Part shown: positions 1 to 64,000 of the stretch, in pieces | How positions within the stretch are numbered: the first letter of the stretch is position 1 | How the letters are laid out: the number at the start of each line of letters is the position of its first letter | Assembly (NCBI GenBank): GCA_964642855.1 | Contig: CAZXSK010000001.1 | Location: 111,637-175,636 of the forward strand | Length of the DNA: 64,000 nucleotides | Source: an uncultured Planctomycetaceae bacterium | GTDB taxonomy: Bacteria > Planctomycetota > Phycisphaerae > SM23-33 | Direction: 5' to 3' | Translations under genes and position numbers: made by a program | Notes under the pieces: generated by a model | Told to the model about the DNA's origin: nothing | The model's database searches: none | What the model saw: only the letters and a program-made list of their open reading frames with translations

Positions 1-402
1 GTCGTCGACGTCGTACGTTCCGGACGTTTCGTTGACGACCTCCCAGATCGCCACGCCCAGCGCCGCGGCGGTCGTGCGGTCGCTTGCCTGCATCGAGTAC
101 GTCTCGAACAGGTACGCCGCGAACTCTCCGCCAGCCAGCGTGTCATACGATACCGGCGTCACCTCGGTGGTGCCGACCCATTGGTTGATGTCTACGCAAT
201 ACCCGAGATAGTCCTCGCCCTCCCACTGCACGCGGAGTTGACCGGCCTTGACCAGGCGGTTGTTGGCCAGCGCACCCTCGGCGTGGATCTTGACGTTCTC
301 CGTCAGGCCGGTGCCTTTGTACTGCATCATCGAGGCGGACGAGACGGCGGGAACGGCGGCGATAGCGAGAATCACGAGCGAAAGCGAAAGATTACGAAGC
401 AT
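1..402 (-). CDS. secreted hypothetical protein, partial (N-terminus at 402, C-terminus beyond window); possibly a PEP-CTERM-type N-terminal domain
   Basis: Reverse-strand ATG at 400-402 gives MLRNLSLSLVILAIAAVPAVSSA (signal peptide). Translation then runs to the window edge without a stop. YCVDINQW and AIWEVVNE motifs are reminiscent of small PEP-CTERM proteins. Not in the ORF track because it is partial. Confidence 0.45.
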   Translation of the reverse strand, partial: MLRNLSLSLVILAIAAVPAVSSASMMQYKGTGLTENVKIHAEGALANNRLVKAGQLRVQWEGEDYLGYCVDINQWVGTTEVTPVSYDTLAGGEFAAYLFETYSMQASDRTTAAALGVAIWEVVNETSGTYDVDD

Positions 403-595
403 GTGGGGCTCCTTAAGCCAGACGGATATCTTCACGGTGTTCGGCTCCATTGCCTTGTACCCGAACGCTACGATTCACCCCCGGGGCGGGCAAATCGCTC
501 CGCACATTTTCCGCCCTCCACTCGCCCCCGAAACCGCGGCACGGCGTGGGTGTTCCATCAGCAAACCCGCCACGGCCCGACCGAAAGGACCAGCC

Positions 596-1636
596 ATGAC
601 GAGACACGCCGGGGAAATACACAGCCTCCTTCTGGCAGCCACCCTTGCGCTGCTCGCCGCCGCGGGGCACTGTCTCGCCGCAGGCGACGAGTCCCACGAC
701 GCCAACGAACCCGCCGACGCCAACGAGCCGGCCTTCGTCTTCGAAACCGAATCCGACCCGAACGTCCTCACGCCCACCGCCCACTACCCCGACAAGGCGT
801 CCGGGGGCGAGCGCAAAGCCCTCGATGCCCTGGCCGCGGAGGTCCGCGGGCGGTTCGCCTGGTCCCGGAAAGGGAAGGTCTACGCGACCATCCTGGGCGA
901 CTGGAGGCCGGTCGATCTGGGCCGCGGCGAGTTCATCCGCATCGCCCCCGACGGCAAACGCTTCGCGGTCTACCACAAGGGAGACATCTACGTCGTGGAC
1001 CCCAATGGCCGGCGGGAAAAGGTGGCAGGCGGCGCGGATTCCAAACACGGCTGTCCCATCGACTTCCACCCCGACAACCGGCGGATCGTCTTCTGGACCT
1101 CCAGGCATGGATTCCGCACCGTCGACGTGAATACCGGCGACGTGGAGACTCTCGATCTACCCGGCAAATACACCGGCTCGCCCGGATTCTCGGCCGATGG
1201 CACGAAGATGACCGTCCGCGATGGCGGGAACCTCTACGCCATCGACGTCGAGCGGAAACGCCACCGCAAGTACGCCCGCGGCTGCTCGCCCGGCGTCTCG
1301 CCGGACGGCGAACTGCTGATGAACAACACCGGCGGCCACCGGACGATGGACATCCGTACGTGGGAAGGTAAGAAGAAGCGGCGCATCGACGTGCGCACCT
1401 GCAAGCCGGACCGGTCGTGGGACAACCACCACTGGTCGAACCACGACGATTACATCGCCGCCCAGGGCGACGGCAAGGGCCACGAGTCGTACGTGGTGAA
1501 GATCTCGGAGAACCGCTGCACCCGCATCACGTTCGCGGGCAAGACGGCGTATCCGGATGTCTGGATCGCCCCGCCCGTCGAGGAAAAAGAAGCCTCCCAG
1601 GACCGGGACGACGAGGAGGAGTCCGGCCAGACGTAG
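596..1636 (+). CDS. secreted TolB-like / PD40 WD40-like beta-propeller protein
   Basis: Internal ATG of track ORF 248..1636. N-terminus MTRHAGEIHSLLLAATLALLAAAGHCLAAG is a signal peptide. Repeated PD40-like units are present (IAPDGKRFAV, FHPDNRRIVF, SADGTKMTV, VSPDGELLM). Acidic C-terminal tail. Confidence 0.6.
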   Translation: MTRHAGEIHSLLLAATLALLAAAGHCLAAGDESHDANEPADANEPAFVFETESDPNVLTPTAHYPDKASGGERKALDALAAEVRGRFAWSRKGKVYATILGDWRPVDLGRGEFIRIAPDGKRFAVYHKGDIYVVDPNGRREKVAGGADSKHGCPIDFHPDNRRIVFWTSRHGFRTVDVNTGDVETLDLPGKYTGSPGFSADGTKMTVRDGGNLYAIDVERKRHRKYARGCSPGVSPDGELLMNNTGGHRTMDIRTWEGKKKRRIDVRTCKPDRSWDNHHWSNHDDYIAAQGDGKGHESYVVKISENRCTRITFAGKTAYPDVWIAPPVEEKEASQDRDDEEESGQT

Positions 1637-1800
1637 ACTCCCGATGCCGTCGCCGGGAACCACGAAGCCGTGGTGTTACTCCGATCTGCCTCCACGCCCG
1701 GCCCGCAGCCTCGGCGGCCAGGTCCTTGAGACCATCGGGCAAATCGTGTATCTGTGCGGAACCCGGGCCAGCGCAGCACATCAGCGAAGGAGACCGACGT

Positions 1801-3543
1801 ATGGCTGCATCGCGCGCGCAGTGGATCGATGACCTTCTCGGAGACATGGACCTCCGCCGGAAGATCGGACAGGTGCTGGTGTTCGGCTTCTGCGGCCCGG
1901 TGATCACCCCGGACGTGGTCGAACTGATCCGCACATGGCACGTCGGCGGCCTGCGAGTGAGCCTGAAATTCCGCTCGATGAATCTCTTTCACGACGTCAA
2001 GCCGGGCACCCAGCCGGAGGAGTGGACGTTGCGGTCCATGCATCTGCCGGAAGGCCCGAACCGGGACTACGCTTTCACCAAGCCCTCCACGCACTGCACG
2101 CCGGCTGAATACGCGACCACCCTCAACACGCTGCGCCAGCTGGCGATGGAACGCGCCGGCGGCGCCCCGATTCATTTCACCATCGACCAGGAAGGCTCGG
2201 CCTCGGACGACCTGATCTGCGGCCAGAAGCTCTTTCCCCACCCGATGGGGCTCACCGCCTCCGGCGACCCGGAGTTGGCCTATCGCACAGCCCTGTGCAT
2301 CGGCAAGCAGGCCCGGGCGGTCGGGATCAACATGATTCACTCGCCCGTGCTGGACGTGAACACCAACCCGCGCAACCCGGAGATCGGCACGCGAGCCTAT
2401 TCCGATACTCCCGACGACGTGATCCGCTACGCAACCCGGTCGATGGAAGGCTTCCTCGAAGCGGGGATGATCCCTACCGGCAAGCACTTCCCGGGACGAG
2501 GCGAGTCGATCTCCGACGCCCACTGGGGCCTGCCCTCAGTGGACCTCCCGGCCGGGGAACTCCGCGAGGTGCACCTGGCGCCCTACCGGGCGATGATCGA
2601 CGCCGGACTGCCCGCGATCATGATGGCCCACTGCCTCTACCCCGCCCTGGGCGTGACCGACGAACCGTCCAGCTGCAGCCGGCCTCTGATCCAGGAACTG
2701 CTGCGAGGCGAGCTGGGCTTCAAAGGCGTCATCACCACCGACAACATGATGATGGGCGGGCTGCTGCAGAAATACGAACTCCGCGAGGCCGTGCTGCGAA
2801 CCCTCCAGGCGGGGTGCGACCTCGTGCTGCTTCGGGATGAAAGCCCCCTGCGCTGGAAGATCTGCGATTCCCTGGAACAGGCCGTCCGGGACGGGCGGCT
2901 TCCTGAAAACGAGCTCGACGAGAAAGTCCGGCGTATCCTGGGCATGCGATGGGACATGGGTCTTGCGGAGAACGGCGGGAAGGTCGACCCGGCCGGGGCA
3001 GGCGATCCGATCCACGATCCCGTCGTCTCCACGACCGCCCGCGAAGCTGCCGAGCGGAGCATCCTGCTGGTGCGGGACGAGCGGAACCTCCTTCCCCTGG
3101 ACCCGGGCAGGAGGATTCTGCTGGTCGAGCAGGTTTTCCCAACCCACGAAATGGCCAACAACATGGACTGTCACCCCGGCCTGCTGTGGGAGGAAATGCT
3201 GACGATCGACCCGGACGTCGCCAGCGTGGAGATCCACAACGTGCCCACCGATGACGATCGGGCCCGCGTCCGCAGGCGTCTCGACGAAGCCGACATCGTG
3301 GTAGCGACGAATTACTACTACCACAAGGCGGCGTCGAGCAACTCGGAGCTCTGCCGTGAGATCCTCGCGGCAGGAAAGGAGCTCGTGATCGTATCCAACA
3401 CGCCGTACGAGCTGGGCGCCCCGGCCGATCTGCCTGCGGCCATCGCGGTATTCAACCCCGGCGGGCGCGAGCACTGTCGCGCCGCAGCAGAGCTGATCTA
3501 CGGAAAGCTCACGCCGTCGGCCTCCCTGCCGGTGAAGATCTGA
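1801..3543 (+). CDS. glycoside hydrolase family 3 (beta-N-acetylhexosaminidase/beta-glucosidase-like)
   Basis: GH3 N-terminal domain motifs KHFPGRGESISDAHWGLPSV, HSPVLDVNTNPRNPEIGTRAYS and MMAHCLYPAL. Start chosen at MAASRAQWIDDL, internal to track ORF 1417..3543. Confidence 0.85.
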   Translation: MAASRAQWIDDLLGDMDLRRKIGQVLVFGFCGPVITPDVVELIRTWHVGGLRVSLKFRSMNLFHDVKPGTQPEEWTLRSMHLPEGPNRDYAFTKPSTHCTPAEYATTLNTLRQLAMERAGGAPIHFTIDQEGSASDDLICGQKLFPHPMGLTASGDPELAYRTALCIGKQARAVGINMIHSPVLDVNTNPRNPEIGTRAYSDTPDDVIRYATRSMEGFLEAGMIPTGKHFPGRGESISDAHWGLPSVDLPAGELREVHLAPYRAMIDAGLPAIMMAHCLYPALGVTDEPSSCSRPLIQELLRGELGFKGVITTDNMMMGGLLQKYELREAVLRTLQAGCDLVLLRDESPLRWKICDSLEQAVRDGRLPENELDEKVRRILGMRWDMGLAENGGKVDPAGAGDPIHDPVVSTTAREAAERSILLVRDERNLLPLDPGRRILLVEQVFPTHEMANNMDCHPGLLWEEMLTIDPDVASVEIHNVPTDDDRARVRRRLDEADIVVATNYYYHKAASSNSELCREILAAGKELVIVSNTPYELGAPADLPAAIAVFNPGGREHCRAAAELIYGKLTPSASLPVKI

Positions 3544-3613
3544 CCGGCTGGCAAGGAGCTTGCCGCATCTTCGGTAGCCGGGCATCTTCCGAAGGCTGTC
3601 GGCGAGGGATCGG

Positions 3614-5032
3614 TCACACCGTCGGGTCGGCCAGACCGTCCGACGGCGGGGGCACGTAATCGGGGTTCGGCTGGGGGATGCGGGCCTCGACGGCGTCCAG
3701 CCACTCATGCAGCATCGCGCGAAGTCGCCGGGCGTCGTCGGGGCGGCTGCCGGCCAGGTTGGTCGTCTCGCTGACGTCGTTGCGCAGGTCGTAGAGCTCC
3801 AGGTGGTTGTCCTCGAAGAACTCGATGAGCTTCAGGTCGCCGCAGCGGACCGAACACGCCGGCTTTCCTCCCTGGTTGCTGTAGTGCGGGTAATGCCAGA
3901 AGATCGCGTCGCGATCGAGCGAATCTCCCCCGCGCAGCAGGGGCATGAGGCTCACGCCGTCGCGATGCTGGTCGGGCAGCGGGTCCAGGCCGGCTGCCTC
4001 CAGGAACGTCGGATAGAAGTCCGGGCTGGTGACGGGCACGTCGCAGAGGCTGTCTGGCTCGACCACGCCCGGCCAGCGGATGAGCATCGGCTCGCGCGTG
4101 CCGCCCTCGTACATCCACCCCTTGCCCTCCAGCAGCGGCGCGTTGCAGGTGGGGCTGCTCTCTGCGGAGCTCAGCCCGCCGTTGTCGGACGTGAACACCA
4201 CGATGGTATCGTCAGCCAGGCCCTGGGCGTCGAGGGAGTCCAGCACCCGGCCGATGTTTTCGTCGAGGCTCTGGACCATCGCCGCGTAGACCGGGTCGGA
4301 CTGGAACAGCCGCCGCTGGATGTGCTGATCCTTCTTGTGATCGCAGGGGAAGTGCTCGCCCTCCTCGAACGGGTCGATCTTGTCGAGCCCCAGCGACGCC
4401 GCCTTGCGGCGGTACTTCTCGATGAGGTGCTCCTTGGCCTGGATCGGCACGTGCACGGAGTAGTAGCAGAGATTCAGGAAGAACGGCTTGTCGGGGTCGC
4501 GCTGCTCGATGAGCCCGACGGCTTCATCGGTGAGGCGGTCGGTGAGGTACTCGCCTTCCGGCCCGTCGGGGAGGCGCGGATTGCCCCACGGGCTGAAATA
4601 GCCCTGTTTGGGCATGCCGTCGGAGAAGCCGCCGATGTTGACGTCGAAGCCCTGGTGCTCCGGCCAGTAGGGTTCGTCGCCCAGATGCCACTTGCCCACA
4701 TGCCACGTCGCGTATCCGCCGTCGCGCAGGGCGCTGGCAAGGGTGTGTTCTTCGAGTGGGAGGTAATGCAGGTATGGCGACGAGAGCAGCTTGCCCGAGC
4801 CCATGCCCGCGATGAAGTTGGTGATCGGCAGTGCAGCCGGGTACTTGCCCGTCAAGATACTCGCCCGGGTCGGCGAGCAGACCGGGGCCGCAGCGTAGCC
4901 GTCGGTGAAGCGCATGGATTGCATCGCGAGGCGATCGAGATTGGGCGTTTCGTAGAAGCTCGATCCCTGGAAGCCCGTGTCCATCCATCCCATGTCGTCG
5001 ATGAGGATGAACACGATGTTCGGCTGGGGCAT
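3614..5032 (-). CDS. arylsulfatase-family sulfatase
   Basis: MPQPNIVFILIDDMGWMDTGF followed by the CSPTRASILTG sulfatase signature (C-x-P-x-R). Full length, 472 aa. Confidence 0.9.
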   Translation of the reverse strand: MPQPNIVFILIDDMGWMDTGFQGSSFYETPNLDRLAMQSMRFTDGYAAAPVCSPTRASILTGKYPAALPITNFIAGMGSGKLLSSPYLHYLPLEEHTLASALRDGGYATWHVGKWHLGDEPYWPEHQGFDVNIGGFSDGMPKQGYFSPWGNPRLPDGPEGEYLTDRLTDEAVGLIEQRDPDKPFFLNLCYYSVHVPIQAKEHLIEKYRRKAASLGLDKIDPFEEGEHFPCDHKKDQHIQRRLFQSDPVYAAMVQSLDENIGRVLDSLDAQGLADDTIVVFTSDNGGLSSAESSPTCNAPLLEGKGWMYEGGTREPMLIRWPGVVEPDSLCDVPVTSPDFYPTFLEAAGLDPLPDQHRDGVSLMPLLRGGDSLDRDAIFWHYPHYSNQGGKPACSVRCGDLKLIEFFEDNHLELYDLRNDVSETTNLAGSRPDDARRLRAMLHEWLDAVEARIPQPNPDYVPPPSDGLADPTV

Positions 5033-5480
5033 GCTGGTTCCTTTCGTACTGGCTGGCCGGAGTTCAAGCGGGCCAGTCTACACCGCAGCGGCGAATCGGG
5101 CAATCCTGTGGTTCGAGCGCCGGGAACACGCCCCCCGTCCGGGAGGGATGCGATCCGCGGAACCTGGATCGACCCGCGATACGGCCGCTGCTTCTTCCAC
5201 GGAGGAAGGCGGGGCCGCCGCATGGAGCTGGCCGGTGTGGATAATGAGGACATTGGGTTTCATCGGCAGTCTCCGTTCTGCAGTACCTGCCGCCGGTGAG
5301 CTCCGGGTGCGGATTGTGCGCATCCTGCAGGAATCGCCGCAGCGGGATGACGGTCATTCCCAACCGCTGCGAAAAAAATGCCTCGGGCCTCGCCTGGGCG
5401 AACAGACGGACCGGGAAAGACTTACCCTCGGAGGCAGGCCGGTTGGCATTCGTAACGGCGGTTTTGGCGATGCAGCGCTC

Positions 5481-5508
5481 TTGACCTTTCCGGCTGATGG
5501 GGGATAAT
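5481..5508 (+). promoter_or_regulatory. near-consensus sigma70-type promoter (TTGACC-N16-GATAAT)
   Basis: TTGACC at 5481-5486 and GATAAT at 5503-5508. Such an AT-rich consensus pair is rare in this GC-rich DNA. No convincing ORF lies downstream before the terminator at 5799-5833. Confidence 0.3.
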
Positions 5509-5798
5509 AGATGCAGGTGTTGGGCCATTTGGGGGTCGCATCGGCCCGTCGTAACGCCTCGGCTGTACACGTCGTAGGAAGTCATGCGTGACATGGAATT
5601 CGCGCGAAGTACAAGTGTGGTTGGTTTTCTGTCTGCGGAGTGTCCGCGCGAAACGGATCTCGCCCACCTCCACAGGGGCTTTGGCCCGCCCAACCCGTTG
5701 GCTGCATCGACAATCTGATCCATTGCGCTCCCGGTTCGTTTCCGCGTCCGTTCGGGTGCGATCGCGATTCAAGCGTTTGGGAAGGAGACGCGGATAAA

Positions 5799-5833
5799 GC
5801 CCGTCGGTCATCGAAGCGACGGGCTTTTTCTTT
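5799..5833. terminator. intrinsic terminator hairpin, bidirectional (GCCCGTCG-N10-CGACGGGC followed by TTTTTCTTT)
   Basis: Perfect 8-bp GC stem. On the plus strand it is followed by TTTTTCTTT. On the minus strand it sits 6 nt after the gltX stop and is followed by TTT. Confidence 0.6.
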
Positions 5834-5838
5834 GCCCT

Positions 5839-7302
5839 CTACCCGTCGGCCTGCTCTCGCAGCGCGAGGCATCGATCGATCCGCGCCAGCGTGCTGTCCC
5901 TGCCCAGCATCACCAGTGTCTGGTAGATCGACGGACTGATCGTGCTGCCCGTCACCGCCACTCGCAGCGGCTGGGCGACCTTGCCCATGCCCAGCTCGTT
6001 GGCCTGGCAGTATTCGCCGATCGCCTGCTCCAGCGCGTCGGCCGAGAAGTCCACGCCAGTCAGCATCTCCCGAAGATCGGCCAGCACGTCGTAGCCGGCA
6101 CCTTCGTTCTTCCGCAGCACCTTCTTGACGGCCTTGGGCTGATACTCGTACCCATCGTCGGGCCCGAACAGCACGGCTACCTTGTCCACGATGTCCTGGA
6201 ACGTCCGGAAGCCACGATTCGATGAAATCAGCATTCGCAGCGTCTGCTCGTCGTCCGGCAGCGGCGTGTCGTTGAGGCTCAGGAAATCCCGGAAACCCGC
6301 CAGCAGACGGTCTTCGTCGGCCTCGGCGGCTGCGTCGGTGTTGAAGGCCAGCAGCTTGTCTCGGTCGAACTTCGCATTGCTCCTGCCAAGGCCCGACACG
6401 CTGAACGCCTCGACCAGCTCGGCGAGCGTCATCTTCTCGCGGTTCCCCCCCGGCCTCCAGCCGAGCAGCGCGATGAAGTTCACCAGCGCCTCGGGCAGAT
6501 AGCCCCGCCTGCGGAAGCTGAAAACGTCCACGTCGCCGTCGCGCTTCGAGAGCTTTCGGCCCTGCATGTCCATGATCAGGGGCAGGTGCATGAACTTCGG
6601 CTCGGGCAAGCCCAACGCCTCACGCAGCACCGACTGCCGCCACGTCTGACCGAGGAACTCCTGGCCTCGGCAGACCATGTTCACGCCCATCAGCGCGTCG
6701 TCAATGACGTTCGCGAGGTAAAACGTCGGCCAGCCGTCCGCCTTGCGGATCACGAAATCTTCCATCTCGCTGCCCGGTGTGGTGACCTCGCCGAACGCTT
6801 CGTCGACGACCGTCACGTCCTGGCCGGGACACAGAAACCGCACCACGACCGGCCTGCCTTCGGCCTCGGCCTTCTCCGCGTCTGCCTTCGTGGGCAGCGT
6901 CTCCGGACGAGGGTACCGGAATCCGCCCGTCTCGGCCTGGGCCTTCTTGCGCATCGCGTCGAGTTCCTCAGCCGTCTCGAACGCATAGTACGCCTTGCCC
7001 TCCGCCAGCAGGCGGTCGAGATACTCGCGGTACACGTCCAGCCGCTCCGACTGGCGGTACGGCCCGTTCTCGCCGCCGACCTCGACACCCTCGTCCCATT
7101 CGATGCCCAGCCAGCGGAGGTCCTCGATGATCTTGCCGACGGCTTGTTCGTCGTGCCTCGCCCGGTCAGTATCCTCGATCCGCAGCAGCATCGTCCCGCC
7201 GCTCTTGCGGGCCAGCAGGTAGTTGAACAGCGCCGTACGCGCTCCGCCGACGTGCAGATGACCCGTCGGCGAGGGGGCAAATCGTGTCTTGATCGGTTCC
7301 AT
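5839..7302 (-). CDS. gltX: glutamate--tRNA ligase
   Basis: MEPIKTRFAPSPTGHLHVGGARTALFNYL (HIGH region) and KLSKRDG (KMSKS region). Confidence 0.95.
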   Translation of the reverse strand: MEPIKTRFAPSPTGHLHVGGARTALFNYLLARKSGGTMLLRIEDTDRARHDEQAVGKIIEDLRWLGIEWDEGVEVGGENGPYRQSERLDVYREYLDRLLAEGKAYYAFETAEELDAMRKKAQAETGGFRYPRPETLPTKADAEKAEAEGRPVVVRFLCPGQDVTVVDEAFGEVTTPGSEMEDFVIRKADGWPTFYLANVIDDALMGVNMVCRGQEFLGQTWRQSVLREALGLPEPKFMHLPLIMDMQGRKLSKRDGDVDVFSFRRRGYLPEALVNFIALLGWRPGGNREKMTLAELVEAFSVSGLGRSNAKFDRDKLLAFNTDAAAEADEDRLLAGFRDFLSLNDTPLPDDEQTLRMLISSNRGFRTFQDIVDKVAVLFGPDDGYEYQPKAVKKVLRKNEGAGYDVLADLREMLTGVDFSADALEQAIGEYCQANELGMGKVAQPLRVAVTGSTISPSIYQTLVMLGRDSTLARIDRCLALREQADG

Positions 7303-8221
7303 CGCTTCAGCCTTTCGTCTCGGTTGAGTTCGCTGAATTCCTGATCATGCCCGCAGCCCCCCGGCCTGTCAACTGCCCGGCCGATTCCAATCGACCTCCC
7401 GACGGTCGACTGACCATCCCAGCCAGCGGCCATTCCCGATCCCGCCGGAGACCCAAACGGCCGAAGTCCAGAAGCGGCCATTCGTTGCACACATATTCGT
7501 CTGTCGCGATCTGTTCAGGGCCGGCCACGGCCGGCAGCGGCCGGCAGGAATTGGCCGTGGCGGCACCCAGCCGGCAAGAACTGGCAAGGGCCGGCAAGAA
7601 CGGTACAGTTCCGTACAGTTCCGTGCAGGACCCCCTGAAACGCGGTGGAAGCCCCCACAACGCGACGCCCGTTCGACGACGATCTCCCACGGACACAACC
7701 GCTTGGCTTTTGGCTGTCCGATGTCCGGGAATGCTTCCCATAGGATATCCCAACTCGCTGGCGATTTCTGGGCCGCGTTGCGGTGCGAACCCGAAGACTC
7801 GCTGGCTGCGCTGCCGTGCGCAGCGCGAAGATGAACTCTCTACCCTTTCCCCCCGCGCCCCACAAATGTCGAAGCCATCCGTTCCGAAAACCGCGACCGG
7901 TTCCCGGCAACGCGCTGCATGCCGGGGGAGTTACACAAATCCGATTTCTGCGCGAGGGTTCGGGATCCCCCGGAGCCGCCGGCGCGCGCCAACGGCTCCG
8001 GAAAGGACCCTGCCCGTGGAGTTCGCGATTGACGCGAATGAAAATGCGACGGAGGCCCGCAGGGCCGAGGCAGGAAAAGCCCCGGGTGTCCTTCGACGTT
8101 GCTCAGGATGGCATCCAAAGCGAGACCCCGGGGGCGGGCAGCTCGCCCGAGACCTCCCAACAGCTCGCTGGAAAACCGCGGTCCTTCCCGAAGCCTGTTT
8201 GCAGAGCGGCAATACGTACAC

Positions 8222-8332
8222 GCCCTGCAAACAGGGCGGTCAGCGCGCAGAGCGATGCCGGACCCTGGGGTCGGAGGGCCCGGCATCGCGTGGGATCACG
8301 GACCGGTCGGAACGGGAGCCGACCGGTCCGTG
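8222..8332. terminator. three consecutive GC-rich stem-loops immediately downstream of the MCP gene; putative transcription terminator or RNA-stability structure
   Basis: Stem-loop 1 at 8297-8332 is CACGGACCGGTCGG-N8-CCGACCGGTCCGTG, a perfect 14-bp stem. Stem-loop 2 at 8254-8287 is GATGCCGG-N18-CCGGCATC. Stem-loop 3 at 8222-8239 is CGCCCTG-caaa-CAGGGCG. No U-tract follows any of them. Confidence 0.3.
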
Positions 8333-8348
8333 GATGCGGGTTCAGCAA

Positions 8349-11063
8349 TCAGAACTCGGATATCGCTTCTTCTTTGCTGGTGTCGTGGGTCTGCGATTCC
8401 CCCCCGGTGACGGGCCCGGCCTTGCGCTGCGATGATGGGCTCTCGCGCCGTTTCTGCGAGGCGCGGAAGTCCTGCTGCTCGCCCTGGGCCGACGAACCGC
8501 CGACGATCAGGCGAAGCTGCTGGACCATGTTGTTGAGCTCCTCGGCCTGGGCGCTGAGCTCCTCCGACGCCGAAGCCGATTCCTCGGCGTTGGCGGCGTT
8601 GCCCTGGGTGACCTGGTCCATCTGCGTGATCGCGGTGGAGATCTGGTCGATGCCCTGGGACTGCTCGTTGCTGGCCGAGGCAATTTCGCTGACGAGCTGC
8701 CCGACCTTTTCGGCGTTGGTTGTGATCTCCGCGAAGGCTTCGGAGGTCTGCTTCGCGACGTTCACACCGTTGTCGGCATTCTTGACCGATTCCTCGATCA
8801 TGCCGGCGGTGTTCCGGGCGGCCTCGGCCGATCGCATGGCCAGGTTGCGGACCTCCTCGGCCACGACGGCGAACCCCTTGCCTGCCTCCCCTGCCCGTGC
8901 GGCTTCAACCGCCGCGTTGAGGGCAAGCAGGTTTGTCTGGAACGCGATGTCGTCGATGGTCTTGAGAACCTTGGCCGTTTCGTCGGACGACGTCTTGATG
9001 GCGCCAATGGCCTGGTCGAGCTGTTTCATCGACTCCTGCCCGTTGGAGACCGCCTTGGACGTCCGCGTCATGAGGTCGTCGGCCTGGCTGGCGTTGCTGG
9101 CGTTCTGCTTGGTCATGGAAGACATCTCTTCCATGCTGGCGGTGGTCTCCTCGACGGCTGCCGCCCCTTCGCTGGCGCCCTGCGCCAACGACTGGCTGGC
9201 ACTGGAGACCTGCCCGGCCGCTTCGGTGGTCTGCTCGGCACCGGCGCTGAGCCCGGTGATGATCCGGTTGATCGGGCCGGCAATCGAGGCAGCTACCAGC
9301 AGCGCCACACCCACGATGGCAGCGACACCCACCACCGCGATGATGCCCATCAGCCACTTCATGGCCGTGACGGCTGCGAAGGCCTCGGACTCATCGACTT
9401 CGGCAAGCAGCGCCCAGGTGGTGTCGCCGACTTTCACGGGCGTGTAGGCGCTGAGCACCGGGTTGCCGTTGTAGTCGGTCACGATCTTGGCGTCGGTGTT
9501 GCCCGCGAGGGCCTCGCGTGCGGCTTCGGTATCGACGCCGTTAGACTGCACCGTGCCCGCGAACGACGCGGCTACCGAGTGGCCTTCGGGGTCGAGGAAC
9601 GAGTCGCTCCGCATGCGCTTGTCCGGGCCGACAAGATAGGTCTCGCCCGTTTCGCCCATGCCGGCGCGTTCCCGCATGATGTTGTTGATCGCTTCCAGCG
9701 ACAGCTGCAGCGCGACGACCACCTGCACCTTGCCGTGCTTGACGATCGGCTCGGCGATGAACGCAGCCGGGGCACCGTTGGACGGCGCGTACGGCTCGAA
9801 GTCGGCCAGGCCGAACGAGCGCGAGTCGATGACCTCACGCACCAGCTTGCCGAGATTGGATCCGGCGTACTTGCCGCCGACGAGATTCGTGTTGAAGTCC
9901 GCCTCTCTGCAGACGGTGTAGAACGCCTTGCCCTGGGGGTGGATCAGGAACAGATCGTAGTAGCCGTACTTCTCGATGTACTTGGTGTAGTAATCGTCCT
10001 CTTCGCCTTCGAGCCTCGGGGCGATGACTTCCTCAAGGTTGATCTTCGAGACCGAGGCCCAGTGGAGCCCGTCGATCTCCAGGGGATCGTAGGCCACCAT
10101 CACGAGGCTGCCCGAACTGTCGGTAAAGGTCTCGATGGCGCTTTCGCCTTCGAGGGCCTTCTGAATGTATGGCGTGGAGATCGGGTAACCGATCACGTAC
10201 TTGCCATTCCCCATCGTCTTCATATCGCTTCGGAAGGCGGTCTTTCCGCCCGGGCCCTTGCCGACGACATACGTCTCGCCGGTGGTGCCCATGCCGTCGC
10301 GTTTCTGGACGATCCTGTTGATCGGGCCGGTGGGAATCTGCAGCGCCACGACGCCAACGAGCTTCCCGTCCTGCTTGACGGGAGCCCCGATGAACGCAGC
10401 CTGTGCGCCGTTGGAAGGCTCGTACGGCTCGAAGTCGCCAATGGCCGGCTCGACGGTCGCGCCCTGGAAGCAGCGCCCCAGCGAACTGCTCTTGAGCTTG
10501 CCCGTCTGCAGGTTCTGCCCGAGGTCCGATTCCTTGCAGACGCTGTAGACCACGTCGCCATCGGCGGAAATCAGGAACAGGTCGTAGTAGCCGTACTCCT
10601 GCTGGTACTGCTTCAGCCACTGGCCGAACTGCTTTTCGACGGCCTGCCATTTCTCCCCACCGGCCTTGCCGCCTTCGGCGTCGAAGGCCTGCTCAAAGGC
10701 GACGACGGCGGCTTGGACGCTATCGTTGCCCGCCAGGACGCTCACGTCGCCGTATCGCTCGGCGAAGAAGCCCTCCAGCTGCGACTTCTTGATCTGCTGA
10801 ACGGCCTGGAGCTTGCCTTCGGCTTCGGCTTCGAGGGTGGCGACGGTTTCCATCAGCACGCCCATGTCGCCACGGCGTTCCTCGAAGAACCGTTCGATCT
10901 GGTTCTTCTTGACGTCTCTTGCCATGACCAGCTTGTTGTAGGCCTGCTCTTCCAGCGCGGTGCTGGAGTTCCAGAGCGCCAGGATACTGGCCGTTGCGAA
11001 CGGCGTGACCCCCACCAGGAGGAACAGCGTCAGAAGCTTCGCCTTCAGTGACATTTTCTTCAT
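8349..11063 (-). CDS. methyl-accepting chemotaxis protein with duplicated Cache-like periplasmic sensor (dCache), HAMP and MCP signalling domain
   Basis: Start [19 protein letters not shown] (transmembrane). Two homologous sensor modules are present ([21 protein letters not shown]... and [21 protein letters not shown]...). A second transmembrane helix follows. MCP signature [36 protein letters not shown]. Confidence 0.9.
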
Positions 11064-11268
11064 CGATAGATCCCTTCGAAAGTTTGCTGGTATTTGCCCA
11101 CGTCCCCTCGTTTCCCACTCTGCCATTCGTCACGCCGGGACAAGCACTTGACAGGCCAGACTGCGTGTTCTCTGCGGACGCCCTGCGTACGTTTGGTACG
11201 CACGCCGATGGCAAAGCCTTTCCAGAAAGGCACTTGCAGTACCTGCGAGGGAGATGAAAAACCCCGGC

Positions 11269-12573
11269 CTAGGCGTGGGTCGTGAACGACTGGAGGTAGG
11301 TCGCGAGGTTCGCGCCCCGGCCTGTGAGGTCCAGCTTGCGTCGGATGTTCTCGCGATGCTTGCGCACCGTAGCCGGAGAAATGTGGCAGGCCCGGGCGAT
11401 TTCCTTGCTGGTCCGCCCGGAGCGGATCATCGTGCAGATCCGGACCTCGGTGGGCGTCAGACGCTGGAATCGCCGCGTGAGTTGGTCGGCAAAGGGGGAA
11501 CTGATTTCCACGAGCGATCGCTCCAGCAGGTCGACGATCGGCTGGGCTCGGGCGGGTACCTGCTGGCGGAGCGAGTCCACCAGCGGCTGGACGACGGCTT
11601 CGACGTTGCGGACCACGCTCTGACCGACGCGTTTCTTCTCCTGCTCGACGCTGCTGAGCACCTCGCGCAGGGCGGCGTTCTTGCTTTCCAGCGCAGCCTG
11701 CTCGCTGAGTACCTGCCTGCGGGCCCAGATCCGCTCGACGTTCCACGCCAGGTGATCGGCGATGCCGTCGATCAGGTCTCGCTCTTCGCGCAGGAACGGG
11801 CCCTCGTGCAACGTCGGGCGGGGCTCAACGTAGAATACCTCCACCCGGCCACACGGTTCACCGGCGACGACGATCTCTGCTGCCAGCCGGTCGGCGGACT
11901 CGCGGAAATCGTCGGTGACATACTCGCTGCCCTCGAAGACGATCCTGCCCCGGGCGATCTCGGGATACAACCAGGACTCCGGCAGCAGATCGGCCACGCC
12001 CTGCATCAGCTTCGGGATGTCGTCGCCGCATCGCATGACCACCTGCGTGATGCCGTACAGGCAGCGAAGCTCCTTCACGCGTTCCCGCAGGGCGAGTTCC
12101 GCCGTTTGGGCGGTGCGTCGGACGGCGTGTTCGTCGGTGAGGTCCAGCAGCACACACAGGGCGCCGACGACCCGCCCGCTGGGGTCGCGGTCGGGCCAGG
12201 CGTGGACCTCGCACGGGATTCGCCGGCCGTCGCGGGCGTCGATGGTGGCTTCCTGGACCACGCACTGGGCTTCACGGATCGCTGTTCTGGCCGGGCCTTT
12301 CACACAACCGCTGAGGGAGTCGCCGTTCGATGCCCTGGCGGATCCGCCGAGGATTTCCTCAGCCGCGTGGTTGAGCCCGAGGACCTCCCCGCCGGAATCG
12401 GTGACCAGCGCCGGCGCGGGGAACTCGAGAAAGAACGACCGCAGCGAGTGCGATTCGCCCTGACCGGCGACCTTGGACTGTCCCCCCGCCCCCGCCCGGT
12501 AGGCAGCCATGTGGTTGCGGAGTGCCCGCACCTCGGCCATCAGTTGGGCTTTGCTCTTGAGTGTCTGTTTCAT
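11269..12573 (-). CDS. PAS-domain LuxR-family transcriptional regulator
   Basis: Start MKQTLKSKAQLMAEV, internal to track ORF 11269..12831. C-terminal LuxR-type HTH LTPTEVRICTMIRSGRTSKEIARACHISPATVRKHRENIRRKL. N-terminal PAS-like region. Confidence 0.8.
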   Translation of the reverse strand: MKQTLKSKAQLMAEVRALRNHMAAYRAGAGGQSKVAGQGESHSLRSFFLEFPAPALVTDSGGEVLGLNHAAEEILGGSARASNGDSLSGCVKGPARTAIREAQCVVQEATIDARDGRRIPCEVHAWPDRDPSGRVVGALCVLLDLTDEHAVRRTAQTAELALRERVKELRCLYGITQVVMRCGDDIPKLMQGVADLLPESWLYPEIARGRIVFEGSEYVTDDFRESADRLAAEIVVAGEPCGRVEVFYVEPRPTLHEGPFLREERDLIDGIADHLAWNVERIWARRQVLSEQAALESKNAALREVLSSVEQEKKRVGQSVVRNVEAVVQPLVDSLRQQVPARAQPIVDLLERSLVEISSPFADQLTRRFQRLTPTEVRICTMIRSGRTSKEIARACHISPATVRKHRENIRRKLDLTGRGANLATYLQSFTTHA

Positions 12574-12820
12574 GCTCCCCGAACCCCGAATGCTCCGACC
12601 CCGGAAACTGCTTACGCAATGCGTATCGGACGGAAAGCGGCCCGTCTTTGCCGGATTGCGGGGAATTCGTGATTTCGCGATAAGGGGATCCCGCTCGGGC
12701 CGGCGCGGACAGTGCCGTCGACGGGCACGTGGACGCAGAAGCCGGCCTGGCCGGCCGGACGCCGCAAGCTGCCCCAGGGCGCAAAAGCACGGGCCCGCCG
12801 CAATGCCGACGGGCCCAACG

Positions 12821-12891
12821 CTGGGGATCAAGGATTCGAACCTTGACTAACTGATCCAGAGTCAGTCGTGCTGCCGTTACACTAATCCCCA
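12821..12891 (-). tRNA. tRNA-Gln (anticodon CTG)
   Basis: Reverse complement folds as a cloverleaf. Acceptor stem is TGGGGAT/ATCCCCA with U1:A72 and G73, which is typical of Gln. Anticodon stem ACTGA/TCAGT with loop CTCTGGA. T-arm CAAGG-TTCGAAT-CCTTG. Confidence 0.8.
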
Positions 12892-13044
12892 GTGGGATTC
12901 GGGACTTGTGCCCGAGTTGGTGCAGCGACGCCTCTGGTGCGTCTGCTTCTCTATCGGTGCATCAGTCTACAAACTGAGGCGATTCAGTCAAGCCAGAATC
13001 TCGCCCGGCTTCAAGCCGCCGGGCGGCGGGACCAGGCCGATCGA

Positions 13045-14622
13045 TCACAGGCCGGTTTTCTCGTGCAGGAACTGCTTGACGCTGTCGATGGCGATCCGCT
13101 CCTGGGCCTGCGTGTCGCGCTCGCGGACCGTCACGGTCTGGTCCTCCAGCGTCTGGCCGTCGATCGTGAAGCAATACGGCGTGCCGATCTCGTCCATCCG
13201 GGCGTAGCGTTTGCCGATGTTCTGTTTGACGTCGAACTGGCAGGTGAAGTCCTCCCGCAGCTCCATGTAGAGCTTCTGGGCGACCTCCGGCATGCCGTCC
13301 TTGTTGACCAGCGGGAACACCCCCGCCTTGATCGGCGCCATCGCCGGCGTGAACTTCATGTACACCCCGCTGGGGCGGTCTTCGTCCGGCGTGTACGCTT
13401 CGCAGAGCACCACCAGCGCGCCTCGCGTGAGCCCGCTGGCCGGCTCGATGACGTTCGGAATGTACCGGCTGCGCTGCTTGATCTCGTCCTTGGCCATGCC
13501 TTCGTCCCGGAGCTTCTGCTGGAGCTCCTGGTCGAAGTACTCCAGCTTCGCCCGGGCGTGCTCCTGGTGCTGGGACAGGTCGAAACACCCGCGATGGGCG
13601 ATGCCCTCCAGCTCGCCGAAGCCCGGAGCCGTGAACGGATAGCGGTATTCCACGTCGACACACATCTTCGAGTAGTGCGCCAACTCGTCGTCATCGTGGT
13701 CGCGGAACCGGAGATTGTCGCGATCCACACCCAGCGAGACCCACCAGTCCATCCGCTGGTCCTTCCAGAACTCGTACCACTTCGGAGCCTCGTCCGGGGC
13801 GCAGAACCACTCCATCTCCATCTGCTCGAACTCGCGGGAACGGAACACGAAGTTCCGCGGCGTGACCTCGTTGCGGAACGCCTTGCCGATCTGGGCGATG
13901 CCGAAGGGCACCTTCACACGCATCGTGTCCAGCACGTTCTTGTAGTTCAGGAAGATCCCCTGCGCCGTCTCCGGCCGGAGGTACGCCTTCGCCTCTTCGT
14001 TGCGGACCGCACCGACGTACGTCTCGAACATCAGGTTGAACAGCCTCGGCTCGGTGAGGGAGCCCTCCTTGCCGCAGGCCGGGCAGATCGGCGTTACGCC
14101 CGACGGTAGTTCGCTGAGGAACGCCACGAGGGTTTTGATGTCCTCGCCGACCTGATCGATCCTCCGGCGCGTCTTGCTGTTGGCAGCGTTGTAGGCGGCT
14201 TGGCGAGCGGTGTGGTCATTGTCCGCCTCCACCCCGGCCACGTGCACGGGCTTGTCGTCGTTGAGGAACGAGACCACCGCGACCTTGTCGGCGCGAAAGC
14301 GGGCCTTGCAGTCGCGACAATCGACCATCGGGTCGTTGAACCCGGCTACGTGCCCGGAAGCGACCCAGGTCCTTGGGTTCTGGATGATCGCCGAGTCCAG
14401 GCCGACCATCTGCAGCGGCGCGCCATCCGGGCCGATCGGCGGGCACTCGACCATCGCCTTCCACCACGAATCGCGGATGTTGTTCTTCAGCTGGATGCCC
14501 AGCGGGCCCCAGTCCCAGAACCCGTTCAAGCCGCCGTAGATCTCCGAGGCCTGAAACACAAATCCCCGTCGCTTGCAGAGCGCGACGAGCTCTTCCATCT
14601 GCTGGGTTGTTGTCGCTGCCAT
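13045..14622 (-). CDS. glyQS: glycine--tRNA ligase (dimeric alpha2 type)
   Basis: MAATTTQQMEELVALCKRRGFVFQASEIYGGLNGFWDWGPLGIQLKNNIRDSWW. Class II aaRS motifs. Start is internal to track ORF 13045..14697. Confidence 0.9.
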   Translation of the reverse strand: MAATTTQQMEELVALCKRRGFVFQASEIYGGLNGFWDWGPLGIQLKNNIRDSWWKAMVECPPIGPDGAPLQMVGLDSAIIQNPRTWVASGHVAGFNDPMVDCRDCKARFRADKVAVVSFLNDDKPVHVAGVEADNDHTARQAAYNAANSKTRRRIDQVGEDIKTLVAFLSELPSGVTPICPACGKEGSLTEPRLFNLMFETYVGAVRNEEAKAYLRPETAQGIFLNYKNVLDTMRVKVPFGIAQIGKAFRNEVTPRNFVFRSREFEQMEMEWFCAPDEAPKWYEFWKDQRMDWWVSLGVDRDNLRFRDHDDDELAHYSKMCVDVEYRYPFTAPGFGELEGIAHRGCFDLSQHQEHARAKLEYFDQELQQKLRDEGMAKDEIKQRSRYIPNVIEPASGLTRGALVVLCEAYTPDEDRPSGVYMKFTPAMAPIKAGVFPLVNKDGMPEVAQKLYMELREDFTCQFDVKQNIGKRYARMDEIGTPYCFTIDGQTLEDQTVTVRERDTQAQERIAIDSVKQFLHEKTGL

Positions 14623-14953
14623 GGTCTCCTGCCTTCCGCCGATGCGCCCGATCCCGGCCGGCTGCCGGTACGGGAAAGACGGCCATCTTAGTGGCAAACG
14701 GTGAGGCTGACAAGGTTGTTGCGGCGAGTCAATCTCGCCGGCCTGACCGGGCTCTGCGGCCCGGCCCGCCCAAGCCTTCGGCAGGCAGGTTTGCGGCCGG
14801 GGGAGTCCGCCCCGACCGGGCGAGTTTTTCCGCGTACAATTCCCTTGACGTTATTGTCAGGTGGGCTGTACCTTACTGTGCTTTCGGCAACCGGCGGGGA
14901 GAGTGTCTCTCCACCGCAACGCAACGGTTGTCTCGTGACGGGCTCTATGACAA

Positions 14954-15888
14954 TGGCAGCCTTTGAGCCCGGATGCCTGAATCCGGGCACCCAAGCGGAG
15001 GTGCACATTTTGGCCGCAAAGATAGTGAAGGAACTCATCGACGCCGGCGTCCACTTCGGACACCGCGCCAGCCGCTGGAACCCGAAGATGAAGCCGTACA
15101 TCTTCGGAAAGCGGAACCTCATCCACATCGTTGACATCAAGGAAACCCTCAAGGGCCTGCTGCTGGCCAAGCGGTTTGTCTCCCGCGTGGTCGGCCAAGG
15201 CAAGGACGTCCTGTTCGTGGGCACCAAACGTCAGGCGCGAAAGAGTGTCGAGCAGCACGCCGAGCGTGTGGGCATGCACTGGGTCACCGACCGCTGGCTG
15301 GGCGGCACGCTGACGAACTTCCGCGAGATCCGCAAGCGCATCGGGCGGCTGGAAGAACTGGAGAATCTCGAGTCCCAGGGCATGCTGGACGCGTACTCCA
15401 AGAAGGAAGGCGCCTCCCTGCGACGCGAGATGCGCAAGATCCAGCGGAACCTCGGCGGCATCCGCAAGATGCAGCGCCTGCCCGGAGCCCTGGTGATCAT
15501 CGACGAGGCCCGCGAGATCATCGCCGTCCGCGAGGCCCGCAAGATGAACATCCCCGTCGTCTGCCTGCTGGATACCGACTGCGACCCCGACCTGATCGAC
15601 ATCGCCATACCGGGCAACGACGACGCGATGCGGGGCATCGAGATCATTACCAAGCAACTGGCCGACGCCGTCGAAGAAGGCACCCGGGCCCGCGCCGAGG
15701 CCCCCGCCTCCGATGAAGGCGGCGAGGCACCCAAGCGTCGCTCCCGCAGGCCCGCCACCGCGCGTGCCGAGGGCGACGACGAGCCAGGCCAGGATAAACT
15801 CGAAGAAGGCCAGCAGCCCGAAACCCGCCCCAAGGAAGCCAAGGTCGAAACCCCGACCCCGGCTCAGGCGGAAGAGTCCAAGAGCTGA
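14954..15888 (+). CDS. rpsB: 30S ribosomal protein S2 with acidic/Pro-rich C-terminal extension
   Basis: ELIDAGVHFGHRASRWNPKMKPYIFGKRN and LGGTLTNF. Start uncertain: ATG at 14954 or GTG at 15001. C-terminal tail of about 70 aa (EAPASDEGGEAPKRRSRRPATARAEGDDEP...). Confidence 0.85.
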
Positions 15889-15989
15889 CCGGCCTGTCCG
15901 GACCAACGCTGAGAGGCAACCGCGAGGCCGGGCCCATGGGACGCCCGACCGACGACGTGTAACCCCCAGAACGATTTCCAGGAGCAATC

Positions 15990-16784
15990 ATGGCTGATAT
16001 TACCGCCTCGATGGTCAAGGCTCTCCGCGAGGAGAGCGGCCAGGGCATGATGGAATGCAAGAAGGCGCTGCAGGAAACCGACGGCGATATGGATGCCGCG
16101 CGCGACCTGCTGCGGAAGAAGTCCGGCGAAAAGGCCGTCAAGAAGGCCGACCGGGAGACCAGCGAAGGCCTCGTCGCCGCAGCCGTCTCCGACGACGGGA
16201 AGACCGCCACCATGGTCGAGGTCCGCTGCGAGACCGACTTCTGCGCACGCAACGAAGTCTTCGTCGACACCGTCAAGAAGGTGCTCGACCTCGCCTGCAA
16301 GCAGACCGACCCGGGCGAAGTCCAGGCCTCCGACGAGATCAAGGACGCCGTCCAGGACGCGTTCTCCAAGATCGGCGAGAACATGAGCTTCGGCCGCGGT
16401 TCCGTGATCGTCGCTGAGAAGGTCGGATCCTACATTCACCACAACCAGAAGGTTGGCGTGATCGTCGGCGTGGACAAGGACGTCGACGATGAGGTACTCA
16501 CCGGCGTGTGCATGCACATCGCCTTCTCCGACCCCATGGGCATCACCCCCGACGACATCCCGGCCGAGTCGGTCGAGAACGAACGCAAGTTCGCCGTCGA
16601 GGAGGCGGTCGCCTCGGGCAAGCCCCAGGAAATCGCCGAGAAGATCGTCGAAGGCAAGATGCGCAAGTTCGTCCAGCAGAATGCCCTGATGGAGCAGAAC
16701 TACGTCCGCGACGAGCAGAAGACCGTCAAGGAGGTCCTCGACGGGGCCACCGTGACCGCCTTCGCACGCTACGCGCTGGGCTAG
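15990..16784 (+). CDS. tsf: elongation factor Ts
   Basis: MADITASMVKALREESGQGMMECKKALQETDGDMDAARDLLRKKSGEKA, the canonical EF-Ts N-terminus. Confidence 0.95.
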   Translation: MADITASMVKALREESGQGMMECKKALQETDGDMDAARDLLRKKSGEKAVKKADRETSEGLVAAAVSDDGKTATMVEVRCETDFCARNEVFVDTVKKVLDLACKQTDPGEVQASDEIKDAVQDAFSKIGENMSFGRGSVIVAEKVGSYIHHNQKVGVIVGVDKDVDDEVLTGVCMHIAFSDPMGITPDDIPAESVENERKFAVEEAVASGKPQEIAEKIVEGKMRKFVQQNALMEQNYVRDEQKTVKEVLDGATVTAFARYALG

Positions 16785-16802
16785 TCGAACCGACCCGAGG
16801 CC

Positions 16803-17522
16803 ATGGCTGAGCATCCCTACACCACCGCGGTGGTCAAACTCTCCGGCGAGACCCTCGCCGAGGCGGGAGGTTTCGGCGTGGAGAGTTCCGCCCTGGCGAA
16901 GGCCGCGGGCGAACTGCTGCCCGTCTCCCGGGCGGGTACCCGGCTTGCGGTGGTGGTGGGCGGCGGGAACTTCATCCGAGGCAGAAACCTTCGCGAAGAC
17001 CCCCACGTGCAGCGGACCACCGCCGACGCGATGGGCATGCTCGCGACGGTCATCAATGCCATCGCCCTGCGGGACGCGCTGATTGGCCTGGGCGGCAAGG
17101 CCGTCGCCATGAGTGCCGTCGACGTCGGCCCCGTATGCCCCCGGTACGACGTCCGCACCGCGCAACGTCACCTGGACTCGGGCGAGATCGTCATCCTCGC
17201 CGGCGGCACGGGCAACCCGTTCTTCACCACCGACACGTGCGCGTCGTTGCGAGCGTGCGAGCTGCAGGCCGGGGTGCTCCTCAAGGCGACCCAGGTCGAC
17301 GGGGTCTACTCCGCCGACCCCAAGACCCATCCGGATGCGACGCGGTATGATGAGTTGACCTACGAGAAGGTCATCGCCGATCGCCTGGGCGTGATGGACA
17401 TGACCGCCTTCTCGATGTGCATGGAGAACAACATCCCGATCCTGGTCTTCGAGTTCGCCCGGGAGGGCAACCTCCTGCGAGCCGCCCGCGGCGAGTCGAT
17501 CGGGACGATCGTTCGACGCTAG
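16803..17522 (+). CDS. pyrH: UMP kinase
   Basis: VVKLSGE, VVGGGNFIRG and ILAGGTGNPFFTTDTCASLRA motifs. Confidence 0.95.
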   Translation: MAEHPYTTAVVKLSGETLAEAGGFGVESSALAKAAGELLPVSRAGTRLAVVVGGGNFIRGRNLREDPHVQRTTADAMGMLATVINAIALRDALIGLGGKAVAMSAVDVGPVCPRYDVRTAQRHLDSGEIVILAGGTGNPFFTTDTCASLRACELQAGVLLKATQVDGVYSADPKTHPDATRYDELTYEKVIADRLGVMDMTAFSMCMENNIPILVFEFAREGNLLRAARGESIGTIVRR

Positions 17523-17536
17523 AAAGGAACGCTGCG

Positions 17537-18097
17537 ATGGCTATGGATGAGATCCTCCTGGAAGCCGAGGAGAACATGGAATCGGCCGTGGACTACCTCA
17601 AGAAAGAGTTCCGCGGCATCCGCACCGGCCGGGCGTCGGCCGGACTGGTCGAGCACATCAAGGTGGAATACTACGGCTCGCCGACCGACCTCCGCCAGCT
17701 GGCGAGTATCTCCACCCCCGAGGCGACCATGATCGTCATCAAGCCGTTCGACCCCTCCAGCGGAAAGGAAATCGAGCGGGCGATCCAGGCCTCGGATCTG
17801 GGCATCACCCCCCAGGCCGACGGAAAAGTCATCCGCCTGATCATCCCTCCGCTGTCCGGCGAGCGTCGCACGCAGTTGGTCAACCAGGTCAAGAAGATGT
17901 CCGAGCAGACGCGCGTGGCCATCCGCAACGCCCGACGCGACGCCAACAAAGAGATCGACAAGCAGGAGAAGGCCTCCGAGCTGACCGAGGACGAGGCCAA
18001 ACGCGGCAAGGATGAAGTCCAGAAGCTGACCGATAAGTATGAGCAGCAGGTCTCCAAGCTCGTCGACGGCAAGACAAGCGAGATCGAGGAGCTGTAG
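17537..18097 (+). CDS. frr: ribosome recycling factor
   Basis: MAMDEILLEAEENMESAVDYLKKEFRGIRTGRASAGLVEHIKVEYYGSPT. Start is internal to track ORF 17417..18097. Confidence 0.95.
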   Translation: MAMDEILLEAEENMESAVDYLKKEFRGIRTGRASAGLVEHIKVEYYGSPTDLRQLASISTPEATMIVIKPFDPSSGKEIERAIQASDLGITPQADGKVIRLIIPPLSGERRTQLVNQVKKMSEQTRVAIRNARRDANKEIDKQEKASELTEDEAKRGKDEVQKLTDKYEQQVSKLVDGKTSEIEEL

Positions 18098-18147
18098 ACC
18101 CCCTGCCCGGCGATTTCTCCTGGCCCGGGCAGCGCAGAAACGATTCC

Positions 18148-18219
18148 GGGAGGGTAGCTCAATGGTAGAGCAACGGCCTTTTAAGCCGTAGGTTCTGGGT
18201 TCGAGCCCCAGCCCTCTCA
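18148..18219 (+). tRNA. tRNA-Lys (anticodon TTT)
   Basis: GGGAGGG-TA-GCTC-AATGGTA-GAGC-A-ACGGC-CTTTTAA-GCCGT-AGGTT-CTGGG-TTCGAGC-CCCAG-CCCTCTC-A. Confidence 0.85.
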
Positions 18220-18395
18220 ATGCAGCCGGCGGTTCCGGGCCCGGCCTGCTGGATGGAACCTTCCGGACACGAAAAAACGTTCAGGAAGGCCCGGGCAAGC
18301 CCCGATAGAGGGGTTGCAAAGCTGGCGACAGACGCTATAGTAGTCGCCTCACCATTGCCGCGACCTGTTGCGGCTGGGGTGGCACGAGACACCGT

Positions 18396-18468
18396 GGCCC
18401 CATCGTCTAGTGGCCTAGGACACCGGGTTTTCATCCCGGCAACCGGAGTTCGAGTCTCCGTGGGGTCA
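18396..18468 (+). tRNA. tRNA-Glu (anticodon TTC)
   Basis: GGCCCCATCGTCTAGTGGCCTAGGAC...CCGGG-TTTTCAT-CCCGG...CGGAG-TTCGAGT-CTCCG-TGGGGTC-A. D-arm resembles canonical tRNA-Glu. Confidence 0.85.
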
Positions 18469-18876
18469 ATCGCTGCAAGTGCTTACTTTGGCAAGTACTT
18501 GCAAGAGGCTGACAGGGCTTGACTTGGCGCTTTCCACCGGAATCGCCCGTCAGGCCCTGACAGGCCGTTTCAGGCGCTGTCTGCACCGGATTGTGCACCC
18601 CCCGCCCCCCTGCTGGGCCCTTTCTGCCTGACGCCCCGTCCCGCTGACCCGTCGTGTGCTTGCTGCTGTCGCATCCGACGGTACGCGCAGCAACGGCTCG
18701 AGGACTGTTGGCAGCCGCCGGACCTCGCCACGCCGGAAATCACCGCAATCGGCGGACAGGAAGCACCGACTGCCGCCGAAGAAATCTCGCTCGTCCCGAG
18801 AGCCTGTCGACTCGAGAAGGAAAATTGCTATGCTAGGGGCTGGCCGAAGCTCGATGGACAAGCGAAAGGATCCAAC

Positions 18877-20037
18877 GTGTATCGAATCGATCAGCGTGAA
18901 GTCGAAGCCGTGCGGAAGGTTGTCGAGGGCAAGCAACTGTTTCGGTATGCCGGCGGGAAGACGGCGAAATTCACCGCCCGGCTGGAGCGGGACATCGCCC
19001 ACAAGATCGGCACGAAGCACGCCCTGGCAACCTCGAGCGGCACGGGCAGCCTGATCTGCGCACTGGCCGGTCTGGGCATCGGGCCGGGCGACGAGGTCAT
19101 CGTGCCCGGTTACACGTTCATCGCCACCGCCCTGGCGCCGCTTGCAGTCGGAGCGGTGCCCGTAATCGCCGAAGTCGACGAGACGCTCACGCTCGATCCG
19201 GACGACGTTCGCAGCAAGATCACTCGTTACACCAAGGCGATCATCCCCGTACACATGGCCGGCTTGCCCTGCAACATGCGCAAGCTCATGAAGATCGCCC
19301 GCGAGAAGAAGATCGCCGTCGTCGAGGACGCCGCCCAGGCAGCCGGCGGGTCGTATCGCGGCAAGCGGTTCGGCAAGATCGGCGACGTCGGGATCCTGAG
19401 CTTCAACCACTACAAGATCGTGGCGTCAGGCGAAGGCGGAGCGGTCGTGACCGACGACCGAGAGATCCATCAACGGGCGATGATCTTCCACGACGGCGGA
19501 TGCGTGTTCTTCGATCGCGACGCGAAGGGAAACACCACCGACTTCTTCGCGGGGCTGAACTTCCGGATTTCCGAGATTCAAAGCGCGATCATGGGAGTGC
19601 AGATCAAGCGGCTGGACGGGATCCTCCGGAAGCTGCGGGCCCGCAAGCGTGCGATGGCTGATATCCTTGAGAAATCCGAGGAACTGAGAGTCAGCCCCTG
19701 CAATGACGAGGAAGGCGACTGCGGCACGACATTGCCGGTGATTTTTCCCCACGCGGAGCAGGCTGCGGGGTTCCTCAAGAAGCACCACAAGCGCTGCGGC
19801 ATGTTCCGCCCGATTGAGACCGACCGGCACGTGTACAGTAATTGGGACCCGATCCTGCAGCAGAAGGCTCACCACCCGAAGCACAATCCCTGGTCGTGGA
19901 CAAAGCGAAAGATCCGCCAGGACAAGGATTGCTGCCCGGCCACGCTGGACATTCTGGCGCGGACGGTGTGCATCCAGACGCCATTCGAGGCGACGGTGGC
20001 GGAGTCTCGCAGGCTCGCGCGGAAGATGATGGGTTGA
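18877..20037 (+). CDS. DegT/DnrJ/EryC1/StrS-family PLP-dependent sugar aminotransferase
   Basis: GTG start. GTKHALATSSGTGSL, VIVPGYTFIATA and ILSFNHYKIVASGEGGAVV motifs. Confidence 0.85.
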   Translation: MYRIDQREVEAVRKVVEGKQLFRYAGGKTAKFTARLERDIAHKIGTKHALATSSGTGSLICALAGLGIGPGDEVIVPGYTFIATALAPLAVGAVPVIAEVDETLTLDPDDVRSKITRYTKAIIPVHMAGLPCNMRKLMKIAREKKIAVVEDAAQAAGGSYRGKRFGKIGDVGILSFNHYKIVASGEGGAVVTDDREIHQRAMIFHDGGCVFFDRDAKGNTTDFFAGLNFRISEIQSAIMGVQIKRLDGILRKLRARKRAMADILEKSEELRVSPCNDEEGDCGTTLPVIFPHAEQAAGFLKKHHKRCGMFRPIETDRHVYSNWDPILQQKAHHPKHNPWSWTKRKIRQDKDCCPATLDILARTVCIQTPFEATVAESRRLARKMMG

Positions 20038-20086
20038 GAAGGCGGGGCGGTCGTAACGAAAGGCGAACCATCCCGGAGGCGGTGGG

Positions 20087-20347
20087 CTACCGGCCGTCGG
20101 AATTGATGTCGATGGAGAAGAAGTCCTGGCTGGCGGATACCGGCCTTGCCGGTTCACCCTGTGCGGATGCCGGGCGGTCGCTGTCGAAGGATTCGACAGC
20201 GTGGTAGGCGTCCCGGCCTGTGGAGACCGCGCGGGCATACGCCCGCCCGAGCCAGCCGATCAGGTCCGGACTGTCCGGTTTGCGTCCCAGTTGGTAGCCG
20301 CCCAGGAATGCACCGGACAACAGTATCAGCGCAATGATCTTCTTCAT
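20087..20347 (-). CDS. small secreted hypothetical protein
   Basis: MKKIIALILLSGAFLGGYQLG signal peptide. 86 aa. Internal start of track ORF 20087..20416. Confidence 0.5.
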   Translation of the reverse strand: MKKIIALILLSGAFLGGYQLGRKPDSPDLIGWLGRAYARAVSTGRDAYHAVESFDSDRPASAQGEPARPVSASQDFFSIDINSDGR

Positions 20348-20748
20348 AGTGGGTAGCGAGCGCTTCCTGCCCAAAGAGTACCTCGTCCTGCCTCCGTGCG
20401 CTGAGTCAGCCGGCAAGCCGTTGATAGAGGCTGACTGCCGCGTCTCCCATCTATCGGCTATTCTATGGCTGCGGTGTCCCTAAATCAACGAGAGAAAGCA
20501 AATTAGGCGCAATCCGGAAGGCCTTGGGTGCTTTTCCTTTTGACGGGATGGGAACTCGCATCGAACCCCTGCCATTTCCAGGGCCCGGGGAACGGATCCG
20601 CGCGCACGGTCTTGAGGCGTGTAGCAATTCCCGATACGAACTTAAGGGGTATACCGCACCGGCCGAAGAGGTAATTGAGGGACTGCCGATGCGATCCCGG
20701 AATGCATGACCAGTAGGCGCCGCCCTGTCTGATTTGGAGGAGCCTGTC

Positions 20749-21315
20749 TTGAAGCGTGGCGACGGGTTCACCGTTGTGGAGATTCTCATCGTCGTGATGA
20801 TCGTGTCGATCGTTGCGCTGATGGTGGTTCCCCGCTTCACCCGGGCGGCAGAAGACTCCCGCCAGGTCGCGCTGAAGATGGACATCCGTATACTTCGCGA
20901 GGCCGTGTTTCGCTACACCCAGGAACACAACGGCCTGGAGCCCCACCAGGACCCCTCCGGCGCCGTCGACGTGGGGAACTTCCGCGACCGCCTTCTCCTG
21001 CGTACGGACGAGGACGGCACGCTCAACCCGGCCGGTGCGTGCGGCCCGTACCTCAAGAGCTGGCCGGACAACCCCTACGCACCGGACGAGGTGGCCAGGG
21101 ACATCAAGACCGGCAAGTCGCTCCTGCCGCCGCGCGACAACTCCTCCGGCTGGTACCTCGATACGGTCACCGGCCTGATCAGCCCGAACTCGACCATGGG
21201 CGGTGAATTCGCCGACGACGAAGCCCAGCTCGAAGCCGAGAAGCTCACCGGCCTCCAACGAGCCGACAGCGTGTCGGCCCACGATTCCGTCCCCGCCGAC
21301 AGCACCGCGAGGTAG
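20749..21315 (+). CDS. prepilin-type N-terminal cleavage/methylation domain protein (GspG-like pseudopilin)
   Basis: GGAGGAG Shine-Dalgarno-like sequence, then TTG start. MKRGDG^FTVVEILIVVMIVSIVALMVVP is a class III signal peptide with Glu at +5. Confidence 0.75.
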   Translation: MKRGDGFTVVEILIVVMIVSIVALMVVPRFTRAAEDSRQVALKMDIRILREAVFRYTQEHNGLEPHQDPSGAVDVGNFRDRLLLRTDEDGTLNPAGACGPYLKSWPDNPYAPDEVARDIKTGKSLLPPRDNSSGWYLDTVTGLISPNSTMGGEFADDEAQLEAEKLTGLQRADSVSAHDSVPADSTAR

Positions 21316-21331
21316 CGTCACCTCGCGCGGC

Positions 21332-22162
21332 CTACATTCCCTCGACGATCCGGAAGACGTAGATCGGCCCGGCCCGGAGATTCTGCGTCCACGTCACCGG
21401 CAGCACGTTCAGGTAAACGGCTGCGACGAAGGCCATCGATATCGCCAGGACGTACACGTTGGGCCGGCGGAGATAGACCCACGCCCACACCATGCCCGTG
21501 ATGGCGCAACCGGCAGCCAGGGGCAGGTTCGGCCAGTGGAGCAGGCCGAATATCCCCCCCGCCACAACAATGCAGGCGGCCGGGCCTCCTCCCAGCCGGC
21601 GAAGCCGGGTGATCAGGAACACCTGGAAGACCGTCAGTTGCACCAGGCCGTAGAACGGGTAGAACGCCAGGGAGACAGCCAGTTTCCGGGGTCGGATTAC
21701 CGGCCCCAGGCACAGGGCCAGGGCTGCGACGGCGGCGAGCATGAGTACCGTAGGCAGCGCAGCGAGGCGAGCCGCCGGCAGGAAGTTCCGGCCGGTCAGT
21801 CCCAGCTTGCCCCATCGCGCGCGATCCCTCGCCAGCCCCCACGCCACGACGGCCAGCGCAACCAGAATGGCCGCGTAGTCGACCGGCCTCCACTTGGGCG
21901 TCAAGGCCAACCACTCGTAGGCCAGGAAGGCTGGGAACACCAGCAACTCGGCGGCAGCGACCCGGCCTGGGCGTTTCCTCAGGCTATGACGACCCGCAAC
22001 CGCCAGTCCGGCCGCGGAGAGTCCGAGTGCGGCTGCGATGATCCATCTCAAGCCGCCCTGCTCGGGCAGCACCGTCGCCGCAGCCAGCACCTCCGGCGGA
22101 TACCGTAGGCTCATGGCGGCAACGACGACGGCCGCACTGCACAGCAGGAGCGCCCAGGGCAT
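21332..22162 (-). CDS. polytopic membrane protein (possible CPBP/Abi-family intramembrane protease)
   Basis: Six to seven hydrophobic helices. An FGLLHWPN (FxxxH-like) motif is present, but the EExxxR motif is not clear. Confidence 0.55.
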   Translation of the reverse strand: MPWALLLCSAAVVVAAMSLRYPPEVLAAATVLPEQGGLRWIIAAALGLSAAGLAVAGRHSLRKRPGRVAAAELLVFPAFLAYEWLALTPKWRPVDYAAILVALAVVAWGLARDRARWGKLGLTGRNFLPAARLAALPTVLMLAAVAALALCLGPVIRPRKLAVSLAFYPFYGLVQLTVFQVFLITRLRRLGGGPAACIVVAGGIFGLLHWPNLPLAAGCAITGMVWAWVYLRRPNVYVLAISMAFVAAVYLNVLPVTWTQNLRAGPIYVFRIVEGM

Positions 22163-22174
22163 GGCTGTCGCGCG

Positions 22175-22678
22175 TCAGCCCTTGCTGACCGCGCGGTCCT
22201 TTTCCTGGACCTTGCGGATCTGGGCTTCCTTGAACTCCGCAAGCTTCCCGGCCAGAGCTTCGTCGGAGGTCGCCAGGATCTGCGCGGCGAAGATTCCGGC
22301 GTTGGACGCGCCGGCCTTGCCGATGGCCATGCAGCCGACGGGAATGCCCGGGGGCATCTGCATGGTGCTCAGCGCGGCGTCGACGCCCTGCAGCGGCCCG
22401 GAGTTGATGGGCACGCCGATCACCGGCAGCGTGGTCTTGGCCGCCAGCACGCCCGCCAGGGCGGCACTCATTCCCGCCGCGGCGATGATGACCTTCAGCC
22501 CCCGATCAACAGCCGTGGAGGAGTATTCGTGGGCGATGTCCGGCGTGCGATGGGCCGAGATTACCCGCACTTCGCACGGAATGCCGAAGCTTTCCAACTG
22601 GTCGATGCAGCGTTTCATGATCTCCAGGTCGCTGTCACTTCCCATGACCACGCCTACGAGGGGTTTGGTATCAGCCAT
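22175..22678 (-). CDS. purE: 5-(carboxyamino)imidazole ribonucleotide mutase
   Basis: MADTKPLVGVVMGSDSDLEIM...ISAHRTP...IIAAAGMSAALAGVLAAKTTLPVIGVP. Confidence 0.9.
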   Translation of the reverse strand: MADTKPLVGVVMGSDSDLEIMKRCIDQLESFGIPCEVRVISAHRTPDIAHEYSSTAVDRGLKVIIAAAGMSAALAGVLAAKTTLPVIGVPINSGPLQGVDAALSTMQMPPGIPVGCMAIGKAGASNAGIFAAQILATSDEALAGKLAEFKEAQIRKVQEKDRAVSKG

Positions 22679-23942
22679 TGTCAGGCTCCTTTTTATCGCG
22701 CCAATCGAACGCAACCTTCAAGGCTCCGCTGCGGCGCTTCTGGCCGGCTGTGCGGATCGCCTCGCGGTACTCATCGGGAGCAAAAGTATGCGTAAGCAGG
22801 CCCGATGGGTCAAGCGCGCCTTCGAGGATCAGCTCGTGGACGGCCTGGTAGGTGCCGATCTTTCGGCCTCTGAAGTCCTCGATCTGCCGGCCATAGACGC
22901 CGACGACCGTCAGTTCGCGGAACCACACGGGCGTCAGGTCGATCCGCCCGCCCGAGCCCGTCGCGATCGCCAGCACCTGCCCCCGGGCTGCGGTCCACTT
23001 GACGGATTCCTCCATCGAGCCGGCCGTTCCGACCAGGTCGATGACCATGTCGTATCCGCCGGAAAGCATCCGGTTGCCGAACCGCACGCGGTGCTCCCGC
23101 GCCCCGGTCCGCCGGGCGATCTGCCGGAACCGCTCGTCGCGATCTGCCGGGAGGGTGAAGTATTCGTCGGCCCCCAGGCGGGCGGCGAGCCGTTCCGCCG
23201 GACCCCCGCGCCCCAAGGCGTCGATGCGTCCCCGGAAGTCCATTGCTCGCAGACAGCCGATGGCGCCAAGTCCCAGCACGCCCGCGCCGTAGACCAGGAC
23301 CGATTCCACCCGCGAGAGGTCCGCCCGCAGCAGCCCATGCAGGCTGCAGGCCAGTGGGTCGGTCAGCACGGCGACCTCGTCGGGCATCTCGTCGGGCACG
23401 GGGACAAGCTGCGACTCGTGTGCCACGAAGTTCTCGCCGTAGCCGCCCCCCGTGGCTGCGTTGTAGCCGATGCTCGTGCCTGCAGGCAGGCGGTATCGCC
23501 CTTCGCCGGCGGCTCCGAAGTTTTCGCACGCGCCGAACGCTCCTCGACTGCAGGGCTCGCATGGCGGTTCGATCCCCCGGGGCCTGCAACAGAGTGTAGG
23601 TTCCACGCAGACCCTCCTGCCCAGCCAGGCGTCGTCGACAGCAGGGCCTGTTTCGACTACCTCCCCGACGTTCTCATGCCCGAAGACCGCCGGGAGGGAA
23701 CTGAACGCCTGCAGGATGGAATCGGGAGGCTGCTTCTGGCGGAAGATCGCCAGGTCGGTCCCGCAGACCCCGGCCAGGCGGGTCCGGACGCGCACCCAGT
23801 CGTCTCCGGGCAGCGGCGGCTCGGGGACGGTCCGCATCGCCAGGCCACCCAGACGCGAAGAAAAGCCCTCCGGCCAGACCGGACGAAGCAACTTGCACGC
23901 CAACCAGCCAAGCGGTTTGATGTCATACACGATGGCTCGCAT
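22671..23942 (-). CDS. zinc-dependent medium-chain alcohol/threonine-type dehydrogenase
   Basis: Start MRAIVYDIKP, internal to track ORF 22671..24434. GVCGTDL and GHENVGEVVETG motifs. Rossmann motif VYGAGVLGLGAIG. Its stop overlaps the purE start by 8 nt. Confidence 0.85.
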   Translation of the reverse strand: MRAIVYDIKPLGWLACKLLRPVWPEGFSSRLGGLAMRTVPEPPLPGDDWVRVRTRLAGVCGTDLAIFRQKQPPDSILQAFSSLPAVFGHENVGEVVETGPAVDDAWLGRRVCVEPTLCCRPRGIEPPCEPCSRGAFGACENFGAAGEGRYRLPAGTSIGYNAATGGGYGENFVAHESQLVPVPDEMPDEVAVLTDPLACSLHGLLRADLSRVESVLVYGAGVLGLGAIGCLRAMDFRGRIDALGRGGPAERLAARLGADEYFTLPADRDERFRQIARRTGAREHRVRFGNRMLSGGYDMVIDLVGTAGSMEESVKWTAARGQVLAIATGSGGRIDLTPVWFRELTVVGVYGRQIEDFRGRKIGTYQAVHELILEGALDPSGLLTHTFAPDEYREAIRTAGQKRRSGALKVAFDWRDKKEPDNG

Positions 23943-24040
23943 TCCGATACAGATAACCGTAGGCGGCCCCGAAGGAAAGCTCAATCGGTCGGGGCCGATA
24001 CGATGGAGTGCAGGACAGACAGGCAGGAAGGTCAGTGCGT

Positions 24041-25570
24041 ATGAAGCGATGGATCCGTAACTTGGTATGGACGACGGGGGCGATGCTGCTTGCGATGGCG
24101 GCAGGCTGCCAGGACCCGCTGCACTTTCCGATGCACTCGATGGACAGAGCTGCCCGGGACGTCGGCGCAGCCGAAGCGTATGACGCCGACCACGACGGCC
24201 AGGCCGACCTGTTCTTCTACGAAGCAGCCGGAGACGACCGGCGTATCGTGCGCATCGCCTACGACCGCGACGGCGACGCCAAGCCGGACCGCACCATCGA
24301 GCTGGATGCCATTCCCGTCGACCAGTGCCGCCACCTGGTGGTGATTCTCGACGGGTTCGCGTGGCACGTCGTGCAGGAGTACCGCAAGCAGGGAGGTCTG
24401 CGCCTGTTCCACAGGCCGTCGAAGGTCGTTGCACCCTACCCCACGCTGACCGACATGTGCCTGGAGGACCTGCTCGGACACGTGCCCGTGGCTGGGTTCG
24501 AGGCGGAATACTACGACCACCGGCGCGACCGGGTTGTCGGCGGGGCGACCAGCTACCTTTCCGGACGAAACCAGCCCTACAACCGCCTGCTGCAGTACCG
24601 CGCCAATCTGATTCTCGATGCGGTCGGCTACGTCGTGCCGTGGAAGGTCTTTGGCCACGAGATCGACAACATCCTCGAAACGCTCGACAAACGCCAGACG
24701 CGCGAGGTGCTGGCGTATGTGGTGAGTGCAGCCGGCGTGAGTACGCGGGACGGCAGGGACGGACAGGTCCGGTGCCTCCGGAAAGTGGACCGGCTCGTCC
24801 GCCAGGTGGTCACGGAAACGCAGGGCCTGACCAAGGTCACGCTGGTTTCCGACCACGGCCACAGCTACACACGCGCGCAGCGGGCGCCGCTGGAGAAGCA
24901 CCTCAAAGACAAGGGATGGCGGCTCCGCAATCGGCTGTGCGATCCCAATGACGTGGTCTTCGTGCGGTTCGGCCTGGTGACCTATGCGTCCCTGTCGACG
25001 CGCAGGCCCGCGGCGCTTGCCAGGGATCTCGCCTCGGCGGAGGGCGTGGACCTCGTCAGCCATCGCAACCCGTCCAACCCCCTGTCGGTCGTCGTGACCG
25101 GCTCGAAAGACCCCAGCAGCGACGGCCCGGCGCCCCGTGCGATCATCCGGAGGACCGACAACGGGCGATTCGTCTACGAGCCCGTCGTCGGCGACCCGCT
25201 GGAGCTCAAGGACGCGCTGAGGTCGATCAAGCCAGATCGGGGCGGTTCGTACGACCCCGACGACCTGCTGAAGGCGACCGTCGACGCGAAATACCCCGCG
25301 CCCCTGCAGAGGATCTGGCGGGCGCATTTCAGCCTGGTCGAAAACCCGCCGGATGTGATCGTCTCGCTGAAGGACAGCTACTACACCGGCTCTGCGTCCT
25401 TCGGGCGGTTCGTGGACGTCGCAAGTACCCACGGCAGCCTGAACCGCACCAACAGCGTGACGTTCCTGATGTCCACCGCCGGGCGGCTGCCATCGGTTCT
25501 CCGATCACGGGACGTTCCCGGAGCGATGGCCGAACTTCTCGAGGTACCCGCCTGGCCGATGCGGAAGTAG
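24041..25570 (+). CDS. alkaline-phosphatase-superfamily lipoprotein (type I phosphodiesterase/nucleotide pyrophosphatase-like)
   Basis: MKRWIRNLVWTTGAMLLAMAAGC (lipobox). HLVVILDGFAW and TLVSDHGHSYT metal-ligand motifs of the AlkP core. Confidence 0.6.
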   Translation: MKRWIRNLVWTTGAMLLAMAAGCQDPLHFPMHSMDRAARDVGAAEAYDADHDGQADLFFYEAAGDDRRIVRIAYDRDGDAKPDRTIELDAIPVDQCRHLVVILDGFAWHVVQEYRKQGGLRLFHRPSKVVAPYPTLTDMCLEDLLGHVPVAGFEAEYYDHRRDRVVGGATSYLSGRNQPYNRLLQYRANLILDAVGYVVPWKVFGHEIDNILETLDKRQTREVLAYVVSAAGVSTRDGRDGQVRCLRKVDRLVRQVVTETQGLTKVTLVSDHGHSYTRAQRAPLEKHLKDKGWRLRNRLCDPNDVVFVRFGLVTYASLSTRRPAALARDLASAEGVDLVSHRNPSNPLSVVVTGSKDPSSDGPAPRAIIRRTDNGRFVYEPVVGDPLELKDALRSIKPDRGGSYDPDDLLKATVDAKYPAPLQRIWRAHFSLVENPPDVIVSLKDSYYTGSASFGRFVDVASTHGSLNRTNSVTFLMSTAGRLPSVLRSRDVPGAMAELLEVPAWPMRK

Positions 25571-25579
25571 CCGCCCGGG

Positions 25580-27400
25580 TCAGCGGCTGATCACGAAGAT
25601 CGCCATGTCGGCATTGAGGTTCGGATCCTGCTCGACCTTTTCGCCCTTCTCGATGTCCAGCGCAACGCGGTCGTGGATGCGGATGCCCTTGCTCTGGCAG
25701 AGGTCGGCGAAGTCGGCGATGGTGAAGAACCGCAGGTTCGGCGTGTTGTACCACTGATAGCTCAGCAGCCCGCCCGAGACCGGCGCCCGGCCCTGGTCAT
25801 GCAGCATCCTGCGCAGCTTGTGGTAGCCGAAGTTCGGGAAGCTCACGATGCACCGCTTGCCGACGCGGAGCATTTCGTCCAGAAGCCCCTCGACGTCCAG
25901 TACAGCCTGGAGCGTCAGCGAGAGCACGACGTAGTCGAACTGCCCGTCCCCGAAGACACGCAGGCCTTCGTTCAGGTCGCCTTGGATCACCTCGATGCCG
26001 CGACGGACGCAGTCGATCACCCGCGTCTCCTTGACCTCCACGCCCATGATCCTGCCGTGCCCCCGGCTGCGGAGTTCGTCGAGCAGTCCGCCCGAGCCGC
26101 ACCCGAGATCCAGCACGCTTGCGCCTTCAGGCACCAGCCGCAGGATGCGATCGTAATCCTTCCTGCCGGCGTGCACGAGCCTCGCCGAGGCGTGAAGTTC
26201 GTCGGCCTCGGGGGTGAAAGGCACCTCATCACCGAGACCCGAAAGGTTCAGCAGGAACGCACGCACCAGCTCGCCGTAGCTGTCCAGCTCGTCGGGCAGC
26301 AGGAAGGCATCGTGTCCGCAGTCGCTGCGCACATTGCAGTAGCTCACCGGCTTGCCCGCGGTGACCAGCGCGTCGACGATGCGGCGGGACTGGCTCGGCG
26401 GGAACAGCCAGTCGCTCGTGAAGCTGATCACCAGCCACCGTGCCTGGCTGGGCGAGAAGACCTCCGCAAGCTCTTCGACGCTGCTGCCCAGATCGAACAG
26501 GTCCATCGCCAGCGACAGCGTGACGTAGCTGTTGGCGTCGAAGCGTTCCACGAACTTCGCGCCCTGGTGGGCGAGGTATGACCCCACGGAGAATCGCTTC
26601 TCAAAGTCGGTCTGCACGTCGCGGGGCTCGTTGCGGGTGGCGTCGAACTTCTCCCGCATGCTCTTGGGGGACAGGTACGTGATATGCCCCAGCATGCGCG
26701 CGATCGCCAGGCCCACGTCCGGCTTCGGGCCGCTGTCGTAATACTGCCCTCCGCGGTAATTCGGATCGTGGATAATCGCGTTGCGTCCGACCACGTCGAA
26801 CGCCAGCGACTGGCTCGAGAGACGCGGCGAGGTGGCAATCGGAATCACGCCCCTGACCCGGTCGGGATGCGACGCGGCCCACTGGAGGACCTGGTGGCCT
26901 CCCATGGAGCCGCCCACCACGGCCAGCAGCTTTTCGATCTGCAGGTGGTCGACCAGGCGCTTCTGCACTTCGACCATGTCAGCCACGGTGACCGTAGGAA
27001 ACGATCGGCCGTAGGGTTCGCCCGTCGCGGGGTTCGTGCTGTTGGGACCGGTCGTTCCTCGACACCCGCCCAGCACGTTCGGACAGATCACGAAGTAGCG
27101 ATCGGTATCGATGGCCTTGCCGGGCCCCACGAGCAGGTCCCACCAGCCCGGATTGTCGCCCTCGTCGTGGGCGGCGACATGGGAATCACCACTCAGCGCA
27201 TGGCAGATGAGCACGGCGTTGTCCCGCCGGTCATTCAGTTGACCATACGTTTCGTACGCCACCTCGACCTTTTCGAGCACGCCCCCGACGGCCAGGTGCA
27301 GCGGCTCGTCGAATGTCGCCTTCTGCAGATGGCGGAGAGGCGTTGCGCCGCGGATGCTGTCGCTGCTTTCAAACAGTTCTTCGCTGGGTTTCTGCGTCAT
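25580..27400 (-). CDS. metXW: fused homoserine O-acetyltransferase MetX / MetW protein
   Basis: N-terminal 380 aa is MetX (alpha/beta hydrolase, GGSMGGHQVLQWA nucleophile elbow). C-terminal 200 aa is MetW (VLDLGCGSGGLLDEL SAM-methyltransferase-like). One continuous ORF. Start MTQKPSEELF is internal to track ORF 25580..28045. Confidence 0.85.
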   Translation of the reverse strand: MTQKPSEELFESSDSIRGATPLRHLQKATFDEPLHLAVGGVLEKVEVAYETYGQLNDRRDNAVLICHALSGDSHVAAHDEGDNPGWWDLLVGPGKAIDTDRYFVICPNVLGGCRGTTGPNSTNPATGEPYGRSFPTVTVADMVEVQKRLVDHLQIEKLLAVVGGSMGGHQVLQWAASHPDRVRGVIPIATSPRLSSQSLAFDVVGRNAIIHDPNYRGGQYYDSGPKPDVGLAIARMLGHITYLSPKSMREKFDATRNEPRDVQTDFEKRFSVGSYLAHQGAKFVERFDANSYVTLSLAMDLFDLGSSVEELAEVFSPSQARWLVISFTSDWLFPPSQSRRIVDALVTAGKPVSYCNVRSDCGHDAFLLPDELDSYGELVRAFLLNLSGLGDEVPFTPEADELHASARLVHAGRKDYDRILRLVPEGASVLDLGCGSGGLLDELRSRGHGRIMGVEVKETRVIDCVRRGIEVIQGDLNEGLRVFGDGQFDYVVLSLTLQAVLDVEGLLDEMLRVGKRCIVSFPNFGYHKLRRMLHDQGRAPVSGGLLSYQWYNTPNLRFFTIADFADLCQSKGIRIHDRVALDIEKGEKVEQDPNLNADMAIFVISR

Positions 27401-27450
27401 GCTCTTCCCTGTCTCAACGTTCCGCAAAACACACAGGCCTCTCCGGGCGC

Positions 27451-28761
27451 CTACTGCTGGGACGCCTTGAGAGCCTGATCCAGATCGGCGCGGATGTCCG
27501 ATTCGTCTTCGATGCCCACGCACAGTCGAACGTACCCGGGCGTTACGCCCGTGGCAAGCTGCTCCTGCTCGGTCAGCTGCTGGTGGGTCGTCGAGGCCGG
27601 GTGGATCACCAGCGTCTTGGCGTCGCCGATGTTGGCGAGGTGGCTGGCCAGTTGCACGGCGTTGATGAACTTGATGCCCGCTTCCTTGCCGCCCTTGATC
27701 TCGAAGCCGATGATCCCGCCATTGCCCTCCGGCATGTACCTCCTGGCTAGCTGGTGATACGGATGGTCCTCCAGGCCGGGGTAGTTCACTGACTCCACGG
27801 CCGGGTGGTCGCGCAGCCATCTGGCGATCGCCAGCGCGTTGGACGCATGGCGTTCCATCCGAAGGTGAAGCGTCTCGATCCCCAGCAGGAACAGGAAAGC
27901 TGCGAAGGGGCTCATGCACCCGCCCGTGTCGCGAAGCCAGTGCGTGCGGATGTGCACGACGAAGGCGACATTGCCGATCGGCTTGAGCGCCTCGGTGAAG
28001 ACCACGCCGTGGTATGCGTCGTCGGGCTGGCAGAACTCCGGCCACTTCTCCGGGTCGTCGGCCCAGGGGAAGTTCCCACTGTCGACCACCGCTCCGCCGA
28101 CGTGTACGCCGTGGCCTCCGAGGTACTTGGTGGTGGAATAGACCACGATGTCCGCCCCGTGCTCGATCGGCCGGAACAGCGCGGGAGTCATCACCGTGTT
28201 GTCGACGATCAGGGGCAGCCCGTGGGCGTGGGCGATCTCGGCGATGCGCTCGAAATCGGGCACGTCGTTCTTCGGGTTGCCCTGGCTTTCGATATACACG
28301 CAGCGGGTGTCATCGTCGATCAGGTCGGCGATCGTCTCGGGCTCGTTGGGCGAGAAGAATTTCGTCTCGATGTTGAGTTTCTTGAACGTCTGGGTGAACA
28401 GCGTCCACGTGCCGCCATACAGGCTGGTACCCGTGACAATGTTCTGCCCGCTGTGGGTAATCGTGAGAATCGCCGCGCTGATGGCAGCCATGCCGCTGGA
28501 GAATGTCAGTGCAGCGGCGCCGCCGTCCAGTGCAGCCAGTCGCTTCTCCAGTACGTCACAGGTCGGGTTCATCAGCCGGGAGTAGATGTTCCCGAATTCC
28601 TTGAGCGCGAACAGGTCGGCAGCGTGGTCGGTGCTTTCGAAGTTGTAGGCGGCGGTGGCGTAGATGGGCACCGCCCGGGAATGGGTGGCGGGGTCGTCTT
28701 CCTGACCCGCGTGCAGGGCGCGGGTCCCGATTCCGGTCTGTTGTTGGTTCTTGTCGGTCAT
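27451..28761 (-). CDS. metY: O-acetylhomoserine aminocarboxypropyltransferase (sulfhydrylase)
   Basis: MTDKNQQQTGIGTRALHAGQ, with PLP-lysine region YSTTKYLGGHG. Cys/Met-metabolism PLP enzyme. Confidence 0.9.
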   Translation of the reverse strand: MTDKNQQQTGIGTRALHAGQEDDPATHSRAVPIYATAAYNFESTDHAADLFALKEFGNIYSRLMNPTCDVLEKRLAALDGGAAALTFSSGMAAISAAILTITHSGQNIVTGTSLYGGTWTLFTQTFKKLNIETKFFSPNEPETIADLIDDDTRCVYIESQGNPKNDVPDFERIAEIAHAHGLPLIVDNTVMTPALFRPIEHGADIVVYSTTKYLGGHGVHVGGAVVDSGNFPWADDPEKWPEFCQPDDAYHGVVFTEALKPIGNVAFVVHIRTHWLRDTGGCMSPFAAFLFLLGIETLHLRMERHASNALAIARWLRDHPAVESVNYPGLEDHPYHQLARRYMPEGNGGIIGFEIKGGKEAGIKFINAVQLASHLANIGDAKTLVIHPASTTHQQLTEQEQLATGVTPGYVRLCVGIEDESDIRADLDQALKASQQ

Positions 28762-28917
28762 GGCGTTTCCTTTCGTAAGCGACGGCTGCGAGCGAATCCG
28801 TACCCAATACAGACGATTTCCCAATCGTAGGCATCGAGCGTGAGGAAACGCGGAAGGGGGAGACGTCAACGCAACGGTTGACCGTCGGATACGGGCGGAA
28901 TTGCCGACTCAGGTCAG

Positions 28918-29030
28918 ACTCGCCGGCCACATCGCTCCCTTCCGGGCTGGCTGCGGCACCTTATCGCTCGCGACAGGTTGCCGTGCGGTCACAGGGCCAG
29001 TACCCTCACGCACTCTTGATGCCGAACTCA
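28918..29030 (-). promoter_or_regulatory. putative SAM-I (S-box) riboswitch in the metY leader
   Basis: The mRNA-sense sequence GGCAUCAAGAGUGCGUGAGGGUACUGGCCCUGUGACCGCACGGCAACC...AAGGUGCC...CCCGGAAGGG...GAUGUGGCC carries the conserved SAM-I blocks AUCAAGAG, GAGGG, CUGGCCC, GCAACC and GGUGC. It lies about 160 nt upstream of the metY ATG. Confidence 0.6.
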
Positions 29031-29107
29031 CTATCGGTGGACGGCGGGGAAGCGTCAAGCGAAAAAAAGAAAGAGAGCAGGCCGCGGCCGCATGGCTCCG
29101 GACGGAT

Positions 29108-29539
29108 CTACCCCTGCAGGACGCTGTCGATCTTCTCGCGAAGGTCCTCGATGCGGAACGGTTTGGCGACCACCTCCGAGAAGCCGTGTGCCTTGTAGTC
29201 CTGCAGGTCCGGCGAGCTCGAATAGCCCGAAGACATGATCCCGCGGACCCCGGGATCGATCGCCCGAAGCTCCGCCATCGCCTCCCTGCCCCCCATTCCC
29301 TCCTGCACGGTCAGGTCCATCAGGACCACGTGGAAAGGCCTGCCGCTTTCCATCGCCAAGCGGTATTTCTCCACGGCCGAGGCGCCCTCGGGAGCCGTCT
29401 CCACGTCGTAGCCGAGGCGGCTGAGCAGTTTCTCGGTCACGGTAAGGACGGCCGGCTCGTCGTCCATCACCAGGACGCGCAGAGAGCCTTGTTCCGGCCC
29501 GTAGCCTTCGTTTTCCGCATATGTGCCGAAACCGGCCAT
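29108..29539 (-). CDS. single-domain response regulator (CheY-like receiver)
   Basis: RVLVMDDEPAVLTVTEKLLSRLGYDV...HVVLMDLTVQEGMGGREA...IMSSGY. Start MAGFGTYAE is internal to track ORF 29108..29611. Confidence 0.8.
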   Translation of the reverse strand: MAGFGTYAENEGYGPEQGSLRVLVMDDEPAVLTVTEKLLSRLGYDVETAPEGASAVEKYRLAMESGRPFHVVLMDLTVQEGMGGREAMAELRAIDPGVRGIMSSGYSSSPDLQDYKAHGFSEVVAKPFRIEDLREKIDSVLQG

Positions 29540-29800
29540 AGTCGCTCCACCGGTGAGATGTGCAGGCCGCTGCCCCCTCTGACCCTCGATGAGGGCAATC
29601 TTCCTTGCCACTTGGAATTATAATCGCGAACCAACCTGGTGCGAGATAATTTCTGCGGAGAGTCTTCTGCTGCCTGCCCCACCGGGAGTTGTCCGCGCCC
29701 AACGACCAGTCATGCCTTTTCTCGTTGCGTTTCTTCGTCCGGGCTGCAGAATGCAGACGGTCCGAGATCCAACTCGATGTTCCATCAGCCGAGGCCCCCG

Positions 29801-30820
29801 ATGAGTTCTGCTTTCATTCTGGCTGCCGACCTGGGCGAGCTGCCCGGCCAGTTGCTGCACATCCTGTACTACATCGTCCTGCCGATTCTGCTGCTGGCCG
29901 GCGTGGGCTACCTGCTGCAGCGCGTGGTCCGGCTGGACATGCCCACGCTGCGCAAGCTCAACTTCTATTTTGTCATCCCGTGCATGATCTACGGTTCGGT
30001 GGTCACGGCCCGGGTGACCCCTGGCGACGTGGGAACGGTGGTGCTGTTCGCCCTGGCGCTGCTGGCGTGCATGGGAGTCATCACCTACCTGGCTTGCATT
30101 GTGCGTCGCGTTCCCCGCGACCGGCGATCCGCCGCCGTGATGACGGTGATTTTCCACAACTCGGGCAATTTCGGGCTGCCGCTGCAGGATCTCGCCTTCC
30201 GCAGCCAAGGGCTGGGCGCTGAGGCCAAGAGTCTCCAGGCGTTCGTGATGATCACTCAGAACTTCGTGACATTTACGCTGGGGATCGTGTTGGCTGCCTC
30301 GGGAGGCTCGCACGAGCGGCGATGGCGCGACAACCTGATGCACATCGTGAAGTTCCCCCCGGTCTACGCCCTGGCCGCGGGGGTTCTTACCGTGCAGATC
30401 CGCCAGTGGATCGGCTCGGAGGGGGCCACCGACGCACTTGGGGCATTGCGCCCCTTCTGGGAAGTAATCAAGCATATCAAGGGGGCGTTCATCGCCATCG
30501 CGCTATGCACGCTGGGCGCCCAGCTTGCGCTCGTCTCCCGCGGAGGCAGGAAGTACCCCGTCACGATGTCGGTGATCCTGCGGCTGCTGGTCGGCCCGGC
30601 CGTCGGGCTGGGTTTGATTTTCCTGATGGGCCTGCAGGGCTTTCTCGCCCAGATGCTGCTGATCAGCACGTCCAGCCCCACGGCGGTCAACTGCATGATG
30701 ATCTGCCTGGAGTTCGACAACCACCCGGACTACGCAGCGAAGGCGGTGTTCTACTCCACGCTGATCTCGCCGGTAACGGTCACGCTGGTGATCTTCCTGT
30801 CAGGGACGGGGATCGTCTGA
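29801..30820 (+). CDS. AEC-family (auxin efflux carrier-like) membrane transporter
   Basis: MSSAFILAADLGELPGQLLHILYYIVLPILLLAGVGYLL, with about ten transmembrane helices and AEC-like topology. Confidence 0.8.
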   Translation: MSSAFILAADLGELPGQLLHILYYIVLPILLLAGVGYLLQRVVRLDMPTLRKLNFYFVIPCMIYGSVVTARVTPGDVGTVVLFALALLACMGVITYLACIVRRVPRDRRSAAVMTVIFHNSGNFGLPLQDLAFRSQGLGAEAKSLQAFVMITQNFVTFTLGIVLAASGGSHERRWRDNLMHIVKFPPVYALAAGVLTVQIRQWIGSEGATDALGALRPFWEVIKHIKGAFIAIALCTLGAQLALVSRGGRKYPVTMSVILRLLVGPAVGLGLIFLMGLQGFLAQMLLISTSSPTAVNCMMICLEFDNHPDYAAKAVFYSTLISPVTVTLVIFLSGTGIV

Positions 30821-30857
30821 GCCAGCGGGGCCCGCTCGTCTGTCCCGCGCGAAGCGA

Positions 30858-31697
30858 TCACCTGCGGAACACGTCGGTGATCTCGAAGCGGGCGACATGG
30901 GCTTTGTGCTTCTCGCAGACGACGAATTCGAACTCCGCGTGCGTCTGGTCCTTCTGCACCTGGAACTCGTAGGTAATCTTGCCCTTGTCCCCGAACGGCG
31001 TGCCCTTGACCCACCTGCCCCCGCCGATGCGATTGCCCTCTTTGTCGATGGCGTAGATCGCCTCCACGAAGGGCCCGTCCGTCCCCTCCTTGCGGCGCTC
31101 GTAGTCCGCCACGAGCGTCAGCACCTGCTTCTCGCTCATCTTCAGCATGCGAATCCGAAGCCGCACGTCGTCGTGCACCTTCTCGGGCTTCTCCATCACC
31201 ACCGCCGGAAGTCGCTGGGTCTTGCGCTCCTCGCCGACGATCACCCGCGCCTCGGCGACGATCTTGTCGATCGTGTAGGGATTGGCGGTCACGTACATGT
31301 CTTTCAGCTCGATCGCAGCAGTGCGCTCGTGAAAGGCGTTGTAGTCGACCGTCTTGTGCGGTTCGTACTTCTTCGAGGTCTCGAGCATGTTCTCGCCATC
31401 GGCATCCAGGACCTTGACGACCTTGACGTACTCGCACACGCCCACCGCATCGATCTCGAAAGGCCGGCGGATGGCGCCTTTCAACTCGATCTTGTAGTCC
31501 GATCGCTTGGGCTGCTGGAAGTCGACGTCGCAGTCGGTCTCCATTTCGTGCCATTGCAGCCGGAACTCGAGCTTCTCATCCTGGAAGCCGTCGACCTGGT
31601 CGTTCCAGTTTGCCACATCCGCGAGCACTGCCGCGGACACACACGCAACACCTGCCAGGGACGCAATCATCCACCGTTTCCATCGACGGGACATCAT
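30858..31697 (-). CDS. secreted hypothetical protein
   Basis: MMSRRWKRWMIASLAGVACVSAAVLA signal peptide. No recognisable motifs. Confidence 0.55.
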   Translation of the reverse strand: MMSRRWKRWMIASLAGVACVSAAVLADVANWNDQVDGFQDEKLEFRLQWHEMETDCDVDFQQPKRSDYKIELKGAIRRPFEIDAVGVCEYVKVVKVLDADGENMLETSKKYEPHKTVDYNAFHERTAAIELKDMYVTANPYTIDKIVAEARVIVGEERKTQRLPAVVMEKPEKVHDDVRLRIRMLKMSEKQVLTLVADYERRKEGTDGPFVEAIYAIDKEGNRIGGGRWVKGTPFGDKGKITYEFQVQKDQTHAEFEFVVCEKHKAHVARFEITDVFRR

Positions 31698-31864
31698 GGC
31701 TGATCTCCTTTTCTGCGAATCAGGGCACGGGTCTGCCGGAGCAGGATACCACACGCCGCGACCAGCCGCACCAAACCACCCGGTTGACGCCGACTGGCGA
31801 TACTCTTAGAACACGGATATCGAATGGAGTTCCCGCGACGCATGCCGTCCCAGTGGAGAGGCAC

Positions 31865-32659
31865 ATGAGCGCCATCGACGTACACACACACGCCTTCCCC
31901 GATTCGCTCGCCAAACGGGCCATCAAAACACTCGCCGCCCAGGGCGACTGGGACGCGGTCGGCAACGGGAAGGTCAAGGGCCTGGTCAAGTCGATGGACC
32001 GCGCCGACATCGACATCTCGGTGGTCTGTGCCATCGCCACCAAGCCCGGCCAGACCGACGCCATCCTGGATTGGTGCAAGCAGATCCGCTCCGACCGGAT
32101 CGAGGCGTTCCCGTCGGTCCATCCCGACACGCCCGACGCCGCCGACGCGGTACTCCGAATCGTCGAGGAGGGATTCCACGGCATCAAGCTGCACCCGATG
32201 TACCAGGACTTCGCCGCCGACGAGCCGCGAATGGACCCCATCTACGCTGCCGCCCAGGAAGCTGGGCTGGTGGTCACGTTCCACTGCGGCCGCGACATCG
32301 CCTTCCCCGAAGACGACGACCGCGCCGCCCCGGCGCGCATGCGATCGGTCATCGACCGCTACCCGAATCTGCAACTCCTCTGCACGCACATGGGAGGCTG
32401 GGAGGACTGGGACGACGCCTTCGAGAACCTCCTCGACACCGGCGCCTATATCGAGACGTCCTTCTCGCTCGACCGCCTGCCCGTCGAGAAAGCGAGGGAC
32501 ATGATCCTCCGGTACGGTACGGATCGCGTGATGTACGGCTCGGACTGGCCGTGGAACGACCAGGGCGAGGAAATCGCCCGCATACGCCGGCTGGAGCTCG
32601 ACGACAACGTCACCCGCGCGATCCTCTGGGGCAACGCAGCAAGAATGCTCGGATACTGA
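31865..32659 (+). CDS. amidohydrolase-2 family metal-dependent hydrolase (TIM barrel)
   Basis: MSAIDVHTHAF...GFHGIKLHP...VVTFHCG...CTHMGGW...YGSDWPW, the HxH...H...H...D pattern of amidohydrolase_2. Confidence 0.8.
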   Translation: MSAIDVHTHAFPDSLAKRAIKTLAAQGDWDAVGNGKVKGLVKSMDRADIDISVVCAIATKPGQTDAILDWCKQIRSDRIEAFPSVHPDTPDAADAVLRIVEEGFHGIKLHPMYQDFAADEPRMDPIYAAAQEAGLVVTFHCGRDIAFPEDDDRAAPARMRSVIDRYPNLQLLCTHMGGWEDWDDAFENLLDTGAYIETSFSLDRLPVEKARDMILRYGTDRVMYGSDWPWNDQGEEIARIRRLELDDNVTRAILWGNAARMLGY

Positions 32660-32663
32660 GGGG

Positions 32664-33653
32664 CTACTCCGCCCCATCCAGGCATCCGAACTCCACGAAG
32701 GCTTCGCACGCGACGTCCTGGATCGACGGGTCGAGCCCGATGGCCTGGTCCGAGGGATACCGCCCGGCTATGAAACCCCCGCCGAAGCTGCCCAGGCGGT
32801 CAATGAGCAGCTTCGCCTCCCGGCGAATGACATCGCGGTCCCGGGTCTGAAGCGTCTTCTGGATGTCGACCGTGCACCAGAACGACGCCTGCCCGCCGAA
32901 GCGTTCGGCAAGCTCCTCGATACCGTGCAGACGGGGCTGGTCGAACTGGAAACAGTCCACCCCGCACTCGATCATGTCCCCGATAACGGCTGTCATCTTG
33001 CCGCACGAATGCATGATCACCCGCAGCCCGCGCTTGCGGGCGTGGCCGGCGAGGGCCTCGAACTCCGGCCGGAAAATGTCCCGCCACGTCTCGGGCGACA
33101 CCATCAGCCGGTCCTGCGTGCCCCAGTCCTCGGGGAACATCACGGCGTCTGCGCCGGCGTCGGCGAGGCAGTCGATCGCTTTGAGCAGTTCGCCCCGGAC
33201 AATTCCGTGAAGCCGATCCACCATCTCACGCTCCAGCAGGAGGTCGCACAGGTAGTTGTCCAGCCTGCGCAGCTTGCGGGCGATATTGAACGTGAAGCCC
33301 GGGATGTGGCCGATGCGGAAATGCCGATCGTCCTGCGAAAAGCGTTCACGCGTGTCTGCGTAGTCCTCAGCCCGACCGAGATCGGGCGGCTGGTAACTGT
33401 CCAGGTCGGACCAGTCGGCGATGGCAGCCCCGACCACCTCGCCCTTGTCGAAATCGGTCAGCGACGCCCAGGTAACGCCCCATTCATCCTTCCATCGCGA
33501 AAGCTCGTCACCTCGGGGTTCCAGGCGCCGGGCGGACGAAGCCGCCCTTCCACCGTGGATCCCGTCGACAGGGAACCGGCCGCCGAGCATCATCGCGATG
33601 CGTGGCGGACCTGCGAAGTCCAGCGTAGCTTGGAAGATCTCCCGCGGCGTCAC
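32664..33653 (-). CDS. uroporphyrinogen decarboxylase (URO-D) family protein / MtaA-like methyltransferase
   Basis: URO-D fold signature regions (FPEDWGTQDRLMVSPE, IMHSCGKMTAVIGDMIECGVD). Confidence 0.75.
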   Translation of the reverse strand: MTPREIFQATLDFAGPPRIAMMLGGRFPVDGIHGGRAASSARRLEPRGDELSRWKDEWGVTWASLTDFDKGEVVGAAIADWSDLDSYQPPDLGRAEDYADTRERFSQDDRHFRIGHIPGFTFNIARKLRRLDNYLCDLLLEREMVDRLHGIVRGELLKAIDCLADAGADAVMFPEDWGTQDRLMVSPETWRDIFRPEFEALAGHARKRGLRVIMHSCGKMTAVIGDMIECGVDCFQFDQPRLHGIEELAERFGGQASFWCTVDIQKTLQTRDRDVIRREAKLLIDRLGSFGGGFIAGRYPSDQAIGLDPSIQDVACEAFVEFGCLDGAE

Positions 33654-34219
33654 TGCACTTCCCTCGGGCCCGTGCTGAAGCTGAATTGCGGCTCATCCAC
33701 CTCCAGGACCTTCCATGCGTCGTCGATCCGGATCCACGTCACCCGCCACTGGATGGGCACTTTGCGATTCTCGTCGTACGTGATGTTGCTCCCGAAACTG
33801 CTTTTCGCCCGGTCGCCGTCGACCTCGATCACCTCGTCGTAAAACGCCAGACCATCCGGCTGGCGGATCTTCACAATGCCCTTCAGCACCGTCAGAGCCT
33901 GCCATCGATTGAGCCGCTTGCCTTCGTAGGTCACCTGCATGTCCGGGGCGACGTGGCTGTCAACAGCCTCAACGATTCTGCCCACTTCGGTCGCGGCTTC
34001 AAACTCGCGAAGGACTCCAAGGATCTGCTCGCGATCGGTCACCACAAACCGCTCAAGGGTGTACGCCCCGATGGCAAGCAAGGGCGGAATGAGCATCGCC
34101 ACCAGCAGCTTGCGGCTTCGATGGGCAAACCACAGCCCCACGACCACCGCCATGGCCACCAACAGGAGTGCGTAGACAATCGTGGGGTCCTCGAACAGGA
34201 TCTCCGTGATCGTATCCAT
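33650..34219 (-). CDS. hypothetical membrane protein (2 TM)
   Basis: MDTITEILFEDPTIVYALLLVAMAVVVGLWFAHRSRKLLVAMLIPPLLAIGAYTL. 4-nt overlap (ATGA) with the preceding URO-D-like gene. Confidence 0.55.
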   Translation of the reverse strand: MDTITEILFEDPTIVYALLLVAMAVVVGLWFAHRSRKLLVAMLIPPLLAIGAYTLERFVVTDREQILGVLREFEAATEVGRIVEAVDSHVAPDMQVTYEGKRLNRWQALTVLKGIVKIRQPDGLAFYDEVIEVDGDRAKSSFGSNITYDENRKVPIQWRVTWIRIDDAWKVLEVDEPQFSFSTGPREVQ

Positions 34220-34308
34220 GGCCGGATTATACGCATGTGCAAGTGCAGGCTAAAGAATTTTGGCCGGCTGCGGCGATACTGGATAGTGTCCCCAGAGAAA
34301 GTCGCCCG

Positions 34309-34566
34309 ATGAGCTCAGCCAAGGATGACCGGAAACCCGACCGGAGGTACCTGAAGATCTCCCAGGCCGCCCGCGAGGCCGGCGTCACCAAGAGTACCAT
34401 TGAGTACTACATCCTGATCGGACTCATCGAGCCCATCCGCCCTGAACGCAGCAGCCGCCGGTACTTCGACGACCGACTGGTCGACCGCATCCGTCTGATC
34501 CGCAAGCTGAACCAGTCCGGCTACACCCTCCGCGCGATCCGCGAGACCTACCTTCGCGCCCGGTAA
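34309..34566 (+). CDS. MerR-family HTH transcriptional regulator (small)
   Basis: YLKISQAAREAGVTKSTIEYYILIGLI is a MerR-type helix-turn-helix. 85 aa. Start MSSAKDD is internal to track ORF 34237..34566. Confidence 0.75.
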   Translation: MSSAKDDRKPDRRYLKISQAAREAGVTKSTIEYYILIGLIEPIRPERSSRRYFDDRLVDRIRLIRKLNQSGYTLRAIRETYLRAR

Positions 34567-34627
34567 GGACCTCCGAATTGCGGGCCGAGGCTACTGACGC
34601 TGGGATCCGCATTCGGAAGCCGCTAGA

Positions 34628-36292
34628 ATGGCGGCCGGTCTTTCGAAAGATCCGTCCATGGCACGAAGCTTCATCCGAATCTCGCTAGCGACGAAGTTCC
34701 GCCTCCTGTTCGGAGCGGCGGTGCTGGGCATTATCGCCGCTGCGCTGGTCGTGCCATGGTACTTCATGGAACTCCTCGCCGAACAGTCCCTCCAGAGGCC
34801 CGCCCAGGAGCTTGCGAGGCTGCGATACCAGGAATGGATCCAGAAACACCCGGAGAAGGAGTCTCGCCACCAGGCCCGCGACGCCCACAGTGAAATCGTC
34901 AGGCTGTATTCCAATGACCCCGACATGCCGGACTCCAAGGGACCCTACCTGGTAACGTTGTCGCCGGAAGGTAAGCCCTCGCGCGGGCTCGGCCCAGCCG
35001 GTGAACAGGCGCTCAAGGCCTTCAGGGACAGGCCGGACCAGAAGCAGGCGATGATCCGCTCGAAAGATGAGGAAGGCGATACCATCTATCGGTATTTCCA
35101 GGCGATTCGGGCCGTGCCCGACTGCACGAAGTGCCACAACAATACCATGCAGCCGGTGGAGATGCAGTTCCAGCAAGGGCAGCTGGTGGGCATGATCGAC
35201 CTGTCGCTGCCCGGGACGACCTCTTCGGGCCCGCTTGCATTCTGGACGCGGACTGCGTTCGTGATCGGCGGAGTGCTCGCGACTCTTCTTGCGTTCCTGC
35301 TGTTTGCAGCGATCACCCAACGGCTGGTGCTGCGTCCGGTCCGACAGCTCCGGGAAATGGCGGACAGCGTCGCCGAGGGAGACCTGAGTGTCCGTAGTTC
35401 GGTCCGGACACAGGACGAGCTTCAACGTCTCGGCGAGAGTTTCGACGACATGCTCGACGCCATCGAGGACCAGACCGAAAGGCTGCAGTCGGCGAACCGA
35501 GCGTTGGACCTGAAGCTCAGTGAGGTGGCGGAAGCAAACGTCACGCTGTTCCACGCCAACCGCGTCAAGAGCGAGTTCGTAGCCAACATCTCCCACGAGC
35601 TCCGCACGCCGCTCAACAGCATCATCGGGTTTGCGGACCTGCTACAGAGCAGCCAGGACGAGCGGGCCACGCGATGGGGCAGCAATATCTCCATCGCGGC
35701 GAAGAACCTTCTGAGCATGATCAACGACATGCTCGACCTGGCGCGAATCGAGGCGGGCAAGGCCGATGTCCGAATCGAGAAGGTGTCTCTCTCCGACCTC
35801 TGCCAGACGCTGGTGGCACTGATGAAGCCACTCGCTGACAAGCGCGAGCTCTCGCTGAGAACCGACATCGCCGGCGACCTGCCCATTCTGTTCACCGACC
35901 CGGGCAAGCTCCAGCAGGTGCTCTACAACCTGCTATCCAACGCGGTGAAGTTCACCCCGGCCGGGGGGGAGGTCAGGCTCTGGGCAAGACGCAAGGGCAA
36001 GGCTGTTTCGGGAGACACCGGAGGCGAGATCCTCGTCTCGGTACAGGATACGGGCCCGGGCATTCCCGAAGCCGATCAACAGCACATCTTCGAGAAGTTC
36101 TACCAGGTCGACCGGACGTTGACGCGCGAGTCGGCTGGAACAGGCCTTGGCCTGGCGATCGCCAAGGAACTCACCACCCTCCTGAAGGGCAAGCTCACAC
36201 TGGAAAGCTCACCCGGTGAAGGGGCGACGTTTACGATCACACTGCCGGTCGATGCCAGACCCGAAAAGCCCGACCGTGACAACGACCGGTAG
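34628..36292 (+). CDS. sensor histidine kinase with periplasmic CxxCH (heme-c, DUF3365/Tll0287-like) sensor, HAMP, HisKA and HATPase_c
   Basis: TM1, then a periplasmic domain containing AVPDCTKCHNNTMQ, then TM2, HAMP, ISHELRTPLNSI (H-box), and the N, G1 (VQDTGPGIP) and G2 (GTGLGLAI) boxes. Alternative start at 34658. Confidence 0.9.
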   Translation: MAAGLSKDPSMARSFIRISLATKFRLLFGAAVLGIIAAALVVPWYFMELLAEQSLQRPAQELARLRYQEWIQKHPEKESRHQARDAHSEIVRLYSNDPDMPDSKGPYLVTLSPEGKPSRGLGPAGEQALKAFRDRPDQKQAMIRSKDEEGDTIYRYFQAIRAVPDCTKCHNNTMQPVEMQFQQGQLVGMIDLSLPGTTSSGPLAFWTRTAFVIGGVLATLLAFLLFAAITQRLVLRPVRQLREMADSVAEGDLSVRSSVRTQDELQRLGESFDDMLDAIEDQTERLQSANRALDLKLSEVAEANVTLFHANRVKSEFVANISHELRTPLNSIIGFADLLQSSQDERATRWGSNISIAAKNLLSMINDMLDLARIEAGKADVRIEKVSLSDLCQTLVALMKPLADKRELSLRTDIAGDLPILFTDPGKLQQVLYNLLSNAVKFTPAGGEVRLWARRKGKAVSGDTGGEILVSVQDTGPGIPEADQQHIFEKFYQVDRTLTRESAGTGLGLAIAKELTTLLKGKLTLESSPGEGATFTITLPVDARPEKPDRDNDR

Positions 36293-36357
36293 GCCTCCGT
36301 CACCGGAGGTCATGGATCGAATCGAGACTCTGTCTCCACGGGCAGCCAAGGCCCAGA

Positions 36358-36822
36358 CTAGTACCAGACCGTCACGATGATATTGGGCTCGGCCTTCTTG
36401 CCGGTCATGGTTCCCACCATGTGCCCCACGTGCTTGACCTCGATGTCCTCATTGCTGTCGATCCACTCGTTGATCGTTTCCTCCATGTGCTCGATGGAGG
36501 AGTCGGCGATCTTGCAGTGGAACATCCTGCAACGTGTGGCTCCCTTACCGGTTACGTTCAGAGGCCGATTGAACTGCTTGTTGCTGGCCTCGTGTTTGGC
36601 GGCAGCCGACCCGAACGCCCGGACCGCCCCCGAGGGGGCCTCCGTGACATCCACCAGACTGATGGCTTCTTCCTCTTCTTCCTCTTTCCCTTCCTCGACG
36701 GGCTCCAGAACGGCCTCGTCTTCGTCCACCTCCCGCACCGCTTCCTCGTGAGAAATCGGGATGGGCTGTGCGCTTCCTGGCTTCGTCCCCTCTGCCGACA
36801 TACCTTCGTTCTGATCGGACAT
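36358..36822 (-). CDS. hypothetical acidic protein with conserved C-terminal domain
   Basis: GGGAG Shine-Dalgarno, then ATG: MSDQNEGMSAEG. An acidic E/D-rich linker is followed by the C-terminal ...CRMFHCKIADSSIEHMEETINEWIDSNEDIEVKHVGHMVGTMTGKKAEPNIIVTVWY. Start is internal to track ORF 36358..37152. Confidence 0.5.
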   Translation of the reverse strand: MSDQNEGMSAEGTKPGSAQPIPISHEEAVREVDEDEAVLEPVEEGKEEEEEEAISLVDVTEAPSGAVRAFGSAAAKHEASNKQFNRPLNVTGKGATRCRMFHCKIADSSIEHMEETINEWIDSNEDIEVKHVGHMVGTMTGKKAEPNIIVTVWY

Positions 36823-36952
36823 CGATACACTCCCTGCAGTGACCTGCGAACTGGATTGAAAAGATGTGATAGCCTGCATAGTATCGGGCTTGGCAGGTAC
36901 GGTCAAGGCATCAGCTTCCCGAGGAATATCCCCAGGAGCATCCGCCAGCCCC

Positions 36953-38182
36953 ATGGACACAAGCCAACCCCCACGACACCGCCCGATCGAGATCGACAGC
37001 TCAGACAGCAGCTCTGTCGACCAGTCCGTCCCCGCCGAGAGGCCCGGATCGAGTCTGACCGACAAGCTGGTGATCCTCATCGTGTTCGCCCTGGCACTGA
37101 CGGCGGCGGTCGTGCTGCCCTTCCTCGCCAACAACGACCATCCCTCCCCCACCGGGGCGCCCCTGCATCCGTCGTCGGCTGGGGAGTTCAGGGGTTTCGC
37201 ACTGCAACTGCACTACTGCGACCCCAACCATCCTTATGAGCAGCTGATCGATGAGATTGCAGACACCGGCGCCAACGCCCTGCAGCTCGTGCCCATCGCC
37301 CAGCAGGAACACGCCTCGTCCAGCGCGATCTTCATGGATATCCGCCGCACGCCCAGCCGGACCCACGTGGTTCGCCTGATCCGCCATGCCAAGCGCAGGG
37401 GCTTGAGAGTGGTCCTCATGCCCATTGTGCTTCTGGAAAACCCCCTGCCCGGCCAGTGGCGGGGTATGATCGAACCAGCCGACCGGGCCCTATGGTGGGA
37501 AGACTACGCCGAGCTGATTCTGCACTTCGCGTCGATCGCCGAGGAGGGCAACGTCGACGTATTCATGGTCGGCTCGGAACTGGTGCGTACCGAATCGCAG
37601 GAGCAGCAATGGCGGCACCTGGTCTCGCGCGTACGGGAAGCCTTCAGCGGCCGGATCGGGTACTCCGCCAACTGGGACCATTACGTCAACATCGCCTGGT
37701 GGGACGCCGTCGACATTGTCGGCATGACCACGTATCACGACCTGACGCGAGACGGGCTCCGCAAGCCCACACTCACAAACATGCTCGACGAATGGCAACG
37801 CATTCGCCGGCGCATTCTCGACTGGCAGAAGACCGTTAACCGTCCCATTCTGTTTACCGAGGTGGGCTGGCCGAATCAAAGCACAGCCGCCCGCAAGCCG
37901 TGGAACTATCGCGCAGCCCCTCGGGAACCTGCACCGGACCTTCAGGCGAATTGTTTCGAGGCGTTCTTTCGCACCTGGTTCGGCCAGGAAAGCGTAGCCG
38001 GGTACGTCGTGTGGGAATGGCGGTCGGACGCTGGAGACTGGCCGGACGAAACCGACACCGGTTACGTGCCTGCCGGCAAGCCCGCCATGGATGTCATCCG
38101 GCGTTGGTTCCACAGGCAGCCGCCGCGTGCGGAATCGCCTTCGTCGGGCAGAATCGAACAAGTCGAGCAGGGAGCCAGTTAG
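36953..38182 (+). CDS. membrane-anchored glycoside hydrolase, clan GH-A TIM-barrel (GH5/GH113-like)
   Basis: Transmembrane helix LVILIVFALALTAAVVLPFL. Candidate catalytic glutamates in VFMVGSEL and ILFTEVGWPN. Start is ATG at 36953 (the alternative at 36866 would leave only 43 bp of divergent promoter space). Confidence 0.6.
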   Translation: MDTSQPPRHRPIEIDSSDSSSVDQSVPAERPGSSLTDKLVILIVFALALTAAVVLPFLANNDHPSPTGAPLHPSSAGEFRGFALQLHYCDPNHPYEQLIDEIADTGANALQLVPIAQQEHASSSAIFMDIRRTPSRTHVVRLIRHAKRRGLRVVLMPIVLLENPLPGQWRGMIEPADRALWWEDYAELILHFASIAEEGNVDVFMVGSELVRTESQEQQWRHLVSRVREAFSGRIGYSANWDHYVNIAWWDAVDIVGMTTYHDLTRDGLRKPTLTNMLDEWQRIRRRILDWQKTVNRPILFTEVGWPNQSTAARKPWNYRAAPREPAPDLQANCFEAFFRTWFGQESVAGYVVWEWRSDAGDWPDETDTGYVPAGKPAMDVIRRWFHRQPPRAESPSSGRIEQVEQGAS

Positions 38183-38185
38183 TCC

Positions 38186-41086
38186 ATGCGCAACGTAGCA
38201 GCCATCCTGTTGCTTTGGTTTGCCGGTTCCACAGCCGCACGCGCCGGCGATGTACGCTGCCTGTTCCGCACCGGCGACACCCTCTGGGCGGCCGGGTCGC
38301 ATGGCCTGCTCATGCGGAGCGCCGATGGCGGGGACCACTGGCAAGCCGTCCGCATGCGGGAAGCCGGCCACTTCGAGGCTCTCTCGGGCGACGGGAGCGC
38401 TGTTCTGGCGTTCGGTGGGCGGGCGATCCATGGCATGCCCGAAGGCTTGGGCCTGCCCTTGCTGGTCCGGGCAGAACCGGATGCCAACGAGACAACCCGT
38501 CCGACGGCGCCGGCCCTGGGCTGGCTTCGTGGCGGAATCCTTCAGGGCAAGGTCGGGGCGGTGTTCGGCCAGCCGACCTATGCCATTCCGTCCGGCCTTG
38601 CCAAGACCCAGACCGGAGGGAATCTCTGGACCGCGGTGGACACCACCTCGCCGGGGCCCCTTCTGGGCGGGGCGTTTCCTTCCTGGCGGCTGGGGTATGT
38701 CGTCGGAACCGATCACCGCGTTCTCAGCATCCGCGCCCTCCGGCAGCCGAAGGTGCACCCGCCGCAGATTCGCTCCTCGCTGCCCCTTCGGGCGATCGCC
38801 ACGGGCGGGGATCTCGATTTCTGGGCGGTCGGCGACAACAGCAGCATTCTGCGCAGCAAGCCGGGCGACGCGCCGTGGGTGAGCGTCAAGTCACCGCTAC
38901 CGGCCGGGGCCGAGAGAATGGGCGATTTCGAGACGGTCGTCGCCTGCGAAGCGGACAGCATCCATGTTGCGGGCGGATTGACCGGCGCGATCGCCCGCAC
39001 GACCGACGGCGGAAGCAACTGGAAGCTCCTCCCTGCCCCTACCCCCGGGCCGATCCATTCTCTGCTGCGAATCAGCGATGACACCATGCTGGCCGCTGGC
39101 GACGCCGGGCGAATATGGAAGACCACCGACGCCTGCGAGACATGGACGCTGCTGACCGGCAGCAAATCGACCGACGTGCTGTTCGTGTGCAGCGCGACGG
39201 ACCTGAGCATTTGGCCGGCCGTCGCGGCCCACACCTCGGCAGGTTGCTCGGTCGCGGTGGTGTTCGCCTCCGCCCCGCCGGCGACCGATCGAATGCCGTC
39301 CGACCAACTCCTGCGTGCCTGCGCATACCAGGCCGGGGCCACCGGCGTGACGGTCCTGCGGGATTTTGTTTCGCCCACGCTCACCCGGCCGGGCAGTCGG
39401 GCAAACGAGAAGCAGATCCTCCGGGCATGGAAGGCGAGGCTGGACGAACCGCCCGAGAAAGAACTCACGCGTCAGATCGCAGCGACGATTCGCCTCTACC
39501 GTCCCAAGGTGCTGGCAGTCGGCCCGTCCGGCGAGGCCACGCCCGGCCCACGGAGCGAAGCGAGGCTGATTTCCCGTCTCGCGCAGAAGGCCGTCGATCT
39601 GGCGGGCCGATCCGACGAGAAACTGCTCGCCTCCGTTCTGCTCAAGCCACACACTCCCGACCGCGTGTTCGTCGGCAGTGTTGACAACGATCGCTGGCAT
39701 GAATCGTGGGCAAAGGTCGATGCGGGTCTTGTCGAGAAGCCTTCCACGAGCTTCCGCACCGACCGCTTCCCCGCCGGGGAATCAACGTCCCTGGAAATGC
39801 TGGCCCTGGATGCAGCCTGGATGCTTCCCCATGCGCCCATGACTACCGCCAGACCGCCCTGGCTCAATGCGTATGTCTGCACATCCGACGCTCGCAGGAC
39901 GGTCCGGCCGCTGTTTACGACCGGCCTGACGTCTCATCGTCTGAGCTGGAAGGATGTCTCCGATGAACGGCAGGCGGTATCCTCGGCCAGTCGACTGAAG
40001 GCAGCGATAGCTCTCGACCGAACCGCCACTGTGCTGACGCACCTGGCCCCTCTGGCCAAGAAGATCCAAGACGACCCTCTGCCGGCCGATCGCCTTTATC
40101 TGGCATGGATGAAGCTCTGGCAGGAAGGGAACTTCAGCCAGGCGCTCCAAGCTCGGAGCCTCTATCTCCGCCACGGGCAAGACCATCCGCTATACGGCCG
40201 GGCGATGCTGATGGCCGTCGGCACCGATGCATCCTCGGAATGGCGAGCCCAGCGAGCTCGAACCACTTCCGGCCCGGCGATGCGCGGACTGGACTTCGAC
40301 CTCGGCAAGGCCCTTCAACTGGCCGGCAGGAAGGGCCACTGGCTTGAGCTGCCCGAGGTCCTGGCACTGGAGACGGCCGCCCGCCGCGCGGAGGGACGTC
40401 TTGCCGACGCGGCAAATGGACTGGCCAAACTGGAGACGGAGTCCTACTGCCCTCACTGGCGAAGGTACGCTGCTCTTCTCGGCGGGAAGGAAGACCCGCT
40501 GATGGATCGCATCCCCAGCCTGCCATCAATGGAGGCGGTCGCCGGCGGAGACGAAGTCAAGATCGATGGGAGATTCCGGGAGAAGGCCTGGACGAAGGCC
40601 AAGCGAGTTCGACTGGCCCCAACAGACGGGAACGCCATCGACGACGTCCAGGCGACGGCCAGATGCCTCAGAACCAGTGACGCCCTCGTCATGGGCCTGC
40701 AACTGAAACACAAGGATCGGCGAGTCTGGACGCTCCGTATCACGCTCGACGGCGATCGCGATGCCTGGACCGCCCTGGCGGTACAGTTCAGCAGCGACGG
40801 TGCACGGTCGGCCGAGCTGATCCACCGATGGGGACCCGCAGCGTCTGTCGACAGGAAGGTCTTCGACCTGCAGGGCAGGAAGACCGGCGGCCGACTGAAT
40901 GTGGAAGTTGAGATCCCCTTCTCTCAGCTGGGGCTGTCTGCGCGATCCGCTTCGATCATCGGGATTCAGATGCGTGCAACGGCGTGGGACAGCGGACGTG
41001 AGAGCGTGCTGCAATTGGTCCCGGGCGTGTCTGACCCGAGCGATCTTCATCGCCTGGGCCTGCTTCACTGCCCGGCAGCAGAGTGA
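38186..41086 (+). CDS. large secreted multidomain protein: N-terminal BNR/Ycf48-like beta-propeller, central and C-terminal domains of unclear family
   Basis: Signal peptide MRNVAAILLLWFAGSTAARA. BNR/Asp-box-like repeats SADGGDHWQAV, TQTGGNLWTAV, TTDGGSNWKLL and TTDACETWTLL. 966 aa. Starts 4 nt after the glycoside hydrolase stop. Confidence 0.75.
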   Translation: MRNVAAILLLWFAGSTAARAGDVRCLFRTGDTLWAAGSHGLLMRSADGGDHWQAVRMREAGHFEALSGDGSAVLAFGGRAIHGMPEGLGLPLLVRAEPDANETTRPTAPALGWLRGGILQGKVGAVFGQPTYAIPSGLAKTQTGGNLWTAVDTTSPGPLLGGAFPSWRLGYVVGTDHRVLSIRALRQPKVHPPQIRSSLPLRAIATGGDLDFWAVGDNSSILRSKPGDAPWVSVKSPLPAGAERMGDFETVVACEADSIHVAGGLTGAIARTTDGGSNWKLLPAPTPGPIHSLLRISDDTMLAAGDAGRIWKTTDACETWTLLTGSKSTDVLFVCSATDLSIWPAVAAHTSAGCSVAVVFASAPPATDRMPSDQLLRACAYQAGATGVTVLRDFVSPTLTRPGSRANEKQILRAWKARLDEPPEKELTRQIAATIRLYRPKVLAVGPSGEATPGPRSEARLISRLAQKAVDLAGRSDEKLLASVLLKPHTPDRVFVGSVDNDRWHESWAKVDAGLVEKPSTSFRTDRFPAGESTSLEMLALDAAWMLPHAPMTTARPPWLNAYVCTSDARRTVRPLFTTGLTSHRLSWKDVSDERQAVSSASRLKAAIALDRTATVLTHLAPLAKKIQDDPLPADRLYLAWMKLWQEGNFSQALQARSLYLRHGQDHPLYGRAMLMAVGTDASSEWRAQRARTTSGPAMRGLDFDLGKALQLAGRKGHWLELPEVLALETAARRAEGRLADAANGLAKLETESYCPHWRRYAALLGGKEDPLMDRIPSLPSMEAVAGGDEVKIDGRFREKAWTKAKRVRLAPTDGNAIDDVQATARCLRTSDALVMGLQLKHKDRRVWTLRITLDGDRDAWTALAVQFSSDGARSAELIHRWGPAASVDRKVFDLQGRKTGGRLNVEVEIPFSQLGLSARSASIIGIQMRATAWDSGRESVLQLVPGVSDPSDLHRLGLLHCPAAE

Positions 41087-41138
41087 CAACTCCTCCGAAC
41101 CTTTGGGTTGCTCCCTCCTTCCGATACAATGGCAGGTA

Positions 41139-41816
41139 ATGACCAGTCCATCTGCCGACAATGATCGCTCGCGACTGCTCCGCTGGCGCATGGTGGAAGA
41201 CCAGCTCCGAAACCGGGGAATCAGCGACGAACGGATTCTCGAGGCTTTCATGCAGGTCCCTCGAGAGACCTTCGCCCACGGTTGCACACTCGACCAAGCC
41301 TACTCCGACTCGCCCCAACCGATTGGACACGGGCAGACAATCTCCCAACCTTACATCGTCGCGCAGATGATCGAGAAGCTCGCGCCCGGGCCCCACGACC
41401 GGATCCTTGATGTCGGCCTGGGCAGCGGGTACCAAGCCGCTCTGCTCGCCAAGCTGGCAGGGCACGTTTACGCCATCGAACGCCTGCAGGAACTCACGGA
41501 GCGTGCGACCGAAGCCTTGGCGACTACAGGTGTCGACAACGTTACCACCTGCACCGGAGACGGTACGCTGGGCTGGCCGGAGGAAGCCCCGTTCGACGGG
41601 ATCATCTGCGGCGCCGCCGGGCCGTCCGTCCCCGATCCGTGGCTGGATCAACTCGCAGAGGGCGGGCGCATCGTGGTACCGGTCGGTAGCGAGGGCATCC
41701 AGGAGCTGCTGGTCTGTGAGAAGCAGGGAGACCGCATCCGCAGGCGTTCGTTCGGTGGGGTGCGGTTCGTCAAGCTCATCGGCGAGGAAGGCTGGCAGCA
41801 GTCACAGCCCCGCTAG
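41139..41816 (+). CDS. pcm: protein-L-isoaspartate O-methyltransferase
   Basis: SRLLRWRMVEDQLRNRGISDERILEAFMQVPRETF...GHGQTISQPYIVAQMIE...VLDVGLGSGYQAALLA, a close match to the Pcm family. Confidence 0.9.
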   Translation: MTSPSADNDRSRLLRWRMVEDQLRNRGISDERILEAFMQVPRETFAHGCTLDQAYSDSPQPIGHGQTISQPYIVAQMIEKLAPGPHDRILDVGLGSGYQAALLAKLAGHVYAIERLQELTERATEALATTGVDNVTTCTGDGTLGWPEEAPFDGIICGAAGPSVPDPWLDQLAEGGRIVVPVGSEGIQELLVCEKQGDRIRRRSFGGVRFVKLIGEEGWQQSQPR

Positions 41817-43039
41817 CTGTTCCGGGCTTCGCGCTCCGCACGGACCTCTCCCGTGAATTCGTCGATCTTCCGCTGCAGTCGCTGCACGATATCCGGATGC
41901 AGGTTGGCGAGGTTGTAGTTCTCCCCCGGGTCCAAGTCCATATCGAACAGCTGGGGCATTTCCTTGGTCTGGTTGTCGAACCCGAAGGACACATGAAGCT
42001 TCCACTTGCCGGCACGAACCGCCTGCAGCGTTTCGTGGAAGAAGAAGTAGAACGCATCGCGTTCGGGCACGTCGCCGCCCGTCAGCGCCTCGCCGATGTC
42101 GACACCGTCGATGGGCCTGTCTCCGGGCATGTTCGCCCCGGCCAATGACGCGAACGTCGGCATGAGGTCCATCAGACTGGCAGGCTGATTGCACACGCTG
42201 CCGGCCGGTATGGTGTCGGGCCACTGGGCGACGAAGGGCATGCGCACGCCGCCTTCGTACACGTCGAACTTCCTTCCCCGCAGCCCGCCGGTACTGCCCT
42301 CGTACCACGGGCCGTTGTCGCTGGTGACGATCAACAGCGTGTTGTCCGAGAGCCCCAACTCGTCGAGCTTGTCCACAATCCGCCCGAGATGGTGGTCAAT
42401 GCACTCGATCGTATCGCCATAGGTGCCCGCCTTGCTCCTGCCCCGGAATTCCGGTTCCACGTGGAGCGGGATATGGGGCATGGTATGAGCGAGATAGGTG
42501 AAGAATGGCCTGTCCCGATTGGCTTCGATGAACTCGATCACCTCGTCGGTGTACCGTCTGGTCAGCGTGGCCTGGTCGATGTCTTCCTCGATGTCCTCGC
42601 GATTGCGGTAGAGGTGAAGCGGGCTCATGTCGTTGCTGTACAGCAGCCCGAAGTAGTGGTCGAACCCGTGCTGGGTGGGGTTGTGCTCGGGCAGGCAGCC
42701 CAGGTGCCACTTGCCGGCCATGCAGGTAGCGTAGCCGGCATCCCGGAGTACCTCGGCGACGGTGGTCTCCCGATGGGTCAGTCCGTCGGTGTCCTGGGGG
42801 AACAGCACCCGGGGCAGCCCCACGCGCTGAGCATATCTTGCGGTCAGGAGAGACGCGCGGGACGGCGTGCAGATCGAGGCGCCGGCGTACATCTGGGTGA
42901 ACCGAATGCCTTTCCTGGCAACGGCGTCCATCCGGGGGGTGTGAATCGAAGGCGAGCCGAAGCAGCCCATGTCTCCATAGCCCATGTCGTCCATGAAGAC
43001 CAGTACGATATTCGGTTTGGCTCCGTTGATGAGGGGCAT
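41813..43039 (-). CDS. arylsulfatase-family sulfatase
   Basis: PNIVLVFMDDMGYGDMGCFG...CTPSRASLLT. No signal peptide evident. Convergent 4-nt overlap with the pcm stop. Confidence 0.9.
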   Translation of the reverse strand: MPLINGAKPNIVLVFMDDMGYGDMGCFGSPSIHTPRMDAVARKGIRFTQMYAGASICTPSRASLLTARYAQRVGLPRVLFPQDTDGLTHRETTVAEVLRDAGYATCMAGKWHLGCLPEHNPTQHGFDHYFGLLYSNDMSPLHLYRNREDIEEDIDQATLTRRYTDEVIEFIEANRDRPFFTYLAHTMPHIPLHVEPEFRGRSKAGTYGDTIECIDHHLGRIVDKLDELGLSDNTLLIVTSDNGPWYEGSTGGLRGRKFDVYEGGVRMPFVAQWPDTIPAGSVCNQPASLMDLMPTFASLAGANMPGDRPIDGVDIGEALTGGDVPERDAFYFFFHETLQAVRAGKWKLHVSFGFDNQTKEMPQLFDMDLDPGENYNLANLHPDIVQRLQRKIDEFTGEVRAEREARNS

Positions 43040-43091
43040 GCGTACGTCCTTTGTCAGGAAAGGGACTGCCAGTGCAGGAAGAACTCCTCTG

Positions 43092-44156
43092 TCAGGAGGC
43101 CTTCTTCGCCTTCAGCCTCATGCGCTTGGCGTACCCCAACTGCTTCATGATGTTGTCATAGATCACGTTGCTTTCCTGGGGAAACGGGTCCTCCTTGACG
43201 CCGATCATCATGTCCCGAAGCTCCTGAAGTACGCCGATCGCCTCGTTCCACTGTCTGCTTTCCATGGCAATAAAGGCGGCCTTGTACATGTTCCACAGGT
43301 CGGTCTTGAGCTTGTCCTTCGCCCGGGTGAATTGGCGGTCGTCCTCGACCTCTGCGAAGGCCGTTCCCGAGTGTGCCAGATGGAGCTTGTAGAACTTCAC
43401 CGCCCGGTAGAGATTGCCCGCCCGATCGCGTTCCCGGTACATCCGCCGGGCCTGCTCGAGCATCTTCTCGGCCGCCAGCCGGTCCTTCGGGATCTGCGCC
43501 TTGGTACGAAGAGGCCCTTCGATCGTCGTATTGACATCCATCTGCGTCAGCCGGTCCGGCCGATTGGACTGCTCCACTTCTTCCGCACTGGGACGAAGCA
43601 GAATCACGGCGAGCAGGACCACCAGCCCCACGCCGTAGAGCACGCCAAAGAGAACGTACTTGCGGGTCTTGTTTTCGCTGGACTCCTCAGCGTCCTGCTT
43701 GCGGTCTTCCCGCGTCTGCTTCGGCTGGGGCTCGGGCGGTTCTGCGTCTTCCTCCAGGACCTCGGAGGGCACTTCGTCGGGCTCGGGGACCAGGGGCTCT
43801 TTCTGGATGCTCACCCCCGCCTCGGCCATCGCCTGCCTCGGGTCATCGCCCGGCGCGACGAAGAACATCTGGGTATCGTTGCCCACGGCCAGGATGTCGC
43901 CCGTATCCAGCAGGATCTTCTTGCCCGACTTGTAGCGTTTGCCGTTGATCCGCGTCCCGTGTGAGGAGAGGTTCTCGACAATCCAGCCTTCGCGGGTGAG
44001 CTCGAACTGAAGCTGCTTTCGCGAGACTGATTCCTCCTCAAGCTGGATCTGCGCTTCAGGCGAGCGGCCCGCGATCGTGAGGCGATCGGTCACGAGCGCA
44101 TGCTCCCCAGCCTGGGGACCAGAAAGAAATACAAGTTCCGGCAGTGGCGAACTCAT
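43092..44156 (-). CDS. FHA-domain membrane protein (Tad-locus associated)
   Basis: Start MSSPLPELVF. FHA core LTIAGRSPEAQIQLEEESVSRKQLQFELTREGWIVENLSSHGTRINGKRY...GDILAVGN. An acidic linker and a transmembrane helix (YVLFGVLYGVGLVVLLAVILL) are followed by a C-terminal alpha-helical domain. Its ATG overlaps the tadC stop (TGATG). Confidence 0.8.
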   Translation of the reverse strand: MSSPLPELVFLSGPQAGEHALVTDRLTIAGRSPEAQIQLEEESVSRKQLQFELTREGWIVENLSSHGTRINGKRYKSGKKILLDTGDILAVGNDTQMFFVAPGDDPRQAMAEAGVSIQKEPLVPEPDEVPSEVLEEDAEPPEPQPKQTREDRKQDAEESSENKTRKYVLFGVLYGVGLVVLLAVILLRPSAEEVEQSNRPDRLTQMDVNTTIEGPLRTKAQIPKDRLAAEKMLEQARRMYRERDRAGNLYRAVKFYKLHLAHSGTAFAEVEDDRQFTRAKDKLKTDLWNMYKAAFIAMESRQWNEAIGVLQELRDMMIGVKEDPFPQESNVIYDNIMKQLGYAKRMRLKAKKAS

Positions 44157-45139
44157 CAGAACAGTCCCTCGTTGACCGCCCGGATAATCATCGGGCCGAA
44201 AATCGCGAGAATCACAGCCATCAGCAGCAGGAGGCAGGGCAGGAGAATCCGAACGCTGGCAACGGCGGCGCGGTCTTCCGCGCGGACCGACCGCTGCAGC
44301 CTGAGCAACGAGGCCTGGTCGTGTAGCACGTCGCCCAGGGGTGTGCCCAACTGTTCGGCCTGGATGACACTGGCAATGATGCTCCGCAGCGACTCGAGAG
44401 GGATCCGGTCTGCCATGTTCTGCAGCGCCCGCTGGCGCGTGGTGCCCAAGTCCATCTCGGCGAGCATGGTCCGCAGTTCGACGTTCAGCGGATCGTCGGA
44501 CGCTTCTGCAACGATGGTCTGGGCGGCTTCGGCGAACGTTGCCCCCGCCCCCATCGCCAAGGCGATCAGGTCCAGGGCGTACGGTACACGGCGCGAGATG
44601 ATCATCAGGCGCTCCTGGGCCTTGGAGTACAACTGGTAAATCATCAGGAAGAACCCGGCCAGGAAGGCTACGAACACCAGGATGAAGCTGAACCGCCCCA
44701 GCACGAGCAGGTGGAAGGCCTCCAGCAGCGCCGCGGCGCCGATACCGGCGAGGATGGCGATCGCGAGGTATTCTTCCGGCGTGTAGTAGTTCGGGCTGCC
44801 CGCTGCGACGATGGTCCGCCGCAGCCATCGCTTGACACGCGGTATTGACAGGCGGTACCCCATCGCAAGCAGAAACCACATCAAAGGCCGGGTGGCAGGA
44901 TGTTCGAACACCGTCTCGCGGTCGGCGTGTCCGGTTGCGATCGCCGCTGCCCGCTGGGGCGAGAGTTTGGGCGTGCCCGTCTGCGAGAACATCGCGATCA
45001 CGAACATGGAGATCGACAGGCCGAACATCGACGACAGCATGCCCTGCAGGAAATAGCCCGACCACAGCGCGATCAGCAGCCCCAGCAGTACCCATCCGGG
45101 CAGAAACCCCAACAGGATGATCAAATTGGTTCGCTTCAT
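44156..45139 (-). CDS. tadC: Flp pilus assembly protein TadC (T2SS-F domain)
   Basis: Polytopic membrane protein with GspF/T2SSF-like cytoplasmic loop (PLESLRSIIASVIQAEQLGTPLGDVL). Confidence 0.85.
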   Translation of the reverse strand: MKRTNLIILLGFLPGWVLLGLLIALWSGYFLQGMLSSMFGLSISMFVIAMFSQTGTPKLSPQRAAAIATGHADRETVFEHPATRPLMWFLLAMGYRLSIPRVKRWLRRTIVAAGSPNYYTPEEYLAIAILAGIGAAALLEAFHLLVLGRFSFILVFVAFLAGFFLMIYQLYSKAQERLMIISRRVPYALDLIALAMGAGATFAEAAQTIVAEASDDPLNVELRTMLAEMDLGTTRQRALQNMADRIPLESLRSIIASVIQAEQLGTPLGDVLHDQASLLRLQRSVRAEDRAAVASVRILLPCLLLLMAVILAIFGPMIIRAVNEGLF

Positions 45140-45164
45140 ATTGGTGCGTTTGCTCGGCAGATGA

Positions 45165-46031
45165 TCATATGTCGATCTGTACGGTCTTGCGTATCCACAG
45201 GAACCCCGCGACGTTCAGCGCGATGATCGCAGCGATCACGACCTTTCCGAAGTCGTCGGTAAAAAGTGATCGAACGCCGGAGGAATCCACCAGGAAGTAG
45301 ATGATCGCCAGCACGGCAATAGGCATCGCACCCATCCACCGCGCGGTTGCCCTTCCCTGCGCGGTCAGGGCGTGGACGCGCTTCTCCAGTCGCTGAATCT
45401 CCCGGATACTTTCGGCGATCCGGTCGAGCGTCTCGCCCAGGTCGCCACCGCGCTCACGGTGTGTGTGCAACGCCGAGAACAGCAGCCGAAAGTCGCCCGA
45501 ATCGATACGATCGGCCGCCTTGAGCATCGCCTGGTCCAGCGGCACGCCGTATTCGTACTCCCGAATAAGGTGGGCAAACTCCTGGCGGATCGGAGCGGGT
45601 GCATCGCGAGCGACCATCTGCATAGACTGCACGAGGTTCAGCCCGGCCCGAACACCCGAAGCCAGCGTCTGTACCGCCGGCACGAGCTGGTCCTCAAGCT
45701 TCCGCCTGCGGCGACGCTGAAGGTACTTCAGAATCGACGAGGGAAGCAGCAGACCCGCTGCAAAGAACACCAACCCTCCCCAAAGGCTGGCCGTGGCTAT
45801 GTATCCGAAGATCGCCGCCACCAGAATGGCCATCCCGCAGAAGACCAGCACGAGGCGCGACGGGATGTCCAGTAGGAGCTGACCCCGAAGAACGCGGTCG
45901 AACTTGCGATCCTCCCTGGCGATGAAGTACAGCACGGGCCGCAGGCCGACGCCTACCGCCCCGCCGACAAGCACAAACAACATCACCGAAACCAGCAGGC
46001 TTGGCGTGACAGCCAGGATCGAGGCGATCAT
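45165..46031 (-). CDS. tadB: Flp pilus assembly protein TadB (T2SS-F domain)
   Basis: T2SSF-domain motifs (VQTLASGVRAGLNLVQSMQMVARDAPAPIRQEFAHLIREYEYGVPLDQAM). 4-nt overlap with the upstream ATPase gene. Confidence 0.85.
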   Translation of the reverse strand: MIASILAVTPSLLVSVMLFVLVGGAVGVGLRPVLYFIAREDRKFDRVLRGQLLLDIPSRLVLVFCGMAILVAAIFGYIATASLWGGLVFFAAGLLLPSSILKYLQRRRRRKLEDQLVPAVQTLASGVRAGLNLVQSMQMVARDAPAPIRQEFAHLIREYEYGVPLDQAMLKAADRIDSGDFRLLFSALHTHRERGGDLGETLDRIAESIREIQRLEKRVHALTAQGRATARWMGAMPIAVLAIIYFLVDSSGVRSLFTDDFGKVVIAAIIALNVAGFLWIRKTVQIDI

Positions 46032-47905
46032 GTGAACACCTCGATACCCAGCAGTTCGTCCTCGATCAGCTCCTCGGCGAAGTAGGGGATGTACCCGGTA
46101 TGGCGCAACTCGCCAAAGCGTCCGCGTTCTCCGGGGATCGGACGGGTCACGAAGATGTCCTCGGTGATGATGCGCGTGGTTTCCGGATCCAGGCCGACGA
46201 TCTCCGAAATGTGCGTAATCCGCCGCGAGCCGTCCTGCAGGCGGGCGATCTGCACCACCAGGTCCAGGGCGGCCGTGATCTGTTCGCGGATCGCGCGAAC
46301 GGGCATTTCTACGGCCATCATGACCATGGTCTCCAGCCGAAGGAGCGTGTCGGCGGGGTTGTTCGCGTGGATCGTCGACAGCGACCCGTCGTGGCCGGTG
46401 TTCATCGCCTGGAGCATGTCCAGCGCCTCGGGGCCTCTTACCTCGCCGACGATCAGGCGGTCGGGCCGCATACGCAGGGCATTGCGCACCAGGTCGCGAA
46501 TGGTGTATGCGCCCCGGCCCTCGATGTTCGCGGGTCGGGTTTCCAGCCGCACCAGGTGCTCCTGCTGAAGCTGGAGTTCGGCGGAGTCTTCGATCGTGAC
46601 GATCCGCTCCTCGGGAGGGATGAAATTACTCAGGACGTTCAGCGTTGTGGTCTTTCCGCTGCCCGTTCCGCCGGAGATCATGATGTTCTTCCTGCCCACC
46701 ACGCACGCCTTGAGGAACTGGGCCGACGACGCCGTCAGCGTGCTTCGCTCGACGAGGTCGTCGATCGTGAACGGGATTCTCGCGAATTTTCGGATCGTCA
46801 GGGTGGGTCCGGAGAGACTCAGCGGGTTGATTACGGCATTGACGCGCGAGCCATCCGGTAGCCGGGCATCCACCAGCGGCGTGGATCGGTCGATCCGCCG
46901 ACCGATCGGCGTGATGATCCGCTCGATGACGCTCTCGACGATTTCGTCGGAGAAGAAGCTGCGGCCGGTGTTCTGGAGCACGCCGTCTTTCTCGATGTAG
47001 ATTCGGTCGCGACCGACAACCATGATCTCGTTGACGTTGGGCATCTCCAGCAGGTCCTGCAAAGGCCCGTAGCCCAGCACGACGTCTTCGATCTCTTTCG
47101 AGAGCATGCGGCGGGCGATGTAGGATCGCAGTTCGGGCGTCAGACGAGGCGTGATCTTCGCCAGCTGGGAGTCCCACTCGCTCTCGACGGTGGCGACGTC
47201 GTCCTTCAAAGTGTGCGGACGGAGCCGCAACGGGAAGAACCCCACCACGTCGCCAATGATCCGCGAGAGGGCCTCCTCGTGCTTGGAATCCATCAGGTCG
47301 GTATCTTCGAACCCGTAGCTGTACATCAGCTTGCCAGTCGCGCGGCGGGTGATCTCGGTAACCACGCCCCGCCAGAGATACTCCCGCACGAGATGATCGG
47401 CCATTTCGGAGTCGATCTCTTCGAGGTGGTTGCCGATGATCTCCGCAAGATTCCGCTTGATCATCACGACAAGCTGCTCGTCGGCCGATCCCGCCTGGCC
47501 CGTCACCCGCAGGTTCAGCCGTTCGAGCAGTTCGGCGTGCATCTTCTGCTCGAGTTCGATCACGCGTTTGCGCGGGGAGACGGTCCGCTTCTCGCCGCGA
47601 ACCCGGCGGGCGGAGGGCTCCATCATGTACACGCTGTACTCGCCGAGGCGGACCTCATCGCCGAAGCTGATTTTCACCCGCTGCTTGACGGGCACGTCCT
47701 GGTTGGCGACGACCAGGCCATTGAGACCCAGCGATTCGATGAAGAACGTGCCATTCTCCTTGAGGATCCGAGCATGCTGACGCGAAACGAACGGGCTGCG
47801 CAGCGTTACGTCGTTGCTCTCGTCACGACCGATACTGACGTTCTCGTCATCGACCTCGACGACTTCCCGCTGGTCGGTGTACTGGTTGTAGACCCAGATC
47901 TCCAC
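46028..47905 (-). CDS. cpaF: CpaF/TadA secretion ATPase with N-terminal FHA domain
   Basis: N-terminus [49 protein letters not shown]...GDEVRLG is an FHA domain. Central and C-terminal regions carry Walker A ([15 protein letters not shown]), an Asp box, Walker B ([15 protein letters not shown]) and a His box ([12 protein letters not shown]). Confidence 0.9.
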
Positions 47906-47961
47906 GTACGATTCCTCAACCTTTCAGCAATACTGCAGGCTGTCTGCGCTCACGGGGGACG

Positions 47962-48756
47962 TTACCACCCCGAATCCGAACCACCCGATGCGCCGGACCT
48001 GGCAGGGAGGTTCCGCAGATCCGGGTTGACCCGGCCCGCATCGCGCCGGCGTGAGACCATGTTCGGATGCAGAACGCCGACCGTCAGCGAACCGTCCACC
48101 CAGGTCTTGACATTCTTGAATTGCTCGAACACCTCGGGCTCCAGCAGGACCTGAACCGTCCGGTACCGGCTGGGACTGTCGTCTCCTCCCCGCGATGCCC
48201 ACGAACGGCGCGTGTCGCTCGACTGGCCTTCGATACCTTCCACCTTGACTGCCGAAAGAATACGGTATGTCTTGCGCTGGCCTCGGGGAGGATCAACGAT
48301 CCCGTACACGTCGACGTAATCGCCCTTCTTGAGCAGTTGCCCCGGCGACGTGCGGGGATCGAACTCGATGGTGAACGCAGATTTGCTTTCGTCGCTCCAC
48401 TTCTCCGATCCGCCCACCTGCCCGAGGTCGGTGTGGAGGATGTACTCGCCCTTCTTGATCTGCCGGCTGGGACGGGTACCCAGCACGATCTCGGCGTTCT
48501 CCCGCTTGACGACCTTTCCGATCGAGTCCATCAGGTCTCTCGGAATACTCACCTCGCTGAGATGGTCGCTGGTGATCTCTTCGCCGGCTTCGATATTTCT
48601 GCTGGCGCGAATGACTTCTACCAGATCGCCCTTGCCTTCTTCACGAACCGCGCGAATGTGGAGGTTGTAGACCAGTGCCGCAGCCATGCCCAACGCCACC
48701 GACACGACCACCAGAACCACATTGCTCACGCCCTGACCGCTGGATTCTTCTGCCAT
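47962..48756 (-). CDS. cpaB: Flp pilus assembly protein CpaB/RcpC
   Basis: N-terminal transmembrane anchor followed by a SAF domain (VIRASRNIEAGEEITSDHLSEVSIP). Size and architecture fit CpaB. Confidence 0.75.
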   Translation of the reverse strand: MAEESSGQGVSNVVLVVVSVALGMAAALVYNLHIRAVREEGKGDLVEVIRASRNIEAGEEITSDHLSEVSIPRDLMDSIGKVVKRENAEIVLGTRPSRQIKKGEYILHTDLGQVGGSEKWSDESKSAFTIEFDPRTSPGQLLKKGDYVDVYGIVDPPRGQRKTYRILSAVKVEGIEGQSSDTRRSWASRGGDDSPSRYRTVQVLLEPEVFEQFKNVKTWVDGSLTVGVLHPNMVSRRRDAGRVNPDLRNLPARSGASGGSDSGW

Positions 48757-48769
48757 GTCTCGCCTCTCA

Positions 48770-49339
48770 TTACGAACCCGCCGACGAATCGGTCGGCCGG
48801 GCGATTACCAGTATTTCGACAATATTGCCCGTTGCAGACTGTTTTCGCAAGACCAGCTCGATGAATGCTCCGGGTTTTTGCAGAATCAGCCCCGGGGAGT
48901 CCTCCTCGCCCCGGCGTGAGAGCACTCGCCATCCGCGCTGCCTGGCGGTGCTGTCGTACCACGCGATCGCTTCTTCCTGGCCCGTGGAGCCTTGGTATTT
49001 CATCACGGTCAAACCGCCGGGCATCCGCCAGGCTTCGCTACGATCCATGCCCGACGGCGGAGGCAGGAGGTCCTCCGACTCCGGAATCGCGATCACCCCG
49101 GCAGCGGCAGCCGGATTGCTGAGGAAAGAGGCAAAATTCCCGTCCGCTGCGGGCTGGGGCACTTCTGCACTTCCCCGCGACTTGGAACCGTGGTCGGACT
49201 CCTGGTCCTTGCGGACGAGAAAGACGTGGATCTGCCAGGCGGCAAACACACCGGCCGCCAGGAGAAGAACGTACAACAGCAACCGGCCCGTAAGCCTGGG
49301 CCGGCCTCGCTTGCGAGGATGTTCTGCACGGAAGCCCAT
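48770..49339 (-). CDS. hypothetical membrane-anchored protein in Tad locus
   Basis: RLLLYVLLLAAGVFAAWQIHVF is a single transmembrane helix. No known motifs. Tightly packed between tadE and cpaB. Confidence 0.5.
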   Translation of the reverse strand: MGFRAEHPRKRGRPRLTGRLLLYVLLLAAGVFAAWQIHVFLVRKDQESDHGSKSRGSAEVPQPAADGNFASFLSNPAAAAGVIAIPESEDLLPPPSGMDRSEAWRMPGGLTVMKYQGSTGQEEAIAWYDSTARQRGWRVLSRRGEEDSPGLILQKPGAFIELVLRKQSATGNIVEILVIARPTDSSAGS

Positions 49340-49356
49340 GTATCCGAGAATCCGAT

Positions 49357-49953
49357 CTACCAGCCGTGACGGTAGAGATTTCGGACGGTCTGGGCAAGCT
49401 CCTCCCCCGGAGCGCTTACGTTCTCGAGGGCTTCATCGAGATCTTCGAGGAACAACTCCACCACTGCCGAACTGGGCGAACACTGACCCCGCTTCCAGGA
49501 CACCCCGTCGCGCAGATGCTCCCGCTGGATCGCTCCGGTGAACGACTGCCACGCCCCGACGTCCGAAGGGAACTCTGCCGAGACATATCCTCTCCAGCCC
49601 TTAGGGAACCTTCGCAGCACGCTCTCTTCGGCGTACTCTCCGGCCTCCCGCGAGACCTGGTCGGCTCCGTCAACGAGGTACTCCAGGGTGTCCAGGGGTC
49701 CCCTGCCGCCATGGATGGCCACGCCTTCAGCCCGGTCGCCAAAGAACCGCTGATTCAGTCCGTTGGGCTCGTCGTTTTGCATTCCGTTCCAGGCTGTATA
49801 GCGGGCGGATATCCGCACGTGCTGCTGGTCCATCATCGCCTTGCCGAAGAAAAACGTCAGCCCGATCACCAGCGCCAGGAGGGGCACGACCATGACGAAC
49901 TCGATCATCGCCGCTCCGCGTCGTCTGCAGGATTGTCTCGGTTTCAGTCTCAT
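49357..49953 (-). CDS. TadE-like pseudopilin
   Basis: RRRGAAMIEFVMVVPLLALVIGLTFFFG matches the TadE/TadG N-terminal motif. Start MRLKPRQ is internal to track ORF 49357..49977. Confidence 0.75.
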   Translation of the reverse strand: MRLKPRQSCRRRGAAMIEFVMVVPLLALVIGLTFFFGKAMMDQQHVRISARYTAWNGMQNDEPNGLNQRFFGDRAEGVAIHGGRGPLDTLEYLVDGADQVSREAGEYAEESVLRRFPKGWRGYVSAEFPSDVGAWQSFTGAIQREHLRDGVSWKRGQCSPSSAVVELFLEDLDEALENVSAPGEELAQTVRNLYRHGW

Positions 49954-50001
49954 GTCATTAGTGAAACCCGCCTGCACAAAGCGGGTATCGCCGGCCTGCG
50001 G

Positions 50002-52071
50002 TCAGTGATTCAGGTGTGTCTCCGCGAGATCTTCCGGGATGATTTCCAGGTATTCCAGAGCTTCCTGGACGTCGCCCGGAGACAGGAAATAGGCGGGTGT
50101 GTCGCCAAGCCCGGCTTCCATCCTCTGCATCCAGTCGTCCCACTTGCTTACCGGTGTAAGCGCGACTTCCCAATCCTGGGTCCACAGATCCCAACTGGAA
50201 TGATTGAACAGCTTCGCCTGCGAGACCGCAGTGATCGTCTCTGAAGGGTTGGCGTTCTTGAACTTCTGGGACCACACCGCGCTGCGGTCATGGGTGCGGG
50301 CAACAGCCAGGAAGCTGAAATATCTTCGCCGCCAGCCTTCATCCGGATCCCGGCTGTAGGGGTTGTAGTCACCTTCCGACGTGTCGATCATGATCGGATA
50401 CGGCAGGTCGGAGTCCGTGTCATAATTGCAGGGGTTGCGAACCTCGACCATCGGCCCGATGTCGACCCCGGCAAAAACCCAGAAAGCCGTCATGTACACC
50501 TTCTGCCAGATCGCCTCCTTGGTATCCTCGTCGATGATCAGCGATATGCCGATTTCCTCGTCGACGGTAGTTTCGTACCAGTAGTCATCCCGCCAGATGT
50601 GATCGGCTACCTTCGGCACGGACCACTTGTCCGGATCCTGCCAGCCACCGGCCCACACCGCGATCGGCCGCTCGCCGTTGGTCCGGTACGTGCCGTCCTC
50701 CAGCCAGCGGGAATCGGTCGGAGGATACTTCGACGCGACCTCCACCAGGTAGAACATGGTCTGGTGAACCTTGTTCGGGTCCTGCTGGGCGACGGTACGG
50801 GCCTTGGGATAAGGCCAGACCCACTGGGGGTAATGATACTCCTTCTCCTGCATGCCGGGCTTGAACATGTACTCCAGCTTGATGTTCGCCAGATCGTGAC
50901 AGAAGCGATAGAACTGCGTGTCGTTGAGGGCTCCCTCGTGATGCCGATACCACCTTGGCCCGTCCCACTGCCAGTGATCGTTGGCGTACCAGTCGATCCG
51001 CTCGAATGCCCAACGATACGGGCCGAACGTGTGATAGCCAATCGTCTTCCAGTCGCTCGGTGCCCACCGGCCTGCTGTTCCACCGTCGCTGTTGCCGCGT
51101 GCCGAGCCCCCTACACGCCGGCCTCCGACATTGACATTCCCCCCCCCGCCGCGCGTCTTGCCCACGCCCGGCGTTCCGGGCACCCACTGCCACGCAGTCG
51201 CCTGGCGAATGTAGTGCCTCCACCGATGCAGCCTCGCGTACGGGCCCAGACGGTGAGGATACTTCATATCGGGAATCGCCCCGCCCCTGCCGCCTTGTTC
51301 GGACACCGTAGCCGAGCCGTCGACGACTCGTTCACTGCCCACCAGGACCGGCCGGAAATCGGGGAACTCACCCCGCCTCGCCGGGATCACCGGAAGCAGT
51401 GGCGCGATGAAGGCTACGTCGGCGTGGCTTTCCTTTCCGAACTGGACGGCGTTGGCCTGGGCGAGGATGCCAGCCGATTCGCCCGTAGCCTCGGACACCT
51501 CGCCCAACGTGACCGCCGCCCGCCAGAGCATGCCCGACGGGGCACTGCCTCCCCGGTGCCAGTACGTGTACTCCGTCATGTCAAAGCCGCTGTGGTTGAT
51601 CGCCTCGTCGAAGGCGATCAGGATGTCCCTCTGGGTGGCCATGCGCTCCCGGAGCGAGGAAAGCCCTTCCTCCAGCAGGTCGCCGCCGCCGTTCATTGGC
51701 GGGATGCTGCGCTGGAGCTGGTACTCAAGCATCTTCTCCCACTCGGTGGTTTCCTTGCGGGACATCTCGGTGCCCAACGGCAGGGCATCCATGACGGGCA
51801 CCAGCGCGATGAGCTTCGCCTGCCCCGTATTGTTCATCGCGACCATGTTCATCGACCGCGCCATCCAATTGGCCCCGCTGATGGCGGCGGAATCCGCGGC
51901 GTTCTGCATCTCCAGCCTGCGGTTGACCTGGTCGCCGAGGTTGTAGACGAAGAAGATCAGCCCGACCAGAACCGTCATGCCGATCAGCGTGACAACCAGC
52001 ACCTGTCCGCGGCGCCGGCGACCCGTGCCCGTCGGACGAATGCGTTTCGTTCTGGCCAGTCTCATTCCCAT
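50002..52071 (-). CDS. TadG-like large Tad pilus-associated protein (Trp-rich)
   Basis: RRRRGQVLVVTLIGMTVLVGLIFFVYNLG (Tad N-terminal motif, PF13400-like). 689 aa, followed by a long Trp/Tyr-rich extracellular region. Confidence 0.7.
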   Translation of the reverse strand: MGMRLARTKRIRPTGTGRRRRGQVLVVTLIGMTVLVGLIFFVYNLGDQVNRRLEMQNAADSAAISGANWMARSMNMVAMNNTGQAKLIALVPVMDALPLGTEMSRKETTEWEKMLEYQLQRSIPPMNGGGDLLEEGLSSLRERMATQRDILIAFDEAINHSGFDMTEYTYWHRGGSAPSGMLWRAAVTLGEVSEATGESAGILAQANAVQFGKESHADVAFIAPLLPVIPARRGEFPDFRPVLVGSERVVDGSATVSEQGGRGGAIPDMKYPHRLGPYARLHRWRHYIRQATAWQWVPGTPGVGKTRGGGGNVNVGGRRVGGSARGNSDGGTAGRWAPSDWKTIGYHTFGPYRWAFERIDWYANDHWQWDGPRWYRHHEGALNDTQFYRFCHDLANIKLEYMFKPGMQEKEYHYPQWVWPYPKARTVAQQDPNKVHQTMFYLVEVASKYPPTDSRWLEDGTYRTNGERPIAVWAGGWQDPDKWSVPKVADHIWRDDYWYETTVDEEIGISLIIDEDTKEAIWQKVYMTAFWVFAGVDIGPMVEVRNPCNYDTDSDLPYPIMIDTSEGDYNPYSRDPDEGWRRRYFSFLAVARTHDRSAVWSQKFKNANPSETITAVSQAKLFNHSSWDLWTQDWEVALTPVSKWDDWMQRMEAGLGDTPAYFLSPGDVQEALEYLEIIPEDLAETHLNH

Positions 52072-52091
52072 GATTTGTCTCGAAGAATCGA

Positions 52092-54842
52092 TCAGGAGCC
52101 CTGATCGGCCTGCTCGGCCTTTTCCAGCAGATCCTGGACCTCGGGGGTATTCTTCATGCTTTTGGCGATCACGAAATACGCCTTGGCGCTCTTGGCTTCA
52201 CCTTCGGCCAGTGCCTCCTTGCCCAGCCGGATGTTCATGCCGTATTTGGCGTCGCGAATCCCATCGGCTACTGCTGCAGGAGGCGTGGGGTACACCTCGC
52301 CGGCGTTCTCGAACAGGTTGATGGCCTTCTTGAAATCCTCCGCCTCCAGGGCAGCCCGGGCGGCGGTCATGCGCTTCTCGAACTCCACCTTCCGGGCCAT
52401 CGCTTCCTGCAGAGATTCCACGCGCAGCTTCTCGGAAGGTTTGATGCCAATGGCCTTCTCGTAGGCCGATGCGGCCTTGGCGTATTCACCTTCGTCCCGC
52501 AGCTGATTGGCCTTGTCCAACTGGATCTCGAACTGGCAGGTGATGATCTTCGCATCCAGCTCGGCGCCCTGGCGGATCTTCCGGGCGTCCATGAACTTCT
52601 CCAACGCCTCGTCCCAGTCCCGTGCGACCATCGCGGCGTCCCCAGCTGCCACCAGCGAGCTGTATTCGGCGTTCTCCTGCAACTCATCCAGCGCATCCTT
52701 GGCCTTCTGATTGTCCGGATTGACCTGCAATGCCCGAACGAACAGTCGCTCGGCTTCCTTGGTCTCACCGTCGACCAGGGCCTTGTTGGCGACGCTTACG
52801 TAGTAGTCGGACTCTACAGTCTTGATCCGCTCGGCCAGTTGTGGCGAGGAACGGATCTCCGAAGCGGCTTTGAGATTCTTCAACTCCTCGGCCAGGTTTC
52901 CACGCTTGGCTGCGCGCTCTGCAGCGGTCATCGCCTCGGCATATTCCCTGCTGCCCTGCATGCTTTCCTTGCGCATCGAGGCCATCTCGCGAAGGTTCTC
53001 GATACGGTCTTCTCCCAGGAGTCGTTCGTTCCTGGGATCATCGAGTTTCTCTACCAGTTCCCCGTAGACCTCTGCTGCAGCTGCGTAGTCCTGCTGCTCG
53101 GCCAGTTCGTCCCCACGTGCCAACATGGTCGAGAGCTGATTCTCCAGTTCGGCCTTGTCGACCTTCTCGATGAAATCGTAGTAGCGCGTCTCAAACATCT
53201 TCTGACCGGCGTCCAGTCGGCCGTATCGATCCCGCAGGACGTCTCGGGCCTGTTTGAATTCCTTGCTATCCAGGTGCTGCTGGGCTTCCTCCAAAGCCGT
53301 CAGGAAGTCCCTGCTGTTCTGGTAGTAGCTGGAGAGATTCTCGATCTCGGTTTCAACGATTCCACTGGCCCAGTCGGCCAGAGGCTGGTCGTATTTTGTC
53401 TGCACGAGGATCGCCTTGCGTTTGGCTTCGTCGCGGGCGGTAGCGGCGGCCTTCCAGTCCTGACTATCCACCGCGACGCGGCCCCTGGCGACTTCCAGGA
53501 GCACCGACGCCTTGGCGTATTCCAGCGTGTCCCGGTACTTCTCACGGATCGCTTCAAACTCCGGGATGGACTCCGCGAATTTCCGTTCGTCGAAGAGCTT
53601 CTTCGCTTCGGCGTAGGACGACTGGACCTGCTCCTGGTAGGCCTTCTTCTGGAAGTGCTTCTGCAGACCCAGCGTGATGCCCACCCCGAGGATCCCCAGC
53701 ACCACGACCGCAGCGAGCACAATTTTTGTCCGTGTCGAAAAGCTCGTTTTGGGCACCGGGGCAGTCGGCGCGGCGTCATCGACCGAGTCGCTGCTGCCTT
53801 CCTTCTTACCCGGCAGTGAAGCCCCTTCCAGTGCGCCACCGAGGCTGGTGTCGTCCAGTTGGACCTGCGCCCCTCCCGCTGCCCGCCGGCCCGCTTGACC
53901 GGCCTTTCTCGCCGATCGCCCGCGCGATCCGCCTGCCGCCTTGCGGGCCTTGGGCGAGAAACCCAGCTTGATCGCGCGGCCGAGTTCTTCCATCCCCGCG
54001 TACCGGTCCCGCGGGTCCTTGGCAATCATCTTCATCACGATGTGAGAGAGTTCCGACGGCACCTGCGGATTGATCTCGACCGGGGGCGGGGCTTTCACAC
54101 CCGGGTTACCATGCCATTTCATCCACCGGAGGTGTTCGCTGTGCTTGTCGCGCGTGATGTCGGCGAAGACCTCATTGAATTTGTCCCGCCCGAGCAAAAG
54201 CTCGTACATGATGAAGCCCAGCGAATACATGTCCGCACGCCCGTCGACTGGCTCGTCGCTTTCTCCGTACAGCTCCGGGGCCATGTACTTGGTGGTCCCA
54301 AGGACCATGGAAGTCTGTCCACTGCTGCCGGCCGCTACGCCGAAATCGGCGATCTTCGGATGCAGCCCTTCGGTGACGATGATATTGGCGGGTTTGATGT
54401 CCCGGTGGATGATTCCCGCCGCGTGGACGTCGTGCAAAGCGGCCGCCAGTCGCCAGAGAATCTGGAGCACCGCCTTCGGCTCGGTCGGGCCAGGATTGTC
54501 GGCAAGCACCCTCTCCAGGCTCGGGCCCTTGACGTATTCCATGACGATGAACAGCCCCTGCTCCTCCTGGAGAAGCTCGTGGATCGTCACCACGGCAGGC
54601 TGTTCCTGTCCGAGACGGGCCAGGATCTGGGCTTCCTTTCGGAACCGTTCGAGAAACTCTTCGTCGGCGGCAAGATGGGTCGACACCTGCTTGATCGCCA
54701 CGTCGCGATCGAGAAGCGGGTCGTGACAGCGATAGATGACCGCCTGCCCGCCGATCGCAAGGCGTTCGATCACCTCGTACTTGCCGATCCTGGTTCCGGG
54801 CCTGAGCCCGACGTCTTTTCCCTGTCCGTCCTGGTTGGCCAT
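52092..54842 (-). CDS. Ser/Thr protein kinase with transmembrane segment and C-terminal TPR repeats
   Basis: Hanks-type kinase motifs: GGQAVIYRCHD...AIK (subdomain I/II), HRDIKPANII (VIb), DFG (VII), APE (VIII). Transmembrane helix IVLAAVVVLGILGVGITL. Roughly 500 aa of TPR-like repeats. Confidence 0.9.
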   Translation of the reverse strand: MANQDGQGKDVGLRPGTRIGKYEVIERLAIGGQAVIYRCHDPLLDRDVAIKQVSTHLAADEEFLERFRKEAQILARLGQEQPAVVTIHELLQEEQGLFIVMEYVKGPSLERVLADNPGPTEPKAVLQILWRLAAALHDVHAAGIIHRDIKPANIIVTEGLHPKIADFGVAAGSSGQTSMVLGTTKYMAPELYGESDEPVDGRADMYSLGFIMYELLLGRDKFNEVFADITRDKHSEHLRWMKWHGNPGVKAPPPVEINPQVPSELSHIVMKMIAKDPRDRYAGMEELGRAIKLGFSPKARKAAGGSRGRSARKAGQAGRRAAGGAQVQLDDTSLGGALEGASLPGKKEGSSDSVDDAAPTAPVPKTSFSTRTKIVLAAVVVLGILGVGITLGLQKHFQKKAYQEQVQSSYAEAKKLFDERKFAESIPEFEAIREKYRDTLEYAKASVLLEVARGRVAVDSQDWKAAATARDEAKRKAILVQTKYDQPLADWASGIVETEIENLSSYYQNSRDFLTALEEAQQHLDSKEFKQARDVLRDRYGRLDAGQKMFETRYYDFIEKVDKAELENQLSTMLARGDELAEQQDYAAAAEVYGELVEKLDDPRNERLLGEDRIENLREMASMRKESMQGSREYAEAMTAAERAAKRGNLAEELKNLKAASEIRSSPQLAERIKTVESDYYVSVANKALVDGETKEAERLFVRALQVNPDNQKAKDALDELQENAEYSSLVAAGDAAMVARDWDEALEKFMDARKIRQGAELDAKIITCQFEIQLDKANQLRDEGEYAKAASAYEKAIGIKPSEKLRVESLQEAMARKVEFEKRMTAARAALEAEDFKKAINLFENAGEVYPTPPAAVADGIRDAKYGMNIRLGKEALAEGEAKSAKAYFVIAKSMKNTPEVQDLLEKAEQADQGS

Positions 54843-54901
54843 CTACTGCATCCTGATTGTAAAGAACCCGTCGGCGTCGCTTGGTGGGCGTCGCCGACCT
54901 G

Positions 54902-55855
54902 TCAGTCCACGGTATCGAACCGTTCCACGTCGACGTAATCCTGCGCGCCCTCGTTCTTCATGAAACACGTGGCACGGATCTCCATACCATATTCTCCGTC
55001 GCCGAAGCTCAGCTCCGCCCCGTCGTCGTCCAGCGTAGCAAACAGCCAGGCTCCGTAAGGCACGGAAAGGTACAGCGTGTGATCCACTGTCACCTTGATC
55101 TCTTCGTCAGCCCGGTACCTCTCGTTGTCCGCCGGCGGATTGATCTCGACCGAGGTATAGTCGTCCGCGTAGCCGATCTTCCGGGCGATGCGCCCGTCAA
55201 CCCATCCTGGCGTATCCAAGCCCTGGCTCTGGAAGAAATCGGCGAGACCGTCCGTCAGGCCACGATCGTCCGCCGAGGCCAGCGACCGATTTCCGCAGGC
55301 AACCGGGAGAAGCGCATAGACGGCTGCCCGCTTGACGCGCAGATGCTTGAGCGAGCCGGCCGGAGGGTCCAGCCGGTTGGCGCCCTCGCCGCCGCGGCCG
55401 CTGAAGTCTGCCGGAATCTGAACAACCGCCGATCTGCAGGCGCAGTAGGCGGCGTAGTGCACGCAGAGATTGCCCCCCATCAGCATCGATGACTGCACCA
55501 TGACCAGCACGATCATCAGCATGATCGGCAGAACAAGAGCGAATTCGACAATCGCGGCGCCTCCCTGCCCGTCGCGAGGCTTGCGACGCTGCCTTGCACC
55601 CGACCGCCACAGGAGGACCATCAGCCCTGAGAGACCGGCCGAGCCGACAACGACCACCACGAGGCATCGCAGGAACAACGGCGAAGTAACCGCCGAGACA
55701 ATCCACGAGGAGTTCCATCTGCCACGAAGCGCAGGCCAGGCTACCGCGGCTACCAAGGCAAGAGAACCGGCCAGCGTGACAAGCCAAGCCTTCAGCGCAT
55801 CACGAAAGCCCGGGCCCGTTGCCTCGCAGCCGGGATGTACGTCGGATCGATCCAT
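54902..55855 (-). CDS. TadE/TadG-like pseudopilin
   Basis: GGAAIVEFALVLPIMLMIVLVMVQ matches the TadE motif. Start MDRSDV chosen to abut cpaA (6-nt gap) rather than the track's upstream start. Confidence 0.7.
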   Translation of the reverse strand: MDRSDVHPGCEATGPGFRDALKAWLVTLAGSLALVAAVAWPALRGRWNSSWIVSAVTSPLFLRCLVVVVVGSAGLSGLMVLLWRSGARQRRKPRDGQGGAAIVEFALVLPIMLMIVLVMVQSSMLMGGNLCVHYAAYCACRSAVVQIPADFSGRGGEGANRLDPPAGSLKHLRVKRAAVYALLPVACGNRSLASADDRGLTDGLADFFQSQGLDTPGWVDGRIARKIGYADDYTSVEINPPADNERYRADEEIKVTVDHTLYLSVPYGAWLFATLDDDGAELSFGDGEYGMEIRATCFMKNEGAQDYVDVERFDTVD

Positions 55856-55860
55856 TTCGG

Positions 55861-56439
55861 TCAGATCCCGAAGGGCCAGCGTGCCGCCGCCGGGCCGCGA
55901 ATCAGCGTTTCCACGATCGCCAATGCCGTCCCGATGCAAAGCGCAAGTCCGAAAGGCACCTTCGGGCTGTCTTTCGTTGCAGGATCAGGCGGCCGGCCTG
56001 GCGTCATGCACAGATACAGGAAACGAACGATGCGTCCCATCGTCTCCTTCAGTACGTGACGCTGAAGCATGACGGCAACCGCCATCAGCGCCGCTACGGC
56101 GAAACCATAGAACATTGCGGCCAGTGTCAGACGCCAACCCGCAAGGGCGCCCACTGCGCCCATCAGTTTCGCGTCGCCGCCGTTGATCCCGCCTGCAAAC
56201 CAGGCAACCAGCATGGGGATGAACCCCACACCGAACCCCGCCAGCGCGCCAACAAAGCCCAGCCGATCTTCCCCGCCGGTGAGACCGCCAACCAGCGTAT
56301 GGCCGATCAGCCCGATGGCGATGGCTGGGTACGTCAGGTAGTTGTAGATCTTACCGCTGCGGACGTCGGTGACCGAAGCGGCTATCAGAACCGCAGCCAG
56401 TACCACCAGCGCCCACGCGTATGTCCACACGGGCGGCAT
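55861..56439 (-). CDS. cpaA: prepilin peptidase CpaA/TadV (A24 family)
   Basis: Polytopic membrane protein with GGINGGDAKLMGAVGALAGW (A24 peptidase active-site Asp region). Confidence 0.85.
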   Translation of the reverse strand: MPPVWTYAWALVVLAAVLIAASVTDVRSGKIYNYLTYPAIAIGLIGHTLVGGLTGGEDRLGFVGALAGFGVGFIPMLVAWFAGGINGGDAKLMGAVGALAGWRLTLAAMFYGFAVAALMAVAVMLQRHVLKETMGRIVRFLYLCMTPGRPPDPATKDSPKVPFGLALCIGTALAIVETLIRGPAAARWPFGI

Positions 56440-56492
56440 GGGACTATTGTACCAGAAGACCCATGCCGCCCGCGAGCGCTACTCGAGGGTTC

Positions 56493-56708
56493 TCAGATTT
56501 CATCCGGCGACATTCCCTCGCGTCCCTTGGCCTTGTCCCAAAGCTCGCCAGCCCACTGGGAAATGTCCTTCCAGAACCAGATGATCACAGCCAGCAGAGG
56601 CAGGGCGATTGCGGCAATCACGAGAATGTACTCGACCATGTCCGCTCCGCCTTCGTCCCGGTGCAGCGCCCGCAGCATGCTTCTGACCTTGTTTACCATC
56701 GTATTCAT
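56493..56708 (-). CDS. flp: Flp/Fap pilin
   Basis: HRDEGG^ADMVEYILVIAAIALPLLAVIIWF is the Flp motif (G/xxxxEY followed by a hydrophobic stretch). 71 aa. Confidence 0.8.
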   Translation of the reverse strand: MNTMVNKVRSMLRALHRDEGGADMVEYILVIAAIALPLLAVIIWFWKDISQWAGELWDKAKGREGMSPDEI

Positions 56709-56763
56709 GAGTTCTTCCTCGGATCAGATCCGTACTTCGCCTTCGGCCGTTCCTGCTGATCCG

Positions 56764-56949
56764 TCAGGGAAACGGCAGCGTCTCCAGAAAACTAACCATG
56801 GCGTAATGCGTCACCAGGACATCCAGCAGAATCGCGAGCACCGCGATCATCGGAATCCCAAAGGCCACCAGAAGCAGTGTCCACTCGACCGTCTGCTGGC
56901 CGCCCTGGTCCCGGTGAAACCTTCGAACTCTCTGCATCCACGGTGCCAT
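56764..56949 (-). CDS. flp: Flp/Fap pilin (second paralog)
   Basis: HRDQGG^QQTVEWTLLLVAFGIPMIAVLAILL is Flp-like. 61 aa. Confidence 0.75.
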   Translation of the reverse strand: MAPWMQRVRRFHRDQGGQQTVEWTLLLVAFGIPMIAVLAILLDVLVTHYAMVSFLETLPFP

Positions 56950-56955
56950 CTCGCC

Positions 56956-58077
56956 TCAGTCCTCACTATCGGAGCCGAAGACCTTTCGAGTTAAGTCCCA
57001 CTTGTCTCGAAGTATACGAATCTTCGGTTCCCGGGCGAACAGCGACTTCTCTCCGGTCCATTGCAGCGAGCCCTCTCCGGGCATGCCCTGGCCGTCATCC
57101 GCCAGTCCGTATACATATACGTCATGGACCCGGTACTTTCCGTCGTCTCCCAGCGGAAGAACCTCAGAAATCTGCGTCAGACCCCGCCTGCCATCCGTGA
57201 AACGGGTCACCTGCACGATCACATCAATCGCCGAAGCAATCTGGGCCCGAAGCGCGTGGAGGGGCAACTCCACCTTGCTCATCATCGCCAGCGTCTCCAG
57301 GCGGTTCAGCGCATCCATCGGCATGTTGGCGTGCAAGGTCGACATGCTCCCGGCGTGGCCCGAAGTCATCGCCTGGATCATGTCCAGCGCTTCCCCGCCC
57401 CGGACCTCCCCGATAATGATCCGGTCAGGCCGCAACCGAAGCGACGAGCGGAACAGGTCGCGGATATTGACCTCCCCCCTGCCCCACCGATCCGCAGGCC
57501 GGGCCTCCAATGAAATCACGTGCTCCTGCTGGAGCTCCAGTTCCGAAGAATCCTCGATCGTGACGATCCGTTGATGGTGGGGCACGAAGTCACTCAGGAC
57601 GTTCAGCAGCGAGGTCTTGCCGCTGGAAGTCCCACCCGCCACCAGGATATTCTTCTCGGCCTCGACGCAGATCTCGAGATACTCCCGGGTCTCGGGTGTC
57701 CACGAGCCCAGTTCCACCAGGTGATCTGCACTGAACATGACCTTCGAAAACTTGCGGATTGTCATGCACACCCCGGTGCGGCACGGCGGAGAGAGAACCA
57801 CGTGAACCCGGCTGCCATCGGGCAGGCGCGAGTCGATCAGCGGATGCTCGAAGTCCAGCCGCTTGCCGGTGTACTGCAACACATTGTTGACCGCCGAAAG
57901 CAAGGCCTCTTCGTCCTCGAATTTCGCTTCGGTCTGGACCAGCCGGCCTTCTTTCTCGACATAGATCTCATCGGGCCGGTTGATCATGATCTCCGAAACG
58001 GACGGATCTTCCATGAACGGCAGGATGGGCGCGAGGAAGTGTTCGACCGTTGCCTTGAAAATCTGGAGCTTGGCCAT
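56956..58077 (-). CDS. cpaF: CpaF/TadA secretion ATPase (no FHA domain)
   Basis: Walker A (VAGGTSSGKTSLLN), Walker B (RIIIGEVRGGEALDM), His box (GHAGSMSTLHAN). 373 aa. Confidence 0.9.
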   Translation of the reverse strand: MAKLQIFKATVEHFLAPILPFMEDPSVSEIMINRPDEIYVEKEGRLVQTEAKFEDEEALLSAVNNVLQYTGKRLDFEHPLIDSRLPDGSRVHVVLSPPCRTGVCMTIRKFSKVMFSADHLVELGSWTPETREYLEICVEAEKNILVAGGTSSGKTSLLNVLSDFVPHHQRIVTIEDSSELELQQEHVISLEARPADRWGRGEVNIRDLFRSSLRLRPDRIIIGEVRGGEALDMIQAMTSGHAGSMSTLHANMPMDALNRLETLAMMSKVELPLHALRAQIASAIDVIVQVTRFTDGRRGLTQISEVLPLGDDGKYRVHDVYVYGLADDGQGMPGEGSLQWTGEKSLFAREPKIRILRDKWDLTRKVFGSDSED

Positions 58078-58284
58078 GGGTGCCTTTCGCGAAGGTTCCT
58101 TGCTTACTCTGAAACACCGCCGGAGCCGATAGGAGCCGCCCTGCCGGCCTGGTGATGCCTCAACCCTGGAGTGTAAACCGACAGGGAACCTGGAGCAAGG
58201 ACGCCCGAATTCCGATTACTTATCTCGCAGCCTTGAAGGGCCGGGGACGGGTCGTTAGAATCCCCGATCCTGCAGGACAGCGAC

Positions 58285-58370
<86 letters not shown>

Positions 58371-58580
58371 TTGAAGCAAACGGGTCGACCGTAAAGGTCG
58401 GCCCGTTTTGCGTTTCAATGGGGGATAACCCCGCCCGGTGCAGTCCCCGCAGCAGCGGCCCGTGGGTTTGACGACCCCAGGCGGCTGCCAACATGCCACG
58501 AGGTCTCCCACAGACCGGAACCCAGGCCGTTCCGCCGTTTTCCTATAGGGAGTAATCCCGAACGCAGAAAGGCAAATCCC

Positions 58581-60776
58581 ATGGCTGTTCGATTCCGCAA
58601 CTCTATGCTGGCAACTTCCCTGATCATGTTCCTGACGACCTCCTATGCCTCCGCCGATCAGCCCCTTGGCTATCGTGGAATCGACAACTCGGGGATCTAT
58701 CCAGCCGAGGGATTGGTCAAGTCCTGGCCGGAGGAAGGACCACCCCTGGCATGGAAATATGAGATCGGCCTGGGATTCTCCGGGGTGACCGTCACCGAGG
58801 ACGACGTCTTCGCAACGGGGGGAGAAATGATGTACCTCTACCAGTTCTCGCTGGACGGCCAGCTCAAGGCCCGCTATCCGATGGGCGGAGCCAGTTGGAA
58901 GCGCTTCAGCGGAACACGTTCCACGCCGCTGGTCTACGACGACATCGTCGTGTCGACCACCCCCGACGCTACGATCTACGCGTTCGATCTCGAAGAAAAG
59001 AAGCTCGCCTGGAAGGTCAACGCCTGGCGGGATTTCGGAGCGGGAAAGGGACACATGGGGTGGGGCTATCCCGAAAGCCCCATGCTGCACAGGGACATGG
59101 TCATCTTCAACGCCTGCAGCCGCATGGACGCCACCCCGCCCCTGGTCGCGATCGATATCAAAACCGGTAAGAAGCGTTGGGGAATGTCCGCCGACAAAGA
59201 CAACAAGGACTACTACTCCGCCGGCGACGCGTCCGGCGCCTGCTTCAATCACAACGGCAAGGACTTCGTCGCCCATCCGACGTGGCGGTACCTGGTCGTA
59301 TGCGAAGCCGACACCGGCAAGAAGCTCTGGGAAATCCGCAAGGTTGGCGAGAAAACACTCACCCCTGTCTACAGCGACGGGTACCTGCTCTACGACCGCG
59401 GAAACAGCATCCAGATGCTGTACCTTTCCTCCGATGGCGACGACTACGAGGTGCTCTGGGAGCGTGCCTGGCCGGGCGGATTTTCGCATGCGGTCATTCT
59501 CGACGGCCGCGTCTACGTGCTGGGCAACCCACACCACAAGCCCTTCAAGCCCGAGCGGATCAACGAGCCGCTGAAGAAGACCAAGAACAACGACGAAAAC
59601 TGCGAAACTGATTCGAAGAAAGGCCGGGTCCCCAAAGCCCGCGGACTGCTGTGTCTCGATGCGCAGACGGGCAAGCTCATCCACTGGATGAAGGCCTCAG
59701 GTCAGGGGCACATCGTCTCTGCTGACGGAATGGTCTACTTCACGGAAGTCATTCGGCAGAGAGGGAGGCGGCAGAAGGTCCTGCGGATCAGCCTGATCAA
59801 GCCTACGGAGAAGGGTTTCGAAGTCACAGGCCGGTTCGTCCCGAACCTGACCGACGCGGAACTCAGCCTCAAGGACATCGATTGGCAAGGGCCGGTCAAC
59901 CCCGTCATCGCAGAGGGTAAGCTCTTCGTGCGATACGGGCCGCTCATGGCCTTCGAACTGCGTGCCAGCAAAATGGCCGAGATCCGCAAAGCCAAAGCAG
60001 AGATCGCAGCACAGGTCAAGCAACTGCAATCCGATAGCGCTGCCGAGCGGTTGGGAGCCGTCCGGGCCATCGCCAAGGCCGGCCCCCAGGCAAGGGTAGC
60101 CGTCGACAAACTGCTGGAACTGCTGAAGGACTCGGACCGCGATGTCCGCAAGGAAGCTGCCCGGACGCTCGCGAAGATCGGGCCGATGGCACTGCCCGGC
60201 ATGATCCACGCCCTCCGCGATCGACGGGTGCAGCGGGAGGGCTATGTAACCGAGGCGATCCTCACCGTCTCGAAGGGCTCGGACAACTTGTCAGAAGCGC
60301 TGATTGCTGCAGCCGCTGCCAGCAAAGCCGTCCGGGAAGACGTCAAGGCCATCCTTCCTTTCCACGGCAAGGAAGCCGCCCAAGCCACACTCGCCTTGAC
60401 TCGCCGGGCTGGCAAACGCCTTCGGTGGTGGTGCATCGAAGTGCTCAAGGAACTAGGGCCCGATGCCGCGGTCGCCTCGGAAACCCTCGCCGAGATGACC
60501 AGGAACCAGGACCAGTGGTTCCGTGCGCACATCGCCGAAACGCTGGGCAGGATCGGACCGGCCGCCAGCGACAGCGTTCCCGCTCTGACAGCCCTGCTGG
60601 ACTTCCACTTCGCCGACGCACGAAAGAAAGCTGCCATCGCTCTGGGACAGATCGGCGTCGGTTCGGAACAGGTGATCGACGCGCTGAACAAGGCCGCCAA
60701 GGATGACAACGAGCAGGTTGTCCAGGCAGCCAAGGACGCACTGACGAAGCTTGAGGGCTCTTCAAGCAAGGAATGA
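58581..60776 (+). CDS. secreted PQQ-like beta-propeller protein with C-terminal HEAT (PBS-lyase type) repeats
   Basis: Signal peptide MAVRFRNSMLATSLIMFLTTSYASA. BamB/PQQ-like repeats (VFATGGE, IYAFDLEEKKLAWK, LVAIDIKTGKKRW, LLCLDAQTGKLIHW). C-terminal repeated motifs of the form ...R..A...LGKIGP.A... Confidence 0.8.
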   Translation: MAVRFRNSMLATSLIMFLTTSYASADQPLGYRGIDNSGIYPAEGLVKSWPEEGPPLAWKYEIGLGFSGVTVTEDDVFATGGEMMYLYQFSLDGQLKARYPMGGASWKRFSGTRSTPLVYDDIVVSTTPDATIYAFDLEEKKLAWKVNAWRDFGAGKGHMGWGYPESPMLHRDMVIFNACSRMDATPPLVAIDIKTGKKRWGMSADKDNKDYYSAGDASGACFNHNGKDFVAHPTWRYLVVCEADTGKKLWEIRKVGEKTLTPVYSDGYLLYDRGNSIQMLYLSSDGDDYEVLWERAWPGGFSHAVILDGRVYVLGNPHHKPFKPERINEPLKKTKNNDENCETDSKKGRVPKARGLLCLDAQTGKLIHWMKASGQGHIVSADGMVYFTEVIRQRGRRQKVLRISLIKPTEKGFEVTGRFVPNLTDAELSLKDIDWQGPVNPVIAEGKLFVRYGPLMAFELRASKMAEIRKAKAEIAAQVKQLQSDSAAERLGAVRAIAKAGPQARVAVDKLLELLKDSDRDVRKEAARTLAKIGPMALPGMIHALRDRRVQREGYVTEAILTVSKGSDNLSEALIAAAAASKAVREDVKAILPFHGKEAAQATLALTRRAGKRLRWWCIEVLKELGPDAAVASETLAEMTRNQDQWFRAHIAETLGRIGPAASDSVPALTALLDFHFADARKKAAIALGQIGVGSEQVIDALNKAAKDDNEQVVQAAKDALTKLEGSSSKE

Positions 60777-60869
60777 CAAGGTCGATACGTCCCGACGACC
60801 TGCGACACCTCGAAGGGTCGCTGGTGCATGCTTGCCAAATCCAGCCGCGCCGTGTAGAAACTGCACTCG

Positions 60870-62036
60870 ATGCCAGTTCAGCACACACAGCGGCGGGTCC
60901 GCATCGAAATCGATCTCCAGAGCTCTCTCGAGCAGGACATCCTGTCCGGCGTCGTGCGGTACACCCGCACCGAAGCGGATTGGGTTTTCTCCGTCAAGGG
61001 ATGGCGAGAGCCCTGGGCCGTCAACTCCGGCGACCGTTTCGCCCAGATCGACGGCCTGATCGCCGAGGAACTGTCTGAGGAGATGCTCAAGGACATCGCC
61101 CGCAGAGGAATCCCTGCGGTAACGGTTTCTTCTCCCCAGCAGGGCGACCTTCCGCGCGTATGCCCCGACAACTTCGCAGTGGGCGTGCTGGCTGCTGAGC
61201 ACTTCCTGAACCGAGGGTTCCACAGCCTAGCCTATCGAGGCGATCCGAAGTATGCCGCCTCGGTTCTCCGGCGTGACGGATTCGAGTCTCAGGCCGGAGG
61301 CGCAGGCGCCCGGTTCACCGACATGTTGGGTTCCGAGAAGCTGCTCCGCGAGTGGGAGTTTGAGCTGGAGATGAAGGACACAATCGCCTGGCTGGAGGAA
61401 CTCCCCAAGCCAACCGGGATTCTGGCATTTACATCAATGGTTGGGAGACGCATCCTGGAGGCCTGCCGGCTGGCAGGCGTTCGCGTGCCGGAAGATATCG
61501 CCGTCCTGGCTGGAGACAGCGATTTCCTCAGTTGCCACGCCTCGCATCCGAGGCTTTCCAGCGTCGATCTTGACGCCGAACGCGTGGGCTACCATGCCGC
61601 CGCCCTGCTGAACGACATGATGGACGGCAAGCCCGTCACCGCTCGAACAACCCTCGTATCACCTTTGGGGGTTACTACACGCGAGTCATCTGACGTACTG
61701 GCCGTCGAGGACGAAGCGCTCTCCAAGGCGCTGGCATTCATCCACCGCAACGCATGCGAGGGGATCAACGTTCAGGACGTAGTACGGCAGGTTCCCATCT
61801 GCAGGAGATCACTCGAGCGAAGATTCACGACCTGTCTCGGACGCTCCCCGCGCGACGAGATCCGCAGGCTGCAGATCAACCGGGCGAAGGAACTGCTGAC
61901 ACGCACCGACCTGCCGATAGCCGAAATCGCAAAACGCGTCGGGTTCCGCACCACCGGCCGATTCGTTGCCAACTTCAAGTCCATCGCCAACGCCTCTCCT
62001 TCGGCGTTCCGCCGCAGGGACCCGAAGACCGGCTGA
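60870..62036 (+). CDS. XylR-type AraC-family transcriptional regulator (periplasmic-binding-protein-like sensor plus AraC HTH)
   Basis: C-terminal IAEIAKRVGFRTTGRFVANFKSIANASPSAFRR is an AraC-type helix-turn-helix. N-terminal 270 aa has a LacI/XylR-like sugar-binding fold. Confidence 0.85.
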   Translation: MPVQHTQRRVRIEIDLQSSLEQDILSGVVRYTRTEADWVFSVKGWREPWAVNSGDRFAQIDGLIAEELSEEMLKDIARRGIPAVTVSSPQQGDLPRVCPDNFAVGVLAAEHFLNRGFHSLAYRGDPKYAASVLRRDGFESQAGGAGARFTDMLGSEKLLREWEFELEMKDTIAWLEELPKPTGILAFTSMVGRRILEACRLAGVRVPEDIAVLAGDSDFLSCHASHPRLSSVDLDAERVGYHAAALLNDMMDGKPVTARTTLVSPLGVTTRESSDVLAVEDEALSKALAFIHRNACEGINVQDVVRQVPICRRSLERRFTTCLGRSPRDEIRRLQINRAKELLTRTDLPIAEIAKRVGFRTTGRFVANFKSIANASPSAFRRRDPKTG

Positions 62037-62170
62037 CCGAAGTTCATCTTCTCGTAACTGCTCCCCTCAGCAAAGGCTGCTGCAGACCGTTTGCAGTCCT
62101 TCGACCGATGAAGTACCATGCCGCGGTCCGGAAGCAGCCGCAGCGGCTGGTTTTCCTTCGATAGCATCGC

Positions 62171-63280
62171 ATGATCCATATTGCATACGGAACTCAAGCT
62201 GAACTGATCAAGCTGATGCCCGTTCTCGCCGAGCTTCGACGGCGTGGAACGGAACATCGCGTGATCGACACCGGCCAGCATGCCGGGCAGACCCGCAAGC
62301 TCCGGGGACAGTTTGGCATGCCTTCTCCCGATGCGATCCTCGACGCGGGAGAAGGCATCTACGGCTTTGGGAAGGCTGGCGCTTGGAGTGCCCGGATTCT
62401 CGCCAACGCCCTGTTCGCCAGACACGAACTGCGCACCCGGGTCTTCGCACCCGGCCCCGGAGTGTGCGTTATCCATGGCGACACCTTCACGACACTGCTG
62501 ATGGGCATCGTCTGTCGGGCCATGGGGATCCGCATCGCTCACGTCGAGAGCGGACTGCGGAGTTTCCGATGGTTTCATCCCTTTCCCGAGGAGATTGTCC
62601 GCGTCGTCGTCAATCGGTGGGCCTCCCTCCTGCTTGCTCCCGGAGAATGGGCAGCCGAGAACCTGCGCAACATGTGCGTCCGAGGCCGGATCGTGACCCT
62701 GCCGTCCAACACGGGTTGCGATGCCCTCCGTCACGCGCTCGATCAGGAAGTCAACGTCCGAATCCCCGACGTTCCCTACGCCGTCGCCAGCATCCATCGT
62801 TTCGAGACTGTCACAAGTCGATCCCGGGTCGCCCGCGCCATTGACGTCGTGCGCGATGCTTCCCGCCGTTGCCGAATCGTCTGGCCGATGCACGAAGTGT
62901 TCGCAACCGCTGCCCGGAGAGCACGTCTCCTGGGATCGCTCAATGACGCGAACGTAGAGATCCGCCCGATTCTGGATTACATTCCCTTTGCGCATCTGCT
63001 TTCCGGAGCCCGGTTCGTGATTGCCGATGGCGGAAGCATCCAGGAGGAGTCCTGGTTCCTGGACAAGCCGTGTCTACTGCTGAGGCATGCCACCGAACGC
63101 CGTGAAGGACTCGGCGAGAACGTACTGCTGAGCGACTGGGACGCCGATAGCATCAAGCGCTTCCTGAACGACCCCTCGGTATTTCGGCGAGAGAATCGCC
63201 CGACCGAGAAGAGCCCGTCTGCCGTTGCTGTCGACGCGGTGATCGCTATGCACGACCGGCTACACGGGAGGCGATCCTAG
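62171..63280 (+). CDS. UDP-N-acetylglucosamine 2-epimerase-family protein (non-hydrolysing, WecB-like)
   Basis: MIHIAYGTQAELIKLMPVLAELRRRG...VIHGDTFTTLLMGIVCRAMGIRIAHVESGLRSF, an Epimerase_2 family pattern. Confidence 0.8.
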   Translation: MIHIAYGTQAELIKLMPVLAELRRRGTEHRVIDTGQHAGQTRKLRGQFGMPSPDAILDAGEGIYGFGKAGAWSARILANALFARHELRTRVFAPGPGVCVIHGDTFTTLLMGIVCRAMGIRIAHVESGLRSFRWFHPFPEEIVRVVVNRWASLLLAPGEWAAENLRNMCVRGRIVTLPSNTGCDALRHALDQEVNVRIPDVPYAVASIHRFETVTSRSRVARAIDVVRDASRRCRIVWPMHEVFATAARRARLLGSLNDANVEIRPILDYIPFAHLLSGARFVIADGGSIQEESWFLDKPCLLLRHATERREGLGENVLLSDWDADSIKRFLNDPSVFRRENRPTEKSPSAVAVDAVIAMHDRLHGRRS

Positions 63281-64000
63281 TGTCGAACCGTGCCCAGCCA
63301 AACGACCTCGCCTGCAGCGTGATCGTCCCCGTTTACAATGCCGCCGACATGCTTGAGCAGTGTCTTCGTCACCTGTGCGATCAGACGTTGGATTCCAGCG
63401 ATTACGAGGTCATCGTCATCGACGACGGTTCGACCGACCACTCCGCCGACGTCGCCAGGCGGTTCCCGGTGCGTCTGATCGAACTGGGAAGCAACCAAGG
63501 TCGAATCGTCGCGAGATCCCGTGGGGCCGAGGCTGCGCGCAGCGATGTGCTGGTATTCTGTGACGTTCGCGTATTCGTCGAGCGCGACGCACTGGAAACT
63601 GCCCTGGACATCCCGGAGAAGCCGCTGATGTTCGGGTGCGACGATCCGGAGATGTTCGACCAGAGCCTGATGGGACGTTTCCTCTTTGGCGTATACCGGA
63701 GGATTTGGAAAGGATACTTCCCCCAGGAGTGGCTCGACGGCGATACCGTCATCACCGAGGACAACTTCGAAACGACACCCAAGGGAACCACGCTGCTGGT
63801 AACGCCCAAGGACCTCTGGCTGCGACATCAGCCCGAGCAGCGTGACCGATACGTGAATGACGACACACTGATTTTCCGCTCGATGGTGCGGGAGACGCCG
63901 ATCATCCGCACCGCACGCATCCGCTGCCACTATCAGCAACGGACCGATTTGGCCGAGGTGATACCACACCTTCACTGGCGCGGAGCGCGGTTCGGTTCCT
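63280..64000 (+). CDS. family 2 glycosyltransferase, partial (C-terminus beyond window)
   Basis: GTG start overlapping the wecB-like stop (TAGTG). CSVIVPVYNAADMLEQCLRHL...YEVIVIDDGSTDHS is the GT2 (GT-A) signature. Open to the window end, so not in the ORF track. Confidence 0.75.
   Translation, partial: MSNRAQPNDLACSVIVPVYNAADMLEQCLRHLCDQTLDSSDYEVIVIDDGSTDHSADVARRFPVRLIELGSNQGRIVARSRGAEAARSDVLVFCDVRVFVERDALETALDIPEKPLMFGCDDPEMFDQSLMGRFLFGVYRRIWKGYFPQEWLDGDTVITEDNFETTPKGTTLLVTPKDLWLRHQPEQRDRYVNDDTLIFRSMVRETPIIRTARIRCHYQQRTDLAEVIPHLHWRGARFGS

Follow-up and report, generated by a model that had tools for sequence, protein, structure and literature searches.

Organization of the operon

The locus analyzed here raises the question of how a Tad pilus machine is run when its genes include a Hanks-type Ser/Thr kinase and two FHA-domain proteins, and neither a secretin nor CpaE/TadZ. 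It occupies positions 43092-58077 of a 64-kb stretch of DNA (hereafter, the window) and comprises 14 genes, all of them, like every feature described below, on the minus strand, in the order CpaF2, two Flp pilins, CpaA, TadE, Hanks kinase (with TM and TPR regions), TadG, TadE, a 189-aa protein, CpaB, FHA-CpaF, TadB, TadC, and the FHA-TM protein. Neighboring genes are spaced from -4 nt (overlap) to 59 nt, which bears out the tight, co-directional packing described in an earlier note on this DNA, and Pfam and NCBIfam domain searches of the products agree with the inventory of Tad genes given there. The locus is a single operon encoding a type IVc (Tad-like) filament machine. It belongs to a distinct and conserved subtype, here named FHA-type, whose hallmarks are a motor ATPase with a fused FHA domain, a short additional CpaF paralogue, translational coupling of an FHA-TM protein to tadC, and the lack of TadZ/CpaE.

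The 667-aa open reading frame called mechanically at 43092-45095 was split into tadC (44156-45139) and the FHA gene (43092-44156), which are read in different frames and share 1 nt (TGATG), in agreement with the translational coupling proposed earlier. The first TadE-like gene most likely starts at 55855, 5 nt past the cpaA stop codon. A weak terminator-like hairpin of 5 base pairs at the end of the last gene (43084-43098), detected by a consensus scan only, possibly marks the operon end; 21 terminator-like sites were found in the region versus 9.2 expected from shuffles, which makes for weak evidence.

Components of the pilus machine

The first gene of the operon encodes CpaF2 (373 aa, 56956-58077; T2SSE, 3e-57), a short second ATPase of the TadA/CpaF family without an FHA domain. 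Its Walker A motif (GGTSSGKT), Asp box, and His box are all intact, and together with its counterparts it forms a paralogue clade of its own, found alongside FHA-CpaF in Planctomycetota, one Myxococcia MAG, and Rhizobium. The FHA-CpaF motor ATPase (46028-47905; T2SSE, 2e-61) has a GTG start codon, a 4-nt overlap with tadB, and an N-terminal FHA domain (6e-15; aa 23-88, nt 47642-47839), with a linker that is short and basic by sequence. At least 120 clusters match it at 73% identity or more.

Two small pilin genes follow cpaF2. The 61-aa Flp-type pilin (56764-56949) had no Pfam match, and is recognized by the class-III signal motif G/QQTVEW and a hydrophobic helix at aa 24-42; a gene of 54-61 aa occupies the equivalent slot in loci L001 and L084-L086. 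The 71-aa Flp pilin (56493-56708) carries the motif G/ADMVEY and matches Flp1_like (1e-4) and Flp_Fap (7e-4), both below the Pfam cut-offs, and its orthologues in L001 and L084 match PF04964. The prepilin peptidase CpaA/TadV (192 aa, 55861-56439; Peptidase_A24, 1e-15) has four hydrophobic segments and no methyltransferase domain.

Three pseudopilin-like proteins are encoded on either side of the kinase gene. The TadE-like protein of 317 aa (54902-55855; TadE, 1e-7 at aa 99-137; motif G/AAIVEF) has an unusually long leader of about 97 aa with two hydrophobic helices; its TM segments (25-43, 64-82, and 102-120) are laid out in the same way in L011. The Trp-rich TadG-like protein (689 aa, 50002-52071; PF13400 Tad, 9.5e-9 at aa 22-67) has an N-terminal TM helix and a gene position conserved among the compared loci, and is likely a tip or minor pilin. 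The second TadE-like protein (206 aa, 49357-49977; TadE, 5e-7) has the motif G/AAMIEF. Next to it, an inner-membrane anchored, cluster-specific protein of 189 aa (48770-49339) gave no family match in domain searches; this fourteenth gene was left unnamed in the earlier note. The CpaB/RcpC-like periplasmic alignment protein (264 aa, 47962-48756; SAF, 1e-5), with an N-terminal TM helix, matches RcpC (1e-5) and TIGR03177 CpaB (2e-16), both below cut-off, and RcpC is matched by its orthologues in L084 and L085. The platform is formed by TadB/CpaG (288 aa, 45165-46031; T2SSF, 6e-21) and TadC/CpaH (327 aa, 44156-45139; T2SSF, 1e-15).

The kinase and the FHA domains

The Hanks-type Ser/Thr kinase (916 aa, 52092-54842; Pkinase, 1.5e-46, with weak TPR matches) consists of a cytoplasmic kinase domain, a single TM helix (aa 374-392), and a helical/TPR domain of about 520 aa predicted to be periplasmic. 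More than 120 full-length orthologues were found at 36-51% identity. In 28 of them, K51, E70, HRD146-148, N153, DFG166-168, T183/T184, and APE are invariant; the kinase is catalytically intact, and we read it as active. One motif stands out in the otherwise variable linker of the same 28 proteins, about 12 residues ahead of the TM helix: its consensus is T-A-x-[LIV]-P (T360-A-P-V-P here, 53751-53765), with T360 and P364 invariant and only Leu, Ile, or Val at +3. FHA domains typically select a hydrophobic residue at pT+3, and the motif looks like a candidate phospho-acceptor and putative FHA docking site. The ORFs scanned in the window yielded no phosphatase of the PP2C type.

In the FHA-TM protein (354 aa, 43092-44156; FHA, 7e-12), the FHA domain (aa 28-92) is cytoplasmic and is followed by a disordered linker that is acidic and rich in Pro, and by a TM helix (aa 168-186); the C-terminal domain is helical and TPR-like, with a predicted periplasmic location. 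The phosphothreonine-pocket pattern GR...SR(x)H...N is invariant in both FHA-CpaF and FHA-TM, the residues in the former being G26, R27, S41, R42, H44, and N62, and the modelled FHA domain is closest to true pThr readers.

Conservation across genomes

The operon is conserved across Phycisphaerae. The full 14-gene order is repeated in L001, L003, L084, L085, and L086, and is partly kept in L002, L004-L006, and L008-L010, in all cases with unrelated flanks. This recurrence on unrelated contigs places the operon far beyond chance. The FHA-TM gene is missing after tadC in L006 and in L009, where an OprB porin gene is found instead, and the L008 contig stops short of this position.

Synteny also bears on the suspicion that the kinase and FHA genes were a fortuitous insertion. 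On Phycisphaerae and Planctomycetota contigs with differing flanks, the kinase, FHA-CpaF, and FHA-TM genes hold the same positions, and their catalytic and pThr-pocket residues are invariant; in every complete type-A locus examined, the kinase gene fills the slot between tadE and tadG. The lists of the top 120 homologues of FHA-CpaF and of the kinase have 25 contigs in common. A kinase gene likewise accompanies the module in L014 and in the type-B clusters, which are rearranged; no kinase was present in the stretch retrieved for L019 and L023. The kinase has thus not been inserted by chance, given that independent contigs without common flanks have the genes in one and the same order; both the kinase and the FHA genes are part of the machine.

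Secretin and CpaE

Neither a secretin nor a ParA/CpaE gene was found among about 45 ORFs scanned with Pfam across the window. Locally built secretin and CpaE HMMs combined with tblastn found neither gene here; their sensitivity was such that a secretin was detected in 44 and CpaE in about 50 of the 83 comparison loci. The reported lack of both genes in the locus was thus sustained after re-annotation, and the accompanying idea that the kinase and FHA proteins sit in their place has to be divided. For TadZ it gains real support, as CpaE occurs in 0 of 15 FHA-CpaF loci versus 44 of 49 loci with CpaF lacking FHA (Fisher p ~1e-10), a pattern in favor of FHA acting instead of TadZ; the counts are not phylogenetically independent, and few separate lineages underlie the anticorrelation. 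For the secretin it does not hold. In sister clusters of other Planctomycetota, a secretin-TPR pair lies directly upstream of cpaB: L011 and L015 have the order secretin-TPR-CpaB-FHA-CpaF-TadB-TadC-FHA-kinase-CpaF2. L014 has a short secretin along with the same module of kinase, FHA, and two ATPases. Because both coexist in related clusters, the kinase/FHA module does not replace the secretin.

CpaB is known to link the platform to the secretin, and in Caulobacter CpaE forms a ring around CpaF (PMC13170226). Since CpaB is retained in the operon, the genes for a secretin and its TPR pilotin most likely lie at another site in the genome, as they do for S. meliloti flp-2 (below).

Comparison with known systems

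With the canonical Tad systems of Aggregatibacter and Caulobacter, the operon shares Flp pilins (G/xxxxEY), TadV/CpaA, minor pilins of the TadE/TadF/TadG kind, RcpC/CpaB, TadA/CpaF, and TadB/TadC. Canonical loci further have genes for RcpA/CpaC (the secretin), for a pilotin or lipoproteins, and for TadZ/CpaE, none of which is in this locus, and their CpaE ring surrounds a single bifunctional CpaF, whereas a second ATPase is present here.

Closer parallels are found elsewhere. The Kil system of Myxococcus xanthus, a Tad-like apparatus for contact-dependent killing (Seef et al. 2021, PMC8460266), also has an FHA-fused ATPase (KilF), further FHA proteins including a PrgH-like one beside a platform gene, TPR-containing partners, Flp and pseudopilins, CpaB, and a prepilin peptidase, and TadZ is unmentioned for it. 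Kil differs in its unusually short secretin, single ATPase, and two clusters, compared with one operon, two ATPases, and no in-cluster secretin here; moreover, no bona fide Hanks kinase is described for it, only an FHA+TPR protein annotated as 'protein kinase G'-like (MXAN_4648), in contrast to the catalytically intact kinase of the window. FHA-fused CpaF orthologues, mostly from Betaproteobacteria, constitute class III of a recent classification (Nat Commun 2025, PMC12019362) and likewise carry the FHA domain N-terminal to the CpaF core. That study describes no kinase, second ATPase, or CpaE loss, and a long disordered region takes the place of the short basic linker. In view of these two precedents, the novelty claimed earlier for this arrangement was overstated.

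An uncharacterized Tad-like cluster on Rhizobium plasmids (for example, R. etli CFN42 p42e, RHE_RS24780-24830) has the same component set and order, beginning with a CpaF2-like ATPase, which unlike that of the window is transcribed divergently, and continuing with Flp-CpaA-TadE-Tad-TadE-hypothetical-CpaB-FHA-ATPase-TadB-TadC-FHA protein, and no secretin or CpaE. Identity to the window proteins is 38% for FHA-CpaF and 51% for CpaF2, and the FHA-CpaF query was matched over at least 80% of its length in 85 plasmid records. The 12-kb flanks of the FHA-ATPase gene encode no Hanks kinase. The flp-2 cluster of Sinorhizobium meliloti is a functional diderm Tad cluster without a secretin, and a 'locus 3' elsewhere consists of secretin, lipoprotein, and TadD-like TPR genes (PMC10934763); flp-2 differs from the window operon in retaining CpaE and in having neither FHA proteins nor a kinase.

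Threonine phosphorylation is established in type VI secretion, where pThr-FHA docking licenses assembly through PpkA/PppA/Fha1 in P. aeruginosa and PpkA-TssL-Fha in Agrobacterium (PMC8460266, PMC11217815). What that pathway and the window have in common is a nanomachine cluster whose genes include one for an FHA protein and one for a membrane-bound Hanks kinase in which a domain faces outward. The machine is a different one, a type IV filament here, with FHA fused to the motor ATPase and no PP2C found. The Sulfolobus Arn network (ArnA FHA, ArnB, kinases ArnC/ArnD, PP2A; PMC5300886) acts mainly on archaellum gene expression, and its genes lie outside the assembly operon, unlike those of the window.

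Proposed mechanism and alternatives

We lean, with slightly more confidence than doubt, towards an FHA-type Tad machine in which the kinase and FHA domains license the ATPase in the role of TadZ. The kinase would sense an envelope or surface cue through its outer domain and autophosphorylate. From sequence we infer that its phosphosites are likely the activation-loop Thr pair and the juxtamembrane T-A-x-[LIV]-P motif, perhaps along with platform components. The FHA domains of CpaF and FHA-TM would bind these phosphothreonines, thereby recruiting or licensing the ATPase hexamer at the TadB/TadC platform and gating the machine, a task that in canonical Tad machines belongs to the CpaE/TadZ ring around CpaF. 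CpaF2 could supply an opposing (retraction) or alternative motor activity, so that the two ATPases may divide the labor.

It is possible, if doubtful, that the FHA domains are phospho-independent structural modules comparable to the FHA-like cytoplasmic rings of T3SS YscD/PrgH, with an FHA-TM ring holding CpaF at the platform and the kinase being a lineage-specific accessory regulator, not an assembly gate. The Pfam family Yop-YscD_cpl also matches both FHA regions, the Kil FHA protein adjoining the platform protein KilH is annotated as PrgH-like, and the Rhizobium, L019, and L023 clusters keep their FHA proteins. As these clusters lack a nearby kinase, FHA proteins can work without a cis-encoded one, possibly phospho-independently. 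A machine other than an adhesive surface pilus is unlikely: this would be a contact-dependent device of the Kil kind, or a short pseudopilus serving in killing, secretion, or uptake, and a kinase/FHA cascade would fire it upon contact, as in T6SS threonine phosphorylation. The hallmarks held in common with Kil and a sub-threshold match of FHA-TM to the T6SS TagH family point this way, as does the Myxococcia MAG cluster L014 with its short secretin, FHA-CpaF, FHA, CpaF2, and kinase (59% identity to the window CpaF). The L014 ATPase, however, sits among ordinary CpaFs outside the window clade in an NJ tree, two Flp pilins, three pseudopilins, and CpaB make up an ordinary pilus toolkit, no predatory lifestyle is known for the Phycisphaerae MAGs carrying the cluster, and sequence alone does not give function.

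Still other readings concern the missing secretin and the origin of the kinase gene. The flanks of about 12 type-A loci, like those loci themselves, the Rhizobium cluster, and the scanned ORFs of the window, contain no secretin; the system might then work without one, the filament being periplasmic or crossing the planctomycetal outer membrane via a conduit other than a secretin, and the subtype would be defined by having lost the secretin-TPR pair. We think this improbable in view of the retained CpaB, the secretin-TPR pair in sister clusters, the S. meliloti precedent for a trans-encoded secretin-pilotin locus, and the lack of a candidate outer-membrane channel among the operon genes. That the kinase gene is a passenger, landed by chance and controlling something unrelated, is scarcely credible even though Hanks kinases are very abundant in Planctomycetota and kinase-less cluster versions exist. 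The constant tadE-tadG slot, kept despite kinase identities low enough to exclude near-clonal contigs, and the linkage in type-B and L014 clusters bring this reading close to refutation.

The operon is a variant within the known FHA-type (Kil-like) Tad systems, not a novel class of machine. To this common design, the Phycisphaerae version, including that of the window, adds a membrane-spanning Hanks kinase whose gene is placed between pseudopilin genes, and which may, as we favor, license the motor ATPase where canonical Tad machines use TadZ.

Gene content of the operon

Fourteen co-directional genes, all on the minus strand of the window (43092-58077) and spaced from a 4-nt overlap to 59 nt, constitute the operon, which we regard as a discrete unit because it is flanked by a sulfatase gene and a divergent PQQ/HEAT-repeat gene. 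Gene identities were derived from profile searches of the products (Pfam and TIGR profiles). The first gene encodes CpaF2, a CpaF-type ATPase of 373 aa without an FHA domain (T2SSE 3e-57), and is followed by genes for a Flp-like pilin (61 aa, motif G/QQTVEW, no Pfam match), a Flp pilin (71 aa, motif G/ADMVEY, sub-threshold Flp matches), the TadV-type peptidase CpaA, which lacks the methylase domain (192 aa, Peptidase_A24 1e-15), a TadE protein (317 aa, 54902-55855 (-)), and a Hanks kinase with one transmembrane helix and a TPR-containing tail (916 aa, Pkinase 1.5e-46). Then come a TadG-like protein (689 aa, Tad PF13400), another TadE protein (206 aa), a 189-aa protein of no family, a CpaB-like protein (SAF; RcpC and TIGR03177 below threshold), the FHA-CpaF motor ATPase (625 aa, T2SSE 2e-61, FHA 6e-15), TadB (PF00482, T2SSF, 6e-21), TadC (44156-45139 (-), PF00482, T2SSF, 1e-15), and finally FHA-TM, a membrane protein with an FHA domain (354 aa, 43092-44156 (-), FHA 7e-12). 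The match of a TadA/CpaF-family ATPase of the operon to the TadA family TIGR03819 (7e-97) is under the cut-off of that profile. The searches bear out the inventory of the earlier note, a Tad machine with a kinase and two FHA proteins: the expected Tad components present are two TadA/CpaF ATPases, TadB with TadC, short Flp pilins, a TadV-type peptidase, two TadE proteins, one Tad (PF13400) protein, and an RcpC/CpaB-type protein.

Two gene models required correction. The 667-aa ORF predicted mechanically at 43092-45095 is spurious, a product of the high G+C content; the true genes are tadC, in another frame, and the FHA-TM gene, which overlap by one base (TGATG). The start of the first TadE-like gene is most likely 55855, five bases past the cpaA stop. 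Ahead of its cleavage motif G/AAIVEF, this pseudopilin carries a leader of some 97 aa that includes two hydrophobic helices, usual class-III leaders being far shorter; the long leader is conserved, since the homologue in L011, a Phycisphaeraceae MAG (18915-20123 (-)), has its TadE motif at aa 90-132. For the 189-aa protein, identities as a PilO/GspM-like protein or a pilotin were rejected; its fold is nearest to PA1624 and DcrB and, further down the ranking, to PsbP and Mog1, from which no function follows. A tRNA-Ser(CGA) gene (58285-58370 (+)) occupies part of the 503 bp that separate cpaF2 from the divergent PQQ/HEAT gene; a spurious long ORF (58104-59684 (-)) crosses it, and the sole sigma-70-like match of the region (58233-58261 (+)) is just upstream of this tRNA. 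Elsewhere in the window, two big adjacent ORFs of 668 and 520 aa (22038-24044 (+) and 24008-25570 (+)) have coding-like GC3 and zero Pfam matches.

Conservation of the kinase and FHA genes

The gene order from CpaF2 to FHA-TM is repeated in five contigs (L001, a 509-kb JGI contig, L003, L084, L085, and L086), three of which (L001, L003, and L084) are truncated at an end of the fetched stretch, and one of which (L084) has additional genes between the kinase gene and cpaB; partial stretches of the same order occur on shorter contigs. Since the order is kept in all five contigs amid different and unrelated flanks, the kinase and FHA genes are taken to be part of the Tad machine. The best 120 clusters of FHA-CpaF matches all have at least 73% identity and equal length, and those matches that bear source names are labelled as Phycisphaerae or Planctomycetota MAGs. 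For the kinase, over 120 full-length orthologues were retrieved, with identities of only 36-51%, and 25 contigs, matched by size, are common to the best-120 lists of the two proteins. Planctomycetota-type FHA-CpaF (53-54% identity) was also observed on two contigs labelled 'uncultured Anaerolineales' (L007 and L008, the latter also with the kinase), a label that reflects either mis-binning or lateral transfer.

Examination of 28 kinase orthologues revealed that the catalytic Lys, Glu, HRD, Asn, DFG, and APE elements, together with a Thr-Thr pair in the activation loop, are invariant; as judged from these residues, the kinase is a working enzyme under purifying selection and no decaying passenger. 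In the otherwise variable linker that joins the kinase domain to the TM helix, about 12 residues ahead of the membrane, the Thr and Pro of the motif T360-A-x-[LIV]-P364 are also invariant. Because many FHA domains select a hydrophobic residue at pT+3, we propose this motif as a candidate FHA docking site. The phosphothreonine pocket is invariant both in FHA-CpaF (G26, R27, S41, R42, H44, and N62) and in FHA-TM (G30, R31, S45, R46, and N71). The sequences contain two elements of a threonine phosphorylation-type pathway, an in-cluster membrane Hanks kinase with all catalytic motifs and an FHA partner with an intact pocket; the cognate PP2C phosphatase is missing from the cluster, with no PP2C or SpoIIE match among the scanned ORFs of the window or the genes tabulated for L001 and L084-L086.

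FHA domains and the absence of TadZ/CpaE

No match to CbiA, AAA_31, or ParA was detected among the approximately 45 ORFs of the 64-kb window scanned with Pfam, nor any to Secretin or PP2C. As a positive control, tblastn searches and locally built HMMs were run with the secretins and CpaE proteins of ordinary Tad loci; of the 83 comparison sequences, 44 gave a secretin and about 50 a true CpaE, whereas the window gave neither. The CpaE sequences were gathered as positional ORFs, since a Walker-motif filter found none, the TadZ motif being deviant; and since the first local CpaE HMM cross-matched CpaF ATPases, true CpaE was called at a threshold of 190 bits. On the window this HMM yields cross-matches to CpaF only, at no more than 50 bits, and the scanned ORFs include no ParA-like ATPase of the TadZ/CpaE type. 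The reported lack of both secretin and CpaE/TadZ in the locus therefore withstands re-annotation, Pfam, tblastn, and the local HMMs.

The absence of CpaE is correlated with the FHA domain on the motor. Among the FHA-CpaF loci with enough upstream sequence none of 15 has CpaE, whereas 44 of 49 non-FHA CpaF loci do (Fisher p ~1e-10, the counts not being phylogenetically independent). These FHA-CpaF loci span Planctomycetota, one Myxococcia MAG, Rhizobium, and unclassified MAGs. In Caulobacter, a ring of CpaE dimers encircles the CpaF hexamer (PMC13170226), and it is plausible that an FHA-based tether is a functional replacement for this ring; the suggestion that FHA proteins stand in place of TadZ gains support from the above counts. 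A weak ParA-like match in the relative L009 was rejected as TadZ, as it belongs to a generic ParA+CBM48 protein 6 kb past the cluster; in L009 the tadC gene is followed by genes for an OprB-family porin (13954-15378), a HAMP-PAS-GGDEF-HD-GYP protein (16718-19327), and the ParA-like ATPase fused to CBM48 (20033-21484). In two Acidobacteriota loci (L064 and L076) the CpaF lacks an FHA domain, the 10 kb upstream contain neither CpaE nor secretin, and a Hanks-kinase match lies 8-10 kb downstream; these may be further kinase-linked, TadZ-less Tad variants.

A cluster of the same order (Flp, CpaA, TadE, Tad, TadE, hypothetical protein, CpaB, FHA-ATPase, TadB, TadC, FHA protein) is located on plasmid p42e of R. 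etli CFN42 (L083). A 450-aa CpaF2-like ORF (4348-5700 (-)), 51% identical to CpaF2 of the window and divergent from the Flp operon, falls in a stretch without a listed gene in the PLSDB table; a 554-aa ORF without a Pfam match lies downstream of the cluster (17739-19403 (+)). No secretin, CpaE, or Hanks kinase was found in the p42e cluster. Because the Rhizobium version has no kinase, the FHA-type, two-ATPase, TadZ-less cluster is older and wider than its link to the kinase, and it is the embedded kinase that sets Planctomycetota and the Myxococcia MAG apart. In a distance-based neighbor-joining tree (midpoint-rooted, without support values), all CpaF2 proteins form one clade apart from every other CpaF. 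This conserved second motor is in contrast to model Tad systems, which possess a single bifunctional CpaF (PMC12019362). A Thermoguttaceae MAG (L026, 3933-7580) has two CpaF-family genes in tandem, a form with a long N-terminus that groups with the FHA-type clade and a member of the CpaF2 clade, and a kinase match about 9 kb downstream.

The secretin question

Neither the locus nor the scanned ORFs of the 64-kb window encode the secretin RcpA/CpaC. When one genome per GTDB species was scanned, FHA-containing CpaF relatives emerged outside the close group, including L011, L015 (a Planctomycetota MAG, complete chromosome), and L014 (a Myxococcia MAG). In L011 and L015 the order is secretin (PF00263, 1e-37 and 2e-32, respectively), TPR protein, CpaB, FHA-CpaF, TadB, TadC, FHA protein, and kinase. 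L015 then continues with CpaF2; for L011 a second ATPase was not detected in the cluster, and TadG, TadE, and CpaA are on the opposite strand immediately past the kinase. The order in L014 is a short secretin of 263 aa, FHA-CpaF, TadB, TadC, FHA protein, CpaF2, and kinase. As these three clusters hold both, the kinase/FHA/two-ATPase module coexists with a secretin, which is at odds with the earlier view that the module sits in its place.

The arrangement of the window ('type A') lacks the secretin-TPR pair that stands upstream of cpaB in L011 and L015 ('type B'). In Caulobacter, CpaB links the platform to the secretin (PMC13170226), and the flp-2 system of S. meliloti is functional without a secretin of its own, a secretin-lipoprotein-TadD-like locus being situated elsewhere (PMC10934763). 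Given the retention of CpaB and the flp-2 precedent, the most economical reading of the window-type cluster would be a secretin-pilotin locus elsewhere in the genome. Scanning metagenomes with an alignment of two secretins gave no matches; a hand-made degenerate secretin pattern (RPxQVLLEAT...) yielded two secretin loci, both of which end directly past the match. A much bolder reading is that Phycisphaerae have a self-contained two-motor Tad machine, switched by a dedicated envelope-sensing kinase via pThr-FHA docking, in which the TadZ ring is wholly replaced and the filament crosses, or deliberately does not cross, the planctomycetal outer membrane without a secretin. If true, the type IV filament machine would be one whose phospho-switch is eukaryote-like and whose exit route involves no secretin; we consider this combination quite improbable.

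Possible mechanism and relation to known systems

For the operon we infer a mechanism in which the kinase would sense some cue via its outer TPR domain and either autophosphorylate, possibly at T360, or phosphorylate parts of the platform. CpaF and the FHA-TM adaptor would then dock onto the pThr sites by way of their FHA domains, which would engage the motor at TadB/TadC, CpaF2 perhaps driving the opposite step. Against this mechanism are the lack of a phosphatase gene nearby, the existence of kinase-less relatives of the cluster, and the lack of an FHA-TM gene after tadC in two loci (L006 and L009), an OprB porin gene occupying that place in L009.

The nearest working analogies are the threonine phosphorylation pathway of T6SS and the FHA cascade postulated for the Kil system. 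The operon shares with Kil-like systems an FHA domain fused to the motor ATPase and extra FHA proteins, but has no secretin and two ATPases, whereas Kil, a system for killing prey on contact, has a short secretin lacking N0 and a single ATPase. The 263-aa secretin of the Myxococcia MAG (L014, 1022-1813), encoded directly upstream of FHA-CpaF, resembles the short N0-less KilC of Myxococcus. Our literature searches turned up neither a Tad operon with an integral Hanks kinase nor any account of this Planctomycetota cluster. The building blocks, however, are already known, namely FHA-CpaF, described as 'class III' (PMC12019362), the FHA-rich Kil system, the scattered Tad genes of Bdellovibrio that lie close to FHA and TPR regulators, and secretin-less clusters with a secretin in trans.

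In the usual picture of Tad pili, a single bifunctional ATPase provides the drive and a TadZ/CpaE ring sets its position. Together with related clusters from Planctomycetota, one Myxococcia MAG, and plasmids of Rhizobium, the locus defines a widespread TadZ-less subtype, in which both the motor and a membrane adaptor bear FHA domains and a second ATPase paralogue is conserved. Detection models in which secretin and TadZ are mandatory for Tad are expected to miss this subtype. In the Phycisphaerae version, a predicted-active Hanks kinase, marked by an invariant Thr motif next to the membrane helix, is wired into the operon. This provides a concrete, testable model of how a type IV filament could be gated post-translationally, in analogy with the threonine phosphorylation pathway of T6SS, and it directs attention to the upstream signalling postulated, but not identified, by the authors of the Kil system.

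What the first reader, a model, noticed from the sequence alone, without database searches (positions are those of the whole stretch)
46028..47905. CpaF/TadA motor ATPase with an N-terminal FHA domain
The first roughly 100 aa ([26 protein letters not shown]...GDEVRLG) form a canonical FHA fold. The rest is a complete secretion ATPase with Walker A and B, Asp and His boxes. A phosphopeptide-recognition module welded to the pilus motor would directly couple the motor to the neighbouring Ser/Thr kinase. This domain architecture is not the standard one for Tad ATPases.
Basis: partly seen in the sequence, partly recalled or inferred. Interest (0 to 1): 0.55.

Follow-up and report, generated by a model that had tools for sequence, protein, structure and literature searches.

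The report
FHA-fused Tad pilus motor ATPase
The gene really encodes a Tad/Flp pilus motor ATPase (CpaF/TadA) with a phosphothreonine-reader (FHA) domain fused to its front end, but this architecture is already published and is common in this bacterial group, so it is a solid and fairly ordinary find with some interesting context.

Summary
ORF 46028-47905 (-) is one uninterrupted 625-aa gene with an N-terminal FHA domain (Pfam 56 bits, cut-off 20.7; the model is confident over residues 1-96, pLDDT block means 77-91, and matches GarA/OdhI FHA structures). A short basic linker and a helical region follow, then a complete CpaF/TadA ATPase (E about 1e-110 to solved CpaF).

The architecture is not new. 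It is "class III CpaF" (Nat Commun 2025) and occurs in Myxococcus KilF (eLife 2021). The 120 best hits listed (73-100% identity) all carry FHA plus ATPase, and public annotations already name both domains.

The gene lies in a 14-gene Phycisphaerae-type tad operon. The operon also encodes a membrane Ser/Thr kinase, a second FHA membrane protein and a second, short CpaF paralogue.

In 82 comparison loci, FHA-fused CpaF goes with a nearby kinase (6/11 vs 1/71) and a second CpaF paralogue (7/11 vs 1/71). It never co-occurs with TadZ/CpaE (0/11 vs 64/71).

The best reading is kinase-to-FHA phosphothreonine signalling that recruits or gates the motor in place of TadZ. That step is inferred, not shown.

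Verdict: new member of a known kind, with modest interest.

The parts
46028..47905 (-). FHA-CpaF: the Tad/Flp pilus motor ATPase with an N-terminal FHA domain (625 aa, GTG start)
   Evidence: ORF. Pfam FHA plus T2SSE. Solved CpaF structures 8rkd/9e24 match at E about 1e-110 over aa 266-604. The 120 best hits listed are 73-100% identical and of similar length (618-643 aa, one 599-aa partial).
47618..47905 (-). FHA domain (aa 1-96), with phosphothreonine-pocket residues R27, S41, R42 and N62 and structural residues G26 and H44
   Evidence: Pfam 56 bits. The residues are invariant in 20 homologues. AF2 pLDDT block means 77-91. Foldseek matches to GarA/OdhI FHA structures, TM 0.70-0.86.
47567..47617 (-). 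Short basic linker (aa 97-113) carrying a conserved [ST]110-P-R-[KR]-[KR]-V motif
   Evidence: Alignment A1: S 15/20, T 5/20, P 19/20. pLDDT is low at residues 100-108.
47111..47566 (-). Helical region (aa 114-265) that leads into the CpaF N-terminal domain; it probably includes the three-helix bundle of CpaF
   Evidence: AF2 predicts helices 111-131, 142-163, 166-190, 207-223, 230-254 and 257-287. Foldseek aligns 421-435 columns to CpaF chains of 422-424 residues.
46031..47110 (-). CpaF N-terminal and C-terminal ATPase domains (aa 266-625) with Walker A (412-420), Walker B-like (482-491) and His box (503-515)
52092..54842 (-). Membrane Hanks-type Ser/Thr kinase (916 aa): cytoplasmic kinase domain, one transmembrane helix, and a helical/TPR-rich C-terminal domain predicted to lie outside the cytoplasm
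   Evidence: Pfam Pkinase E 1.5e-46 plus TPR. K51, HRD 146-148, DFG 166-168, T183 and APE are invariant in 5 orthologues. The gene is conserved in the operon in L001 and L002.
43092..44156 (-). Second FHA protein (354 aa): N-terminal FHA, acidic linker, transmembrane helix and a C-terminal helical domain. Its ATG overlaps the TadC stop codon (TGATG).
   Evidence: Pfam FHA E 6.7e-12. Start codon. The best NCBIfam match is the T6SS protein TagH, below cut-off. A gene of this kind is conserved downstream of TadC in L001, L002, L006 and L064.
45165..46031 (-). TadB/CpaG platform protein; its start overlaps the CpaF stop codon (ATGA)
   Evidence: Pfam T2SSF E 5.8e-21; coordinates.
44156..45139 (-). 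TadC/CpaH platform protein
   Evidence: Pfam T2SSF E 1.3e-15.
47962..48756 (-). CpaB/RcpC
   Evidence: Pfam SAF plus RcpC. NCBIfam pilus_cpaB E 1.9e-16, below cut-off.
56956..58077 (-). Second, short CpaF paralogue (373 aa). It has no FHA and no helical N-terminal region, its ATPase motifs are intact, and it is the first gene of the operon.
   Evidence: Pfam T2SSE E 3.2e-57. 48% identity to aa 280-612 of FHA-CpaF. It forms its own clade, sister to the FHA-CpaF clade. It co-occurs with FHA-CpaF in 7/11 loci against 1/71.
48770..56949 (-). The remaining operon genes: two Flp pilins (56764-56949, 56493-56708), prepilin peptidase CpaA (55861-56439), TadE-like (54902-55939), TadG-like (50002-52071), TadE-like (49357-49977) and an unknown 189-aa protein (48770-49339). 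The kinase listed above also lies within this span.
   Evidence: The same gene order occurs in L001 and L002.

Best explanation
Shown: the gene encodes the motor ATPase (CpaF/TadA) of a Tad/Flp (type IVc) pilus-like machine of a Phycisphaerae-type planctomycete. A genuine FHA domain, apparently competent to bind phosphothreonine, is fused to the N-terminus through a short basic linker. The gene lies in a 14-gene co-directional operon. The operon also encodes a membrane Hanks-type Ser/Thr kinase with a sensor domain predicted to lie outside the cytoplasm, a second FHA protein anchored in the membrane, the TadB/TadC platform, pilins, a prepilin peptidase and a second short CpaF paralogue. It has no TadZ/CpaE.

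Inferred: the kinase responds to a signal outside the cytoplasm and phosphorylates threonines on itself or on a platform or scaffold component. The FHA domain of the motor, and that of the membrane FHA protein, dock on those phosphothreonines. This recruits or activates the hexameric motor at the TadB/TadC platform. Pilus assembly would then be switched by phospho-signalling rather than positioned by TadZ, in analogy to the PpkA-Fha1 threonine-phosphorylation pathway of type VI secretion.
For: Domain identity: Pfam FHA at 56 bits and T2SSE at 208 bits; CpaF structures at E about 1e-110; FHA fold from AF2 plus Foldseek.

Phosphothreonine-pocket residues R27, S41, R42 and N62 are invariant in 20 close homologues. 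In 26 diverse relatives they are mostly kept: R27 24/26, S41 21/26, N62 19/26.

Operon: 14 co-directional genes with gaps of 59 nt or less. CpaF/TadB overlap (ATGA) and TadC/FHA-protein overlap (TGATG).

The same gene order, including the kinase, the FHA membrane protein and the second ATPase, occurs in relatives of about 75% identity whose flanking genes differ. In relatives of 39-41% identity the kinase has moved to directly after the FHA membrane protein but stays in the cluster (L006, L064).

The kinase has all catalytic residues.

Association tests on 82 loci:
- kinase within 10 kb: 6/11 FHA-fused loci vs 1/71 non-fused, p = 8.7e-6; four of the five negatives are truncated contigs
- TadZ/CpaE-like gene: 0/11 vs 64/71, p = 2.3e-9, and none anywhere in the window

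Literature: FHA-fused CpaF is 'class III' (PMC12019362). Myxococcus KilF is FHA-fused in a Tad-like system with many FHA proteins, and those authors proposed a signalling cascade by analogy to type VI secretion (PMC8460266).
Against: There is no direct evidence for phosphorylation or for FHA-phosphothreonine binding.

No PP2C phosphatase partner was found in the operon, in the sampled remainder of the window, or in L001/L002.

The kinase is absent from the one FHA-fused locus with full flanks (Myxococcota L005).

Some members of the same clade have an N-terminal region in which Pfam no longer detects FHA. The FHA of the membrane partner has Q in place of the conserved His and H in place of the conserved Asn (sequence). 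Phosphate-independent binding is therefore possible.

The p-values overstate the evidence.
Confidence: 0.6

Rival explanations
1. The FHA domain is a phosphorylation-independent docking module, like the FHA-like cytoplasmic domains of the type III secretion ring proteins YscD/EscD/PrgH. It simply tethers the motor to the platform or to the FHA membrane protein and so replaces TadZ. The kinase acts on other targets or only on transcription.
For: Pfam Yop-YscD_cpl gives weak hits to both FHA proteins. Some clade members have N-termini in which FHA is no longer detectable. The pocket residues are not universal in diverse relatives (S41 21/26, N62 19/26). The partner protein's FHA lacks the conserved His and Asn. 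TadZ is absent from every fused locus, so a recruiting function is needed in any case.
Against: R27, S41, R42, H44 and N62 are invariant across the window's own family; that level of conservation is expected only if the phosphate pocket is in use. Kinase co-occurrence is strong (6/11 vs 1/71).
Confidence: 0.2
2. The FHA domain acts in cis as an autoinhibitory switch, as in GarA/OdhI. The kinase phosphorylates the motor's own linker, the FHA folds back on it, and this changes hexamer assembly or activity. One possible effect is switching between extension and retraction.
For: The closest solved FHA domains are GarA/OdhI, which work this way. The linker carries a conserved [ST]-P-R-[KR]-[KR]-V motif. 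The N-terminal disordered region of Caulobacter CpaF is reported to matter for function (PMC12019362, section heading seen).
Against: The conserved linker position is Ser in 15/20 and Thr in only 5/20, and FHA domains strongly prefer phosphothreonine (established knowledge). The linker is only about 17 residues long. The motif is not conserved in diverse relatives.
Confidence: 0.15
3. The fusion is an artefact: a frameshift or assembly error has joined a separate FHA gene to cpaF.
For: None found.
Against: The reading frame is single and uninterrupted. The top 120 hits, drawn from NCBI, JGI, ENA and Logan, all have the same architecture and similar length. The start residues are conserved. 58 of the 150 best 50%-identity cluster representatives also carry an N-terminal FHA.
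Confidence: 0.01

Closest known systems
Class III CpaF (FHA-IDR-3HB-NTD-CTD), e.g. Achromobacter xylosoxidans E3HIW0 (PMC12019362, Nat Commun 2025)
   Same: Same domain order: an N-terminal FHA, a linker, a helical bundle, then the CpaF N-terminal and ATPase domains.
   Different: All 17 class III examples in that paper are Beta-/Gammaproteobacteria or Acidithiobacillia, and the Planctomycetota sampled there are class I or II. The linker here is short (about 17 aa) and the helical region long (about 150 aa). Whether the planctomycete and proteobacterial fusions share one origin was not resolved here.
KilF of the Myxococcus xanthus Kil (Tad-like, contact-dependent killing) system (PMC8460266, eLife 2021)
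   Same: A CpaF-type ATPase fused to an N-terminal FHA. Additional FHA-domain proteins are encoded in the cluster. The paper says Kil involves a single ATPase, which I read as no TadZ-type second ATPase. The authors proposed a signalling cascade. An FHA-fused homologue from a Myxococcota MAG (L005) is 61% identical in its best segment.
   Different: Here all genes lie in one operon rather than two clusters. A Ser/Thr kinase is embedded in the operon. A second CpaF paralogue is present. No secretin was found in the operon. Function in predation is unknown.
Caulobacter crescentus CpaF (class II; PDB 8rkd, 9e24)
   Same: The ATPase core matches solved CpaF at E about 1e-110 over aa 266-604, with all catalytic motifs. 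It sits next to the TadB/TadC homologues.
   Different: Caulobacter CpaF has a disordered N-terminus and no FHA. It works with CpaE/TadZ, which is absent here.
Type VI secretion threonine-phosphorylation pathway (PpkA kinase, PppA phosphatase, Fha1/TagH)
   Same: A membrane Hanks-type kinase and FHA reader proteins are encoded inside the operon of an envelope-spanning machine. The membrane FHA protein's best NCBIfam match is TagH.
   Different: No PP2C phosphatase was found. The TagH match is far below its cut-off (37 vs 120 bits).
TadZA fusion ATPase of Bdellovibrio bacteriovorus (bioRxiv 10.64898/2026.07.08.737194)
   Same: A localisation or regulatory module is fused to the N-terminus of the Tad motor through a linker.
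   Different: There the fused module is the ParA/MinD-like TadZ. Here it is an FHA domain, and TadZ is missing altogether.

Membership tests
CpaF/TadA Tad-pilus ATPase (PilT/VirB11-like secretion ATPases) | Walker A, acidic (Asp) box, Walker B with catalytic Glu, and His box | tested here: met
   GGTGSGKTT 412-420, [11 protein letters not shown] 433-443, [10 protein letters not shown] 482-491, [13 protein letters not shown] 503-515. The key residues are invariant in 26 diverse relatives.
CpaF/TadA Tad-pilus ATPase (PilT/VirB11-like secretion ATPases) | Closest similarity to experimentally characterised CpaF rather than to PilB/PilT/GspE/VirB11 | tested here: met
   CpaF 8rkd/9e24 score 371 bits (E about 1e-110). 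Archaeal GspE/FlaI score 155-162 bits, VirB11 about 100 bits and PilT about 44 bits. Foldseek also ranks CpaF first.
CpaF/TadA Tad-pilus ATPase (PilT/VirB11-like secretion ATPases) | Genomic context with TadB/TadC, CpaB, Flp pilins and a prepilin peptidase | tested here: met
   Translational overlap with TadB.
CpaF/TadA Tad-pilus ATPase (PilT/VirB11-like secretion ATPases) | A curated NCBIfam model score above its cut-off | tested here: inconclusive
   The best model, TIGR03819 (TadA family, conjugal-transfer-associated), scores 324.6 bits against a cut-off of 373. That model describes a different subfamily.
FHA domain (PF00498) | Profile match above the gathering score over the full domain | tested here: met
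   56 bits against 20.7, profile 1-67/67, aa 23-88.
FHA domain (PF00498) | Conserved Gly-Arg, Ser-x-x-His and Asn-Gly residues | tested here: met
   G26-R27, S41-R42-Q43-H44 and N62-G63. All except G63 are invariant in 20 homologues; G63 is G in 14 and E in 6.
FHA domain (PF00498) | Beta-sandwich fold | tested here: met
   AF2 pLDDT block means 77-91 over residues 1-100, with 10 strands of at least 3 residues. Foldseek matches to GarA/OdhI/Rv0020c FHA structures, TM 0.70-0.86 and rmsd 1.9-3.1 A.
FHA domain (PF00498) | Binding of phosphothreonine peptides | not testable with these tools
   This needs ITC or fluorescence polarisation with phosphopeptides.
Class III CpaF (PMC12019362) | Architecture FHA - linker/IDR - three-helix bundle - NTD - ATPase domain | tested here: met
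   The linker is short (aa 97-113).
Class III CpaF (PMC12019362) | Common descent with the proteobacterial class III sequences | tested here: inconclusive
   In a rough NJ tree all 69 FHA-positive sequences fall in one 146-tip subtree of 238, but with many apparent gains and losses (28 Fitch changes). The published class III sequences themselves could not be fetched.
Kil-type Tad-like system (Myxococcus) | FHA-fused motor, no TadZ, and several FHA proteins in the cluster | tested here: met
   The Kil features are taken from PMC8460266.
Kil-type Tad-like system (Myxococcus) | A short secretin (KilC) lacking the N0 domain, and genes split over two clusters | tested here: not met
   No secretin was detected among the operon genes or the sampled ORFs of the window, and all genes lie in one operon. 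A secretin elsewhere in the genome cannot be excluded.
Kil-type Tad-like system (Myxococcus) | Contact-dependent prey killing | not testable with these tools
   This is a phenotype.
Threonine-phosphorylation pathway of the T6SS type (kinase / FHA / PP2C) | An active membrane Hanks-type kinase in the same operon as the FHA reader | tested here: met
   Pkinase E 1.5e-46. K51, HRD, DFG and APE are invariant, and a transmembrane helix is present. The kinase is conserved in the operon.
Threonine-phosphorylation pathway of the T6SS type (kinase / FHA / PP2C) | A cognate PP2C phosphatase | tested here: not met
   None in the operon, in the sampled ORFs of the window, or in the precomputed Pfam lists of L001/L002.

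The most novel reading that the evidence does not exclude
This operon may represent a distinct, widespread sub-type of Tad machine found in Planctomycetota, Myxococcota and some other Proteobacteria. In this sub-type the ParA-like positioning ATPase TadZ has been replaced by a eukaryote-like Ser/Thr kinase plus two FHA readers, one of them fused to the motor. A second, FHA-less CpaF paralogue is also retained. Extension and retraction, or signal-dependent and constitutive activity, would then be divided between two motors instead of one bifunctional CpaF. Such a system might be a Kil-like contact-triggered device rather than an adhesion pilus.
Probability: 0.3. Interest if true: 0.6.

Novelty: new member of a known kind. 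Interest (0 to 1): 0.3.

Why it matters
Tad pili are thought to use a single bifunctional motor whose placement depends on TadZ/CpaE. How the motor is switched on and off is an open question.

FHA-fused motors offer a direct handle on that question, because phospho-signalling would act on the motor itself. Here the fusion comes with a ready-made candidate pathway in one conserved operon: a kinase, two FHA readers and the motor.

In the loci sampled, FHA fusion and TadZ never occur together. This suggests a testable idea, that phosphothreonine docking substitutes for TadZ-based recruitment.

The architecture itself is already published and is annotated in public databases. The value of this window lies in that comparative context, not in a new discovery.

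Tried and rejected
1. Frameshift or gene-fusion artefact: rejected.

2. Structure prediction of the whole protein from 20 close homologues gave a confident FHA domain but a low-confidence ATPase part (mean pLDDT 54.6). The ATPase assignment therefore rests on sequence matches to solved CpaF structures, not on the model.

Lineage is inferred from the names of close hits, 'Phycisphaerae bacterium' and 'Planctomycetes bacterium'. The exact protein is in NCBI without a name.

4. A literature search for 'KilF' returned only unrelated words. One search failed on a syntax error. Searches for an experimental link between a Ser/Thr kinase and an FHA-fused Tad motor found none.

5. My narrow FHA HMM, built from close homologues, undercounts FHA. 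Pfam recovered FHA in one of seven long clade members that the HMM missed; the other six have an undetectable or degenerate N-terminal domain.

6. The conserved linker motif [ST]-P-R-K-R-V was considered as the FHA ligand. This is unlikely, because the position is mostly Ser.

7. A search for a secretin, TadZ or PP2C in the rest of the window found only housekeeping genes. Not every ORF was scanned.
Full report
**1. The observation**

The ORF at 46028-47905 on the minus strand is real. It is 625 aa long and starts with GTG. A GAGGA ribosome-binding-like sequence lies 7 nt upstream.

Pfam reports two domains above their gathering scores:
- FHA at aa 23-88 (E 5.7e-15, 56 bits against a cut-off of 20.7, covering the whole profile)
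- T2SSE at aa 280-556 (E 2.2e-61)

Against the sequences of solved structures, aa 266-604 match the Tad motor CpaF (8rkd, 8rjf, 9e24) at E about 1e-110. Archaeal GspE/FlaI, VirB11 and PilT match far less well. The N-terminus matches the FHA proteins GarA/OdhI.

The canonical FHA residues are all present: G26-R27, S41-R42-x-H44 and N62-G63. G26, R27, S41, R42, H44 and N62 are invariant in 20 homologues of 73-83% identity.

An AlphaFold2 model built on that alignment is confident for residues 1-96 (pLDDT block means 77-91) and shows 10 beta strands there. Foldseek superposes this part on GarA, OdhI and Rv0020c FHA structures (TM 0.70-0.86 normalised to the target, rmsd 1.9-3.1 A). It puts CpaF first for the remainder. 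The ATPase part of the model is of low confidence, so that assignment rests on sequence.

Walker A, the acidic box, Walker B and the His box are intact and invariant in 26 diverse relatives.

The 120 best hits listed, from NCBI, JGI, ENA and Logan assemblies, have similar length and the same two Pfam domains. A frameshifted or chimeric gene is therefore excluded.

**2. The surroundings**

The gene lies in a string of 14 co-directional genes on the minus strand, from 58077 down to 43092. Intergenic gaps are 59 nt or less, and there are two start/stop overlaps: CpaF/TadB (ATGA) and TadC/next gene (TGATG).

In order of transcription the genes are:

| Coordinates | Product |
|---|---|
| 56956-58077 | short CpaF paralogue, 373 aa, 48% identical to aa 280-612 of the FHA form |
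| 56764-56949, 56493-56708 | two Flp-type pilins |
| 55861-56439 | prepilin peptidase |
| 54902-55939 | TadE-like protein |
| 52092-54842 | membrane Ser/Thr kinase, 916 aa |
| 50002-52071 | TadG-like protein |
| 49357-49977 | TadE-like protein |
| 48770-49339 | unknown 189-aa protein |
| 47962-48756 | CpaB |
| 46028-47905 | FHA-CpaF |
| 45165-46031 | TadB |
| 44156-45139 | TadC |
| 43092-44156 | second FHA protein with a transmembrane helix, 354 aa |

The kinase has all catalytic residues: K51, HRD, DFG, the activation-loop T183 and APE. It also has a transmembrane helix and a long helical/TPR C-terminal domain.

No secretin, TadZ/CpaE or PP2C phosphatase was found in the operon or in the sampled remainder of the window. 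The rest of the window encodes housekeeping genes, sulfatases and a chemoreceptor.

Close homologues are named Phycisphaerae or Planctomycetes bacterium, which places the window in that lineage.

**3. Conservation and distribution**

Two metagenomic relatives of about 75% identity, L001 and L002, have the same 14-gene order. This includes the kinase, both FHA proteins and the short ATPase. Their flanking genes differ, so the operon is the conserved unit.

A search of 1.84 billion cluster representatives found 40,706 relatives. Among the best 150, 58 carry an N-terminal FHA by a family-specific HMM.

- Planctomycetaceae
- Pirellulaceae
- Phycisphaerales
- Phycisphaeraceae
- a Myxococcota MAG
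- a 'Deltaproteobacteria' MAG
- Chromatiales
- a Gammaproteobacteria MAG

**4. Association tests**

I tested 82 loci, of which 11 are FHA-fused and 71 are not.

| Feature within 10 kb | FHA-fused | Non-fused | Fisher p |
|---|---|---|---|
| Hanks-type kinase | 6/11 | 1/71 | 8.7e-6 |
| Second short CpaF paralogue | 7/11 | 1/71 | 6.6e-7 |
| TadZ/CpaE-like gene | 0/11 | 64/71 | 2.3e-9 |

Four of the five fused loci without a kinase are truncated contigs.

The TadZ HMM was built from five upstream genes that Pfam confirmed as receiver-like plus ParA/MinD proteins. No TadZ-like ORF exists anywhere in the 64-kb window.

In the more distant Phycisphaerae loci L006 and L064 the order is FHA-CpaF, TadB, TadC, FHA protein, kinase. 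The kinase has changed position but stayed in the cluster.

A rough neighbour-joining tree of ATPase cores puts the window protein in a clade made up mostly of FHA-fused sequences. The short paralogues form a separate sister clade.

Three caveats apply. The locus sample is not random. Loci within a lineage are not independent. The tree is crude.

**5. Mechanism**

Shown: this is an FHA-fused CpaF motor in a TadZ-less tad operon that also encodes an apparently active membrane Ser/Thr kinase and a second, membrane-anchored FHA protein.

Inferred (about 0.6): the kinase creates phosphothreonine docking sites, either on itself or on a platform or scaffold component. The FHA domains bind those sites, and this recruits or activates the motor at TadB/TadC. 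That would take over the recruiting role of TadZ, in analogy to PpkA-Fha1 in type VI secretion.

Two rivals remain:
- Phosphate-independent tethering, as with the FHA-like domains of type III secretion ring proteins (about 0.2). It is favoured by degenerate FHA domains in some relatives and in the partner protein.
- A GarA/OdhI-like fold-back onto a phosphorylated linker (about 0.15). It is disfavoured because the conserved linker position is mostly Ser.

**6. Comparison with what is known**

FHA-fused CpaF is published as 'class III' CpaF. It accounts for 17 of 292 sampled orthologues, all proteobacterial or Acidithiobacillia. The Planctomycetota in that sample were class I or II (PMC12019362).

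The Myxococcus Kil system uses an FHA-fused CpaF (KilF), has many FHA proteins, and is described as involving a single ATPase, which I read as lacking TadZ. Its authors already proposed a T6SS-like signalling cascade (PMC8460266).

N-terminal regulatory fusions to the Tad motor are also known from the Bdellovibrio TadZA protein.

Public annotations already label close homologues as 'CpaF family ATPase / FHA protein'.

I found no paper that tests a kinase-FHA link for a Tad motor.

**7. Verdict**

The architecture is already known and is common in this phylum, so this is a new member of a known kind.

Three things go beyond the published descriptions: the operon-embedded kinase, the conserved second CpaF paralogue, and the apparent mutual exclusion of FHA fusion and TadZ. 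These are comparative leads and would need a proper census and experiments.

Interest: 0.3.

Noticed in passing
window 56956-58077 (-): A second, short CpaF paralogue (373 aa; no FHA and no helical N-terminal region; intact Walker and His motifs) is the first gene of the same operon. Orthologues form their own clade and accompany FHA-CpaF in 7/11 fused loci against 1/71 others. Two CpaF-type motors in one tad operon does not fit the 'single bifunctional motor' picture.
   Followed up: partly
whole window; loci L001-L082: TadZ/CpaE-like genes are absent from the window and from all 11 loci with FHA-fused CpaF, but present in 64/71 loci with unfused CpaF. FHA fusion and TadZ look mutually exclusive in this sample.
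   Followed up: yes
window 43092-44156 (-): The last operon gene encodes an FHA - acidic linker - transmembrane helix - helical domain protein (354 aa). Its FHA keeps Gly-Arg and Ser but has Gln in place of the conserved His and His in place of the conserved Asn. Its best curated-family match is the type VI secretion protein TagH, far below cut-off. A gene of this kind follows TadC in L001, L002, L006 and L064.
   Followed up: partly
window 52092-54842 (-); L006 14519-16993; L064 14294-16456: The kinase domain and transmembrane helix are conserved, but the C-terminal domain differs completely between lineages. It is helical/TPR-like in the window, L001 and L002, and unrelated and shorter in L006 and L064. 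The kinase's position in the cluster also differs.
   Followed up: partly
window 47567-47617 (-), aa 97-113 of FHA-CpaF: The linker carries a motif, [ST]-P-R-[KR]-[KR]-V, that is conserved in close homologues but not in distant ones. It could be a phosphosite or a basic docking or nucleotide-independent contact element.
   Followed up: partly
window 43092-58077 and the sampled remainder of the window: No secretin (CpaC/RcpA) and no PP2C phosphatase were detected in the operon, in the ORFs scanned in the window, or in the operons of L001/L002. The outer-membrane channel and the phosphatase, if they exist, are encoded elsewhere.
   Followed up: partly
window 58285-58370 (+): A tRNA-Ser (CGA) gene lies about 200 nt upstream of the first operon gene, on the opposite strand. 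The flanks of the operon differ between relatives, which is compatible with the operon moving as a unit.
   Followed up: no
proteins P0160, P0164, P0213, P0218, P0254, P0270 (representative library): Six members of the same CpaF clade have an N-terminal extension of similar length (about 280 aa) in which Pfam no longer detects FHA. Their reader domain is either degenerate or replaced.
   Followed up: partly
protein P0122 (representative library, 1156 aa): One representative contains three tandem T2SSE ATPase domains, each about 56% identical to the window protein. It is either a covalently linked multi-ATPase or a gene-calling or assembly artefact.
   Followed up: no
window 3614-5032 (-), 41813-43039 (-), 8349-11126 (-): There are two sulfatase genes and a dCache-type chemoreceptor in the window. 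I consider sulfatases typical of Planctomycetota genomes (my own knowledge, not tested here), which would fit the lineage assignment.
   Followed up: no
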